The notes under the pieces were generated by a model. It was not told where the DNA came from, did not search any database, and worked only from the letters and a program-made list of their open reading frames with translations. From an uncultured Victivallis sp. (lineage in GTDB: Bacteria > Verrucomicrobiota > Lentisphaeria > Victivallales > GWF2-50-93): a DNA stretch of 33,855 nt. The translations under genes were made by a program, and so were the position numbers. This document shows, one piece after another, positions 1 to 33,855 of this stretch (its first letter is position 1; every line of letters begins with the position of its first letter). Location: positions 1 to 33,855 of the forward strand of contig CAZDNQ010000001.1 in the NCBI GenBank assembly GCA_964506605.1. The letters are read 5' to 3'.

Positions 1-102
1 TTCATCACGGAAAACATGAAGAAGCAGAAGACTTCCGAGGCCGTACAGGCAATCCTCAGCACCGAGATGAAGAACAGGAAAGCCGAGATTTTCGTCAAAT
101 AA
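1..102 (+). CDS. 3' end of an unidentified CDS entering from the left edge (..FITENMKKQKTSEAVQAILSTEMKNRKAEIFVK*)
   Basis: Frame 1 is open from the window edge to TAA at 100-102. It is too short to identify and lies convergent with the next gene. Confidence 0.3.
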   Translation, partial: FITENMKKQKTSEAVQAILSTEMKNRKAEIFVK

Positions 103-123
103 ATTCTACCCTCCGGGGAAAAT

Positions 124-585
124 TTATATCTTGTGCTGTTTTCTGATCTTCCTGTCCAGCAGGACGACTATCACTATGATGTACAGGTCTATCAGCGGCC
201 AGTACATCGGTGGAACATAATATTCTCCCGGCACATGCCCTGAGGCAAGGAAGTCTATGCCTCCGCTTATCATGTCCTCGGCAAGGTGGAGGACATAGGC
301 GGCGGCGCACCACACAGGCAGGCTTCCATATGGTTTTCTGTAGAGAAATGCGAAAAAGGTGGCGCAGCATGCCAGGAAGACGCATGTGAATATCAACGAA
401 TGCGAGAACGAGTTGTAGCGGTCTGCGAGCGAGAGGTGCGGCGAGAGCAGGTCCGGAAGGACGCCTGCCACGGCAATGGCAATCCATCCTTTCAGCTGGT
501 TGAAATACTCGTATTTTTCAGGATGCCTTATCTCGACCACCTGCTTGACGGCGACAAGCCCCAGGGAATGCGTGAATATCAGCAT
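124..585 (-). CDS. DUF457 / YdjM-YbcI-like membrane-bound putative metal-dependent hydrolase
   Basis: 153-aa ORF with an N-terminal THSLG, then VLPDLLSP, SFSHSL and HLAEDM motifs arranged as in the DUF457 family. It has several hydrophobic helices and overlaps the upstream gene by 7 nt. Confidence 0.65.
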   Translation of the reverse strand: MLIFTHSLGLVAVKQVVEIRHPEKYEYFNQLKGWIAIAVAGVLPDLLSPHLSLADRYNSFSHSLIFTCVFLACCATFFAFLYRKPYGSLPVWCAAAYVLHLAEDMISGGIDFLASGHVPGEYYVPPMYWPLIDLYIIVIVVLLDRKIRKQHKI

Positions 586-1298
586 GTCTCAGACCGCCCC
601 CTACCCGGTTTCCTGTAGGAGAAATCAGATGTGTCATAGATATATCTGAAAAGAAGGAACGCCGATATTCCACCGAACACGTGCCAGAGGAAATGGCTTC
701 CGCAGGTAATATGTTCTCCTATTATCCCGTCAAGCTCCCTGAATGCAAGAGCTGTTGCAAACAAACCCAGGGCTGAACACAGTACGCCAATATATTTCCA
801 TCTGTTGAGGAAGCAGTGTATGAATATCGGAACGAGTATCAGCAGCGCCTGGACCACATACGCGGCCGCAATGAAATACCTGTCCTGCATCACCAGCAAG
901 CCTGCGGCAATCCTCAATATCAGCGCTGGCAGGACAGAGAACAGCAGCACGAGGAACCAGTTCCCGGTGATCCTGAACCACAGGTAGATGCAGGCGGCTA
1001 TAATGGAGAAATAGATCGCCATATAATCCGTGACCAGCCACGCCTCGTTATTTCTCAAGGAATGATATAGGGTTCCTCCGGCGAATCCAACGGCCAATAT
1101 GCAGATCCCTATGACCACCATGGGATATTTCAGCATGTTCATCCTGGTTCTCCACGCCCAGTAGATGACTATGAACAGGAAGATGAAGTTGCTGATGGTG
1201 TTGATCGGCTCGACGGGAAACCTGCCGGCGACCGTCTCAGCGTATATAGGTCCGCCGTCGGTTATTTCAGGAACTGCATCAGCTACAGATTGAAGCAT
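579..1298 (-). CDS. Ceramidase-like / PAQR-like 7-TM putative hydrolase family membrane protein
   Basis: 239-aa ORF with about seven hydrophobic helices. It has EPINTISNFIF near TM1, YHSLRN, and C-terminal GSHFLWHVFGG, which resemble alkaline-ceramidase-family His/Asn motifs. The function is tentative. Confidence 0.55.
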   Translation of the reverse strand: MLQSVADAVPEITDGGPIYAETVAGRFPVEPINTISNFIFLFIVIYWAWRTRMNMLKYPMVVIGICILAVGFAGGTLYHSLRNNEAWLVTDYMAIYFSIIAACIYLWFRITGNWFLVLLFSVLPALILRIAAGLLVMQDRYFIAAAYVVQALLILVPIFIHCFLNRWKYIGVLCSALGLFATALAFRELDGIIGEHITCGSHFLWHVFGGISAFLLFRYIYDTSDFSYRKPGRGRSETC

Positions 1299-1359
1299 GG
1301 GGTATAAGCCCTTTAAGACATATCAGGTAATCCTGGCACATGCCAAGGCACGTACCTGC

Positions 1360-3171
1360 CTACATGGCTTCCGGCACATCGATGGTCAGGGTACGGAGCC
1401 CGTCCGCGAGGATGTCCCTGGTACGGAAGCACAAGGCGATCCTTGCCCTCTTCAGCTCATCGCTTTCGGCATTGAGGACGGAATGCTCCCTGTAGAAACG
1501 GTTGAACGCCTTTGCAAGTTCAAGCAGGTATTCGGATACGACAGAGCAGTCCATCTTCTCCGCTGCTGTCCTGAGGACTTCGGGATATTGCGAGATCCGC
1601 ACGGAAAGCTCCTTCTCCTCGCTCGAAGATGCAAGCACCCAGTTGATATCGGAACCCGAGGCAAGTCCGGCCTCCTTCGCCTTCCTTTCTATGGAATTGA
1701 TCCTCGCGCAGGCATATTGCACATACGGACCTGTATCGCCTTCGAACTTGATCGAAGCCTGCGGATCGAACATGATGGTCGTCTTGGGATTGAATTTCAG
1801 GAGGTTGAACTTGATGGCGCCGATCCCGATTATCTCGGATCTCCTGTCAATGTCCTCTGGAACCCTGCCTTCTCCGGCACGTTCCATGGCTGCGGATTTC
1901 GCAAGCGAGACCATTTCGTCGAAAAGATCATCGGCATCGACGACGGTTCCTTCGCGGCTCTTCATTTTCCCGGTAGGCAGATTGACCATACCGTAAGCCA
2001 GATGATGAAGGTTGGAGGCCCAGCTGAAACCCATCTTCTTCAGAATGGCGAACAGCATCTTGAAGTGGTGTATCTGCTCGTCGCCGACGACCCAGATCTG
2101 GATGTCCGGCGTATAATCCCTGTATTTGAGGAGCGTGGTGCCGAGGTCCTGTGTCATGTAGACGCTTGTGCCGTCGGAACGGAGAAGCACCTTTTTTCCG
2201 AGTTTCACATCATCGAGATCTATGAAGACCGCGCCGTCGTCACGTCTGGCGAAGACGCCCTTCTTCAGGTTCTCCTCGACGAGATCCTTGCCGAGAAGGT
2301 AGGTCTGGCTTTCCAGATAGGTATGTTCGAACTCGATGCCCATGCGCCTGTATGTCTGTGCGAATCCCGCAAAGACCCATTCGTTCATCTTCTTCCAGAG
2401 CGCGACAGTCTCCGCGTCGCCGGCCTCCCATTTCTGGAGCATGTCCTGCGCGGAACGGCCGATCTCGGTATTTAGGAAAAGCTCCTCGTCGGTCTTGTCC
2501 TTAAGGTCAGGGCTGGAATCCTTGAGTTCCTTGAGCTGTTTTCTGAATTCAGAATCGAACTTCACGTAGAAGTCCCCGACCAGGTGATCCCCCTTCTTTC
2601 CAGTGCTCTCCGGGGTGCAGCCGCCGCCGAAACGCTGGTAGGCGATCATCGACTTGCATATGTGTATGCCGCGGTCGTTCACCAGGTTTATCCTGAAAAC
2701 CTCATGCCCCACCCTTTTCATGAGTGAAGCCAGGGACATGCCGATCGTATTGTTGCGGACATGCCCGAGATGCTGGGGCTTGTTGGTGTTCGGCGCGGAA
2801 AACTCCACCAGGACCTTCCTCCTCTTCTCCGCCGGAAATTTGCACGCCTCCATGATCCCGGCGAAGTTTCCGACGGTGTCCCTGTGAAGGGCTCCCCCCT
2901 TGAGTGTGACGTTGACGAATGCCTTTATCTTTTCAGACTTCTCGACATCGGCGTGGGAGGAAAGGAATTCCACCGATTTCTGCGCGATCTCGTCGGGGCT
3001 CTTCCTGAAGATCTTCGCGAAGCGGAAGCAGTTGACGGTTATGTCGCCTTCCATTTCGGCGGGACATGTCTCAGGTACGATGTCCCATTCCCCTGTCTTG
3101 ATTTCCGGATATGCGCCGGCGAGAAAATTCTTAAGGTCGTCAAGGCATCTGTAGTTCATCTTATCTTCCAA
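1360..3171 (-). CDS. argS: Arginine--tRNA ligase
   Basis: 603 aa with a class I HIGH-type motif (PNTNKPQHLGHVRN), a KMSK-like GKMKSREG and an ArgRS-typical C-terminal anticodon-binding region (GPYVQYACARINSI). It has the full length of bacterial ArgS. Confidence 0.96.
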   Translation of the reverse strand: MEDKMNYRCLDDLKNFLAGAYPEIKTGEWDIVPETCPAEMEGDITVNCFRFAKIFRKSPDEIAQKSVEFLSSHADVEKSEKIKAFVNVTLKGGALHRDTVGNFAGIMEACKFPAEKRRKVLVEFSAPNTNKPQHLGHVRNNTIGMSLASLMKRVGHEVFRINLVNDRGIHICKSMIAYQRFGGGCTPESTGKKGDHLVGDFYVKFDSEFRKQLKELKDSSPDLKDKTDEELFLNTEIGRSAQDMLQKWEAGDAETVALWKKMNEWVFAGFAQTYRRMGIEFEHTYLESQTYLLGKDLVEENLKKGVFARRDDGAVFIDLDDVKLGKKVLLRSDGTSVYMTQDLGTTLLKYRDYTPDIQIWVVGDEQIHHFKMLFAILKKMGFSWASNLHHLAYGMVNLPTGKMKSREGTVVDADDLFDEMVSLAKSAAMERAGEGRVPEDIDRRSEIIGIGAIKFNLLKFNPKTTIMFDPQASIKFEGDTGPYVQYACARINSIERKAKEAGLASGSDINWVLASSSEEKELSVRISQYPEVLRTAAEKMDCSVVSEYLLELAKAFNRFYREHSVLNAESDELKRARIALCFRTRDILADGLRTLTIDVPEAM

Positions 3172-3241
3172 TTTATTATTTCGACCGGATTGCAGGATTA
3201 TCTGGATTTCATCGTGACAGTCCTGTCATCCCGTCAGCTTT

Positions 3242-4066
3242 TCAGACTCGGACGAGGAGGATCACCCCTATGAGGAGGACCATGGTTTCCGTAGCGGTTC
3301 CCGACATGCCGATGAGCTTGCCGGTGACGCCGCCGAAATTCGCCTCGCAATAGGCGCTGAACCTGCTGGACAGGTAGTATGCCACGATTATCGCGATGAT
3401 TATGGCGGGCGAATAGCTCCATCCGACGATCATCGAGATGACGCCGGCGAAGAGCCAGGCCAGACGTTCCGCCCTCTTCTCGGTCTCGAAGAAAGGCTGT
3501 GAAGTCCGCAGATCCTTTGCGGTCGCCATCTTCGCGATCACTGCATAGGAGATCGCCATCGTGACTATGAGCCATGATGTACGGTCGTAGTATGCCAGCA
3601 GGGCGACGCAGGCGATCTTGAGGAGGAACACGGAGAAGAAGAACATGAGGCCGAGGGTGGTCTTGCAGACGGAAGGTTCCTTTTCAACGGCGGTTATCAG
3701 CTCAAGCTCCTTGAGGCCCTGGGCTTTCGCCTCGAAGAAGGACACCAGCGCGTTGAAGTTCTTGCCGAGGGTGATTATCTCGAGCCCGATCACGATCAGG
3801 ATGGCGGAGACGGCGGCGGCCGATGGCGGCGCCTGGAACTTCTCAAGTATCCAGATTATGCAGTAAGCACCGTAGCCGAGCAGGGCGCCTACGACCGGGA
3901 AGCAGGCGAGCGTGCGCAGGGAATCCCCCTTGGGCTCCTCGTCCTCATACCAGAGCCCGATGTTCGGGAACGGTATCTCGAGCAGTAGGTTCCATGCCGA
4001 GACAAACGCGCCTATCCAAGTTCTTTCCATAATCAATTTTCCCAAGTGTAAATTTGCTCTGCACAA
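3242..4066 (-). CDS. Polytopic membrane protein, divergent CobS-like (adenosylcobinamide-GDP ribazoletransferase family) fold candidate
   Basis: 274 aa, multi-TM. It has a CFPVVGALLGYG motif like CobS FPLIGLLLG and a C-terminal GGVTGKLIG like CobS GGQTGDTLG. The central HLDGLADxxDG-like motif is not recognisable. Assignment is weak. Confidence 0.4.
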   Translation of the reverse strand: MCRANLHLGKLIMERTWIGAFVSAWNLLLEIPFPNIGLWYEDEEPKGDSLRTLACFPVVGALLGYGAYCIIWILEKFQAPPSAAAVSAILIVIGLEIITLGKNFNALVSFFEAKAQGLKELELITAVEKEPSVCKTTLGLMFFFSVFLLKIACVALLAYYDRTSWLIVTMAISYAVIAKMATAKDLRTSQPFFETEKRAERLAWLFAGVISMIVGWSYSPAIIIAIIVAYYLSSRFSAYCEANFGGVTGKLIGMSGTATETMVLLIGVILLVRV

Positions 4067-4121
4067 GGCATCGTCTCAAATGCAATATTTCTCCGGATGA
4101 GTCCTTGCCGCAGCTGAAACT

Positions 4122-4892
4122 TTATAATGTACCTTCAAGCGGAAGTTTTGCAATCTTCCGATATTCCTTCTCCATGTGGTCATGGACGAAACGGGCGAGC
4201 TCCTTGCGTTTCATGCCTGAAGGCGGTGACAGGGGTTCAAGGATATGGACTTCCGCGTCTATGTGTTTCCTCCCCAGGATCTCCCAGCAGTGCGGGAGCA
4301 GGGTCATGTCTCCATACCAGCAGAGGGTCGGCCTTCCCGGCTCCTGGGTATATTTCACCAGGATCGGCCAGATCCTGAAGTCTCCCGACAGCACGGCCTC
4401 GAAAGGGGTGGATTTGAAGGGAAGCAGCACTGTGCCGTCGGACGTGGTCCCTTCCGGGTAGATGATCAAGTTGATTCCGTGTTCAAGCGTCTCGCGGTAT
4501 TCCTTGAGGGTCCTGTGCGAGCTCTGCTTTGACTCCCTGCGGATCCAGATGGGGCGGCTTATTGCGAGAATCCATCCGAGCACCGGCCAGGACGCTATTT
4601 CGGCCTTCGGTGCAAACCTGATACGGAATATCGACGCATGTATGAGGATGTCCAGATAGCTCTGATGGTTGGATATTATGATTCCGCCGCTTATTCTGCC
4701 AGGATCTCCGAAGACCTTTATCCTCATTCCGATAATCCTGGCATTGCCCGCGCCCCAGAAACGGGCTATGGCGGTCATCCGTCTTATTGCATCCCATCCG
4801 CCGATGCATGAAACAAGTCCGATGCATGTCGTGAACGGAAACCAAATGAAGATGAGCAGGAGCCTTATTATGCGTCTGATATGCGGCATCAT
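4122..4892 (-). CDS. PlsC-family lysolipid O-acyltransferase (OlsA/GlsA-like)
   Basis: 256 aa with an N-terminal TM, the acyltransferase HX4D motif (NHQSYLDILI) and a YPEGTTS motif. Its start overlaps the stop of the upstream N-acyltransferase gene by 4 nt. Confidence 0.85.
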   Translation of the reverse strand: MMPHIRRIIRLLLIFIWFPFTTCIGLVSCIGGWDAIRRMTAIARFWGAGNARIIGMRIKVFGDPGRISGGIIISNHQSYLDILIHASIFRIRFAPKAEIASWPVLGWILAISRPIWIRRESKQSSHRTLKEYRETLEHGINLIIYPEGTTSDGTVLLPFKSTPFEAVLSGDFRIWPILVKYTQEPGRPTLCWYGDMTLLPHCWEILGRKHIDAEVHILEPLSPPSGMKRKELARFVHDHMEKEYRKIAKLPLEGTL

Positions 4893-5701
4893 TCTGATTT
4901 GAAATGCCTGATATAGCGTTCAGGCACCTTCTGCTTGTCGACTATCACAAGAAAATCAATTGTACCGAACTCACAGTCCATCACCGGTTCACCGCAGATC
5001 CTGCAGCCGAGCCTCAGATACCCCTTGAACAGCGGTGGTATGAACTTTTTAAGGGCCGCCTCATCGGACAGGAGCCTCTGTATGTCCTGTTCCGGCGCAT
5101 TTCTGAGCACATATTCCTTTCTTGGCGAGGAGGTCAGGATTTCCGACATGAGGTGTTTCCTGGTGAAATACCTGTAGAGCGCCCAGCCTGCTGCGGGATT
5201 CACTTCCTCCAGGCTGACACAGCCTAGCATGAACCTCAAATCAGCCCTGTTGAGGAGCTCCCCTATTCCGCCCCACATAAGCCCGACGATGGCACCTGTA
5301 CGGTATTTCGGGGAGACGCACGATCTTCCGAGCTCCATGCAGTAGTTGGCGATCTCGCGGAGGCCGGAGATATCGTATTCCCTCGCCGAATAGAAACCTT
5401 TAGCGGTGTTCGCAATTGAGCCGAGGTGTACGCGGTATGTGCCAATCGCCCTGCCCGTCGCCTTTTCAATCACCATCAGATGCAGGCAGAACTCGTCGAA
5501 TTCATCGGAATCAATGCCCTTGCCCTTGCATTCCTCCAGCCCTTTCCCCTGCTCGAGGTTGAAAACTTCATAGCGGAGCCGCAGGGCCTTGTCTACTTCT
5601 TCCTGGGTCTCGGCAAGCTTGACCATGAACTGCCCTGTCTCAAGAAGAACTGACGGGGCAACTATGTGCTTGATTGAAAATTTATTGAGTATCATCTTCA
5701 A
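4889..5701 (-). CDS. GNAT-fold amino-acid N-acyltransferase (OlsB/GlsB-like, hemolysin-like family)
   Basis: 270 aa. LAETQEEVDKALRLRYEVFNLEQGKG..DEFDEFCLHLMV..GTYRV is typical of the OlsB-type N-acyltransferase family. It is translationally coupled to a PlsC-type gene, as in ornithine- and glycine-lipid loci. Confidence 0.8.
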   Translation of the reverse strand: MKMILNKFSIKHIVAPSVLLETGQFMVKLAETQEEVDKALRLRYEVFNLEQGKGLEECKGKGIDSDEFDEFCLHLMVIEKATGRAIGTYRVHLGSIANTAKGFYSAREYDISGLREIANYCMELGRSCVSPKYRTGAIVGLMWGGIGELLNRADLRFMLGCVSLEEVNPAAGWALYRYFTRKHLMSEILTSSPRKEYVLRNAPEQDIQRLLSDEAALKKFIPPLFKGYLRLGCRICGEPVMDCEFGTIDFLVIVDKQKVPERYIRHFKSE

Positions 5702-5747
5702 TAAACCTGTTTTATGGCGGAAGGAATCCCATGTCCCCCGCAGGCCA

Positions 5748-6392
5748 TTAGAAATGCTTCATTATCAAATATACTCCCGCCAGGATTATAATTACAGCCA
5801 GGGTATACCTCAAATAGTGCACAAATTTGTCGGCCTTCTGCCTTATCTTCCAGAACAGGAACCCGGCCAGGGCGAAGACAGCAAATGAACCGCAGAATAT
5901 TCCAGTTACGAATGTAAACGAGTGATTGATGAAATCAGGAATGAGCATGGAGAAGATCGTCATCAGGAAAAGAAAGGCCGCAATGTTCCCGGGATGAAGG
6001 AGGGCGGTCAGGAACGCGGCTACAACGGGTGCGAAATGCCCTATGATCCATCTCGAAGAGGGATTTTTCACATCATCCTTGGAGATTATGCCCATGTGCG
6101 AGACGTAGGTCACGCCGATTATGAACAGTCCGACCATTATCATCGTCAGGCCTGCAGTGACAAGGCCTATCTTCTCGTAGTTCTTCAGGAACTTGTGGAA
6201 GGTCTCGGAGAATATCGTCGAAAAAGCCGCCAGGGAGGCATCGCCGAGAGCTGCCGCCAGGATTGTCGCATATAGCCTTTTTTTCGAGTGGGCCAGCGCG
6301 GCGTCCGCCACCATCGCCCCGGCGACGCCGACAGGGGCGCCGAGTATGATTCCGGCCAGCATGGAGGCGATGAATATTCTTAAAATGTCCAT
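5748..6392 (-). CDS. Six-TM LysE/RhtB-like putative exporter
   Basis: 214 aa with about six hydrophobic helices and a size and layout like LysE-family translocators. The canonical N-terminal PGP motif is replaced by GAPVGVAG, so family assignment is tentative. Confidence 0.45.
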   Translation of the reverse strand: MDILRIFIASMLAGIILGAPVGVAGAMVADAALAHSKKRLYATILAAALGDASLAAFSTIFSETFHKFLKNYEKIGLVTAGLTMIMVGLFIIGVTYVSHMGIISKDDVKNPSSRWIIGHFAPVVAAFLTALLHPGNIAAFLFLMTIFSMLIPDFINHSFTFVTGIFCGSFAVFALAGFLFWKIRQKADKFVHYLRYTLAVIIILAGVYLIMKHF

Positions 6393-6407
6393 TAAAGACG
6401 GATTTCC

Positions 6408-7136
6408 CTATTTCTCATCACCGGCGGGAACGGGCACCATTTCGATCCAGCCCAGATCCGCAGACGATTTCGTGCCAGTATACTGGCTGTTGCATGAGAC
6501 GCTCACATATATTTCCTCGGGGTAATATCCCCAGGCCTTGTTGAAATCCTCGGCGACATTTCTTTCCTCGACAAACCATTCCCCTGTCTTGTCTTCCTTG
6601 TTCCTAAGGGTGAACCATTTTATCTTGAGGCTGCCGCCCAAATATGAACAGTTCCCCTCCGCTCCCTTCGGCGTGTCGGTATCCCACCTGTATGAAACAC
6701 TCTTCTTGGAGAGAAGGCTTCCAGTTCCGACATAAATCCCGATGGCCTGGTCGTCCTTGCCTCCAGGACGTCCGTCACCGCCTTCAGGGAGCTTGTTAGC
6801 CCTCCATTTCCACCTGATGACCGGCGTCTCGCGGATGTTTACCTTTTCGGGGCTGCAGACCACGCTCGCGCTTGACTTGTCGGACTCCATATGAAGAAAG
6901 GTGATGCCGGTTTTTTCATCCTTGGCCAGATAGAATTCAGAAGCGGCGGTCCCGAGCTTGGTCTTCAGCTCCCAACCCTTCGGCAGAACCTTCCCGCCGT
7001 CCTTGACTTCGGAACTGAAGGTCTCCTTCCAAAGAACAATGGGGCTTGAGAACGCGGCGACGGCCAGCAGTGCGGCAGCCGCGGACAGGATACCTGCCCT
7101 ATTTCCCCGCCTCGCGCCTGCTTGCATAATCGTCAT
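6408..7136 (-). CDS. Secreted DUF3047-like protein
   Basis: 242 aa with a signal peptide (AGILSAAAALLAVAAFSSP). WKWRANKLPEGGDGRPGGKDDQAIGIYV resembles the DUF3047 core. The start overlaps the SLT gene by 29-38 nt depending on which Met is used. Confidence 0.55.
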   Translation of the reverse strand: MTIMQAGARRGNRAGILSAAAALLAVAAFSSPIVLWKETFSSEVKDGGKVLPKGWELKTKLGTAASEFYLAKDEKTGITFLHMESDKSSASVVCSPEKVNIRETPVIRWKWRANKLPEGGDGRPGGKDDQAIGIYVGTGSLLSKKSVSYRWDTDTPKGAEGNCSYLGGSLKIKWFTLRNKEDKTGEWFVEERNVAEDFNKAWGYYPEEIYVSVSCNSQYTGTKSSADLGWIEMVPVPAGDEK

Positions 7137-7698
7137 ATCTGTCCATTATGTCCGAAACATATTTCTTCGTTGACTTTATCCTGATATTCGGAATTACTTC
7201 CCCGTCCGGCTTGGCGGGTATCCACGAGCTCATCCCCTTGAACCCCGCATTGTATTCGGAAAGCGCCAGTTCTTCCCGGTGCTCGTATTTCTCCCATCTT
7301 TTCATTGCCCGCGACAGGTACCAGGCGCCAATTTCGATGTTGAGAGGCGGATAGAAAAGAACACCTTCACCTTCGAAACTGATTTTGTTCTCGTCGGCCC
7401 ACTCCTTGGCCGCGGTCGTAGGCCTGATCTGCATAAGCCCCACCTCGCCGCTGTATCCCCTGGCGTTCTGGTTGAACTTGCTCTCCTTCCAGATGACCGC
7501 CTTGAGAAGGCACGAATCGACACAATATTTCCTCGCGGCCTCCCTTATCAATCCATCATACACGTTTTTCCTGAAAAAATAGTCGTATGTCGCCTTGCCG
7601 ACGAGGATCCATGTTATCACGAGGAGACCCGACAGGATGATAAGGAGTATCCCGAACCTCCTGCCCTTATATCGGTTATGTATTATCTTCTGATACAT
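7099..7698 (-). CDS. Membrane-anchored lytic transglycosylase (SLT domain)
   Basis: 199 aa with an N-terminal TM anchor and the SLT catalytic motif (AVIWKESKFNQNARGYSGEVGLMQI, then AEYNAG-like SEYNAG). Confidence 0.85.
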   Translation of the reverse strand: MYQKIIHNRYKGRRFGILLIILSGLLVITWILVGKATYDYFFRKNVYDGLIREAARKYCVDSCLLKAVIWKESKFNQNARGYSGEVGLMQIRPTTAAKEWADENKISFEGEGVLFYPPLNIEIGAWYLSRAMKRWEKYEHREELALSEYNAGFKGMSSWIPAKPDGEVIPNIRIKSTKKYVSDIMDRYDDYASRREAGK

Positions 7699-7808
7699 TT
7701 TCTACGATATACTGCCTTCGCCGCTTTGACCAACCGGCAAGACCAGAAAAAAATGAATTCCACCTCCCCTGTGGTATATTATAGGCAATCTTATCGAAAG
7801 GCCCTCTT

Positions 7809-9071
7809 ATGAAGTCCTATGGAAAACTTCTCGACCACGCCAATTCCCTGGATATCATCGACACACACGAGCATCTGCCCAATGAAAAGGGATGGGCGTC
7901 CCAGAAACATGACATCCTTGTCGAATGGATGCGGCATTATATTTCCGCCGACATCGTTTCCGCAGGCCTCAGCCAGAAGTCCATGGACCGCGATATAAGG
8001 GGCTCCTCCCTTGATGTAGAGGAAAAATGGAAGATCCTCGAACCTTATTGGAATACCGCCAGGAACACTGGTTATGCGCGAGCCCTTGAACACACAGCAA
8101 GGGATATCTACGGGCTGCCCGGGATAAATTCAGGGACAATTGCCGAACTCAACCGGATCTTCAAGGCACGGAGGAAGGATTCCCTGTCCGGAAAAAGCTA
8201 TTACAAGTACATCCTCAGGGAGAAAAGCCGGATAGAGGTTTCGATACTCGACGGCCAGGAGGGGAAGGACAAATGCGATCCGGCGTTTTTCCGGCGCGTA
8301 TACAGGCCGGAGCGCTTCATGAGTCCGACGAACGCGGATGGTATCAGAAGCCTTGCAGAACCTCTTGCAGTCAAGGTCAATTCCCTGGACGGATGGAAGG
8401 AACTGTGCGAAAAGGCCATATGTTCGGAGATTGAAACAGGAGCTGTCGCCCTCAAGTTCGGAGTCGCCTACTGGCGCAGCCTGTATTTCCCCGATGCGGA
8501 CGAAAAGCTGGCGTCGGAGACATTCGGAAAAATACTTGACAGCAGGGAAGTCGACACCGCTCCGTTCCAGAACTTCATGCTTCACCACATAATGGCCGTT
8601 GCCGACAGGAAAGGCCTCGTCTGCCAGATCCATACCGGACTCCAGGAGGGCAACGGCAACTATCTTTCCAATTCAAATCCAGAGCACCTGACCAACCTCT
8701 TCCTTAAATACAGGAACGTCACCTTCGACATATTCCATATCTCCTATCCGTACCAGAATGTCCTGGCCGCGCTGTCGAAGAATTTCCCGAATGTAATGAT
8801 AGACATGTGCTGGGCGCATATAATTTCGCCGTCAGCGTCCGTAAACGCGCTCGTCGAATTCCTCGACTCAGTCCCGGCGTCCAAGATCAGCGGGTTCGGA
8901 GGCGACTACATCCTGATCGACGGAGTCTACGGCCACCAGAAGATCGCCCGGCAGAACATCGCGAAGGCGCTGTCGGCCAAGGTCGACGAAGGAGTGTTCG
9001 ATATCGATTATGCGAAGGAGATCTGCGGGATGCTCCTCTATGGAAATCCCAAGAGGATCTTCAGGCTGTAA
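7809..9071 (+). CDS. Amidohydrolase-superfamily (TIM-barrel metal-dependent hydrolase) protein
   Basis: 420 aa with an N-terminal IIDTHEHLP metal-binding motif, an internal QIHTG and a C-terminal GGD. This matches the amidohydrolase_2-type layout. Confidence 0.7.
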   Translation: MKSYGKLLDHANSLDIIDTHEHLPNEKGWASQKHDILVEWMRHYISADIVSAGLSQKSMDRDIRGSSLDVEEKWKILEPYWNTARNTGYARALEHTARDIYGLPGINSGTIAELNRIFKARRKDSLSGKSYYKYILREKSRIEVSILDGQEGKDKCDPAFFRRVYRPERFMSPTNADGIRSLAEPLAVKVNSLDGWKELCEKAICSEIETGAVALKFGVAYWRSLYFPDADEKLASETFGKILDSREVDTAPFQNFMLHHIMAVADRKGLVCQIHTGLQEGNGNYLSNSNPEHLTNLFLKYRNVTFDIFHISYPYQNVLAALSKNFPNVMIDMCWAHIISPSASVNALVEFLDSVPASKISGFGGDYILIDGVYGHQKIARQNIAKALSAKVDEGVFDIDYAKEICGMLLYGNPKRIFRL

Positions 9072-9074
9072 ATC

Positions 9075-10016
9075 TCAGGACTTCGTCCATTTGGCGGCAG
9101 TCTTCAGATCATCGAGGAAGACCGGCTGCATCCAGGCCCAGACTCCTGCGGTGCTCGCAATCCTGGCCCTGACATACAGTTCGTCGCCTTTGAACTTATA
9201 GACAGCCTTGTCTCCATGGGTCCTCTGGAGCTCCCCGCCGTCGCGTCCGAAGAACTGGATGACCAGCTTCTCCTTGCATATCGGATAAATGGAGATCCTT
9301 ATCTCCTTTTCCGTGACCCTGTATCCGCTGACAACTATCCCTGTTGACGCGTAGAAACGCCCGTTCCTGATTGCATCAACCACGTTTTTCGCAGTGAGAG
9401 ATGAGACTTTTACGACGTTATAACCGAGAGCGGCATGAGGCGAGCGGTTTGTCGAAGGATTGTAATATTCATGGGCGTCGTCGTTCGCAAGCCCGAAATA
9501 CCGGTGGCCGGTGCTGAGGAGCCTGTCCCACATGTCCTCGAGCGGCTGATATCCGGGAATCGGAAAACTGTTGCAGTCGGGCGATGCGTTGCATATTTCA
9601 AAGTGCCGGCATTTTTTCAGCTTCGAAACCACATCATAGCCGAAGGCCCAGTGCCAGCCGGGATGGCAGATGACAGGCACTCCTCCGGCCTTTAGCGTCT
9701 TGTCGACCCCTTCCTGGAGAATTTCCTGGGGAGAAAGCTTGTCCGGATTGTATCCTTTCTGACCTCCGGGACGGACCTCCTCCTTCACTCCGACGGCGAC
9801 AACATGGCAATATTTCGAGGAAGTATATTCGCAGCATGGAACTCCAAGAATCCCTGCCGGAGCAGCCCAGTCCTCGAGCGGCGTATATTGGTTGTGGTCT
9901 GAAAGCCCCAGAAAATCATGCCCTATGAACTTGTAGAACTTGGCGACATGCTCGGGAGTGGCCTTGCCGTCGCTCCTGCAGCTGTGGCAGTGTAGATTCC
10001 CCTTGTACCAAGGCAT
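9075..10016 (-). CDS. PHP-domain (CehA/McbA-like) metallohydrolase
   Basis: 313 aa with an N-terminal GNLHCHSCRSDG and GLSDHN (PHP His motifs), followed by a beta-rich C-terminal domain. Its stop lies 3 nt from the convergent amidohydrolase stop. Confidence 0.7.
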   Translation of the reverse strand: MPWYKGNLHCHSCRSDGKATPEHVAKFYKFIGHDFLGLSDHNQYTPLEDWAAPAGILGVPCCEYTSSKYCHVVAVGVKEEVRPGGQKGYNPDKLSPQEILQEGVDKTLKAGGVPVICHPGWHWAFGYDVVSKLKKCRHFEICNASPDCNSFPIPGYQPLEDMWDRLLSTGHRYFGLANDDAHEYYNPSTNRSPHAALGYNVVKVSSLTAKNVVDAIRNGRFYASTGIVVSGYRVTEKEIRISIYPICKEKLVIQFFGRDGGELQRTHGDKAVYKFKGDELYVRARIASTAGVWAWMQPVFLDDLKTAAKWTKS

Positions 10017-10052
10017 TGTTTCCTTTCTTAAATTTCTTGCCGGGCAAAAAAT

Positions 10053-11138
10053 TTATTTATATGTTCCGATCTTCAAACCTTCATCAACGAAGAAGCGGTA
10101 TGTCTCATATTTGCAGTCCGTCGGGATCGAATGATCTGAATGGAGTATGTATCCTGAACCCTTCATCACTGTCGGAATTTTCTGCTGGAGCTCCTTCCTT
10201 ATCGCGTCCTTGTCGTTGGCTACCAGGTTCCTCGCGTCCATTCCGCCGCAGAAGGCGATCTTGTGCCCGAAATTCCTCTTCAGCCTCAGCAGATCCATGC
10301 CGGCCTTTATCTCGATTACCTGCAGGCAGTCAATGCCCGCCTCGATGAGTCCGGGGACAAGAGGTTCGACAAATCCGCAGGAATGCACTATCACTGGAAG
10401 CCCGAGCGAGTGGGCATAGTCGAACGTCTTCTTATGCGCCGGCTGGACCATCTCACCATACATTTCCGGCGACATGAAGGGCCGTTCCTTGAATCCCATG
10501 TCCTCGTAGAACCAGATGCCGTCCGGCTTCCCGCATTCGGCGAAGAGGATTTCCATCAACCTAAGGTTGAGATCTGAAAGAGTGTCCGTCATGTCCTTGA
10601 TCCAGTCCGGATCGAGGGCCATTCCCATGAGCATGTATTCATGGCCGCATATCGGATGCATCTGTTCGAAGACATTTATCCCCGACCAGCAGAAGAATCG
10701 ATTGGCTTTTGCGGCAGCTTCCTTGGCCTGCCTGTATCCGTCGAAGTTGATCCTGCGCCTGTCGGTTTTCAGGAGATGGGGCTTGATCAGCTCCTCCCAG
10801 CCGGCGCGGTCCTTCACGGTAAAATCGACGTGTTCCGGAGTGGCGTTGTGGAGCTTGTGGCGGCGGAGGATCGCGTAGTTGCCATCCTTTTCGAGCTTCG
10901 TCTCGGCATCCTCCTCGATCACTTCATTCTTGAAGTCGAGGTTTGCGACATAGCTGAACGCCCAGCATCCGGACATGTCAAACCCGAAATGTGTGGCGAG
11001 ATCCTCGCCCGCCTTGATATGTCCCTGTTCCGTCCAGACCTTCTGCGTGTCTCCCCAGAAATGCTCGTAGAGTCCGATACGGTCGACAGGTTTCCTCTTG
11101 AGAATATTTGAGATCCTCTCCTTACCGGTCATAGGCAT
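10053..11138 (-). CDS. Uroporphyrinogen-decarboxylase (URO-D) family protein (MtaA/CmuA-like fold)
   Basis: 361 aa. N-terminal GKERISNILKRKPVDRIG and C-terminal HSCG / GYILHSDHSIP are typical of URO-D-family proteins found in accessory catabolic loci. Confidence 0.7.
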   Translation of the reverse strand: MPMTGKERISNILKRKPVDRIGLYEHFWGDTQKVWTEQGHIKAGEDLATHFGFDMSGCWAFSYVANLDFKNEVIEEDAETKLEKDGNYAILRRHKLHNATPEHVDFTVKDRAGWEELIKPHLLKTDRRRINFDGYRQAKEAAAKANRFFCWSGINVFEQMHPICGHEYMLMGMALDPDWIKDMTDTLSDLNLRLMEILFAECGKPDGIWFYEDMGFKERPFMSPEMYGEMVQPAHKKTFDYAHSLGLPVIVHSCGFVEPLVPGLIEAGIDCLQVIEIKAGMDLLRLKRNFGHKIAFCGGMDARNLVANDKDAIRKELQQKIPTVMKGSGYILHSDHSIPTDCKYETYRFFVDEGLKIGTYK

Positions 11139-11236
11139 GGCAAATCCCCTTTATTTTGTTGGAGCCGGTAATATACAGCATCCTCAGGGTATTTCATTTC
11201 CAGAAGTGTTTTTCCGCGCGCGAACTCCGGACGGCA

Positions 11237-13573
11237 CTACTTGGCGGAATGCCAGACGAGTACCTGTCCCGGATAAAGCGAAACAGCCTGATCTTTTTTA
11301 ACCTTCTCTCCCGTAAGATAATTTTCCAGATTGTCCGTCTTCAGATTGATCTTAACTTCCATGGCATCGGTCATCCCGGTATTGATTATAGCATACCAGG
11401 TTCCATCCTTTGGCGTTGGGATCTCTCGCACAACGACCTGAGGATTGGATGATGCTTCTGCGACCAGCTTGCTTGGCAATGCCGGGAGTGCGAGGAATGC
11501 CTGGTTGAAAGCCCTGACATATTCCGGAAAACCCCTCTGGAAGCTGTTGGCCGTCATATAGCCGATGAAGCGCGGATCTCCGTTCGCCAGCGCCCTGGCC
11601 TCGGCCAGCATGCTTAAGGAACCGGCCTCCTCGAAGTCGCACACGAAGTACCCAAGAGGCCTGCTCTTCCCTTCGCCGAAGCAGTTTTCATTCAGAGGAT
11701 AATGCCTGATCATGGCAAGTCCGTCCGGAGTGCGGAAGGATTCCATCGCCTTTGCATCCGATACGGAATATTGCCTGTTGAACGCCATGCTGAGCATGAC
11801 TCCCGGCGTCTTTGAATACAGATCTGGATCCAGCCTGGGAATCGAATGCTGCCACTCCCAGCCGCCCCACGTGCCCTGTTCGCCGGTCAGCCCTGCCCAT
11901 CCCAGACGCCTTGAAAGGACCTCTTCGGGGGAAAAAGTCTTTTCACCGGGAAAACGCGACGGATCATCTGTGACGATGCGGCCATCGGAGATGACCCGGC
12001 CCGGCTCGGTCGGATCTCCGGTGAAGATGAGCACGGCTTCAGGCCCTGCAACCTCGGGTTTGCGCAGGTAGTCCCGTATGGCGATGAAGAAATTGCGGCG
12101 CTGGCCCAGCCACCAGCTGATGTAGTCCTGGTAGAGCTTCTTATCCTTCTTCAGATCGTCGCGGGAGGGGACCTTCGGCAGTTTCGACTGTTCTGCAAAG
12201 AGCTTGCGGCATCTGTCGGAGAAGCTGATTGGCATACCGCTGTTCCTCGGACGGATCCAGGCGCCGAGGAAATGCGCCTTCTTCGATTCATCGGCGATGG
12301 TTATTTCGAGCATCTTGCGGAGATCCTCCACCGTATCAGGATCAGTCACATCCGCATTCGCCTTCTCGCTCCAGTTTATATGTGTATAGTCGTCACGTCC
12401 TTTCGGCCCCTTTCTGGCCTGTGCGAGCGTCTCGCAGCGCCTCTGGCTTCCAAGGGCCAGCTTGCCTCCGTTGCTGCCGCAGTATTCATACATCGGCAGA
12501 ATGTTCAAACTGTTTTTGCCTGCAAGTTCCACAAGCTGGTTCCATAACTGCGGAAAATTGGTCTGATACACCCAGTCATTGCTGCCATACTTGGAGGAAT
12601 CCCATCCCTGGTTGTGTCCGAACTCCAGGAGATCCTTGGAGAAAGTATCCATGCCCAGGAACTTCATAAGCCTCATCTTTGCGGCATACCAGTCCGTCAT
12701 GCGCGCACGTTCGAACGCAGGATTCTTTTCATCGGCGGCGACTCCGTCCGACATCTCCTCGCGCCAGAAAAGATGCCTCTGGGGAAGCCCGGCAGGCGGA
12801 TGTTTCAAGGAAAGTTCAAGGACCTTTGGATCCAGAATCGCGTATAGGCGTATGCTTTTCACCGCAATACCTTGTGATACCGGATCATTCGCATATTTGT
12901 AATGCGACAGCACCACATCAAATCCGTTTTCAGGTGCAAGGCTCCGCTTTTCGATCCCGATCCCGCCATAATGAGGATGAAGTTCGAACACGCATGTCCA
13001 TGTGCGGTACTGGCCTGAGAGCGGATAGGCCAGCGATTCCGGATTCCCGAAGACGTAAGGCATTTTCAGCGCATCGCCCACTGACGCACCTGTATGGAAT
13101 CCGCGCCTGGTCTCGTTTCCTGCGTTCCAGATTGCCATGCTGCGCGGCGCATCCTCCGGATACTCGATTTGCAGGACGTACTGGACTCCCGCCTTCAGCC
13201 CCTTCCCCTCGCCAATCCTCACAGCTACATACCTGTCAGGCGAATCCGGCTTGTTCGGCAGAGTCAGACAGCTCTTCCCGAAGATTTCCGTCCGTTCCAT
13301 GATCTTGCTGTCCGGATAGATCTTAAACTGGTGCCCGGGATCCGCAGCACCAAGATCAACCTCGTCCACAAGTGGAAGTTTTTGGATATCGAACGGAAGC
13401 TGGGGTAACTGGATCGTCCGAGCCGCCGGCTGAGGTGCAGGAACAGCCGCCGGCCTTGAAGGCTGGATGTCCTGCTGCTGTCCGACAACCTGATCTCCAG
13501 TTTCCTGCATCTTCTGGCATGAGACCATCGATATGACGGCAAGCCCGATCCACATACAATCTAATCTTCTCAT
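11237..13573 (-). CDS. Large secreted lipoprotein of unknown function (possible beta-sandwich plus TIM-barrel glycoside-hydrolase-like organisation)
   Basis: 778-aa ORF with a lipoprotein-type signal (..AVISMVSC), a Pro/Gln-rich linker and an AAGGAAA RBS 8 nt upstream. It sits 26 nt downstream of the pilin-like gene. I recognise no catalytic motif. Confidence 0.8.
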   Translation of the reverse strand: MRRLDCMWIGLAVISMVSCQKMQETGDQVVGQQQDIQPSRPAAVPAPQPAARTIQLPQLPFDIQKLPLVDEVDLGAADPGHQFKIYPDSKIMERTEIFGKSCLTLPNKPDSPDRYVAVRIGEGKGLKAGVQYVLQIEYPEDAPRSMAIWNAGNETRRGFHTGASVGDALKMPYVFGNPESLAYPLSGQYRTWTCVFELHPHYGGIGIEKRSLAPENGFDVVLSHYKYANDPVSQGIAVKSIRLYAILDPKVLELSLKHPPAGLPQRHLFWREEMSDGVAADEKNPAFERARMTDWYAAKMRLMKFLGMDTFSKDLLEFGHNQGWDSSKYGSNDWVYQTNFPQLWNQLVELAGKNSLNILPMYEYCGSNGGKLALGSQRRCETLAQARKGPKGRDDYTHINWSEKANADVTDPDTVEDLRKMLEITIADESKKAHFLGAWIRPRNSGMPISFSDRCRKLFAEQSKLPKVPSRDDLKKDKKLYQDYISWWLGQRRNFFIAIRDYLRKPEVAGPEAVLIFTGDPTEPGRVISDGRIVTDDPSRFPGEKTFSPEEVLSRRLGWAGLTGEQGTWGGWEWQHSIPRLDPDLYSKTPGVMLSMAFNRQYSVSDAKAMESFRTPDGLAMIRHYPLNENCFGEGKSRPLGYFVCDFEEAGSLSMLAEARALANGDPRFIGYMTANSFQRGFPEYVRAFNQAFLALPALPSKLVAEASSNPQVVVREIPTPKDGTWYAIINTGMTDAMEVKINLKTDNLENYLTGEKVKKDQAVSLYPGQVLVWHSAK

Positions 13574-13599
13574 GATTTTCCTTTATATTAAGTAAGCTT

Positions 13600-14424
13600 C
13601 TAATATTCATCCAGACATGTCTCATATGGCTTCAGCCATGATATGGCATTCGTCTGCTTCCACCACCAGGTGCTTGTATATGGATCTATATCAAGGTTCT
13701 GCCAGACATTCGCCCTGTATTTTTTTGACATCAGAATATAACCATGACCGTCAAGAAAAACTGTCGGACGGGGGCCTGTCCATCCATGGAAGCTTGACGC
13801 GGGGCCGTTCCAGTCGTCCGACGAACCGAACTGGGTATCATCGGGATTGAAAGATCTTCCCCGGGAGCAGAAATACAGGGGATTCCTGTCTGGCTTCGTA
13901 TAATGTATCACTTTCAAGGAGATCGACTTGTCCCCGTCCCAGTACACCCTGGTACTTGTATATGAGTTGAGCTCCATGTTCCCGGTAGTATCGCCATGCT
14001 TGTATCGGGTTCCGCCCCATGAAGGCCAGCTGTTTGTGGTCTTGAACACGGACATGTTAGAGCTCGGGCAGAGGAATATCCCGCCGATCACGTTGTTCGG
14101 ATCGCCGGTATAGCCCACATATTGTCCGATCATCTGCTCCATCCTGATACCGCGGCCTCCATCCCAGACCCAGGATCCTGGCGGGCAAGGCCTGTAGTTA
14201 TTGTTGTCCTCGGCATAGTTGAGCTGCGCAAGGCCTATCTGCTTGAGATTTGAAAGGCAGGACATGCGTCTCGCCTGCTCCTTAGCGTTCTGGAGCGCAG
14301 GCAGGAGCAGCGCAGCCAGTATTGCGATGATCGCAATCACCACTAGCAATTCAATCAGCGTGAATGCATTTTTGACTCCAGATCCCATGTCATCCATCCT
14401 TTTGCCTTGCATATGATATTTCAT
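13600..14424 (-). CDS. Prepilin-type N-terminal cleavage/methylation domain protein, DUF1559 (H-X9-DG) type
   Basis: It has the [25 protein letters not shown] class III signal, then a [13 protein letters not shown] region typical of DUF1559 proteins. The true start may be an internal Met (for example 14388, MGSGVKNA|FTLIE), which gives a normal short leader. Confidence 0.85.
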
Positions 14425-14499
14425 GCTCTATTATATAAATATTCAATTCCAATATCTATATGCAAGTCAGAAAACAGGATATCAGTTCTTGCTATTTAA

Positions 14500-14527
14500 T
14501 TGACAATTCATGCTATTAAAGTATAAG
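14500..14527 (+). promoter_or_regulatory. Candidate sigma70-type promoter for the AraC gene (TTGACA-N16-TATAAG)
   Basis: TTGACA lies at 14500-14505 and TATAAG at 14522-14527. The ATG at 14510 lies inside the spacer, which argues for the downstream start at 14585. Confidence 0.35.
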
Positions 14528-14584
14528 GACATCTCCTATTTCTCGGAGCTTTTCTCCTTCCTGAAGCCAGGAGGCGGAGAGGAT

Positions 14585-15418
14585 ATGCCGCTGCCGGCGA
14601 TGCTGCTTTCATGCGGGCACAGCAAGTCCTCGCAGTATCCAAACTACATGTGCGACGGACAGCATACGGCCTTCATGCCTTTTGCCGTCTGGCAGTACAC
14701 CCTGGCCGGCGAAGGCGTCCTGGATTTCGAGGACAGGAAGGGCATCCCCCTGTCATCTGGGACCCTGATGCTCCTCACCGCCCCGCACAGGTACCGCTAT
14801 TATCCCGCCAGCAGATCCGGAGAGTGGGATTTCCTGTTCGTCTGCATGAACGGTGATGCTGCCCTGGGCTTCTGCCGGGAGCTGGCATCCTTCTACGGAC
14901 CTGTGAACCGGGTCTCGGAAAGGTCTTCATCAGTTGCATCAGCCCGCAGGATACTTTCCGAAGCCCACAGGAGGAAGATCAATTCCAGATGGACCGCATC
15001 CATGCTGGCCTACGAACTGATGATGAATACAGCCAGGGATCTTTCAGCGTGCGCTCCGGGACGTTCATATCCGTCTTTCATCAAAAAGGCGATCGAGCAT
15101 TGCACCTCACATGCGGACCAGCCTCTTTCAGTAGGGGATCTGGCGAAGGCGTCCGGCTTCAGCCAGTACCACTTCGTCCGCCAGTTCAAAAGGAATGTAG
15201 GAATCCCACCGAGCGAATATATCCGTGAATTCCGGCTCTCCCGCGCCCGCCATCTCCTGCAGATGAGCACAGCAAGAGTCAAGGAGATATCTGACATCTG
15301 CGGATTTGCAAGCCCAGCCCATTTTTCCAGGACTTTCCGGACCAAGTTCGGGATATCGCCCGGCAGAATCCGCAAGACCGGGGGCCGACCCATGGCTCCT
15401 CCTGAAATCCATGAATGA
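14585..15418 (+). CDS. AraC-family transcriptional regulator (cupin-like sensor domain plus HTH_18)
   Basis: The C-terminus shows dual AraC HTH motifs (LSVGDLAKASGFSQYHFVRQFKR..GIPPSEYIREFRL..A..LL...V.EI...CGF.S.AHFSRTFR..FG.SPG). The ATG at 14585 has AGGAGG 10 nt upstream. The longest ORF starts at 14510. Confidence 0.9.
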   Translation: MPLPAMLLSCGHSKSSQYPNYMCDGQHTAFMPFAVWQYTLAGEGVLDFEDRKGIPLSSGTLMLLTAPHRYRYYPASRSGEWDFLFVCMNGDAALGFCRELASFYGPVNRVSERSSSVASARRILSEAHRRKINSRWTASMLAYELMMNTARDLSACAPGRSYPSFIKKAIEHCTSHADQPLSVGDLAKASGFSQYHFVRQFKRNVGIPPSEYIREFRLSRARHLLQMSTARVKEISDICGFASPAHFSRTFRTKFGISPGRIRKTGGRPMAPPEIHE

Positions 15419-15517
15419 ATAATTTTTGTCCATTCATCGGGCATCTGCTGGACAATAACATCTGGAAGCTGAATATTACGGTTTTGCAAAACCAGGAAAA
15501 CAGGAAGTTACAGACCT

Positions 15518-17497
15518 ATGTCTTGGCCTGCCAGGATCACAGCTGTTCTTATCGGACTTGTATGCGCCTGCGTCATATGGGTGTTCCAGCCGATAAACAA
15601 TTTCCTTCTCAATAATTCCTATATCGCCGACAACTACATCCCCGAGCTTGGAATGGGGATGATCGCGATGCTTGTATTGTGCGCCAACCCGCTGCTCCGC
15701 CGTTTTGCGCCGAAGTTCGCCCTCAGCTTCCACCAGCTCGCGCTGGTGTTCGGCATAATACTGGTCTCATGTTCGGTGTGCCAGTTCATGAGGATATTCC
15801 CGCATGCGTTCGCCAGGGTGAACCGCGACGCGATACGGGAGAAGGTGCTGAACGACATCCACAGGAGCATGAACCTGCCTTCAATACTATATATAGACAA
15901 GATCACCGGCAAGGAGGCAGATGCAACCGGCCCCTTCCTGGAAAAGTCGGAGGCGGTGAAGGACATACCGTGGTCCGCATGGGTAGGCCCTGCATTTGTC
16001 TGGGGCATAATGGCGTTCTCGTGCTTCCTGATGATGTGCGGCATGGCGCTGATACTTTTCCCGCAGTGGCGTGACAATGAAAGGCTCTCCTTCCCCCTCC
16101 TTACAGTCCAGCAGTCCCTGATCGAGGATCCGGAAAAGGGAAGGCTTTTCCCGCCGATATTCACGAACAGGATATTCTGGTTCGGCTTCGGACTGGTCTT
16201 CATAATCCACGCAATGAACGGACTCAACCACCACACAGGGCAGCTGATCCCGACTTTCCCCCTCAAATGGAACCTCTGGAATGCTTTCTCGCAGGGGATG
16301 TGGGGCTATATGGACTGGTACGTGAAGTCAGGCTCCATACTTTTCATAATGGTGGGAATCACCTATTTCATGCCCAACAGGGTCGGATTCTCCCTCTGGT
16401 TCACCATGATCCTGCTCCAGATCTACAAGATGATCGGCTATGAATATTTCGCGCCTTTCTTCCCTGCGTCCGTCGATGAAAACAGGAACGGGGCGACATA
16501 CGGGGTGGCGCTGGTGATCCTATGGCTGGGGCGCAAGCATTGGATGACGGTGTTCAAGTCCATGTTCCGCAGGGCGGATACCGATGAGGACGTCAGGAAC
16601 AGGACTGCCGGATGGATATTCAGCTCGGGGCTGATCGTGCTCCTCTCCTGGGAGATCTGGGCCGGAATCCCGCTACTCTGGTCCCTTGTCTTCATAGGTG
16701 TATTCTTCGTGACAAGCCTGATCATGGCGAGGGTCGTCGCAGAGACAGGATTCCCGTTCATCGCGAACTACACCACGATCCTCACCCTGCTTTATGCGGT
16801 CCCGATAAAATTCCTTACCGCCAAGATCATCTTCTTCGGCGGAATATTCGATTTCATAGTCGGTCCGGGAACATCGCGCACCTCAGCAACCGTCTATTTC
16901 CTCCATGCGTTCGGACTGAACAAGGACAACAAGCCCCGCCAGACAGCGAGCCTCGGGAAATGGCTGCTCGGCGTGATATTGGCCGGATGCATCGTGATGG
17001 GCGCAGTCCATCTCTGGCTGGGCTACACCTACAGGGGCTCGGTCGATGGAGACAAATGTCCGATCTCATGGTGGGGCAGCATGAACGGGAACTGGGGAGT
17101 GCACGATCCGATGAAGGCATATGAAAGGGGCTCATGGAACAATACCATACCCTATAACCAGCCCCTGCACCTGGCCGCCGGATTCATCCTTGGGGCGGGG
17201 CTCCAGATCATGTGCCTCGTCTCGCCGAACTGGCCGCTGCACCCGATAGGCCTGCTCATGATGAACGGCTGGTTCCTGGGGATGTCATGGTTCAGCATAT
17301 TCCTCGGCTGGACGTTGAAAAACCTGATCACCGGATATGGCGGGGCGCGCGCATACCGGCTCGCAAAACCGCTGTTCCTTGGATTCATCCTCGGCGAGGT
17401 GTTCTCGGCGATTCTCTGGGCGCTTGTCCCGGTAATCATAATCGCCCTAGGAGGAAATCCCACGGAGACCGGACATATCGTGATCGTCCCGCAGTAG
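15518..17497 (+). CDS. 659-aa polytopic membrane protein, paralogue 1 (distant OPT-like / DUF6785-DUF6784-like, tentative)
   Basis: It has at least 12 hydrophobic helices, a QWRDNERLSFPL motif after an early helix pair and a C-terminal WPLHPIG..GYGGARAYR..KPLFLGFILGE. AGGAAG lies 10 nt upstream of the ATG. Confidence 0.85.
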   Translation: MSWPARITAVLIGLVCACVIWVFQPINNFLLNNSYIADNYIPELGMGMIAMLVLCANPLLRRFAPKFALSFHQLALVFGIILVSCSVCQFMRIFPHAFARVNRDAIREKVLNDIHRSMNLPSILYIDKITGKEADATGPFLEKSEAVKDIPWSAWVGPAFVWGIMAFSCFLMMCGMALILFPQWRDNERLSFPLLTVQQSLIEDPEKGRLFPPIFTNRIFWFGFGLVFIIHAMNGLNHHTGQLIPTFPLKWNLWNAFSQGMWGYMDWYVKSGSILFIMVGITYFMPNRVGFSLWFTMILLQIYKMIGYEYFAPFFPASVDENRNGATYGVALVILWLGRKHWMTVFKSMFRRADTDEDVRNRTAGWIFSSGLIVLLSWEIWAGIPLLWSLVFIGVFFVTSLIMARVVAETGFPFIANYTTILTLLYAVPIKFLTAKIIFFGGIFDFIVGPGTSRTSATVYFLHAFGLNKDNKPRQTASLGKWLLGVILAGCIVMGAVHLWLGYTYRGSVDGDKCPISWWGSMNGNWGVHDPMKAYERGSWNNTIPYNQPLHLAAGFILGAGLQIMCLVSPNWPLHPIGLLMMNGWFLGMSWFSIFLGWTLKNLITGYGGARAYRLAKPLFLGFILGEVFSAILWALVPVIIIALGGNPTETGHIVIVPQ

Positions 17498-17550
17498 ATA
17501 TTTATTGATTTGAAGATTGGATGACTTGGCGATTTGATGGATAACAAAAC

Positions 17551-20500
17551 ATGTATAGAAATGTGAAATTTATTATTGCGGTGTTCGTAGCGCTTGCGGC
17601 GGCGGCGGGATTCTGCTCTGATGACGGCATGCTCGCGCAGATCCGCAGCGATGCCGGTTTATTCTGTTCCAGCCCCGACCGTTCCACCGGCGGCGAAGGC
17701 GCAAGGAAGACCGGAGACTTCATAATTGAAAATGCATCCTCTCTTCCAAACGTAAAGGTGTTCATCCAGGAGTTTCCCGTCATCGTCCCTCACACGCTAA
17801 GATCGGAGATACGGATCGAAAAGGGCGAATTCGCGGGAACGCACAGGATCTATCCGGTATGGCCCGACAACGTGCGCATGAAGACAACTCCTCCCGGAGG
17901 TATAGAGGGAACGCCTGTCTACATCGGCGACGGCGACTACAACGAGATCCCAGGCACCAGCATCCGCAACCAGATCGCTGTTATGGAGATGTCGTCATAC
18001 GGGTTCGGCACCTGGTGGCGCGCCTTCGATTTCGGCGCCAGGGCAGTTATCCTTCTCGGTTCGAAGGACGACAGCCTGAGCCTGCCAAACGACATGCCTT
18101 TCTACAAGCCGCGCTACTATCTGCCGGAAGGCAAGCTCGCCGACGCCATGCGCCGGGGTGAAATAAAGAACGCAGCCATATTCTGCAGCCAGGAATGGAA
18201 GACGGCGACCGCAAGAAACATTATCGCAGTGGTCTCAGGCAAGGAGGCTTCAATCAAGGTTCCGCTGGTGATCTCGGCCTGCTATGACGCGACAAGCATC
18301 GTGCCGGATCTGTCGCCGGGCGCATACAACGCCGTGAATTCCTCCTTCCTGCTCAACTTTCTCAGGTTCCTTTCAGCGCATCCTCCGGAACGTCCGGCCG
18401 TCATCGCGTTCGTGGAGGGATTTGGGATAAACCAGCTAGGGATGCGCCAGCTTATGGCCATGCTCTCCCTGGATCCTGACGACATCACCCGCAAGAGCTT
18501 CGAAGAGAAGATGGAGAAGCAGCTCGCCGAATACGAGAAGGCTTGCGTGCTTGCCGGGGAACTTGGCGATGACGCTGTACCAGCACTCTCAAAGCTGAAC
18601 GACAGGAAGAAATATGAGATCCTCCAGCAGTATGCGAAGGATGAACTCAGCCCGGAACTGGTCAAGCTCAAAAATGAGACCGGAAAGCTGAGGCTGGCGA
18701 TCGCCAAGGCCGGCAGGATGGACTGCGAGAAGGAGAAAGGCGAACTCGCGGTGAAGTCCGCAAGGGTCGAACTGCTCAACAGGCTCCTCTGCCAGATCAT
18801 CCTTTCCGGAAAGATCGACCAGGACCTGCACGACGAGTCCGGAAAAGTCTGGTCCGGCATCCGCAGCCGCGTCTCCGCCCAGCTTGCATCCATGAAGTCG
18901 AGAAGCGGATATTTCAAAGATCTTGACCAGATGAGGTCCGGCATCCTCAAGACATGCGGCCTTGACATCTCAACCAGGCTTCCCTTCCCGTTCATCGTCG
19001 GCATAGATCTTTCCGACGCCGGCTGCAACGTCGGCCCAGCTCTGTGGTGCCAGCATCTTGGAGTCAACGAAATAGAGTCGTCCAGGGAATTCACACGCTG
19101 GCTGACCTCCTTCATAACAGATCCCTCCAAGGAACTCTCGTCCATACCGCAGGACCGGATCTCCGGTCTTGGCGTCGAACAGGGCGACATCAGATCGCTG
19201 ATAAGCTCCTTCATGAACGCGGAATCGGTGGACGTCAGTTCGATCGAACGGCTGATCCGAAGCAAACTGCCAGCTATTTCCAAGGAGAAGATCGACAATA
19301 TCGCCAACAAGATCAAGATGACGAGGCGGGAGGGGATTGTCGCGGAAGAGACGATTTCACAGGCCCTGAAGGACGAACTCCAGGGCATGACCCAGGAGGA
19401 GATGTCGCGGCTTACCAAGTCGGTCATGAACCGCCAGTCCGTCGAGGACTCCTCAGCTCCGGAATCGTTCCTGCCGGAAGGAGTCGGACTTCTTACATCG
19501 CAGGCGGACGGCTTTGGAATGCAAGGTGTGACCTGGGCGACGCTCGAGGGCATCCGCTCGCGTTTCGACACTCCGCAGGACACGTATGCCAGCCTCAACT
19601 GGAACAGGCTCGATCCGCAGCTCCGTCTCACGTCGATAGTCATGGCATGCCTGCTCAACAGCAAGATTTTCAATGTGAAGCTCGGAGAGGACACCGGATG
19701 GCCTCGCTGGAGGATGCCATACGGCACAATAGTAGGGGAATCGATCGCCGGCACGATCCCGAAGACGCCCGAGCCGGGGATCCTCGTAAACTACACGAAC
19801 TCAAACTGGTGGAGCCCCTGCAACAAGGTCCGTGGAATAAGGGGCATGGAGATGGTGAAGACCGGCGCCGACGGGACATTTATTTTCCCTCCCGTGCGCA
19901 TCCCCTATGACTGGAAGACCGAGTGGAAAAAGGTGAACGCCTACAAGCTTTCCGAGGACGGCAGGCCGGTCCGGGGAATCTCCGACATAAACACCACCGT
20001 CGTGGGAAACCTCTCCTCGTCGTTCAATCTCCGTTCACGTCCTCCTATGAAGGCCCTGAGGGCCGTCATGTTCGAAGGCGTGGAGATGGAAGGCCCTACT
20101 ATAAAGGATCCGAGATACCAGTGCCAGCTCAACGAATACAAGCTGATCGATGTCGGCCGCGGCGGAACTCCGAAACGGTACAACTTCAGGTTCGCCTTCG
20201 GAAGGATGACAGGCATGCTCGAGAAGGACACCTACTGGCAGCTGATCTTCAGGATTGGCTCCTCCAACAGGATGGCCCTTATGAACGTGCCCCAGGATGC
20301 GGCCGATGGGAAGATCTCGCTGCGCGACGCCATCAACTGCGGCTACAGGATCGGCGAGGAGCTGCCTGCCCTGCCGGAGGAGATATCCGCGTCCGACTTC
20401 TTCAGGATAGACGAATGGCGCCTGAGGAATCTGGAAAGCGCCGGGGTCATCTGCAGATCGATCAGGAACATCCATGCCGACACCAAGGAATGCTTCAAGC

Positions 20501-22680
20501 AGGCCGATGACGCCAGGAAGGCCGACAACGGGGCCGCACTCAAGCGCGCGTCCTGCGCCGCCCTGGCGAACGAGATCCGCGTATACCATGCCGTGCAGAA
20601 CCAGGCGGACGACGTCAGCCGCGGTGCAATATTCCTCCTGCTGCTCCTTGTGCCGTTCTCAATTGCCATGGAACGCCTCCTCTTCGCCTTCCCCGGCATT
20701 GGCAGGCAGATAATGGGAAGCTCCGGAATCTTCCTCCTGATGGGAGGAGTCCTCGCGAGCTTCCATCCCGGATTCCGCATTACATCGCAGCCGATAATAA
20801 TCCTGCTCGCGTTCTCAGTCCTCCTCCTGAGCCTGATAGTGATAGTGATGGTGTTCCAGAAGTTCAAGGGCGACATGGAGGAGCTCCAGCGCGGATCACT
20901 CGCCGAGGCCAGCGGAGCCCAGATCAACCGAGCAGGCGTGATCTTCAGCGCGGTCTGGCTCGGGATCGCCAACATGAGGAAACGGCTTCTGAGGACCGTC
21001 CTCACCGGTTTCACCATCATGCTGATCACCTTCTCACTCCTGTGCTTCACTTCCTCCTCCTCATACCAGGACAAGAGGGAGACGACCTTGGACAAGTGCG
21101 GCTCAAAGAATGCTCCGGGTATCCTCATCCAGCATCCTGCAATGCGCTCGCTGGACACCGAGACTGAAGAGAACATCAGCAATTTCCTCGGGTACAGCCA
21201 TGCGGTCGCAGGCCGTTACTGGATAGTCTCCGGCAATCCGAACTGGAGGCTGCATGTAAGGAATCCGATGTCCAACAAGCTCGCAGCCCTTAAGGGCGGG
21301 CTGGGACTGTCCCCTTCAGAATCAAAAGTCGGATCAATTCCAAAGTATCTACCGGACTGGGAAAAGTTCGCCGCCGGCGACGGCTGCTACCTCAGCAGGA
21401 GCACGGCTGAACAGCTTGAACTGAAGCCGGGGGAGAAGGTGACTGTCGGAGGGCGCGAGCTTGTCCTGGCAGGTGTGTTCGACGCAAAGGATTTCGAGCA
21501 GAACGCAAGGAAGATCGACGGAAACCCCATCGCACCTATCGATTTCACCGTGGAAAGGGACAATGGCTCCCTGAGCCAGAAGGCAATCGAAGGAGAGCTC
21601 GCGAGCGGAAACATGCTGGCGGTCTCGGACACGTTCAGATATGTGTCTCCCGACGAAATGATCATCGTCCCTGCGGTTCTCGCAAGAAAGATGGGAGCGT
21701 CCCTCAGGAATATCGCCGTGCAATCCAATTCAGACGACTCCGCCAGCACCGCCGAACATCTCATGAAGCTCCTCGTATATCCCGTCTACTACAGCGCTGG
21801 GAACGAAGTCAGGGCGATCGTCTCGACACCCCTGCTCCCGAAGGCGCCGCGCCAGCTCCTCATACCGATAATCATAGCGGCCCTGATAATCTTCAACACC
21901 ATGCTCAATTCGATTGCGGAAAGAAAGAAGGAGATCCATATATACAGCAGCCTCGGACTCGCGCCAGGCCACATCGGAGTGCTGTTCCTGGCAGAGGCTC
22001 TGACGTACGGCATGATGGGATCGGTGTTCGGCTATGTCGCCGGACAGGGCATCGCAACCGCCCTCACCAGCTTCAATCTCATGGGAGGGATCACCCTGAA
22101 CTACTCAGGCTCGAACGTGATATTGACGATGGGGCTTGTACTCATGGTCGTCACACTCTCCTCCATCGTCCCCGCAATAATGGCTGCGAGAGTCGCAAGC
22201 CCGAGCAGGGAGCTCGACTGGCGCGTCCCGAAACCAAAGGACGGCGTCATCTCCGATCTCCTCCCGTTCACCGTCAACACGCACGCATCCCACGGCCTTG
22301 TCTCGTTCCTCTTCGAATATCTCGACGCCCACCGCGACGGCGCGATCGGCAATTTCACCTCCGACAAGCTCAACGTCAGGGAAATCGACGGCGGACATAT
22401 ACAGGTTGAAGGAATAGTCTGGCTTTCACCGTACGACCTCGGCGTCAGGCAGGAATTCGAGCTGGTGATATCTCCGACCGGAGTCGAGGACATCTGCAGC
22501 CTGAGGATCCTCCTGCGGCGCGAGGCGGGCGACGAGAGATCGTGGTGGAGGCTCAACCGCGTATTCATCGGAGACCTGCGCAAACAGCTGCTCGGATGGA
22601 GGAACATCTCTTCTGAAAGAATGCTCAAGTATGTCACGGAAGGAAGGATGAGGACGAAGAGGAAGACCGCAGATGCGTGA
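17551..22680 (+). CDS. 1709-aa fusion protein: signal peptide, PA/M28-like extracytoplasmic module with coiled-coil insertion, unknown beta-rich region, 3 TM, FtsX/MacB-type permease (4 TM plus about 270-aa periplasmic domain), and about 160-aa cytoplasmic tail
   Basis: A single uninterrupted ORF. It has a signal peptide (MYRNVKFIIAVFVALAAAAGFC) and an M28-like stretch (ARNIIAVVSGK..VISACYDA..PGAYNAVNS..IAFVEGFG). The MacB-type TM1 is IANMRKRLLRTVLTGFTIMLITFSLL. The FtsX domain is IIAALIIFNTMLNSIAERKKEIHIYSSLGLAPGHIGVLFLAEAL..IVPAIMAARVASPS. Confidence 0.9.
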   Translation: MYRNVKFIIAVFVALAAAAGFCSDDGMLAQIRSDAGLFCSSPDRSTGGEGARKTGDFIIENASSLPNVKVFIQEFPVIVPHTLRSEIRIEKGEFAGTHRIYPVWPDNVRMKTTPPGGIEGTPVYIGDGDYNEIPGTSIRNQIAVMEMSSYGFGTWWRAFDFGARAVILLGSKDDSLSLPNDMPFYKPRYYLPEGKLADAMRRGEIKNAAIFCSQEWKTATARNIIAVVSGKEASIKVPLVISACYDATSIVPDLSPGAYNAVNSSFLLNFLRFLSAHPPERPAVIAFVEGFGINQLGMRQLMAMLSLDPDDITRKSFEEKMEKQLAEYEKACVLAGELGDDAVPALSKLNDRKKYEILQQYAKDELSPELVKLKNETGKLRLAIAKAGRMDCEKEKGELAVKSARVELLNRLLCQIILSGKIDQDLHDESGKVWSGIRSRVSAQLASMKSRSGYFKDLDQMRSGILKTCGLDISTRLPFPFIVGIDLSDAGCNVGPALWCQHLGVNEIESSREFTRWLTSFITDPSKELSSIPQDRISGLGVEQGDIRSLISSFMNAESVDVSSIERLIRSKLPAISKEKIDNIANKIKMTRREGIVAEETISQALKDELQGMTQEEMSRLTKSVMNRQSVEDSSAPESFLPEGVGLLTSQADGFGMQGVTWATLEGIRSRFDTPQDTYASLNWNRLDPQLRLTSIVMACLLNSKIFNVKLGEDTGWPRWRMPYGTIVGESIAGTIPKTPEPGILVNYTNSNWWSPCNKVRGIRGMEMVKTGADGTFIFPPVRIPYDWKTEWKKVNAYKLSEDGRPVRGISDINTTVVGNLSSSFNLRSRPPMKALRAVMFEGVEMEGPTIKDPRYQCQLNEYKLIDVGRGGTPKRYNFRFAFGRMTGMLEKDTYWQLIFRIGSSNRMALMNVPQDAADGKISLRDAINCGYRIGEELPALPEEISASDFFRIDEWRLRNLESAGVICRSIRNIHADTKECFKQADDARKADNGAALKRASCAALANEIRVYHAVQNQADDVSRGAIFLLLLLVPFSIAMERLLFAFPGIGRQIMGSSGIFLLMGGVLASFHPGFRITSQPIIILLAFSVLLLSLIVIVMVFQKFKGDMEELQRGSLAEASGAQINRAGVIFSAVWLGIANMRKRLLRTVLTGFTIMLITFSLLCFTSSSSYQDKRETTLDKCGSKNAPGILIQHPAMRSLDTETEENISNFLGYSHAVAGRYWIVSGNPNWRLHVRNPMSNKLAALKGGLGLSPSESKVGSIPKYLPDWEKFAAGDGCYLSRSTAEQLELKPGEKVTVGGRELVLAGVFDAKDFEQNARKIDGNPIAPIDFTVERDNGSLSQKAIEGELASGNMLAVSDTFRYVSPDEMIIVPAVLARKMGASLRNIAVQSNSDDSASTAEHLMKLLVYPVYYSAGNEVRAIVSTPLLPKAPRQLLIPIIIAALIIFNTMLNSIAERKKEIHIYSSLGLAPGHIGVLFLAEALTYGMMGSVFGYVAGQGIATALTSFNLMGGITLNYSGSNVILTMGLVLMVVTLSSIVPAIMAARVASPSRELDWRVPKPKDGVISDLLPFTVNTHASHGLVSFLFEYLDAHRDGAIGNFTSDKLNVREIDGGHIQVEGIVWLSPYDLGVRQEFELVISPTGVEDICSLRILLRREAGDERSWWRLNRVFIGDLRKQLLGWRNISSERMLKYVTEGRMRTKRKTADA

Positions 22681-22712
22681 TACGTCTGATCAATTGAATT
22701 GGAAATGGGAAT

Positions 22713-24707
22713 ATGAGGGAAGACAAGGAATATAAAGAATTCAGGGATCTGATGAAGCGTCCGGAGAAGTTCGAGGACGGCTTCAACAGCGGAACCGTGG
22801 TCATGGGGCTGTTCGTCGGCCTCGTGATGGCACCTGCCTCCGTGTATATGAATCTCGTCGCCGGACTCCATATGGGCGGAGCCGCGCAGTGGGTGACGGT
22901 CCTGCTCTACGTCGAGATCGCCAGAAGGGCGTTCAAGAAGCTGAGCCGCCCGGAGATATTCGTCCTCTTCTACATGTGCGGCGCCGCGATAGCCGCAGGC
23001 GGACAGGACTGGCTGTGGCGCCAGTTCCTCGTGCAGAGCGAGGAGATGAGGAAGATGGGGCTCATCGAATATATTCCGTCGTGGTTCGCGCCTACCGATC
23101 CGGAGATCCTCAAGAAGCACAGCTTCCTGATGTGGGAATGGCTCTGGCCGATCGGCATCACCTGCCTCATGATGCTCCTCCAGCGTGTCGACCACTTCGG
23201 ACTCGGATATGTGCTGTTCAGGCTGACGGCGGACGTCGAGGAGCTTCCTTTCCCCATGGCTCCTGTAGGGGCGGCAGGAATGACGGCTCTTGCGGATGCG
23301 TCGGCCGACAGGGAGACCTGGCGGTACCGTGTATTCTCGATGGGCGCGATCCTCGGAATTTTCTTCGGTGCAATCTATATCGCGCTGCCAAGCATAACAG
23401 GAGCTTTCCTGTCTGAGCCGATCCGTCCTATCCCGATGCCGTTTGTCGATCTGACAAGCTACACTGAAAGCGTCCTCCCTGCATCGCCGATTATGTTCTC
23501 GTTCGACCTTGGATACGTAATATTCGGCATGGTGATGCCGTTCTGGGCGATCATAGGCTCCCTTTTCGGAGTCATATTCACCATGTTCTTCAATCCAATA
23601 CTCCAGCTGACGGGATTCCTCGGAGGATGGGAACCGGGCCTCAACGCGATGGATACCGTGCGGTCGAACGTCTTCGACTTCTACTTCAGCTTCAATCTAG
23701 GCCTTCTCTTCGCCGTCGCCGCAATAGGAATATTGCACATGTACAGGACATTCCAGAAGAAAAAGAAGGAGGCCGACGAACTGGGCAAGGCCGGCATCGA
23801 CTGGGGCAGGCTCTTCAAAAGTCCGGAAGGCAGGGGCGACTTCTCGATATGGATCGGCGTGGCGATATATGTAGCCTCAACCCTGACCTATGTTCTCGCC
23901 ACATACTATCTTGTCAACTACGGATCCGGCCCCCTCGCAGGAAACATGTTCCCGTTCTGGCTGCTGCTTGTATATGGTTTCATCTGGACGCCGTTCATCA
24001 GCTATATCTCGGCGCGAATGGAAGGTCTTGTCGGACAGCAGATGCAGATACCGTTCGTCAGGGAGTCGACGTTCATCCTTTCCGGATACAAGGGCGCGGC
24101 GATCTGGTTCGCGCCGATACCGCTCCACAATTATTCCTACCAGGTGCTGCAGTTCCGACAGATGGAGCTGACCGGCACGAAGTTCACATCATTGATAAAG
24201 GCTGAAATAATCACCTATCCCCTGATGATCGTCGGAACCATGATATTCGCGCAGTTCATATGGTCGATCGGCCCCGTCCCGAGCGAGATGTTCCCGTATG
24301 CAAACGAGTTCTGGGAACTCAATGCATATAACCAGGGTCTTGTATATACCGCAACCCTGCCGGGAGAGGTGCTGAATCCGTTCCGTGAATCGTTCCGGCC
24401 AGATCTGATCTGCGGAGGATTCGGAATGGCGATGATCCTCTACGGGATTCTTGCGCACTTCAACCTACCGGTGTTCCTGGTATACGGAATGATCCGCGGC
24501 CTCGACCAGTCTCTGCCGCACACCATCATACCGACGATCATCGGCGCGATACTTGGCCGTTACTTCTGCAGCAGGTGGTTCGGCGAAAAATGGCCACAGT
24601 ACAGGGTCGTCTTCGCCGCCGGATTCGGAGCTGGAATGGGGCTGATAACAATGTTCGCACTGGGAATAGTGTTCATGAGCAAGAGCGCAAACCTGTTCCC
24701 GATATGA
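22713..24707 (+). CDS. 664-aa polytopic membrane protein, paralogue 2 (distant OPT-like, tentative)
   Basis: It has at least 12 hydrophobic helices. VEELPFPMAPVGAAGMTAL resembles the OPT-family LPFPSGTATA motif and the ERLSFPL motif of the 15518 gene. The C-terminal Gly-rich helices are similar to paralogue 1. Confidence 0.85.
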   Translation: MREDKEYKEFRDLMKRPEKFEDGFNSGTVVMGLFVGLVMAPASVYMNLVAGLHMGGAAQWVTVLLYVEIARRAFKKLSRPEIFVLFYMCGAAIAAGGQDWLWRQFLVQSEEMRKMGLIEYIPSWFAPTDPEILKKHSFLMWEWLWPIGITCLMMLLQRVDHFGLGYVLFRLTADVEELPFPMAPVGAAGMTALADASADRETWRYRVFSMGAILGIFFGAIYIALPSITGAFLSEPIRPIPMPFVDLTSYTESVLPASPIMFSFDLGYVIFGMVMPFWAIIGSLFGVIFTMFFNPILQLTGFLGGWEPGLNAMDTVRSNVFDFYFSFNLGLLFAVAAIGILHMYRTFQKKKKEADELGKAGIDWGRLFKSPEGRGDFSIWIGVAIYVASTLTYVLATYYLVNYGSGPLAGNMFPFWLLLVYGFIWTPFISYISARMEGLVGQQMQIPFVRESTFILSGYKGAAIWFAPIPLHNYSYQVLQFRQMELTGTKFTSLIKAEIITYPLMIVGTMIFAQFIWSIGPVPSEMFPYANEFWELNAYNQGLVYTATLPGEVLNPFRESFRPDLICGGFGMAMILYGILAHFNLPVFLVYGMIRGLDQSLPHTIIPTIIGAILGRYFCSRWFGEKWPQYRVVFAAGFGAGMGLITMFALGIVFMSKSANLFPI

Positions 24708-24719
24708 GGAAGATGACAG

Positions 24720-25655
24720 ATGGCAGAGGACAGAAAACAGAATGAAGAAAAGATGGGCAAGATGAGCCAGAAGAACGAAACTGACTTCATAAGCTGGCAG
24801 GGATTCAGGATTCCGCTTATGAGGGAATGGCGTCCGCTGAAGATAGAAGGCGGATTCCGCAAGGGCTCGGTCGCGATTGGCGACGTGTCAGGCCCACTCT
24901 TCGAGATCAGATGGGTGAGACCGGATGCAGCCGACTTCGACGGACGCGCCTGGATCAGCAGGAACAAGGAGCGGTCCAGCGACAACATCGCTTCCGCTCC
25001 GCCACGTCCGCAGGGGTTCTCATCCGTCGGATGGATAAAGGAGTTCGAGGACAAAGGTTCATCGAAGAAGACAGTTTGGTGGGGATATTCCGTTGAAGGA
25101 ATGGTGTTGATTGAGATAGTCGTAGGCGAAATCATTGACAAGCCATCATATGAATGGATAATTTCGGAGGCGATACCATCCCTCAAGGTGTCGAAGCCCG
25201 ACGAGGAATGGATCTGGAGGATCTTCAGCGCGCAGTTCTCGGTTCCAGCAGGCTTTGTCCTGGAAAGGCACAGGCTGAACAACGGCGACATGTCCCTTTG
25301 CTTCACACGCGGGAAGAAGGAGAGGCTTGTCATGCGCCAGGTATATCCTGCGGACCTCGCAGTCGGCAGGAGATCCCTTGAAAAATGGTTCGACGAGTCC
25401 CCATTCAGGGAGAGCAGGAAGTTCAGGGAGGCGAAGGACGGCGTACGTTGCGAAAGGAAGAAGGATTTCACGGTGGACGGATGGAAGCTTGTCCCTTTTC
25501 CGTTCGGATTCGTAAGGCCGCGCAGGTGCCGCAGGCTTGCTGCGGTTGACGATGCCAGTGACAGGATCTTCATGACGGAATATGAGTATGGGAAAAGGGA
25601 TTCGGGCGAAGCTGCGGAGTTCGCAATGAAGAAGATGCGCGGAGGCGTCCTGTGA
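24720..25655 (+). CDS. 311-aa soluble (cytoplasmic) protein of unknown function, Trp/Arg-rich
   Basis: The ORF starts 12 nt after the preceding stop, with GAGGAAG upstream, and ends in a GTGA overlap with the next gene. It has no TM segment, no signal peptide and no recognisable motif. Confidence 0.75.
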   Translation: MAEDRKQNEEKMGKMSQKNETDFISWQGFRIPLMREWRPLKIEGGFRKGSVAIGDVSGPLFEIRWVRPDAADFDGRAWISRNKERSSDNIASAPPRPQGFSSVGWIKEFEDKGSSKKTVWWGYSVEGMVLIEIVVGEIIDKPSYEWIISEAIPSLKVSKPDEEWIWRIFSAQFSVPAGFVLERHRLNNGDMSLCFTRGKKERLVMRQVYPADLAVGRRSLEKWFDESPFRESRKFREAKDGVRCERKKDFTVDGWKLVPFPFGFVRPRRCRRLAAVDDASDRIFMTEYEYGKRDSGEAAEFAMKKMRGGVL

Positions 25656-26023
25656 ACCTGTTCGGAAATGTCCCGAAGAATGATGCGATGGGGCGCGCCG
25701 CGGCGCTTAACGCGTGTCCGGTGCGCACCAATGCGGTCAAGACGGAGGAGAAGAAGGACAAGCTCTACGTGACGGTCCTCTTCATGAGGCCGAAATGGCA
25801 GCAGTGGCTTGGGGCCGAGGAGAAATGCCAGCGGACGTTTGGACTGGACAAATACGGAGTGGAAGTATACCGTGCCTGCGACGGTGGGACTTCCGTTAAG
25901 AAGATAGTTGATGTTTTTGCGGAAAACCATAAGATGAGCATCGCCGAAGCGGAGATATCTGTATGCCAGTTCATAAAGACTCTGCTGATAAAGGGGCTTA
26001 TTGTAATGCAGGTGGAGAAATAA
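25652..26023 (+). CDS. PqqD-family / RiPP-recognition-element (RRE)-like small protein
   Basis: 123 aa with a GTG start overlapping the upstream stop (GTGA). FGLDKYGVEVYRACDGGTSVKKIVDVFAENHKMSIAEAEISVCQFIKTLLIKGLI matches the PqqD pattern (L...g..vw..cDG..tv.eIv..l...y.....a..dv..Fl..L...gli). Confidence 0.7.
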   Translation: MNLFGNVPKNDAMGRAAALNACPVRTNAVKTEEKKDKLYVTVLFMRPKWQQWLGAEEKCQRTFGLDKYGVEVYRACDGGTSVKKIVDVFAENHKMSIAEAEISVCQFIKTLLIKGLIVMQVEK

Positions 26024-26033
26024 GGTCAATACG

Positions 26034-26684
26034 ATGAAGACAGAACAGGAAATTATGGAGATCGAGTCCCTGCCGCTGGGGAAGATAATCAGCATCACCT
26101 GCAAGGGGATCAGGATACGCATATGGCGGTCCCTCATAGTGGTGTCCGGCATCGTCCTCGCGATCGCGTTCCTGTCGTACATCCTCTGCTCGGACGGCTT
26201 TGCGCAGAACGTCTCAAAGGCGGCGGGAAGCGCGCTGGAGCAGGCAAACCCGGAAAAGATCCAGGAACTGAAGGACCAGCGCGTCCAGACATACTGGATG
26301 GTCGGGCTCGCGATACTGATAAGCTTTGTCGGAATAATAAACGCCATGCTGATGAGCGTCACCGAAAGGTTCCGCGAGATCGGAACGATGAAGTGCCTCG
26401 GCGCGATCGACTCGTTCGTCCTGAAGATGTTCCTGATAGAGAGCGTGATCGAAGGAGTGATAGGCGCAATCTTCGGCGTGTCCGCCGGAATCGCGATCGC
26501 CTATGCCGAGGGCATGTTCACATATGGTTCGGGAGTATGGACGATGCTGCCGGCCGGATGGTTCATGTGCGTCGTCGGCTTCTCATTCGTCACAGGTGTG
26601 ATAATAACCGTAGTAGCGGCCCTCTATCCGGCCCGCGAGGCCGCGAAGATGACCCCGGTCGTGGCGCTGAGGGCGGAGCTGTGA
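26034..26684 (+). CDS. Minimal FtsX-family ABC permease (4 TM, extracytoplasmic loop of only about 45 aa)
   Basis: 216 aa. TM1 is IRIWRSLIVVSGIVLAIAFLSYIL. The FtsX core is INAMLMSVTERFREIGTMKCLGAIDSFVLKMFLIES...ALYPAREAAKMTPVVALRAE. Confidence 0.88.
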   Translation: MKTEQEIMEIESLPLGKIISITCKGIRIRIWRSLIVVSGIVLAIAFLSYILCSDGFAQNVSKAAGSALEQANPEKIQELKDQRVQTYWMVGLAILISFVGIINAMLMSVTERFREIGTMKCLGAIDSFVLKMFLIESVIEGVIGAIFGVSAGIAIAYAEGMFTYGSGVWTMLPAGWFMCVVGFSFVTGVIITVVAALYPAREAAKMTPVVALRAEL

Positions 26685-26742
26685 GGAATGACGAATATCG
26701 AATTGCGAAATCAATTTGAAGACAATTGGATTTTGAAGGAGC

Positions 26743-26759
26743 GCCGGCGTCCCGCCGGC
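26743..26759 (+). promoter_or_regulatory. GC-rich hairpin (GCCGGCG-TCC-CGCCGGC) between a GAAGGAG Shine-Dalgarno and the ATG of the first ATPase gene
   Basis: Perfect 7-bp all-G/C stem with a 3-nt loop. GAAGGAG (26735-26741) lies immediately 5' and the ATG (26761) lies 2 nt 3' of the stem. Confidence 0.5.
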
Positions 26760-26760
26760 A

Positions 26761-27552
26761 ATGAATATAATGGGCGGAAACATGGAAAATGATAAAGCGG
26801 CTGAAGTTGCGGAAAACCATCTCTCCACGAACTACGTGGTCCGGGCCACCGGCGTGAAGAAGGTCTACACCATGGGCAGCGAAAAAGTCCATGCCCTGCG
26901 CGGCGTCGATTTCGCGGTGCGCCGAGGCGAATACATTTCCATCATGGGCCCTTCCGGCTCCGGCAAGAGCACTCTTTTCAACATGATTGGCGGATTGGAC
27001 AAGCCGAACGAGGGACAGGTCTACATCGACGAGGTCGACATCGCAGCGCTCAATCCCGTCGAACTCGCCTGGCTCCGCTGCCACAAGGTCGGATACATAT
27101 TCCAGACCTACAATCTCATAACCGTGGCGACCGCCCTGGACAATGTCATGCTGCCGATGACATTCGCCGGAATGCAGCAGGCGGACGCACAGGACAAGGC
27201 CGTCAAGCTCCTGGAAAAGGTCGGACTCGGAGAACGCGTCCTCCACAAGCCTCTCCAGATGTCTGGCGGACAGCAGCAGCGCGTCGCAATCGCCCGCGCG
27301 CTGGCGAACAGCCCGTCCATAGTCCTCGCCGACGAACCGACGGCGAACCTGGACAAGAAGACCGGACTCCAGATCATAAACCTCCTCAAGGAGCTCAACC
27401 AGTCGGAGGGTGTCAGCATAATCACGGCGACGCACGACCACAAGATGCTCGACATATCCGACAGGATAGCGTGGGTGCGCGACGGACGCATAGAGAAGTT
27501 CCAGAAACGCTCGGAACTGGAAATCAAGGAAGGTGAGATGCATGTCCAGTGA
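26761..27552 (+). CDS. ABC transporter ATP-binding protein, MacB/LolD/FtsE-type (copy 1)
   Basis: It has Walker A (GPSGSGKST), a Q-loop (IFQTYNL), the signature MSGGQQQRVAIARAL, Walker B (IVLADEPTANLD) and an H-loop (ATHDH). An alternative start is ATG 26782. Confidence 0.93.
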   Translation: MNIMGGNMENDKAAEVAENHLSTNYVVRATGVKKVYTMGSEKVHALRGVDFAVRRGEYISIMGPSGSGKSTLFNMIGGLDKPNEGQVYIDEVDIAALNPVELAWLRCHKVGYIFQTYNLITVATALDNVMLPMTFAGMQQADAQDKAVKLLEKVGLGERVLHKPLQMSGGQQQRVAIARALANSPSIVLADEPTANLDKKTGLQIINLLKELNQSEGVSIITATHDHKMLDISDRIAWVRDGRIEKFQKRSELEIKEGEMHVQ

Positions 27553-28267
27553 CAATGTCATTTCCATAAAGAAGGTAAAACGCTGCTACCGCATCGGGGG
27601 GGAGACTGTCTGGGCGCTCGACGGGGTGGATCTCGACATACGCCGAGGCGAATACCTTTCCATAATGGGTCCGTCCGGCTCCGGCAAGAGCACCCTTTTC
27701 AACATGATAGGAGGGCTTGACCTCCCGAGCGAAGGGGAAGTCACGATCGACGGCGCTTTCCTTACGAAGATGAACCAGAAGCAGCTGGCATATGTCCGCT
27801 GCAAGAAAATAGGATATATTTTCCAGACGTTCAACCTGATAGAGGTGATGTCCGCGGCAGAGAACGTAATGCTCCCTATAATCTTCAGCGGCGTTTCCGA
27901 CGAGGAGGCGAAGCAGAGGGCTATAGAGATTCTCGACAGGGTCGGACTCTCCGGACGATATGACCACAGGCCTTCGCAGCTTTCCGGCGGACAGCAGCAG
28001 CGCGTCGCAGTCGCCCGTGCACTTGCCAACACCCCGGCGATCCTGCTCGCGGACGAGCCTACCGGAAACCTCGACCTCAAGACAGGAGAGGAACTCATCC
28101 GCACGCTGCAGAAGCTCAAGGATGAACTCGGTGTCACAATCATAACCGCGACCCACGACCACAAAATGCTGGCGGCATCAGACCGGGTCATCTATCTCGA
28201 AGCCGGCAAGATCATCGACATCAAGACAAAGGAGCATCTCTCCTTCTCATTTGGAAAGATTGGATGA
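27542..28267 (+). CDS. ABC transporter ATP-binding protein, MacB/LolD/FtsE-type (copy 2, tandem paralogue)
   Basis: It has Walker A (GPSGSGKST), the signature LSGGQQQRVAVARAL, Walker B (ILLADEPTGNLD) and an H-loop (ATHDH). The ATG at 27542 is preceded by AAGGAAGGTGAG and overlaps the copy-1 stop by 11 nt. The longest ORF begins at GTG 27533. Confidence 0.93.
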   Translation: MSSDNVISIKKVKRCYRIGGETVWALDGVDLDIRRGEYLSIMGPSGSGKSTLFNMIGGLDLPSEGEVTIDGAFLTKMNQKQLAYVRCKKIGYIFQTFNLIEVMSAAENVMLPIIFSGVSDEEAKQRAIEILDRVGLSGRYDHRPSQLSGGQQQRVAVARALANTPAILLADEPTGNLDLKTGEELIRTLQKLKDELGVTIITATHDHKMLAASDRVIYLEAGKIIDIKTKEHLSFSFGKIG

Positions 28268-29759
28268 TGCTCCGTACGGGTTTGAAAAAAAGGGGGATTC
28301 CTTGACATATTTTCTTCTTGCTCTGATAATCATCCTTGCCTCATTGGCTGCGGTCCTTGCATGCTGGAGCCTCAGGAACAGCAGGGCGGCGTCGAAATCT
28401 GCGGCTTTCCTTGCACAGAACCAGCACAAGCTGGCGGAGTTCCGCAAGAGTTCCATACCGGCATCCTCTGCCGGAAACGAAGAAACGGCCATGGAAAAGT
28501 TCATTGAACTGATAGATGGCATCTTCCATCCCGACGCATCTGTCATATACCTCCACAGGAAAGACGGCGGCAAGGAGACCATTGAAATCATGTGCTGCTC
28601 AGGGGTCGTCTCTTCCGTCTTCGTAAGCGGCTGGTCCTCCGAGAGCAGGGAAAAGGTCATGGACAGCCTTGAAAAGTATATCATATTCTCATCCCGTCCG
28701 CATCTGCTGTCTTCCGGGGAGATCTCAGGAAATATCCCTTCCCCGTTCCCTTTCAGCCCTGGAGCCGCGATCGCCTCAGTGGTGAAGGCGGAGAACCATG
28801 CCTACTACATCCTGCTTCTGAAAAAGGATGTCCGGTCGAGTTTTTCGGAAACCGAGTGCGCCTCTCTTGACTTCTGGAGCTCCTGCATGGAAAAGGAGAT
28901 TCTCCGCATATGCGCTGCAAGGGAGAAGGATTCGATGGGCAACGCCCTGCAGAAGGCCCACGAGGAGGGAATGGTCCAGATCTCGTCCGGCATCATACAC
29001 AACATCGGCAACGGACTTACCGTCCTCCAGATGCAGATGAAGTCACTTGAACACCACAGGCAGATAAGGGAGCTGAGCGATTTCCTGCACAAGGAGGCGC
29101 TTCCTGTAATCCAGTCACATGTGAAAGACGGCACCCTGCTCGAATTTTTAAAGGATGATCCCAGCGGAAAAGCATATCTCGAGGTCATAGGTGAATCCCT
29201 GAGGCAGATATCGGCGTTGAGCCTCGAACTTGGGGAGAACCTGGACAAATCCCTGAAGATGTTCTCCGGCATACTGGAGGTCATAAACCTGCAGCACCAG
29301 TTCATAGGCGAGCTGGGGACGGAGAATGTCGTCTCCATCGAGTCAATAATAAGGGATGCCATCCTGATGTCGCAGTCAATCATTGCAGAAAACAAGATTG
29401 CCCTGGTAAAGAAGATAAATTCCAGATCAAACCTGCTTGTCGACGCGGCCCTCTTGAAGCATATAACCGTGCTGAACATCAAATATGCCGTGGACTCCAT
29501 AAACAAGGCCAGCAGGTCTGAGCCGGTGATCTCAATAGGCAGCTCCGAGGAAGTTGAAAACGGCAGGCTGTGGATAATACTGGAGATAAAGGACAACGGA
29601 TATGGAATCGACTTCAATCCACAGGGGGAGGACCAGCGCGCGCGCGACCTCAGGTTCTGTAGCGAACGTATTGCCAAGTACGGAGGCAGATACAACATCG
29701 AATTCAGACAGGGCTACGGTTCAGTGATCACTTTCAGGATGCCGGGATATGTTTCCTGA
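28251..29759 (+). CDS. Membrane-anchored histidine kinase without an extracytoplasmic sensor domain
   Basis: It has a single N-terminal TM (YFLLALIIILASLAAVLACW), a cytoplasmic GAF/PAS-sized region, an H-box (SSGIIHNIGNGLTVL) and HATPase_c motifs (LEIKDNGYGID, GYGSVITF). No in-frame ATG lies near the 5' end, so the start is TTG 28251/28260 (overlapping the ATPase stop) or TTG 28302 (AGGGGGA RBS). Confidence 0.85.
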   Translation: MERLDDAPYGFEKKGDSLTYFLLALIIILASLAAVLACWSLRNSRAASKSAAFLAQNQHKLAEFRKSSIPASSAGNEETAMEKFIELIDGIFHPDASVIYLHRKDGGKETIEIMCCSGVVSSVFVSGWSSESREKVMDSLEKYIIFSSRPHLLSSGEISGNIPSPFPFSPGAAIASVVKAENHAYYILLLKKDVRSSFSETECASLDFWSSCMEKEILRICAAREKDSMGNALQKAHEEGMVQISSGIIHNIGNGLTVLQMQMKSLEHHRQIRELSDFLHKEALPVIQSHVKDGTLLEFLKDDPSGKAYLEVIGESLRQISALSLELGENLDKSLKMFSGILEVINLQHQFIGELGTENVVSIESIIRDAILMSQSIIAENKIALVKKINSRSNLLVDAALLKHITVLNIKYAVDSINKASRSEPVISIGSSEEVENGRLWIILEIKDNGYGIDFNPQGEDQRARDLRFCSERIAKYGGRYNIEFRQGYGSVITFRMPGYVS

Positions 29760-29793
29760 GGGAATTCAGCACATGCATAAACCCTAATTCCGA

Positions 29794-30042
29794 AGTTCAC
29801 GAGTCGCGGCAACTGCAAGGAAACGAGACGAAGCTGTGATAACCACTGCGAGTTGAAGCTGACGCCGCAGTTGCCGATGAATCGTGAACTCCCTTCGGGT
29901 TTTGAAAGAGATGAACTATTTTGTGCAAAACGAATTTTTCCATTTTGAACTCATATTTCAGATTCTCATCTCTTTCAAAATCGGGATTAGGGATAAAAGG
30001 AGAAGGAGCCCCACGGAGGGGGAATCCGCAGAACTCCTTCTT
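29794..30042 (+). other. Highly structured non-coding island containing three long inverted repeats; candidate structured 3' UTR or ncRNA, family not recognised
   Basis: IR1 pairs 29794-29802 with 29882-29890 (9 bp) and 29807-29816 with 29867-29876 (10 bp). IR2 pairs 29898-29914 with 29966-29982 (17 bp including one G-U). IR3 pairs 30001-30008 with 30034-30041 (8 bp), enclosing CCCC-ACGGA-GGGG. A CUUCGG tetraloop-type motif lies at 29893-29898. Confidence 0.45.
29898..29982 (+). repeat. Inverted repeat GGTTTTGAAAGAGATGA / TCATCTCTTTCAAAATC with a 51-nt loop
   Basis: 15 consecutive Watson-Crick pairs (29900-29914 with 29966-29980) extend by a G-U and a G-C pair. The G-U works only if the plus strand is the transcript. 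Confidence 0.7.
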
Positions 30043-30043
30043 T

Positions 30044-30166
30044 ATGGAATGGGAAGAAAAGGTCAATTTCATAAACTACTGTGCGGCAACTCCCGATGAT
30101 TACTTCAGGGACAATGGAATCAACCTTTATCGCTGCCGTAACCTGCCCGAAGTCTCGCACATATAG
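30044..30166 (+). CDS. Candidate 40-aa small ORF (MEWEEKVNFINYCAATPDDYFRDNGINLYRCRNLPEVSHI)
   Basis: The ATG at 30044 immediately follows IR3, whose 5' arm is the SD-like AGAAGGAG and whose 3' arm is CTCCTTCT. There is no homology evidence, so this is speculative. Confidence 0.2.
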   Translation: MEWEEKVNFINYCAATPDDYFRDNGINLYRCRNLPEVSHI

Positions 30167-30168
30167 AG

Positions 30169-30198
30169 TCAGGCGTCGTGGATTCACCTGAGTTTTTA
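30169..30198 (+). terminator. Weak intrinsic terminator candidate for plus-strand transcription (TCAGGCG..CACCTGA followed by GTTTTT)
   Basis: A 5-6 bp stem (30169-30175 with 30185-30191) is followed by a T5 run at 30193-30197. The T-run orientation fits the plus strand only. Confidence 0.3.
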
Positions 30199-30223
30199 AA
30201 GAACATCCCTGATCCTCTCGGCT

Positions 30224-30322
30224 TCAGGAGAAAATCGCCGGTATCGCATAAGCTATCACCACTATCATGACTACGGCGTATGTCAGAACATCCATCGGAG
30301 TAAATCTCAGTTTGTTCTTCAT
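30224..30322 (-). CDS. Unannotated 32-aa hydrophobic small protein (MKNKLRFTPMDVLTYAVVMIVVIAYAIPAIFS)
   Basis: The ATG at 30322 is preceded by GGAGG (30335-30331) with an 8-nt spacer and by a consensus sigma54 promoter about 40 nt further upstream. The product has a basic N-terminus plus one predicted TM helix. It is below the 60-aa cutoff of the ORF track. Confidence 0.55.
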   Translation of the reverse strand: MKNKLRFTPMDVLTYAVVMIVVIAYAIPAIFS

Positions 30323-30363
30323 ATTCACTACCTCCGTACTCTTGATTTTCTGATAGTTTTATT

Positions 30364-30379
30364 AGCAATGACCGTGCCA
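30364..30379 (-). promoter_or_regulatory. Sigma54 (-24/-12) promoter: TGGCACGGTCATTGCT
   Basis: The minus strand from 30379 to 30364 reads TGGCAC-GGTCA-TTGCT. GG and GC are separated by exactly 10 nt and all consensus positions of TGGCAC-N5-TTGC are matched. It lies directly downstream of a sigma54 enhancer-binding-protein gene. Confidence 0.7.
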
Positions 30380-30424
30380 AGTCAATTTTTATATTTGTAA
30401 TACCCTTCACAGTAGCTAGTTATA

Positions 30425-30555
30425 ATTATTTAGTACATGTATTGAAAACATGCCAAAACTTACCATAATTTAGTAGAGAATAGGCAGAAACAGTGGTATC
30501 TATTTTTTTATAAACAGGTTATGACTTACAATAACCGGAGGTACTACTAAATTAT
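30425..30555 (-). promoter_or_regulatory. AT-rich upstream region with three copies of an ATAATTTAGTAG-like motif (candidate enhancer/UAS sites)
   Basis: ATAATTTAGTAG at 30465-30476 and its perfect reverse complement CTACTAAATTAT at 30544-30555 are 12/12 identical. A 10/12 copy (ATTATTTAGTAC) lies at 30425-30436. These sit 45-175 nt upstream of the -24 element. Confidence 0.35.
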
Positions 30556-31970
30556 TGTACCGGTTTCTTGTATCCTTTGGAATACCTATTGCTTATCGAC
30601 TGCTGCGAGATTCCGATCAGCCTTGCCGCCATGCTCTGGTTCCCTTCGGATCGTTTCATGGCCTCGTTGATCAGGGCTTCCGTTAGATCCCTGCTGTCAG
30701 GAAGTTTTTCCATTCCCGCGAATATTTCTGAAATATTCGATTTCACCGCGGCAGGATTCACCGCCAATACTGATCCGCCTATATGCTTTGTAAAACTCTC
30801 CAGGGAGAGCACCTTTGAACTGTGCTTTCCTACAGCATCATACACCATCGACTTGAGCTCCCTCACATTGCCGGGATAATCATAGTTCTTCAGCAGCACC
30901 ACCAGCTCCTGCGGATATGCCGGCTTCGGTTTCCTGAACTCATCTGACGCCTGTGCCAGGAAATGCTCCAGAAGAAGAGGAATATCCTCCTTCCTCTCCC
31001 TGAGAGGGGGGATGTCTATGTGATGGGTGATAAGCCTGTAGTACAGATCGTTCCTGAACTTCCCTTCTTCCACCAGCTTCAGCAGCCCGCAGTTGGTGCT
31101 GGCGACAATCTTTGCGTCGGTGGTCTTCTTCACATCCGAACCAAGAGGCGAATATTCGTGCTCCTGTATCAGGCGAAGAAGCTTCACCTGTGAATCCATG
31201 CTAAGGTCCCCTATCTCATCCAGATAAAGCGTCCCCTCGGCAGCCTCCTCGACCAGCCCGCTGCGTGCGTGGTCGGCACCCGTGTATGCGCCTTTCACAT
31301 GCCCGAACAATGTGTCCGCAAACACATTCGCATCGACACCCGCCACATTTACGGACACCATCTTCCCTTTTCTTCCGCTCAGCGCATGCACCGCATTCGA
31401 GAAAAGCTCCTTGCCAGTGCCGGTCTCCCCGGTGATCAGCATCGGATACGATGAGGGAGCAACCGCCTCGCAGTACCGGAACAGCTTCATCATAGCCGGA
31501 CTGGCAGTGATTATGCCCGAGAAAGCCTCGGGATGCTCAAGCTCAACGGATGACAGCTGCCTTGACAGCATCTCGTTCTCGAGCTTGAGATCCTGCATCT
31601 TGACAGCCCTGTTTATCGTGGCTGTGAACAATGAGACATCAAGCGGTTTCAGGATGAAGTCGAAAGCCCCGCCCTTCATGCATCTTATCGCGGTGGATAT
31701 GTCGCCGGAGCCGGTGACGATGATGACAATTATCTCCGGATGCTCCTTGGTTATGATATCAAGAAGATCCTCCCCCCTTATCCCAGGCAGGTTGAGATCG
31801 AGAATTACAATCTTGGGTGAATATTTCTGTATTGCAGGCAGGACTTCCTCGCCGTGCCCTATCTCCAGGTAGTTTTCATATCCTGAATTCTTAAGGCAGC
31901 GCGCAATCATCTTCCTGACAATCGGCTCGTCGTCGACTATCAATATTGGAAATCTAGGATTGTCCTTCAT
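30552..31970 (-). CDS. Sigma54-dependent response regulator (NtrC family: REC, AAA+ sigma54-interaction domain, Fis-type HTH)
   Basis: The REC domain shows ILIVDDEP...VILDLNLPG. Walker A is GETGTGKELF, the GAFTGA-loop variant is GAYTGA, Walker B is LYLDEIGD and there is an R-finger region. The C-terminal HTH is NQSMAARLIGISQQSISNRY. GGGAGGGGGAAG lies upstream of the ATG. Confidence 0.93.
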   Translation of the reverse strand: MKDNPRFPILIVDDEPIVRKMIARCLKNSGYENYLEIGHGEEVLPAIQKYSPKIVILDLNLPGIRGEDLLDIITKEHPEIIVIIVTGSGDISTAIRCMKGGAFDFILKPLDVSLFTATINRAVKMQDLKLENEMLSRQLSSVELEHPEAFSGIITASPAMMKLFRYCEAVAPSSYPMLITGETGTGKELFSNAVHALSGRKGKMVSVNVAGVDANVFADTLFGHVKGAYTGADHARSGLVEEAAEGTLYLDEIGDLSMDSQVKLLRLIQEHEYSPLGSDVKKTTDAKIVASTNCGLLKLVEEGKFRNDLYYRLITHHIDIPPLRERKEDIPLLLEHFLAQASDEFRKPKPAYPQELVVLLKNYDYPGNVRELKSMVYDAVGKHSSKVLSLESFTKHIGGSVLAVNPAAVKSNISEIFAGMEKLPDSRDLTEALINEAMKRSEGNQSMAARLIGISQQSISNRYSKGYKKPVQ

Positions 31971-32090
31971 CTTCCCCCTCCCACGGCAAAATTGAGCAAT
32001 TGCTTAAAATATCCCTGTCTTGCATTGGTTACCAGTTAGTGGTAGACAAAAATCCGGTGTTGTTGATTCATTCATAATCATAAGATTTTT

Positions 32091-32117
32091 CTGTGTCTTC
32101 TGTGTGTTCTGTGGTGA
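32091..32117 (+). repeat. Three tandem 9-mers CTGTGTCTT / CTGTGTGTT / CTGTGGTGA in the ntrC-like/recN divergent intergenic region
   Basis: Direct reading of 32091-32117. The repeats lie about 65-90 nt upstream of the recN ATG. Confidence 0.5.
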
Positions 32118-32180
32118 AAATAATTATCTTTGATTTATTGTACACCTATGCAATTTTGTGGAGTTTAAAGGCAGTCTGAT

Positions 32181-33830
32181 ATGATTGAATGGATTAGAAT
32201 CAGGAATCTGGCCCTCATCGAGGAGGCCGAGATAGAGTTCAAGCCCGGCTTCAACGTCATCACAGGCGAGACCGGCGCCGGCAAGACCATCCTCATCGGG
32301 GCGATCGGCATGCTCCTCGGCGAACGCGCCGACAAGGGCGCCATCAGGACCGGATGCGACTCCTGCGAGATCTGCATGTCCTTCAACCTCCCTTCCAGGA
32401 TGAGGAAGCCCGTACTCGAGATCCTGGATGGCGCCGGACTCCCCCCTCCGGAAGACAGCACTATCCAGGTGCGTCGGACAATAACCGCGTCCAGCTCCAG
32501 GAACTTCGTCAACGACTCCCCTGCAACTCTTCAGACCTTGAAAAACCTCGGCAATATCCTCATCGACACGCACGGCCCCCACGAACACCAGTCGCTGCTG
32601 AGACAGTCGGTCCAGCTCGAACTCCTCGACCGCTACGGAGATCTTGAAAAGCTCACTTCGGAATCAACTTCCATCTTCTCTGATCTGAAAAAGACGAGAC
32701 TTGAGCGCGAAGAGCTTGAAAAGGGCATCCCCTCCTCTTCCGAAGCCGAACACTTCCGCTTCATCGTCTCCGAAATCGGGAAAGCCGGCGTAAATCCGGA
32801 AGAAGAAGAGGAACTTGTCACACGCCACAGGCTGGCGTCCAACTCACACGACATCCTCGAAACTGCCCAGAACGCCGTCGGAATGCTCAAGGAATCTGAA
32901 GGCTCCCTCACCGACAGGATTAGCGAGATATACCGCGTCATCCATGGCTTTGAAGGCGCAGATCCTGAGATGGCCGCAAAGTTCCTCAAGCAATGCGAAT
33001 CCCTGACGGAGAACGCGAACGAGCTTGCAGAAGGCATCCAGCGCTACACCGGGAACATCGAGCTTGATGAGAAGGAGTTCACGGAACTCGAGGAACGACT
33101 CCGCATAATCCAGAATCTCAAGAGAAGATATGGTCCGACGCTGGCGGATGTCATAAAATCCGCTGAGAACGCCAGGAAGAAGCTCGACGAGTTCGAGAAT
33201 TTCGAGAGCATCAGGAACTCCTTCGTCGAAAAGGAGAAATCCCTGAGCGACAAGCTCCTGAAAAAGTGTTCCGAGATATCGAAGAAGCGCAGGGAAATTT
33301 CCGCGAAGTTCGCAAAAAAGGTTTGTGCTGAACTCCGGAAGCTTGGATTTGCCAGATCCGATTTCACTGTCGACTTCAAGCAGATCGAGCCCGGCCCCTC
33401 CGGTTTCGATGTAGTTGACTTCATTTTCTCACCGAATCCCGGCGAGACAGCCAAGCCACTGCGAGAAATCGCAAGCAGCGGAGAAATTTCCAGGGTGATG
33501 CTCGCCTTGAAGACGGTTCTGTCGGCGGCTGACTCCATTCCGGTGCTGGTGTTCGATGAGATCGACGTGAACATCGGCGGCGAGACCGCGATGATCGTCG
33601 GACAGGAGCTCAAGGGACTTGGAGATTCACACCAGGTGCTCTGCATCTCTCATCTTCCGCAGGTCGCGGCATGCGCAGACACCCATTACAGCGTGGAGAA
33701 GTCGGTCGCCAAAGGGCGGACCTTCACTGCGATCTCCGTGCTCACCGGCGCCGACAGGAAATCCGAGATCGCAAGGATGCTCGGTGGCGGCAAGGCCGCC
33801 GAAAAACACGCCGAGGAAATGCTGAAATAA
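32181..33830 (+). CDS. recN: DNA repair protein RecN
   Basis: 549 aa with an N-terminal IRNLALIEEAEIEFKPGFNVITGETGAGKTIL (Walker A), a long coiled-coil middle, and C-terminal SGGEISRVMLALK (signature) and VLVFDEIDVNIGG (Walker B). Confidence 0.95.
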   Translation: MIEWIRIRNLALIEEAEIEFKPGFNVITGETGAGKTILIGAIGMLLGERADKGAIRTGCDSCEICMSFNLPSRMRKPVLEILDGAGLPPPEDSTIQVRRTITASSSRNFVNDSPATLQTLKNLGNILIDTHGPHEHQSLLRQSVQLELLDRYGDLEKLTSESTSIFSDLKKTRLEREELEKGIPSSSEAEHFRFIVSEIGKAGVNPEEEEELVTRHRLASNSHDILETAQNAVGMLKESEGSLTDRISEIYRVIHGFEGADPEMAAKFLKQCESLTENANELAEGIQRYTGNIELDEKEFTELEERLRIIQNLKRRYGPTLADVIKSAENARKKLDEFENFESIRNSFVEKEKSLSDKLLKKCSEISKKRREISAKFAKKVCAELRKLGFARSDFTVDFKQIEPGPSGFDVVDFIFSPNPGETAKPLREIASSGEISRVMLALKTVLSAADSIPVLVFDEIDVNIGGETAMIVGQELKGLGDSHQVLCISHLPQVAACADTHYSVEKSVAKGRTFTAISVLTGADRKSEIARMLGGGKAAEKHAEEMLK

Positions 33831-33855
33831 CCCCTTGATATACCCATTCCTGGGC

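Follow-up and report, generated by a model that had tools for sequence, protein, structure and literature searches.

A conserved eight-gene cluster of uncultured bacteria predicted to encode a membrane machine with a type VII ABC engine and an OPT-like permease

A tightly packed gene cluster, present in the 33,855-nucleotide stretch of uncultured Victivallis sp. DNA that we analyzed (the window), is a real unit common to more than 70 uncultured bacteria of Planctomycetes, Verrucomicrobia and Lentisphaerae type. Judging from the sequences, the conserved unit would be an eight-gene inner-membrane machine that combines a type VII ABC engine with an OPT-like permease. As our best but tentative explanation, a peptide-like substrate in the periplasm would be captured by the ATP-driven motor and passed to the permease.

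All nine open reading frames of the cluster lie on the + strand at the positions that had been predicted (15518-29759). In order, these are the membrane protein A (15518-17497, 659 aa), the giant protein G (17551-22680, 1709 aa), the membrane protein B (22713-24707, 664 aa), U311 (24720-25655, 311 aa), a PqqD/RRE-like protein (25652-26023, 123 aa), the small permease X (26034-26684, 216 aa), the ATPases N1 (26761-27552, 263 aa) and N2 (27542-28267), and a histidine kinase-like protein (28251-29759, 502 aa, TTG start). The previously given spacers of 53, 32, 12, -4, 10, 76 and -17 nt are exact, and the GTG start of the PqqD gene overlaps the U311 stop (GTGA). The spacer of -11 nt between N1 and N2 holds with the N2 start at ATG 27542, which we prefer and which has AAGGAAGG 9-16 nt upstream, but the longest reading frame, from GTG 27533, changes it to -20. 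The proposal of a single tightly coupled unit is supported. A terminator scan revealed, on the + strand of the cluster interior, no strong-stemmed site resembling an intrinsic terminator; the scan found 13 sites where 14.8 were expected, i.e., no excess. Stop/start overlaps are kept in L001, a distant relative (U311 only about 35% identical): B/U311 by 4, PqqD/X by 4 and N1/N2 by 11. An AraC-family regulator (14510-15418, + strand; HTH_18, HTH_AraC and AraC_binding) is co-directional, 99 nt upstream of A, with a weak sigma70-like site (15449-15477) between the two. It possibly acts as a local regulator, but does not belong to the conserved module and is missing from the neighbor families that recur.

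We found the gene set far outside its source genome; about 80 loci carry it, in Lentisphaerota, Verrucomicrobiota, Kiritimatiellia, Phycisphaerae, Planctomycetota, Sumerlaeota and Omnitrophota. The module, which occurs in two gene orders and in at least six phyla, consists of A (DUF6785/DUF6784), G, the OPT-like B, U311, PqqD, the small FtsX protein X and one or two ATPases. All 39 well-flanked loci have G immediately upstream of B, and 32 of the 39 contain A; among well-flanked loci, two ATPases are encoded in 22 and one in 14. N2 is missing in about a third of related loci. PqqD accompanies U311 in most loci, and the two are fused in L006 (452 aa called) and in P0130, P0151 and P0183 (452-453 aa). 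The module is thus real and ancient, given its recurrence, the adjacency of G and B, the kept overlaps and the fusions.

The conserved unit comprises eight genes, however, and not the nine originally predicted. Outside this genome the kinase-like gene is confined to one Victivallis lineage, Victivallis sp. (L002-4, L009), where its ortholog is 72% identical. The closest relative, L023, lacks it downstream of N2, and L001 and L005-L007 lack it as well. It is therefore lineage-specific and lies outside the conserved module. Nor could its identity as a histidine kinase be upheld: matches to HATPase_c are below the cut-off both for the whole protein (E=0.17) and for its C-terminal part (E=0.051), there is no HisKA match, and no histidine kinase was matched in the PDB. 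The earlier label 'sensor-less' may not hold: the protein is membrane-anchored by one N-terminal transmembrane (TM) helix, and some 190 residues with no assigned fold precede the putative H-box. The H-box-like motif IIHNIGNGL and a G1-like motif, DNGYGID, were read from the sequence.

The engine itself matches the original prediction of a heteromeric FtsX/MacB-type (type VII) ABC system, with two FtsX units (in G and X) and two ATPases. X is indeed a minimal FtsX permease (Pfam FtsX at residues 89-208, E=3.4e-16), for which sequence and hydropathy indicate four TM helices and a very short outer loop (about 35 residues); X is longer in a second subtype, at about 440-590 aa. X is presumed to be the heterodimer partner of G's FtsX unit. 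The tandem ATPases are both of LolD/MacB type and, with their motifs intact, are predicted to be catalytically competent. N1 (ABC_tran E=2.1e-33; LolD 231 bits, below the equivalog cut-off) has Walker A GPSGSGKS, signature MSGGQ, Walker B IVLADE and the H-loop, and in N2 (ABC_tran E=1.5e-35) all motifs are canonical.

G had been described as a fusion of an ectodomain to FtsX. The FtsX part stands (Pfam FtsX at 1439-1547, E=5.6e-15), but the ectodomain turns out to be more specific, namely a catalytically dead M28/PA domain on helical stalks. Hydropathy gives a layout of an N-terminal signal/anchor, an ectodomain of about 1000 aa, three TM segments, a MacB-type four-TM unit and a 160-aa C-terminal domain; there are 45 full-length homologs. 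An M28/PA aminopeptidase-like fold occupies residues ~26-310 (17626-18480, + strand, as are all the G features below). The G ortholog profile matches the aminopeptidase 2ek8 in the PDB (E=3.2e-17) and also nicastrin (1e-3). The AlphaFold2 model (pLDDT 89.6) retrieves 2ek8, BSAP, PaAP, TfR and GCPII with Foldseek (E=1e-15 to 1e-10). In the alignment, the peptidase residues HHDS, NDDASG and EE stand opposite C-Y-D-A, YNAVNS and G-F in G, respectively, and none of the 25 G orthologs retains the His or the Glu-Glu. The domain is thus a pseudo-peptidase that has lost its catalytic and metal residues. It had been claimed that no recognizable enzyme is present, yet a peptidase fold, albeit an inactive one, forms the N-terminus of G. 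The absence of a MacA/HlyD-type adaptor, TolC, a substrate-binding protein and EnvC/PcsB was correctly noted: none is encoded in the window and none recurs beside the module. With its dead M28/PA domain and helical stalks, G may itself contain a receptor or EnvC-like element, which would then not be absent from the machine.

Inserted after the M28/PA core is a bundle of long helices, each about 30-35 residues (residues ~312-468, 18484-18954; AlphaFold2 model positions 287-443, pLDDT about 90). This bundle (median identity 24%) and residues 471-660 (16%) are the least conserved parts of G. A beta-rich, sandwich-like periplasmic region follows (residues ~724-910, 19720-20280; strands at model positions 699-885, pLDDT 82-94; median identity 32%), to which a family search gave no assignment. 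Three long stalk helices (model positions 917-994) and three extra TM segments (hydropathy peaks at 1025-1040, 1057-1068 and 1081-1100; median identity 60%) then precede the MacB-type unit (residues 942-1105, 20374-20865). This canonical type VII unit (residues ~1135-1548, 20953-22194) is made up of TM1, the periplasmic core domain (1171-1430) and TM2-4 of FtsX. MacB_PCD was detected in 7 and FtsX in all of the 25 orthologs, and the G profile matches YtrF, MacB, LolF, LolC and LolE in the PDB; TM2-4 are 65% conserved versus 32% for the core domain. The C-terminal domain (residues 1549-1709, 22195-22677; median identity 45%), which on its own matches nothing in Pfam or PADLOC, should be cytoplasmic by analogy with MacB topology, since it follows TM4.

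B appears to be a divergent OPT-family permease, although the window's own copy scores below threshold (Pfam OPT, E=0.018, profile positions 133-619 of 623; 14.1 versus a cut-off of 25.8 bits). Its ortholog in L001 matches the same family with E=2.6e-5, and about half of the best 120 orthologs carry PF03169. There are more than 1795 homologs, of which the best 120 share 62-93% identity and have a uniform length of about 664 aa; some sources name B homologs 'peptide transporter' or 'OPT/YSL family transporter'. The NCBIfam OPT models do not match B, and no PDB relative was found. A matches DUF6785 (E=5.2e-77) and DUF6784 (E=2.1e-22) in Pfam, has about 14-15 hydrophobic segments by hydropathy of the ortholog alignment, and has no relative in the PDB; it may be very distantly OPT-like. 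A and B had been called paralogs, which is not demonstrable (BLASTP E=0.21; hhalign probability 12%, E=0.0024), the two having an ERLxFPL/EELPFPM motif in common. Because B looks like a divergent OPT permease, the machine probably includes a genuine pathway through the membrane.

U311 and the PqqD/RRE-like protein are assigned to the cytoplasm, and neither has a signal peptide. The predicted PqqD identity holds (Pfam PqqD E=9.5e-8; its 32.7 bits exceed the gathering cut-off of 23.4), with weak NCBIfam matches to PqqD and lasso RRE. U311 belongs to no Pfam, NCBIfam or PADLOC family, and at E<=1e-3 its family numbers 698 representatives out of 1.84 billion. The AlphaFold2 model (pLDDT 82, pTM 0.78) retrieves with Foldseek PsbP and Mog1, the T6SS immunity proteins TplEi/Tli4 over the full length and, weakly, EagT6; modeled in this way, U311 would be two tandem PsbP/Mog1-like alpha-beta domains, a non-enzymatic binding fold.

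Conservation is unequal across the module. Median identity across 28 complete loci is 70% for B, 71% for N1 and 66% for N2, and 31-47% for A, G, U311 (31%), PqqD and X. B is the most conserved membrane component, conserved like the ATPases and the TM helices of G, where TM segments reach 60-65% and the ectodomain 16-40%. This pattern fits a fixed engine and channel with a variable substrate-facing arm.

The original prediction read the system as performing mechanical work rather than transport. The OPT-like B argues against a purely mechanical role. In the uptake mechanism that we tentatively propose, the module proteins would assemble as one complex, and ATP binding and hydrolysis by N1 and N2 would set the stalk and the periplasmic core domain of G in motion. 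The dead-peptidase head could capture a peptide-like periplasmic substrate, e.g., a polypeptide or the free end of a peptide, which would pass to B, possibly with A, B being the path across the membrane; inward transport seems most likely. The cytoplasmic RRE and PsbP-like pair might bind the incoming peptide or a cytoplasmic tail of the machine, acting as a receiver, a gate or an assembly factor. The kinase-like protein, translationally coupled to N2, and a neighboring NtrC-type regulator may report machine activity, in this lineage only. Beyond gene content, folds and co-occurrence, we infer the interactions, substrate and direction.

A peptide theme recurs four independent times, in B's OPT relationship, G's aminopeptidase fold, the PqqD/RRE protein and the PsbP/Mog1/Eag-like fold of U311, which supports a peptide substrate; PqqD/RRE domains are peptide-binding (RiPP recognition elements). 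We also count in favor of uptake the M24/AMP_N flanks and the several MAGs with two module copies (L049 and L057; L073 and L080; in tandem in L033), a copy number that tends to go with substrate-specific uptake loci rather than single-copy housekeeping genes. It is important to consider the points on the other side. Peptidase_M24/AMP_N is the commonest flanking family (8 of 126 neighbor reading frames), but this association rests on about 8 loci with shared synteny and perhaps reflects one clade, and other flanks are glycoside hydrolases, oxidoreductases and sulfatases. Type VII ABC systems are not known to carry substrates through the cytoplasmic membrane; OPT permeases are driven by protons, without the help of an ATPase; and identity of about 70% across phyla, as in B, is unusual for a nutrient permease. 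The sub-threshold OPT score of the window's B also counts against uptake, as does the tie of RRE proteins to export: cytoplasmic RRE proteins normally go with peptide biosynthesis and export, not import.

The cluster had been said to match no known system, and our literature search likewise found no published description of the gene set and no assignment of it to a characterized system. The ATP-driven motion proposed for G's core domain and stalk would be as in MacB, LolCDE and FtsEX, and the fold of G's arm is like that of the transferrin receptor, GCPII and nicastrin. Only the membrane core of G is catalogued, as the PADLOC model "CARF_m8–LolE_TM": PDLC01991 ('CARF_m8--CARF_LolE_TM') matches G residues 958-1656 (E=3.7e-54), and residues 942-1105 correspond to positions 12-206 of the CARF_m8 LolE_TM profile. 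In these related catalogued proteins, a CARF-like domain is named at the position that is taken in G by residues 1549-1709.

Nine genes lie on the + strand of the window, and a six-frame ORF list reproduces their positions, as well as the spacers of 53, 32, 12, -4, 10, 76 and -17 nt, exactly as in the original prediction. In order, they encode a DUF6785/DUF6784 membrane protein (A, 15518-17497), a 1709-aa FtsX-type giant (G, 17551-22680), an OPT-like permease of 664 aa (B, 22713-24707), a 311-aa cytoplasmic protein (U311, 24720-25655), a PqqD-like protein (25652-26023), a minimal FtsX permease (X, 26034-26684), two ABC ATPases (N1, 26761-27552, and N2, 27533 or 27542-28267) and a kinase-like protein (28251-29759). 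The predicted spacer of -11 between N1 and N2 holds if N2 starts at the ATG at 27542, which is preceded by a good Shine-Dalgarno; the longest ORF begins at the GTG at 27533. Within the cluster, the + strand has no strong terminator-like site according to our terminator scan. In a related locus from another genome (L001), the stop/start overlaps are the same as in the window, although its U311 is only ~35% identical. The genes had originally been interpreted as a nine-gene operon for a previously unrecognised FtsX/MacB-type machine. We agree that they form a conserved, self-contained and uncharacterised machine based on type VII ABC components, but it comprises eight genes (A to N2, hereafter the module) rather than nine. 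The original prediction also overlooked an OPT-like permease and a pseudo-peptidase arm within the module.

The gene set is not peculiar to this genome. A scan with one genome per species confirmed 115 loci, and the 80 of these that were listed all lie in MAGs. We searched these 80 loci with the nine window proteins, and the module recurs across them. They belong to Victivallales/Lentisphaerota, Verrucomicrobiota, Kiritimatiellia, Phycisphaerae, other Planctomycetota, Sumerlaeota and Omnitrophota, together with single bins labelled as Nitrospirales and Anaerolineales. The window, a metagenomic contig (JGI 3300010352), has its closest relatives among Lentisphaerae/Victivallales MAGs. The dominant gene order is A-G-B-U311-PqqD-X-N1(-N2). 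In a second subtype, whose B is 42-47% identical, the order is (PqqD)-X-N1-G-B-N2(-A-U311-PqqD), with an X of about 500 aa. Two copies of the module occur in MAG ARS65 (L049 and L057) and in MAG maxbin.317 (L073 and L080), and one locus has a tandem A-G-B-A-G arrangement (L033, 2395-21974). In L049, X and N1 are on the opposite strand, and neither U311 nor PqqD was detected within 10 kb.

Component counts were made on the 39 non-redundant loci with enough flanking sequence. G adjoins B in all 39, an ATPase is present in 36, U311 in 33, A in 32, X in at least 30 and PqqD in at least 26. The counts for X and PqqD are underestimates, because our ORF filter dropped some overlapped genes. Two ATPases are encoded in 22 of the 39 loci, and one in 14. 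Across 28 complete loci, median identity to the window is 71% for N1, 70% for B, 66% for N2, 47% for X, 46% for PqqD, 43% for G, 36% for A and 31% for U311. Within G, the membrane segments are 60-65% identical and the ectodomain 16-40%. These values show that the membrane core is conserved and that the accessories on its periplasmic and cytoplasmic sides vary. An additional point is that, between PqqD and X, the two closest relatives have an insertion of ~280-320 nt (L010, 11793-12067; L023, 13594-13914). The window lacks this sequence, which is conserved between the two relatives and could represent a short mobile or repeat element.

Window B aligns to nearly the whole Pfam OPT profile (PF03169), with a score of 14.1 bits (E=0.018) against a gathering score of 25.8. 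Its orthologue in L001 scores 23.5 bits (E=2.6e-5, cut-off 25.8), PF03169 is precomputed in about half of the best 120 B orthologues, and some databases call such orthologues "peptide transporter" or "OPT/YSL". The NCBIfam OPT models do not match window B. B has more than 1795 homologues, of which the best 120 are 62-93% identical and ~664 aa long, and about 14-16 hydrophobic segments in ~660 aa. A 47% identical B-like gene (L067, 2632-4614) is not preceded by G on its 6-kb Phycisphaerae contig, so more distant relatives of B may exist outside the module. A matches DUF6785 (259.9 bits, E=5e-77) and DUF6784 (79.6 bits, E=2e-22), both above the Pfam threshold, and a full-text search of the literature found no mention of either "DUF6785" or "DUF6784". 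Neither sequence nor profile searches of the PDB revealed a solved structure for A or B. B had been proposed to be a paralogue of A; given a BLASTP E-value of 0.21 and an hhalign probability of 12%, with one shared ERLxFPL/EELPFPM motif, we do not consider this relationship demonstrated.

Averaged hydropathy of G reveals one N-terminal hydrophobic segment, then three TM helices at residues 1025-1100 and four more at about 1153, 1438, 1473-1499 and 1525. G therefore probably begins with a signal peptide or anchor, a periplasmic ectodomain of ~1000 aa and three TM helices. Next would come a loop in the cytoplasm, then a canonical MacB unit formed by TM1, a periplasmic core domain (PCD) and TM2-4, and lastly a 160-aa cytoplasmic tail. 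The C-terminal part of a profile built from 25 orthologues matches MacB, LolC/E/F and YtrF in the PDB, and the alignments to MacB, LolF, LolC and LolE span the end of the PCD through TM4. MacB_PCD itself is detected in 7 of the 25 orthologues.

The operon had been described as including no recognisable enzyme. However, the G profile matches the PA-containing M28 aminopeptidase 2ek8 (E=3.2e-17) and, weakly, nicastrin. A confident AlphaFold2 model of residues 26-1020 (pLDDT 89.6, pTM 0.87) has an M28/PA core into which a bundle of helices of 30-35 residues is inserted, as well as a beta-rich region and three long stalk helices running into the membrane, and Foldseek relates this arm to 2ek8, BSAP, PaAP, TfR and GCPII (E=4e-15 to 1e-10). 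According to the HMMER alignment to 2ek8 and the orthologue columns, none of the 25 orthologues retains the Glu-Glu pair or the first zinc-ligand His, whose place is taken by Tyr or some other residue; window G also lacks the bridging Asp. Because of these losses, we regard the M28/PA domain as a pseudo-peptidase, and on the same alignment and orthologues we rejected an active M28 enzyme.

The membrane core of G also matches a PADLOC model, "CARF_m8--CARF_LolE_TM", over residues 958-1656 (window 20422-22518; E=3.7e-54), and more weakly its sister "CARF_m8--CARF_Beta-galactosidase_LolE_TM". Scans of pieces of G place the match on the stalk and three TM helices, the PCD and FtsX TM2-4; the C-terminal 161 residues (1549-1709) alone give no PADLOC match. 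The last ~150-250 positions of the LolE_TM model are left unmatched by G, and presumably represent its CARF-like part. The match means that a wider giant-FtsX family with this membrane core has already been catalogued computationally, and the sister model implies that the outer domains of the family are interchangeable and hydrolase-like. The cytoplasmic tail in this family is possibly ligand-sensing. The CARF_m8 models reportedly originate in the CARF survey of Makarova et al. 2020. PMC12669027 cites that survey (PMC7498327). We rejected an anti-phage defence system, as PADLOC yields only generic ATPase matches in addition to the LolE_TM match on the membrane core.

U311 has no family match in any of the libraries searched (Pfam, NCBIfam and PADLOC). 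A full HMMER scan of 1.84 billion representatives recovered 698 relatives, nearly all of ~300 aa. The structural model of U311 (pLDDT 82) has two alpha-beta domains and resembles PsbP/Mog1 and the two-domain T6SS immunity proteins TplEi/Tli4, with a weaker resemblance to Eag chaperones. The predicted fold is thus a binding fold, not an enzyme fold, and an HPr-kinase-like enzyme was rejected given the tandem PsbP/Mog1 fold and the lack of family matches. The 123-aa protein has a PqqD domain above the Pfam threshold. Neither protein has a signal peptide or TM helix. The few longer relatives of U311 are ~452 aa, and the 452-aa product in L006 also has a PqqD domain; this fusion and the GTGA overlap of the two genes argue that U311 and PqqD act together.

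Given these components, our preferred reading, which is tentative, is that the module forms one complex in which the pseudo-peptidase head captures a peptide-like periplasmic substrate and the OPT-like channel takes it over, most likely for import. The module proteins would assemble together, and ATP would drive movement of G's core domain and stalk. The head would then capture the substrate in the periplasm and hand it to the channel, most likely in the inward direction, and U311 and PqqD would either receive it or gate the channel. A bolder version, which we consider doubtful, is that a type VII mechanotransducer and an OPT-superfamily channel are obligatorily combined for ATP-powered import of long peptides or whole polypeptides, with a dead-aminopeptidase receptor outside and an RRE/PsbP-like receiver inside. 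If this were true, it could explain at the molecular level how PVC-type bacteria take up macromolecules.

The ABC components themselves invite a different interpretation. PF02687 (FtsX) matches G at residues 1439-1547 (E=5.6e-15) and X at 89-208 (E=3.4e-16), and is found in all 25 G orthologues. X has no periplasmic core domain, and its outer loop is only ~35 residues. The Walker A, signature, Walker B and H-loop motifs are intact in N1 and N2 alike, and the best NCBIfam matches of the ATPases are LolD, MacB, DevA, DarD, YbbA and FtsE. The module thus holds the parts for a heteromeric type VII ABC engine, encoded together with the OPT-like permease and the DUF6785 protein, with the dead-aminopeptidase arm on the outside and U311 and PqqD, a pair of the peptide-binding type, on the inside. 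Type VII ABC systems are generally regarded as working mechanically outside the membrane, and are not known to move anything across it. It is conceivable, if unlikely, that this one too works outwards or extracytoplasmically, extracting or expelling from the outer leaflet or periplasm something such as a lipoprotein, a toxic compound or a molecule linked to a lipid, or helping to assemble an envelope structure, and that B and A are scaffolds or substrate-access channels, not importers. All characterised relatives of the ATPases and FtsX units, which are also the best NCBIfam matches, work in this manner, the extreme conservation of B, N1, N2 and the TM helices of G resembles that of housekeeping envelope machinery, and the long helical stalks in the model of G could span the periplasm. 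However, this reading does not account for the OPT-like partner or the cytoplasmic RRE/PsbP pair, and neither the patchy distribution nor the duplicates in some genomes favour it. The usual partners are also absent. As predicted, the window ORFs include no adaptor, TolC, binding-protein or EnvC/PcsB gene, and neither an HlyD/MacA adaptor nor an outer-membrane factor is among the 25 most frequent families in 126 neighbour ORFs of related loci; carrier genes are similarly lacking. We rejected membership of MacAB-TolC for want of an adjoining adaptor or outer-membrane factor. LolCDE was rejected because the NCBIfam equivalog cut-offs are missed by a wide margin: G scores 27.9 bits for LolE (cut-off 439), X 47 bits for lolCE (362) and N1 231 bits for LolD (307.75).

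A further possibility, which we consider quite improbable, is a built-in analogue of FtsEX-EnvC, in which ATP-driven motion would pass via the helical bundle to the dead M28/PA head. That head would in turn activate, or present, a periplasmic hydrolase separate from G and directed at the cell wall or surface proteins, and B would import the released peptides. EnvC consists of a coiled coil and a dead LytM domain, and a degenerate peptidase carried on long helices and joined to an FtsX unit mirrors this arrangement. In addition, the PADLOC-catalogued relatives with a "Beta-galactosidase" ectodomain carry a hydrolase-like domain on the same membrane core as G. Against this, there is no conserved partner hydrolase nearby, and the M28 fold is unrelated to LytM/M23. 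The FtsX_Gneg scores are 19.8 bits for G and 28 bits for X (cut-off 255), and those of the ATPases for the FtsE equivalog are 198-208 bits (264.85), so we rejected membership of FtsEX itself.

The ninth gene bears on a sensory role. It had been labelled a sensor-less histidine kinase, but its product scores only 12.8-14.5 bits against HATPase_c (E=0.05-0.17, cut-off 26.4), and has neither a HisKA match nor a kinase match in the PDB. Searches of Pfam, NCBIfam and the PDB with the whole protein, its C-terminal half and a Victivallis orthologue yielded nothing significant, and the H-box-like and G1-like motifs are visible by eye only. This assignment is therefore not supported. Since an N-terminal TM helix and some 190 residues without an assigned fold are also part of the protein, "sensor-less" is unproven as well. 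Among the related loci scanned, the gene is confined to the window and one Victivallis lineage, and it is missing from the closest relative (L023), so we do not count it as a member of the module. Downstream and convergent lies a gene for an NtrC-type regulator (30552-31970, - strand). Just downstream of that gene on the same strand is a sigma54 -24/-12 element, TGGCACGGTCATTGCT, with 0 mismatches (30364-30379). After it come an ORF of 34 aa whose product has a prepilin-like N-terminus, MNMKNKLRFTPMDVL... (30224-30328), and a terminator with a 17-bp stem (30001-30041). Together they appear to form a small sigma54-dependent unit that separates the kinase-like gene from that of the regulator.

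These surroundings could be taken to indicate a system resembling BceAB-BceRS, in which a peptide antibiotic bound outside would signal via the kinase-like protein to the NtrC-type regulator, so that the machine both senses and detoxifies. The 17-nt overlap of the kinase-like gene with N2, the lack of a large periplasmic domain in its product, and the convergent response regulator followed by a perfect sigma54 promoter are all consistent with this. Nonetheless, we judge it very unlikely: the gene is missing from almost every related locus, the closest one included, the similarity of its product to kinases falls short of significance, the 1+3+4 helices of G differ from the 10-TM layout of BceB, and Bce regulators are OmpR-type. 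Membership of BceAB-BceRS was rejected on the same evidence, there being no conserved two-component system.

The PqqD/RRE domain raises the possibility of RiPP or bacteriocin export and immunity, with the PqqD/RRE protein recognising a leader peptide, and the ATPases do score well against models of the darobactin (DarD) and lactococcin-972 exporter ATPases. We consider this highly improbable. About 80 loci contain no conserved small intergenic ORF, there is no recurrent modifying enzyme (radical SAM proteins account for only 3 of the 126 neighbour ORFs), and U311 has a predicted binding fold rather than an enzyme fold; a RiPP biosynthesis or export cluster was accordingly rejected. Finally, that an OPT-type permease pair and an ABC transporter merely lie side by side is barely credible, for although the L067 contig has a B-like gene without G, and X and N1 change strand in L049, G adjoins B in every well-flanked locus, the same eight families persist through two gene orders and about 43% divergence of B, and overlapping stops and starts are conserved.

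The flanks add little. The commonest flanking family, Peptidase_M24/AMP_N, accounts for 8 of the 126 neighbour ORFs, and no universal extra partner or regulator is found among these ORFs. The AraC gene upstream of the window's module is not conserved with it. We found no Rfam match or tRNA in the window, and therefore no riboswitch or RNA leader hinting at a substrate. Farther upstream on the opposite strand are a DUF1559/N-terminal-methylation pseudopilin-like gene (13600-14424, -) and a 778-aa ORF without a Pfam family (11237-13573, -). They are typical Planctomycetes/Lentisphaerae content, and we see no link between them and the module. The window also encodes a PlsC-type acyltransferase (4122-4892, -), whose gene overlaps by 4 nt that of an adjoining Acetyltransf_5/FeeM-like N-acyltransferase (4889-5701, -); we take this pair to resemble the OlsA/OlsB pair of ornithine-lipid synthesis.

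None of the papers covered by a full-text search deals with this gene set or describes the eight-gene system, whose only prior trace is the PADLOC models matching the membrane core of G. There is a real chance that it represents a new hybrid class of transporter. In at least six phyla the FtsX engine is inseparable from the OPT-like permease, which is ~70% identical, and their union would couple primary and secondary transport elements in a new way. G adds a bacterial dead-peptidase receptor, of the transferrin receptor or nicastrin type, inside a membrane machine. The module also provides a first context for DUF6785/DUF6784 and for a tandem PsbP-like family of roughly 700 clusters. Its carriers are abundant uncultured polymer degraders of sediments and digesters, so the function likely matters for the feeding or the unusual envelopes of PVC-type bacteria.

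It is useful to compare the module with the known systems that it most resembles. Like MacAB-TolC, LolCDE and YbbAP, it has FtsX-type 4-TM units and ATPases of the LolD/MacB clade with intact motifs; like MacB, G carries a periplasmic core domain, and like LolC/LolE, the permeases would form a heteromeric pair. Unlike MacAB-TolC and LolCDE, it has no adaptor, TolC or LolA-type partner. It also departs from these systems in that the permease unit of G is buried in 1709 aa with three extra TM helices, an ectodomain of ~1000 aa and a predicted cytoplasmic tail, in that X is nearly devoid of a periplasmic domain, and in that the OPT-like permease, the DUF6785 protein and two binding proteins of the cytoplasm are obligatory companions of the engine. 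With FtsEX-EnvC and FtsEX-PcsB it shares an FtsX-type engine coupled to a dead peptidase-fold domain on long helices. However, the dead domain of G has an M28/PA rather than a LytM or CHAP fold and is part of the permease protein itself, and the module has neither an evident amidase or hydrolase partner nor a division-gene context. The similarity to BceAB-BceRS is restricted to the window, where translational coupling links the ABC genes to that of a kinase-like protein with no periplasmic sensor domain; the kinase-like gene is not kept with the module, the TM layout of G (1+3+4) is different, and the neighbouring regulator is of the NtrC/sigma54 type.

OPT permeases are generally regarded as proton symporters that are self-sufficient. 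B is like the OPT family (PF03169; TC 2.A.67) in length, hydrophobic segments and near-full profile alignment, but B proteins of at least 55% identity are never stand-alone and always follow G, and B is far more conserved than usual permeases. Although the 123-aa protein carries a PqqD domain, as RiPP recognition elements do, it is accompanied by no precursor peptide or modifying enzyme, and is instead partnered with or fused to a tandem PsbP-like protein. In contrast to the naming of the CARF_m8 models, G has no CRISPR or defence context, and its ectodomain is M28/PA-like, unlike that of the "Beta-galactosidase" model. Finally, as in transferrin receptor, nicastrin and nicalin, G retains a protease-like and PA (apical) fold without the zinc ligands and the catalytic Glu, and its pseudo-peptidase domain would sit on a membrane complex. 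Unlike these proteins, it is found in a bacterial host, its arm contains an additional beta-rich region and a large insertion of helices, and the domain is fused to an ABC permease.

Follow-up and report, generated by a model that had tools for sequence, protein, structure and literature searches.

The locus described here raises the question of what an FtsX-type permease does when a very large, peptidase-like ectodomain is attached to it in a single chain. Type VII ABC systems (MacB, LolCDE, FtsEX, BceAB and HrtBA) use cytoplasmic ATP hydrolysis to perform work outside the membrane, and each member newly understood so far has revealed a new envelope process. The gene, which we named BIG, lies in a 33,855-nucleotide stretch of DNA from an uncultured Victivallis sp. 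(the window). The original prediction read its product as a possible cis-fused analogue of FtsEX-EnvC/PcsB. In the translation of the window, BIG is one uninterrupted open reading frame, and a protein identical to its product is on record from a 40.7-kb Lentisphaeria-type contig. We found BIG to be a genuine, conserved single chain that combines a PA-M28-fold ectodomain lacking the canonical catalytic set with a type VII ABC permease (Table 1).

Table 1. Features of BIG and its operon, with positions in the window
Feature	Position	Strand	Basis or remark
AraC-family regulator, directly upstream	14510..15418	+	
Upstream partner, DUF6785 + DUF6784 polytopic membrane protein, 659 aa	15518..17497	+	Pfam E 5e-77 and 2e-22
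BIG, whole gene	17551..22680	+	1709-aa fusion protein; ATG start; no internal stops
Signal-peptide-like hydrophobic N terminus, aa 1-22	17551..17616	+	Sequence MYRNVKFIIAVFVALAAAAGFC; hydropathy; AF2
N-terminal M28 part with inserted PA domain (PA about aa 100-200), aa 30-306	17638..18468	+	Former ligand positions C244, D246, G257-A258-Y259, F291-G292
Charged helical insertion 1 inside the M28 fold, aa 307-470	18469..18960	+	AF2; clade-specific
Central M28 strands, aa 471-520	18961..19110	+	GIDLSD with near-invariant D486
Helical insertion 2, low confidence, aa 521-640	19111..19470	+	AF2; occupancy
C-terminal M28 part with RFDTPQDT, aa 641-705	19471..19665	+	D673 for His ligand
Beta-rich periplasmic domain, fold family unassigned, aa 715-930	19693..20340	+	AF2; occupancy about 1.0
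Three-helix stalk into the membrane, aa 940-1020	20368..20610	+	AF2 helices
Three extra TM helices, aa 1021-1105	20611..20865	+	Hydropathy, AF2, conservation
Cytoplasmic linker and amphipathic pre-TM1 helix, aa 1106-1145	20866..20985	+	8 K/R over aa 1103-1148
MacB/LolCE-type module (TM1, periplasmic domain, TM2, coupling-helix region, TM3, TM4), aa 1146-1549	20986..22197	+	Coupling region AERKKEIHIYSSLG
Cytoplasmic alpha/beta tail domain, aa 1550-1709	22198..22680	+	AF2 and conservation
Downstream partner g664, divergent OPT/YSL-like polytopic permease	22713..24707	+	Pfam OPT; synteny
g311, conserved soluble 311-aa protein, family unassigned	24720..25655	+	Syntenic
PqqD-like (RRE-type) small protein	25652..26023	+	Pfam PqqD E 9.5e-8; syntenic
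Small FtsX-domain subunit, 216 aa	26034..26684	+	Pfam FtsX E 3.4e-16; syntenic
Two overlapping LolD/MacB/FtsE-type ABC ATPase genes (26761-27552 and 27533-28267)	26761..28267	+	

Fold and former active site of the ectodomain

The domain map drawn originally proved essentially correct, with refinements from profile searches, AF2 models and Foldseek. The N terminus is indeed hydrophobic and signal-like, with a hydropathy peak at aa 1-19 and an AF2 helix of low pLDDT at aa 2-23. On BIG alone, Pfam M28 stayed below its threshold (18.8 bits versus a cutoff of 21.3), which was reached in 6 of 26 homologues; Pfam PA matched 5 of the 26 (best E 2.4e-4). A family profile built from 26 sequences found its best PDB matches in the PA-containing M28 aminopeptidases 2ek8 (E 7e-19) and YwaD/BSAP (2e-15), and its alignment to them passes through their PA region; lower matches were nicalin (8e-10), nicastrin (2e-5) and the transferrin receptor (TfR; 2e-6 to 3e-3). 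With the AF2 model of aa 1-1030 (pLDDT 88.3, pTM 0.84), Foldseek returned 2ek8 (2e-15, probability 1.0), then BSAP, PaAP, TfR and GCPII, every one of the top matches being a PA-containing M28 protein. Profile, AF2 and Foldseek thus agree on an M28 alpha/beta fold, and Pfam in homologues, profile and Foldseek on a PA insertion in its N-terminal half. These data confirm the PA-like (about aa 112-175) and M28-like (about aa 220-305) segments proposed before.

The following roughly 550 aa, thought to contain no recognisable motifs, were divided by AF2 and occupancy into four parts: the remainder of the M28 fold (aa 471-520 and 641-705), a helical insertion, a beta-rich domain and a stalk. D486 probably corresponds to the Asp/Glu ligand of M28, judging from its motif and strand position relative to 'NFNLDMVG' of YwaD. 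The beta-rich domain has its strands at aa 724-910 in the AF2 model, and Pfam and PDB sequence searches with aa 715-930 gave no match. The stalk helices span aa 942-963, 969-991 and 994-1029, and most of 73 homologues have a stalk of the same length, 81-82 aa.

Insertion 1 comprises four helices (aa 312-338, 352-386, 393-419 and 424-452; pLDDT >90) and is 35% charged. The helical, charged nature proposed for aa 310-470 was therefore borne out by AF2, but the heptad character claimed along with it was weak (z = 1.65 versus shuffles). The idea of a coiled coil linking the head to the permease is not supported, since the helical segment sits inside the M28 fold and is missing from many phyla. Its occupancy was 0.54-0.71; it was found in PVC phyla and a few others, while Latescibacterota, Omnitrophota, Gemmatimonadota, Nitrospirota and most Armatimonadota homologues have about 13 residues in its place. 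Insertion 2 (pLDDT 56-81, occupancy about 0.1) is confined to BIG's own Lentisphaeria clade.

HMM alignments to 2ek8 and YwaD placed C244 at the position of the first His ligand, Y259 at that of the bridging Asp and D673 at that of the late His. The Glu-Glu pair is replaced by F291 (catalytic Glu position) and G292 (ligand Glu position). Hence, the predicted change of His to Cys244 and the conversion of the late His motif to RFDTPQDT hold, and the bridging Asp and the Glu pair are substituted as predicted, albeit by Y259 instead of N260 and by F291-G292 instead of E289-G290. BIG does not have the five ligands (His, Asp, Glu, Asp/Glu, His) plus catalytic Glu, and a survey of the substitutions, based on residue counts for each alignment column and on a sample of motifs, found the canonical set in none of 73 homologues. 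Despite this ligand loss, the pocket aspartates D246, D486, D673 and D677 are almost invariant, as is the T-P of the RFDTPQDT motif. In non-PVC clades, the acidic residue at the bridging position is retained and the catalytic Glu has given way to an invariant His, so that a noncanonical metal site, and even catalysis, is possible in the wider family.

The permease module and the integrity of the fusion

The three TM helices expected at about aa 1025-1102 were recovered at aa 1021-1105. Among the 73 homologues this segment varies only between 84 and 86 aa, with 85 aa in nearly every one, and it contains the invariant residues P1035, E1041, H1072, P1073 and F1088. The MacB-type order of TM1, periplasmic domain and FtsX 3-TM bundle was found as well, the domain measuring 264 aa (aa 1170-1433) versus the ~270 claimed. 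In the second AF2 model, TM1 (aa 1146-1168) is followed by a mixed alpha/beta domain (aa 1175-1425) and TM2 to TM4; the order of its secondary-structure elements suggests a division into Porter and Sabre parts, in line with its size. Pfam FtsX matched BIG with E 5.6e-15 (55.9 bits versus a cutoff of 25.5), revealing an FtsX-type TM2-TM4 bundle, and matched all 26 homologues; MacB_PCD matched 7 of them. Profile matches of the module included MacB 5gko (9e-10) and YtrF (2e-8), and Foldseek retrieved LolE (5e-11), LolC, HrtB and MacB, with FtsX/FtsEX at about 1e-2 and a weak similarity to BceAB (3.8e-3). Together, AF2, MacB_PCD and Foldseek establish the four-TM topology of type VII permeases, in which the periplasmic domain follows TM1 and precedes TM2. 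The coupling region AERKKEIHIYSSLG aligns to SVTERTQEIGVRMAVG of MacB ('SVTERTQEIG'), and its residues E1457, R1458 and E1461 are invariant; at the gene level, a TM2-TM3 coupling helix with a cognate MacB/LolD-type ATPase is predicted.

According to equivalog models, BIG is not an FtsX sensu stricto: the NCBIfam models FtsX_Gneg, FtsX_Gpos and FtsX_actino gave 19.8 bits versus 255, 18.4 versus 225 and 13 versus 250, respectively. Nor does it have the small periplasmic domain of FtsX, defined as Porter plus X-lobe with no significant Sabre (PMC5985334, PMC7668044), its own being 264 aa long and similar to MacB_PCD. The Lol equivalog cutoffs were likewise not reached (LolE, 27.9 bits versus 439; lolCE, 15.7 versus 362).

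The 160-aa cytoplasmic tail is, as anticipated, present; it is folded in the AF2 model (strands and helices at positions 567-709 of the second model) and highly conserved. A Pfam search with aa 1550-1709 gave no match, and Foldseek gave weak Bet v1/Mog1-like matches only. The K+R counts of the loops fit the proposed topology, by which the large ectodomain is predicted to lie outside and the tail inside.

The family is widespread. BIG-type loci occur in at least 582 species representatives from ten or more phyla, including Planctomycetota, Verrucomicrobiota/Lentisphaerae, Armatimonadota and Latescibacterota. Of the 144 closest cluster representatives, 84 show the full architecture, and the full-length architecture recurs in 45 database proteins; the shorter representatives stop at scattered positions and thus resemble fragments. 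We also considered an assembly or annotation artefact, in which a chimeric contig or a frameshift would have joined two genes. Nothing in its support was found beyond the a priori concern voiced with the original prediction. It is refuted, with next to no residual doubt, by the recurrence of the same fusion across phyla in all of these proteins and by the constant lengths at the junction (stalk and extra TM segment) in most homologues.

Conserved neighbours of BIG

The most constant neighbour of BIG is g664, which lies downstream of it in almost every genome examined. The match of g664 itself to PF03169 was below the cutoff (E 0.018, 14.1 bits versus 25.8; profile positions 133-619 of 623), many of its close homologues carry a precomputed PF03169 match, and sources name them 'peptide transporter' or 'OPT/YSL family transporter'. 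A search begun from g664 homologues recovered the same module. In most of 80 loci, the core order is BIG, g664, (g311 and PqqD-like), small FtsX, ATPase, and a DUF6785/6784 gene lies near BIG in many loci. An AraC-type gene is located directly upstream also in locus L001; in loci L021 and L027, AraC-like genes are found elsewhere and on the opposite strand.

The PqqD-like gene starts inside g311, sharing its last 4 nt, and in the Kiritimatiellia locus L085 the two form one fused gene. Pfam, NCBIfam and PDB searches with g311, profile searches included, gave no match. Since both proteins are without signal peptides and TM segments, they look cytoplasmic. Many loci contain BIG and g664 without this pair.

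The small FtsX subunit probably has four TMs and no periplasmic domain, as suggested by its sequence layout. Both ATPases are of the LolD/MacB/DevA/FtsE type with intact Walker A/B, signature and H-loop; the LolD model gave 231 bits, below its cutoff of 307.75. Two different ATPases and two different permease subunits are encoded in Lentisphaeria, Verrucomicrobia and Kiritimatiellia loci and in the Phycisphaerae loci L014 and L031, and the other loci mostly have a single ATPase. A search within 10 kb found the small FtsX gene in neither Latescibacterota nor Gemmatimonadota loci. Over the same distance, Latescibacterota loci had no ATPase either, and the sole candidate in Gemmatimonadota-type loci was an ABC ATPase that matches weakly and lies about 8 kb downstream. 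Recurrent flanking genes encode Zn-ADH, GH2, GH65, GH31, GH127, FGE-sulfatase, AKR and M42/M24 peptidases. Most loci are without these catabolic flanks, and outside the core module nothing is widely conserved. Searches of BIG and its neighbours gave no LytM or CHAP match, and the conserved module contains no partner of LytM, CHAP or amidase type.

Possible functions and related systems

The explanation that we tentatively favour, and hold to be quite possible though short of probable, is that BIG forms the larger half of an asymmetric ABC mechanotransducer of type VII (MacB/Lol-type), the noncatalytic head of which binds a ligand and works with OPT-like permeases. BIG would pair with the small FtsX subunit and two ATPase copies, and ATP binding would zip the TM and stalk helices as in MacB, thereby moving the periplasmic arm of about 1000 residues. 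The former active-site pocket, with its four strongly constrained aspartates, would serve as a binding site and not in catalysis. This ATP-driven machine may work physically with g664 and often with the DUF6785/6784 protein. As for the biological role, our best guess is the inducible capture of a periplasmic nutrient-derived ligand (peptide or glycan-derived) and its hand-over to the OPT-like permeases. The complete MacB-type module with its conserved coupling region, the intact ATPases, the occurrence of two different ATPases with two different permease subunits in several groups and the persistence of the module across phyla speak for the mechanotransducer, and the upstream AraC-type regulator and catabolic flanks indicate an inducible or catabolic context. 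On the other hand, the cytoplasmic-looking PqqD-like protein and g311 suit peptide export no less than nutrient import, the Latescibacterota and Gemmatimonadota loci have no small FtsX gene within 10 kb, and the catabolic flanks are limited to a minority of loci. Furthermore, we know of no type VII ABC system that serves import. The more specific version, in which the captured ligand is forced or gated through OPT-fold permeases (g664 and DUF6785/6784), is unlikely in our estimate; if true, it would be without precedent both as a type VII ABC system coupled to import and as a primary-active partner of an OPT-family protein.

The module could instead act in export or extrusion. The OPT-like permease, the PqqD-like/g311 pair or both would supply the periplasmic face with a peptide or a lipid-linked product, and the complex of BIG, small FtsX and ATPase would expel or extract this product from the inner membrane or periplasm, as do MacB, LolCDE, HrtBA and DevCBA, with the dead-peptidase head as receiving or hand-off domain. 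The RRE fold of PqqD-like proteins is a peptide-binding chaperone module, and its presence here, together with the Kiritimatiellia gene fusion, would suit such a product. Moreover, the top structural matches of the permease are LolE/LolC, HrtB and MacB, the ATPases score nearly as high on DarD and lactococcin-972 peptide-exporter models as on LolD, and all characterised type VII systems act outward from the membrane or periplasm (PMC5985334). However, the conserved genes of the module include neither a precursor peptide nor a maturase, and neither a MacA-like adaptor nor an outer-membrane factor; several loci have an AraC regulator and catabolic genes alongside the module; and g311 and the PqqD-like protein are absent from many loci that have both BIG and g664. 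In addition, known members of the OPT family are importers. We consider export fairly unlikely.

Mechanotransmission onto a built-in periplasmic module is a reasonable assumption, given the fusion, the ectodomain outside and the LolD/MacB/FtsE-type ATPases in the same operon, and to this extent the proposed FtsEX-EnvC/PcsB analogy stands. In its full form, movement would be transmitted via a coiled coil to the degenerate peptidase domain and would activate or release a cell-wall hydrolase. The combination of type VII permease, noncatalytic peptidase-like domain and helical hairpin-like insertion in one chain is in line with this, and there is a precedent in FtsEX-EnvC, which acts through a coiled coil on an autoinhibited LytM domain (PMC7668044). 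The coiled-coil link, the likeness to FtsX and the hydrolase partner, however, were not supported: the insertion is not located between head and permease, has a weak heptad signal and is absent from many phyla; the periplasmic domain is of MacB/Lol size, with FtsX models far below their cutoffs (13-20 bits versus 225-255) and Foldseek at only about 1e-2 for FtsX; and the conserved partners are transporter-like, with no LytM, CHAP or amidase neighbour. A coiled coil combined with a LytM/CHAP-type domain and autoinhibitory helix was not found in BIG, and M28 is unrelated to LytM (M23) and CHAP. We regard the analogy in this full form as improbable. More doubtful still, and in our view very improbable, is an ectodomain that remains an enzyme with a noncanonical metal site of acidic residues and His, making BIG a membrane-anchored, ATP-regulated hydrolase. 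The near-invariant aspartates are compatible with such a site, as are a D or E at the bridging position in 51 of the 73 homologues and the His at the catalytic-Glu position in 32, which is invariant in the insertion-less clade. But with Y259, F291, G292 and C244, BIG retains a possible ligand at no more than two of the five ligand positions, the H/D/E/D/H + Glu set occurs in no homologue, and nicalin, nicastrin and TfR are the nearest nonenzymatic relatives by profile.

Full-text literature searches found no paper on the BIG family, and the architecture, a PA-M28 head of about 1000 residues without canonical catalytic set plus three extra TMs and a cytoplasmic tail, is unreported. The module of 6 to 8 genes is spread over many poorly studied phyla. 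Its constant pairing with an OPT-like protein provides a concrete, testable link between two transporter superfamilies, type VII ABC and OPT, which to our knowledge have not been connected before.

Among known systems, BIG shares with MacB, LolC/LolE and HrtB the four-TM module in which TM1 and TM2 flank a large periplasmic domain, the coupling helix between TM2 and TM3, the amphipathic pre-TM1 helix and the separate LolD-type ATPase, and its permease is likely heterodimeric as in LolCE (PMC5985334). It differs from them by about 1000 extra periplasmic residues and three TMs at the N terminus, the 160-aa cytoplasmic domain at the C terminus, a partner subunit without periplasmic domain, the constant OPT-like linkage, scores far below the NCBIfam Lol/MacB cutoffs and the lack of MacA/TolC-type partners. 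With FtsEX-EnvC/PcsB it has in common an ABC engine of the same superfamily with ATPases of related type, a noncatalytic or autoinhibited peptidase-family domain and long helices; in BIG, however, this module is covalently fused, has an M28 + PA fold instead of LytM/CHAP and a dispensable helical insertion, the periplasmic domain is not FtsX-like, and neither a hydrolase partner nor a division-gene context is present. Of the two FtsX-type halves of BceB, only one carries an extracytoplasmic domain, and additional TM helices connect the parts (PMC5985334). BIG and the 216-aa subunit would show the same asymmetry in trans, but BceB has its 10 TMs in one chain, its domain is small and sensor-like, and its partner is a histidine kinase.

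The PA-domain M28 aminopeptidases (Aneurinibacillus 2ek8, B. subtilis YwaD/BSAP and P. aeruginosa PaAP) are the best matches of the head, with PA inserted in M28 in the same way, but these enzymes are soluble and secreted and possess the complete H/D/E/D/H + Glu set, where BIG has C244, Y259, F291, G292 and D673. Nicastrin, nicalin and the transferrin receptor are noncatalytic M28-fold ectodomains of eukaryotic membrane complexes, and BIG resembles them in using an M28-type fold without zinc ligands as a large extracytoplasmic lobe. In contrast to these proteins, BIG is bacterial, is fused to an ABC permease rather than a single TM anchor, and has helical insertions, a beta-rich domain and a helical stalk. 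It would thus be a bacterial case of a membrane-complex ectodomain otherwise known from these three.

Occurrence of the fusion protein

The gene for BIG, the fusion of a PA-M28 ectodomain to a MacB/LolCE-type permease, is ATG-initiated and encodes 1,709 aa without interruption, as predicted originally. A protein identical to BIG, encoded by a contig of 40.7 kb, is on record at NCBI and JGI, and its nearest named relatives are Lentisphaeria/Victivallis MAG proteins (77-78% identity). A word-indexed database search yielded 45 full-length BIG-type proteins (~1500-2100 aa), and exhaustive phmmer retrieved 1174 cluster representatives related to the ectodomain at E ≤ 1e-3 (820 at E ≤ 1e-10), most of them 1450-1950 aa long. 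When one genome per GTDB species was scanned, relatives were detected in at least 582 species of Lentisphaerae/Verrucomicrobiota, Planctomycetota (Phycisphaerae, Tepidisphaerales, Brocadiia), Sumerlaeota, Armatimonadota, Latescibacterota, Omnitrophota, Gemmatimonadota, Nitrospirota, Desantisbacteria, and others. We conclude from these three surveys that the fusion is real and general.

The complete architecture was present in 84 of the 144 top cluster representatives. The remainder stop at various points along the protein, as expected of contig fragments, and no split (two-gene) form was found among the 144. Furthermore, nearly all of 73 homologues share a stalk length of 81-82 aa and a three-TM block of 85 aa. 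The recurrent full architecture and these constant lengths exclude an assembly chimera of two genes.

Genes of the module, adjacent genes, and regions of BIG
Feature	Position	Strand	Remark
778-aa ORF	11237-13573	-	divergent from AraC
DUF1559/N-terminal-methylation (prepilin-like)	13600-14424	-	divergent from AraC; adjoins 778-aa ORF
AraC regulator	14510-15418	+	upstream of module
DUF6785/6784 membrane protein	15518-17497	+	
BIG	17551-22680	+	
BIG, M28 fold with PA insertion	aa 30-306		conserved
BIG, helical insertion 1, charged	aa 307-470		clade-specific
BIG, central M28 strands including GIDLSD	aa 471-520		conserved
BIG, helical insertion 2, low confidence	aa 521-640		window's own clade only, occupancy ~0.1
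BIG, end of M28 fold, with RFDTPQDT	aa 641-705		conserved
BIG, beta-rich domain	aa 715-930		conserved
BIG, three-helix stalk into membrane	aa 940-1020		conserved
BIG, three extra TMs	aa 1021-1105 (20611-20865)	+	
BIG, tail	aa 1550-1709 (22198-22680)	+	strongly conserved
g664	22713-24707	+	
g311	24720-25655	+	
PqqD-like	25652-26023	+	4-nt overlap with g311
Small FtsX	26034-26684	+	
First ATPase	26761-27552	+	
Second ATPase	27533-28267	+	20-nt overlap with first ATPase
502-aa ORF	28251-29759	+	overlaps end of second ATPase gene

Ectodomain and former M28 active site

With BIG alone, FtsX (aa 1439-1547, E 5.6e-15) was the sole Pfam family above threshold. Peptidase_M28 (aa 223-289; 18.8 bits versus a cutoff of 21.3) and MacB_PCD were sub-threshold, and NCBIfam gave nothing above cutoff. 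Family profiles were required before the M28/PA fold could be established. A profile of 26 full-length homologues matched 2ek8 (E 7e-19, profile positions 26-313) and Bacillus subtilis YwaD/BSAP (2e-15), both PA-containing M28 aminopeptidases, and further MacB (9e-10), YtrF (2e-8), and nicastrin (2e-5), then LolC, nicalin, and the transferrin receptor (TfR). Among the 26 homologues, M28 exceeded the Pfam threshold in 6, PA in 5, and MacB_PCD in 7. The AF2 model of aa 1-1030 (pLDDT 88.3, pTM 0.84; 44-sequence alignment) was compared with the PDB by Foldseek and matched 2ek8 (2e-15), BSAP, PaAP, TfR, and GCPII, all with probability 1.0. Thus, the predicted PA/M28-like head was borne out by profile, model, and structural search. 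The division of the ectodomain in the table is based on this model and on an occupancy analysis of the 73 homologues. Helical insertion 1 gave a weak signal in a heptad scan (z = 1.65), and the beta-rich domain was assigned to no family by Pfam, NCBIfam, or PDB sequence search.

The former active site was mapped by HMM alignments to 2ek8 and YwaD and by family alignments of the 73 homologues.

Residues at the former M28 active site
M28 position	BIG	Homologues
His ligand of HxD	C244	Y/P/F/R and others in the 73, His in 2
Structural Asp	D246	D in 72/73
Bridging Asp	Y259	D or E in 51/73
Catalytic Glu	F291	His in 32/73; invariant His in the clade without insertion 1
Ligand Glu	G292	F/G/S and others in the 73, Glu in 3
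Second Asp/Glu ligand	D486 (probable)	D in 65/73
Late His	D673	Asp in 18/19 sampled motif strings

The equivalence of D486 is suggested by its strand position and motif compared with NFNLDMVG of YwaD. The substitutions C244, Y259, G292, and D673 confirmed that metal ligands are replaced, and BIG of the window is among the most degenerate members of the family at this site. The canonical M28 set occurs in none of the 73 homologues (per-column counts and sampled motifs); at the bridging position, most have D or E. The head of BIG has a PA-M28 fold but lacks the canonical catalytic set. The T-P following D673, and D677, are nearly invariant in the homologue motifs. Judged from these alignments, the former M28 pocket is clearly under selection, which argues for a retained binding function in BIG and against decay. 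The alignments also leave room for a noncanonical metal site in the wider family. In homologues without helical insertion 1 (loci L070, L082, L060, L078, and others, from Latescibacterota, Omnitrophota, Armatimonadota, and related phyla), the His replacing the catalytic Glu lies in the motif S-[SGA]-H-F, and the bridging position is D/E in most. This His and D/E may form a noncanonical metal site that was lost in the window's clade.

Membrane part and gene module

In the AF2 model of aa 1000-1709 (pLDDT 84.2, pTM 0.65), three TM helices (~1021-1105) are followed by a cytoplasmic linker that is rich in K/R and includes an amphipathic helix. Next come TM1 (1146-1168) and a mixed alpha/beta periplasmic domain (1175-1425), and then TM2, a short coupling helix, TM3, TM4, and a folded alpha/beta tail. 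Foldseek matched this model to LolE/LolC (5e-11 to 1e-8), HrtB (4e-8), MacB (2e-7), and only weakly to FtsX (~1e-2). All the hallmarks of type VII ABC permeases, in sequence and in structure, are present in BIG; scored against curated models, it is neither FtsX nor LolC/E nor MacB. The predicted topology, in which the two large domains face outward and the tail faces the cytoplasm, fits the K+R counts (TMc-TM1 linker, 8; TM2-TM3 loop, 3; TM3-TM4 loop, 0) and the hydrophobic N-terminus.

In the three extra TMs, E1041 and H1072-P1073 are invariant and R1042 is nearly so; these residues sit inside or beside the membrane. They resemble a functional site within the membrane, which might serve as an interface or in proton relay. 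The tail carries a PYDLGVRQ motif, W1665, R1677, and W1683, and was assigned to no family by Pfam, NCBIfam, or PDB sequence search. Foldseek matches of the tail to Bet v1/Mog1-like folds, obtained with the aa 1000-1709 model, were weak (E 0.03-0.08) and were not relied on. We know of no characterized type VII permease with such a domain after TM4.

Synteny was analyzed using called genes with precomputed Pfam matches and phmmer on six-frame ORFs of 80 loci. The recurring order is BIG, g664 (an OPT/YSL-like permease gene), g311 (encoding a 311-aa soluble protein) and the PqqD-like gene, both optional, a small FtsX-domain gene, and one or two ABC ATPase genes. The DUF6785+DUF6784 gene is often just upstream of the module or close by. 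The OPT-like permease is a constant neighbor of BIG, and g664 is the best-conserved and most constant partner, with ~70% identity between Lentisphaeria, Phycisphaera, and Kiritimatiellia. Conversely, loci gathered from g664 homologues had BIG immediately upstream. The match of the window's g664 to PF03169 is weak (E 0.018), yet it covers profile positions 133-619 of 623, and many homologues match PF03169 and are named peptide or OPT/YSL transporters; no match was found among PDB sequences. The g664 product is a probable divergent OPT/YSL-type polytopic protein. BLASTP detected no paralogy between DUF6785 and g664. The family profiles have a common ERL(S/P)FP(L/M) motif and were aligned by hhalign with 61% probability (E 8e-5) over 136 columns, which counts as a hint of distant paralogy rather than a finding; were it correct, DUF6785 would represent a branch of the OPT superfamily.

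The operon pairs BIG with a matching ATPase type and a second, minimal permease subunit. This small FtsX subunit (216 aa, four TMs) has a canonical coupling motif, SVTERFREIG, and only ~33 residues between TM1 and TM2. Therefore, it has no Porter or periplasmic domain, in contrast to all type VII members known to the authors of the MacB review (PMC5985334). The window's ATPases, two LolD-type paralogues with intact Walker A/B, signature, and H-loop motifs, scored best on LolD, DevA, MacB, DarD, and FtsE models, all below equivalog cutoffs. Two different ATPase genes are present in Lentisphaeria, Verrucomicrobia, and Kiritimatiellia loci and in two Phycisphaerae loci (L014 and L031), and one in most other loci. 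This distribution suggests that the ATPase pair changed from a homodimer to a heterodimer in particular lineages. Latescibacterota loci contain neither small FtsX nor ATPase within 10 kb, and Gemmatimonadota-type loci have no small FtsX and only a weakly matching ABC ATPase ~8 kb downstream.

The Trp-rich g311 product was assigned to no family by Pfam, NCBIfam, or PDB search, including a search with a 21-sequence g311 profile. Together with the PqqD-like gene, g311 forms a conserved pair with translational overlap (24720-26023, plus strand), which is a single 452-aa gene in a Kiritimatiellia MAG (L085, 16275-17633). A PqqD/RRE-type peptide-chaperone fold is found inside a transporter operon; RiPP enzymes are absent nearby.

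Outside the core module, no conserved flanking gene was widespread, and the best cluster was present at 10 of ~80 loci. The most recurrent flanks encode a Zn-dependent dehydrogenase (10 loci, several phyla), GH2 (6), and an FGE-sulfatase (5); PVC loci also have GH65, GH31, GH127, aldo-keto reductase, GFO/IDH, and M42 and M24 peptidases. Neither promoter-like nor terminator-like sites served to delimit the operon: the latter were no more frequent than by chance, and the former were in modest excess (18 versus 9.9 ± 3.3 expected by chance). The prepilin-like gene upstream is of a kind typical of PVC bacteria; the 778-aa ORF has no Pfam match. The product of the 502-aa ORF has a single TM at its N-terminus and matched neither Pfam nor NCBIfam families. 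Since the genes after the ATPases differ in loci L001 and L002, this ORF is probably outside the core module. Positions 124-7698 encode YdjM-like, ceramidase-like (weak), CobS, acyltransferase, GNAT, DUF3047, and SLT transglycosylase proteins, and none of these genes recurs beside the module in other loci.

Proposed mechanism and known systems

We propose that BIG pairs with the small FtsX subunit and two ATPase copies in an asymmetric complex. ATP-driven zipping of TM and stalk helices, the mechanotransmission of MacB (PMC5985334), would move the periplasmic domain of BIG and, via the three extra TMs and the helical stalk, the ~1000-residue arm. A ligand would be bound in the constrained M28-type pocket, with g664 and the DUF6785/6784 protein as partners of the complex. 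The role that we favor is that a ligand derived from a nutrient is inducibly captured or handed over. At the level of architecture, we consider the general statement quite probable. Uptake in particular, favored because of the AraC regulator, the catabolic genes in the flanks, and the role of OPT proteins as importers, is doubtful, and the explanation as a whole, architecture and uptake jointly, falls slightly short of an even chance.

In the main rival explanation, a peptide or lipid-linked product would be extruded outward. This agrees with the direction in which type VII systems are known to act and with the cytoplasmic PqqD-like peptide-chaperone fold; we regard it as unlikely. Even less credit is given to an EnvC/PcsB-like hydrolase activation. 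The observation behind this original interpretation was confirmed in ORF, domain architecture, and homologues, and its PA-M28 fold without a canonical set and its type VII permease stand. The analogy to FtsEX-EnvC/PcsB held up poorly: the helical insertion is clade-specific and sits within the M28 fold, its heptad signal is weak, the periplasmic domain is MacB/Lol-like and not FtsX-like, and there is no LytM, CHAP, or amidase partner.

Full-text literature searches found no paper on the BIG family or DUF6785, and none on FtsX with OPT and PqqD or on MacB/FtsX with Planctomycetes and M28. Within the type VII ABC superfamily, BIG and its module represent an architecture and a set of genes that are new and widespread. 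BIG has an unusual architecture. Its module is distributed very widely and is entirely uncharacterized, and the function proposed for it is inferential.

BIG is most like the MacB/LolCDE-type mechanotransducers, with which it belongs at the superfamily level. The proposed BIG/small-FtsX complex would resemble LolCE, and its asymmetry would be like that of BceB, which has a single extracellular domain (PMC5985334). Without the canonical set, BIG is predicted not to be an active M28 peptidase, and the use of its ectodomain has a parallel in nicastrin, nicalin, and TfR.

Follow-up and report, generated by a model that had tools for sequence, protein, structure and literature searches.

RESULTS

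Organization of the locus

The window, by which we mean the whole 33,855-nucleotide stretch of DNA from an uncultured Victivallis sp. analyzed here, carries on its minus strand a gene for an NtrC-family activator, followed directly on the 3' side by a small unit that comprises two palindromes, a sigma-54 promoter sequence, a short open reading frame (ORF), a structured region, and an intrinsic terminator. These features are listed below in the order in which they are met on the minus strand; L001, L002, and L165 are the orthologous loci introduced after the list.

31972 to 31981, minus strand: G-rich Shine-Dalgarno (SD) region of the activator gene, GGAGGGGGAA, followed by the ATG at 31970; complement of the terminator loop and candidate feedback target
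30552 to 31970, minus strand: gene for an NtrC-family response regulator/sigma-54 activator of 472 aa, identified by its Pfam domains and orthologues
30545 to 30559, minus strand: palindrome 1, TACAATAATTTAGTA, candidate activator site centered at -199 and overlapping the activator stop codon
30461 to 30475, minus strand: palindrome 2, TACTAAATTATGGTA, candidate activator site centered at -115, 84 bp from palindrome 1
30364 to 30379, minus strand: sigma-54 promoter, TGGCACGGTCATTGCT, an exact match to the consensus, conserved in L001, L002, and L165
30224 to 30322, minus strand: 32-codon ORF for a predicted single-pass membrane peptide; coding in L001, degenerate in L002, absent from L165
30076 to 30190, minus strand: structured non-coding middle domain, present in the window, L002, and L165 and absent from L001
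30046 to 30058, minus strand: C/U-rich stretch, UUCUUCCCAUUCC, candidate pairing region with the invariant core UUCCCAUUCC
29995 to 30041, minus strand: intrinsic terminator, a 17-bp hairpin with the loop UUCCCCC followed by CC UUUU, nearly invariant in the four loci

The product of the activator gene matched the Pfam families Response_reg, Sigma54_activat (E = 1e-54), AAA_lid_14, and HTH_8, and within its sequence is GAYTGA, a variant form of the loop that contacts sigma-54. Since it reached none of the NCBIfam equivalog cut-offs, it is to be regarded as a generic member of the NtrC family. The gene ends 173 nt upstream of the promoter, of which its product is the presumed activator.

Orthologous loci were collected by scanning genome and metagenome contigs for the activator protein (L001 and L002) or by a protein search followed by a contig look-up (L165). 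The resulting set consists of the window, L001 (= L085, Lentisphaerae bacterium GWF2_50_93), L002 (Lentisphaerae GL140_5), and L165 (a Victivallales MAG). The activators of the three other loci are 75 to 77% identical to that of the window, and L001 and L165 are sisters, with an activator identity of 87%. The four loci form one clade, and the conservation, the covariation, and the link between a G run and the 3' module described below represent few and non-independent observations. Two more distant activators (P0009 and P0010; 54% identity) were found in different contexts, with no module.

The neighboring genes are otherwise not conserved beside the module, so the conserved pair consists of the activator gene and the small unit. 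A convergent gene for a 502-aa histidine-kinase-like protein was considered as a partner of the unit and rejected, as no counterpart of it lies beside the module in L001 or L002. L084 is a 100%-identical strain variant whose sequence equals that of the window throughout the module, but from ~29780 onward it carries different genes in place of the kinase-like one. Three short contigs from other samples, L082, L083, and L084, all start exactly at window position 30517, between the activator stop codon and the promoter; these shared starts, together with the divergence of L084 at ~29780, suggest that the strains are rearranged, or that the assembly graph branches, at either edge of the module. 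On the plus strand, a co-directional gene cluster (17551-29759) encodes a 1709-aa protein with a C-terminal FtsX-type permease region, a 664-aa polytopic membrane protein, a 311-aa protein, a 123-aa PqqD-like protein, an FtsX permease, two ABC ATPases, and the 502-aa kinase-like protein, which has no Pfam match. This may be a peptide-modification or export cluster.

A sigma-54 promoter with upstream palindromes at fixed distances

A preliminary description of this DNA, which a model had made from the sequence, placed a consensus sigma-54 promoter on the minus strand from 30379 to 30364. The sequence there was confirmed as TGGCACGGTCATTGCT; its GG occupies 30378-30377 and its GC 30366-30365 (GG-N10-GC). 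Apart from the core of this site, TGGCACGGTCATTGC (30379-30365), the window has no exact -24/-12 match: on the two strands of its 33,855 bp, TGGCAC-N5-TTGC was found a single time, against 0.03 occurrences expected, and it was matched in 3 of 100 shuffled sequences. Permitting one mismatch added no further site in the window. Transcription is predicted to start near 30353 on the minus strand.

The promoter is found in each of the four orthologous loci as TTGGCA(C/T)-N5-(T/C)TGCT. Upstream of it, all four carry two 15-bp palindromes of the form TAC(A/T)A-N5-T(A/G)GTA, centered at -199/-200 and -115/-116 from the predicted start and always 84 bp apart, while the DNA between these elements is only 57 to 62% identical among the loci. 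In the window the pattern matches just palindromes 1 and 2, against 0.05 occurrences expected. Since the pattern was set post hoc, with the data already in view, the fixed positions across four genomes are a stronger argument than that expectation. The site shows GG at -24, GC at -12, and the 10-nt separation typical of a sigma-54 promoter, and it is accompanied by an activator that has a domain for interaction with sigma-54 and by candidate binding sites ~100 to 200 bp upstream. The claim of a promoter was borne out by its conserved position and by the two palindromes at fixed distances in 4/4 loci, and it is very probable that the promoter is functional and controlled by the activator.

A sigma-54 promoter also lies 3' of the activator stop codon in a second clade (L167 to L170), whose activators show 60 to 62% identity. 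Two members of that clade, L169 and L170, have a palindrome CACAA-N5-TTGTR at -114, which is related to palindrome 2. The half-site differs between the two activator clades, which would fit the adjacent activator as the binding protein. In L167 (2778), L169 (3685), and L170 (2038), the promoter drives a gene for a hybrid response regulator/histidine kinase, and there is no small RNA unit. It may therefore be that a kinase gene gave way to the module in the window.

Directly 3' of the activator stop codon, and overlapping palindrome 1, lies an 8-bp inverted repeat, TACAATAA-N16-TTATTGTA (30526-30557, minus strand). It is A/T-rich and unlikely to be a terminator, so that transcription of the activator gene may run on into the small unit, as has been reported for cbrB-crcZ.

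The 32-codon ORF appears to code for a peptide in two of the four loci

The ORF described behind the promoter was found exactly as reported, with GGAGG at 30335-30331, an 8-nt spacer, ATG at 30322-30320, and the stop codon TGA at 30226-30224, and in a frame different from that of the 96-aa ORF at 30120-30410. Its translation is MKNKLRFTPMDVLTYAVVMIVVIAYAIPAIFS. A GTG at 30328, in frame with the ORF, is an alternative start, and in the nucleotide alignment the GTG start of the L001 ORF falls on it. The description of the ORF as unannotated held only in part, since the public gene calls of this contig (JGI 3300010352, Ga0116247_10002109) already include a 32-residue product at this place, although without a name.

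Where the ORF is present, in the window and L001, it shows the marks of a coding sequence. The two versions (99 nt) differ at 28 positions, of which 8, 4, and 16 fall in the first, second, and third codon positions, respectively, a third-position excess with a P value of 0.008. For this single pair and its 28 differences, dN was 0.23 and dS 1.07, giving a ratio of 0.22, whereas the ratio in the frame of the 96-aa ORF was ~2.9. The only indel between the two versions is of 6 nt and preserves the frame. The start region is also plausible in both, the SD spacing being canonical in the window and L001 having AAGAGG followed by GTG. Both peptides have a basic or polar N terminus, and in both the 19-residue stretch from residue 12 has a mean hydropathy of ~2.4 to 2.5. 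We consider it likely that the peptide is translated in the genome of the window.

The ORF is not a constant part of the unit. L002 retains a remnant, ATG AAG ACC TGA, plus a degenerate stretch, and L165 lacks the ORF region entirely. The promoter, the upstream palindromes, and the terminator-bearing 3' RNA module are nevertheless present in both. The conservation of promoter plus ORF that had been looked for 3' of orthologous activators was therefore seen for the promoter (4/4) but only in part for an intact ORF (2/4, the window and L001). Between the sisters L001 and L165 the loss is reciprocal, L165 being without the ORF and L001 without the hairpin domain. Because these two are sisters, the complete arrangement of the window is most likely the ancestral one, and the ORF would have been lost at least twice. 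The comparison shows a peptide that appears to be under purifying selection but dispensable.

The peptides of the window and L001 had no match in Pfam (E <= 10) or NCBIfam (E <= 1). Pfam contains models for MgrB, KdpF, and AcrZ, and membership in the families named in the preliminary description found no support in these searches.

A conserved non-coding 3' end with a terminator and a C-rich loop

The hairpin at 30041-30001, which the preliminary description did not mention, ends the unit ~225 nt past the ORF stop codon. It is a G+C-rich hairpin followed by a U run, as expected of an intrinsic terminator, it is conserved in 4/4 loci, and it contains one compensatory change, G-C to A-U, in L002. 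With this terminator, the unit would be ~360 nt long (from ~30353 to 29995) and shut off from the plus-strand gene that runs toward it and stops at 29759.

Together with CUUUUCUUCCCAUUCC in front of it and the U run behind it, the hairpin forms a 67-nt 3' module. The mean identity of this module in the four loci is 88%, compared with 76% for the coding sequence of the activator, 53% for the 100 nt beyond the terminator, and 53 to 62% for the flanks overall. This non-coding 3' end is thus better conserved than either the ORF or the activator gene.

Between the ORF and the 3' module lies the middle domain, made up of a short hairpin (30190-30170), which includes the invariant GAAUCCACGACGCCUG, and a long hairpin of ~90 nt (30166-30076), in which five pairs are changed on both sides among the window, L002, and L165. 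The whole consensus structure has six compensatory pairs, against a mean of 1.8 in shuffled alignments, none of 500 of which reached six. When the structure was slid by 1 to 3 columns, only 0 to 3 compensatory pairs remained, and the share of paired cells fell from 93% to between 39 and 51%. Because there are three sequences, and because the structure was derived from the same sequences on which it was tested, the covariation is suggestive only. The full predicted transcript folds with -114.7 kcal/mol (z-score, -3.45).

Two other readings of the unit were considered. A second small ORF in the middle domain (MFFK...) was rejected, since the loci do not share a reading frame there: between the conserved AUGUUCUUUAAAA and the invariant GAAUCCACGACGCCUG, the frame of the window differs from that of L002/L165. 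A CsrA sponge was set aside, because GGA motifs are not enriched (~7 in 359 nt, versus ~5.6 expected).

A search against Rfam 15 returned nothing relevant for window positions 29500-30700 (E <= 1) or for L001, L002, and L165 (E <= 0.1), the sole matches being chance hits to eukaryotic RNA families far under their gathering scores. In blastn and tblastn searches of 171 sequences (1.09 Mb) with the ORF, the middle domain, and the 3' module, no copies were found beyond the four loci and their strain variants, and hence there is no sign in this set of a dispersed repeat or of paralogues. As judged from its conservation and structure, the odds that the 3' module functions at the RNA level appear even.

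Predicted pairing of the 3' module with the activator mRNA

The loop of the terminator hairpin together with three bases of its stem reads UUCCCCCUCC (30024-30015), and this 10-mer is the exact complement of the activator SD region GGAGGGGGAA over all 10 nt. When 27 plausible start regions of the window were ranked by predicted pairing, that of the activator came first with both C-rich motifs. For the loop motif the value was -22.1 kcal/mol, with a runner-up of -17.9 at another gene and most of the other regions between -3 and -11; for the C/U stretch it was -19.4 kcal/mol, with a runner-up of -16.1 at a different gene. The activator start region likewise ranked first in L001, L002, and L165. 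A run of five to seven G residues is present at the activator start in 4/4 loci with the module and in none of five related activator genes without it; the start regions of these five are A/U-rich, with pairing energies of -0.3 to -6.3.

Several points weaken this picture. Strong SD sequences are inherently complementary to C-rich sequence, and any C-rich terminator loop will look complementary to them. The pairing between loop and SD amounts to just 7 to 8 bp in L001 and L165, and three of the ten pairing bases sit within the stem of a very stable hairpin. We therefore regard feedback of the RNA on its activator as a tentative proposal, possible rather than probable.

The 10-mer GGAGGGGGAA is present in three copies in the window, against 0.14 expected, one copy being the complement of the RNA itself. 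The third copy (16100-16091, minus strand) lies antisense inside the plus-strand gene 15518-17497 and is not at a gene start.

DISCUSSION

A putative sigma-54-dependent transcript with an optional ORF

The reading that we favor, with a probability of roughly 0.55, is that the unit specifies a sigma-54-dependent, sRNA-like transcript with an optional small ORF, which possibly feeds back on its own activator. Under this reading, 30559-29995 (minus strand) would be a self-contained sigma-54-dependent transcription unit directly 3' of the activator gene. The phosphorylated activator would bind the palindromes at -199 and -115 and open the promoter at 30379-30364, giving rise to a predicted transcript of ~360 nt that ends at the hairpin 30041-30001. 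This transcript would have two roles. It would be the mRNA of a 32-residue peptide with a basic N terminus and one membrane-spanning helix, and its non-coding 3' part, made up of the long hairpin, the single-stranded UUCCCAUUCC, and the terminator with its C-rich loop, would exert regulation by base pairing with G-rich ribosome-binding sites. The most likely target would be the activator's own mRNA, with its SD GGAGGGGGAA, in a negative feedback predicted to be like that of the Qrr RNAs on luxO.

Alternative readings

The alternative that survives best is that of a plain small-protein gene, whose transcript would be the mRNA of the peptide and nothing else, the peptide perhaps being a modulator of a kinase or transporter and the rest a long functionless 3' untranslated region with a terminator. 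This is in essence what had been proposed at the outset, and part of it stands: the promoter is credible, and the ORF looks like a coding one, with signs of purifying selection, a frame-preserving indel, a good SD at the right spacing, a hydrophobic helix, and an existing gene call. What did not stand is the view of the unit as essentially a peptide gene, because the ORF is gone from L002 and L165, where the promoter, its upstream sites, and the 3' module persist. Nor would a functionless 3' end be expected to be better conserved than the ORF and the activator gene, to show compensatory pair changes in the middle domain, or to take part in a reciprocal loss, between the sisters L001 and L165, of the ORF and the hairpin domain. 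We therefore find this explanation unlikely.

At the other extreme, the unit could be a purely non-coding sigma-54-dependent sRNA, with an ORF that is untranslated or gives a functionless product and an apparent conservation that comes from one pair of sequences. The ORF is indeed missing from two of the four loci, and the dN/dS value is drawn from 28 differences in a single pair. Against this, the third-position excess is significant (P = 0.008), the ratio of 0.22 in the ORF frame compares with ~2.9 in the other open frame, the 6-nt indel preserves the frame, and the start region has canonical SD spacing in the window and AAGAGG followed by GTG in L001. A wholly non-coding unit is thus decidedly improbable.

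The preliminary description had also raised the idea of a type I toxin-antitoxin system, in which a hydrophobic membrane toxin is kept in check by an antisense or overlapping RNA. Type I toxins are typically small and hydrophobic, and the ORF has the size and hydrophobicity typical of this class. A consensus scan, whose negative outcome is a weak one, found no sigma-70-like promoter on the plus strand that would read into the ORF from nearby, and neither a repeat nor a second RNA gene was seen. Moreover, expression appears to be driven by a sigma-54 promoter that depends on an activator and has conserved sites upstream of it, two losses of the ORF have left the remaining unit in place, and the peptide has no match in Pfam or NCBIfam. 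With neither an antisense promoter over the ORF nor a constant toxin gene, the idea lost its support, and we rate it as highly improbable.

That the promoter-like sequence is a nonfunctional chance match and the hairpin merely a terminator or insulator of the neighboring genes is equally hard to credit, for although the hairpin of the window does lie between convergent genes, the downstream gene is co-directional in L001 and L165, so that the hairpin serves no convergent gene there, only 0.03 exact promoter matches were expected, and the promoter with its two positioned palindromes is kept in four genomes in which the surrounding non-coding DNA is 53 to 62% identical.

Relation to known systems

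Read as a sigma-54-dependent, sRNA-like transcript, the unit has parallels in several known systems. CbrB, the product of the gene that precedes crcZ, activates the RpoN promoter from which crcZ is transcribed (PMC6292655, PMC8871633). In the CrcZ/CbrB system of Pseudomonas and Azotobacter, as would be the case here, an sRNA gene lies directly 3' of the gene for its own NtrC-family activator, and an RpoN-dependent promoter is switched on by that activator via upstream sites. The same layout is found in NrsZ/NtrC. The differences from CrcZ are considerable: there is no sequence or Rfam match, the phylum is another (Lentisphaerota), CrcZ is a protein sponge with repeated A-rich motifs, which the window unit does not have, and CrcZ is without an ORF, whereas the window unit has one.

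Two spirochaete MAGs contain a related arrangement. In L006 (5575-5700) and L016 (5644-5830), a sigma-54-like promoter, CGGCAC-N5-TTGC, lies just 3' of a homologous activator (46 to 47% identity) and is followed by 5 to 7 tandem (C/G)AUGUAA(A/G)A motifs, with no ORF; this element looks like a sponge-type sRNA comparable to CrcZ. In a Cellvibrionaceae MAG, L013 (2472-2720), TGGCAC-N5-GTGC is located 3' of the activator and ~230 nt upstream of csrA (MLILTRKSGEKLMVGDD...).

The Qrr RNAs depend on sigma-54 and on an activator, pair over the luxO ribosome-binding site, and thereby exert negative feedback on their own activator (PMC2632942). The window RNA resembles the Qrr/LuxO system of Vibrio in its predicted 10-nt perfect complement to the activator SD. 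It differs in that there is no Rfam match, that the pairing is at the level of a prediction, that the candidate pairing bases lie in or beside the terminator rather than in a 5' seed, and that the transcript, at ~360 nt and with an ORF, would be much longer than a Qrr RNA.

Dual-function sRNAs are short transcripts that encode a peptide of <50 residues and also have a conserved non-coding part, and some relatives keep just one of the two functions (PMC12310071). The window unit would be like SgrS/SgrT, AzuCR/AzuC, RNAIII/Hld, and SR1/SR1P in combining a peptide ORF and a conserved non-coding part in one predicted transcript. SgrS is a case in which relatives have kept only one of the two functions. 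Sigma-54 control appears to be absent among the ten characterized dual-function sRNAs in a review (PMC12310071). The helix of the window peptide would be fully membrane-spanning and not amphipathic.

With MgrB, SafA, KdpF, and AcrZ, the peptide shares a length of ~30 residues, a single hydrophobic helix, and apparent two-component control. It is set apart from them in that it has no Pfam or NCBIfam match, that no conserved partner kinase or transporter adjoins the unit (the kinase-like gene is unlinked in L001, L002, and L084), and that it is lost in close relatives. Our search of the full-text literature found no regulatory RNA or small protein for Lentisphaerota/Victivallales, and Rfam has none for this locus.

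Significance

A more specific form of the favored reading is that of an undescribed modular riboregulator of the Lentisphaerota, driven by sigma-54 and controlled by the activator whose gene precedes it, in which the invariant C-rich 3' module represses translation of the activator via its unusual G5 SD and the optional ORF and hairpin modules are gained and lost independently among close relatives; all of these together we consider rather unlikely. The practical reach of the locus is limited, as the element is known from only four metagenome-derived genomes. It does make concrete predictions, namely both activator sites, the promoter, and a 10-nt duplex of the C5 loop with the G5 SD, and these can be tested in a heterologous host with no need to grow the organism.

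If the proposal is true, a CrcZ-type layout and a Qrr-type feedback would have arisen independently in the PVC superphylum, and the unit would represent a dual-function sRNA under sigma-54 control, captured while its coding and non-coding functions are being exchanged. The four loci would then amount to a small natural experiment, in which sister lineages kept either the peptide ORF or the structured RNA domain while the promoter and the C-rich 3' end were always kept, and which would bear on the rise and decay of dual-function RNAs.
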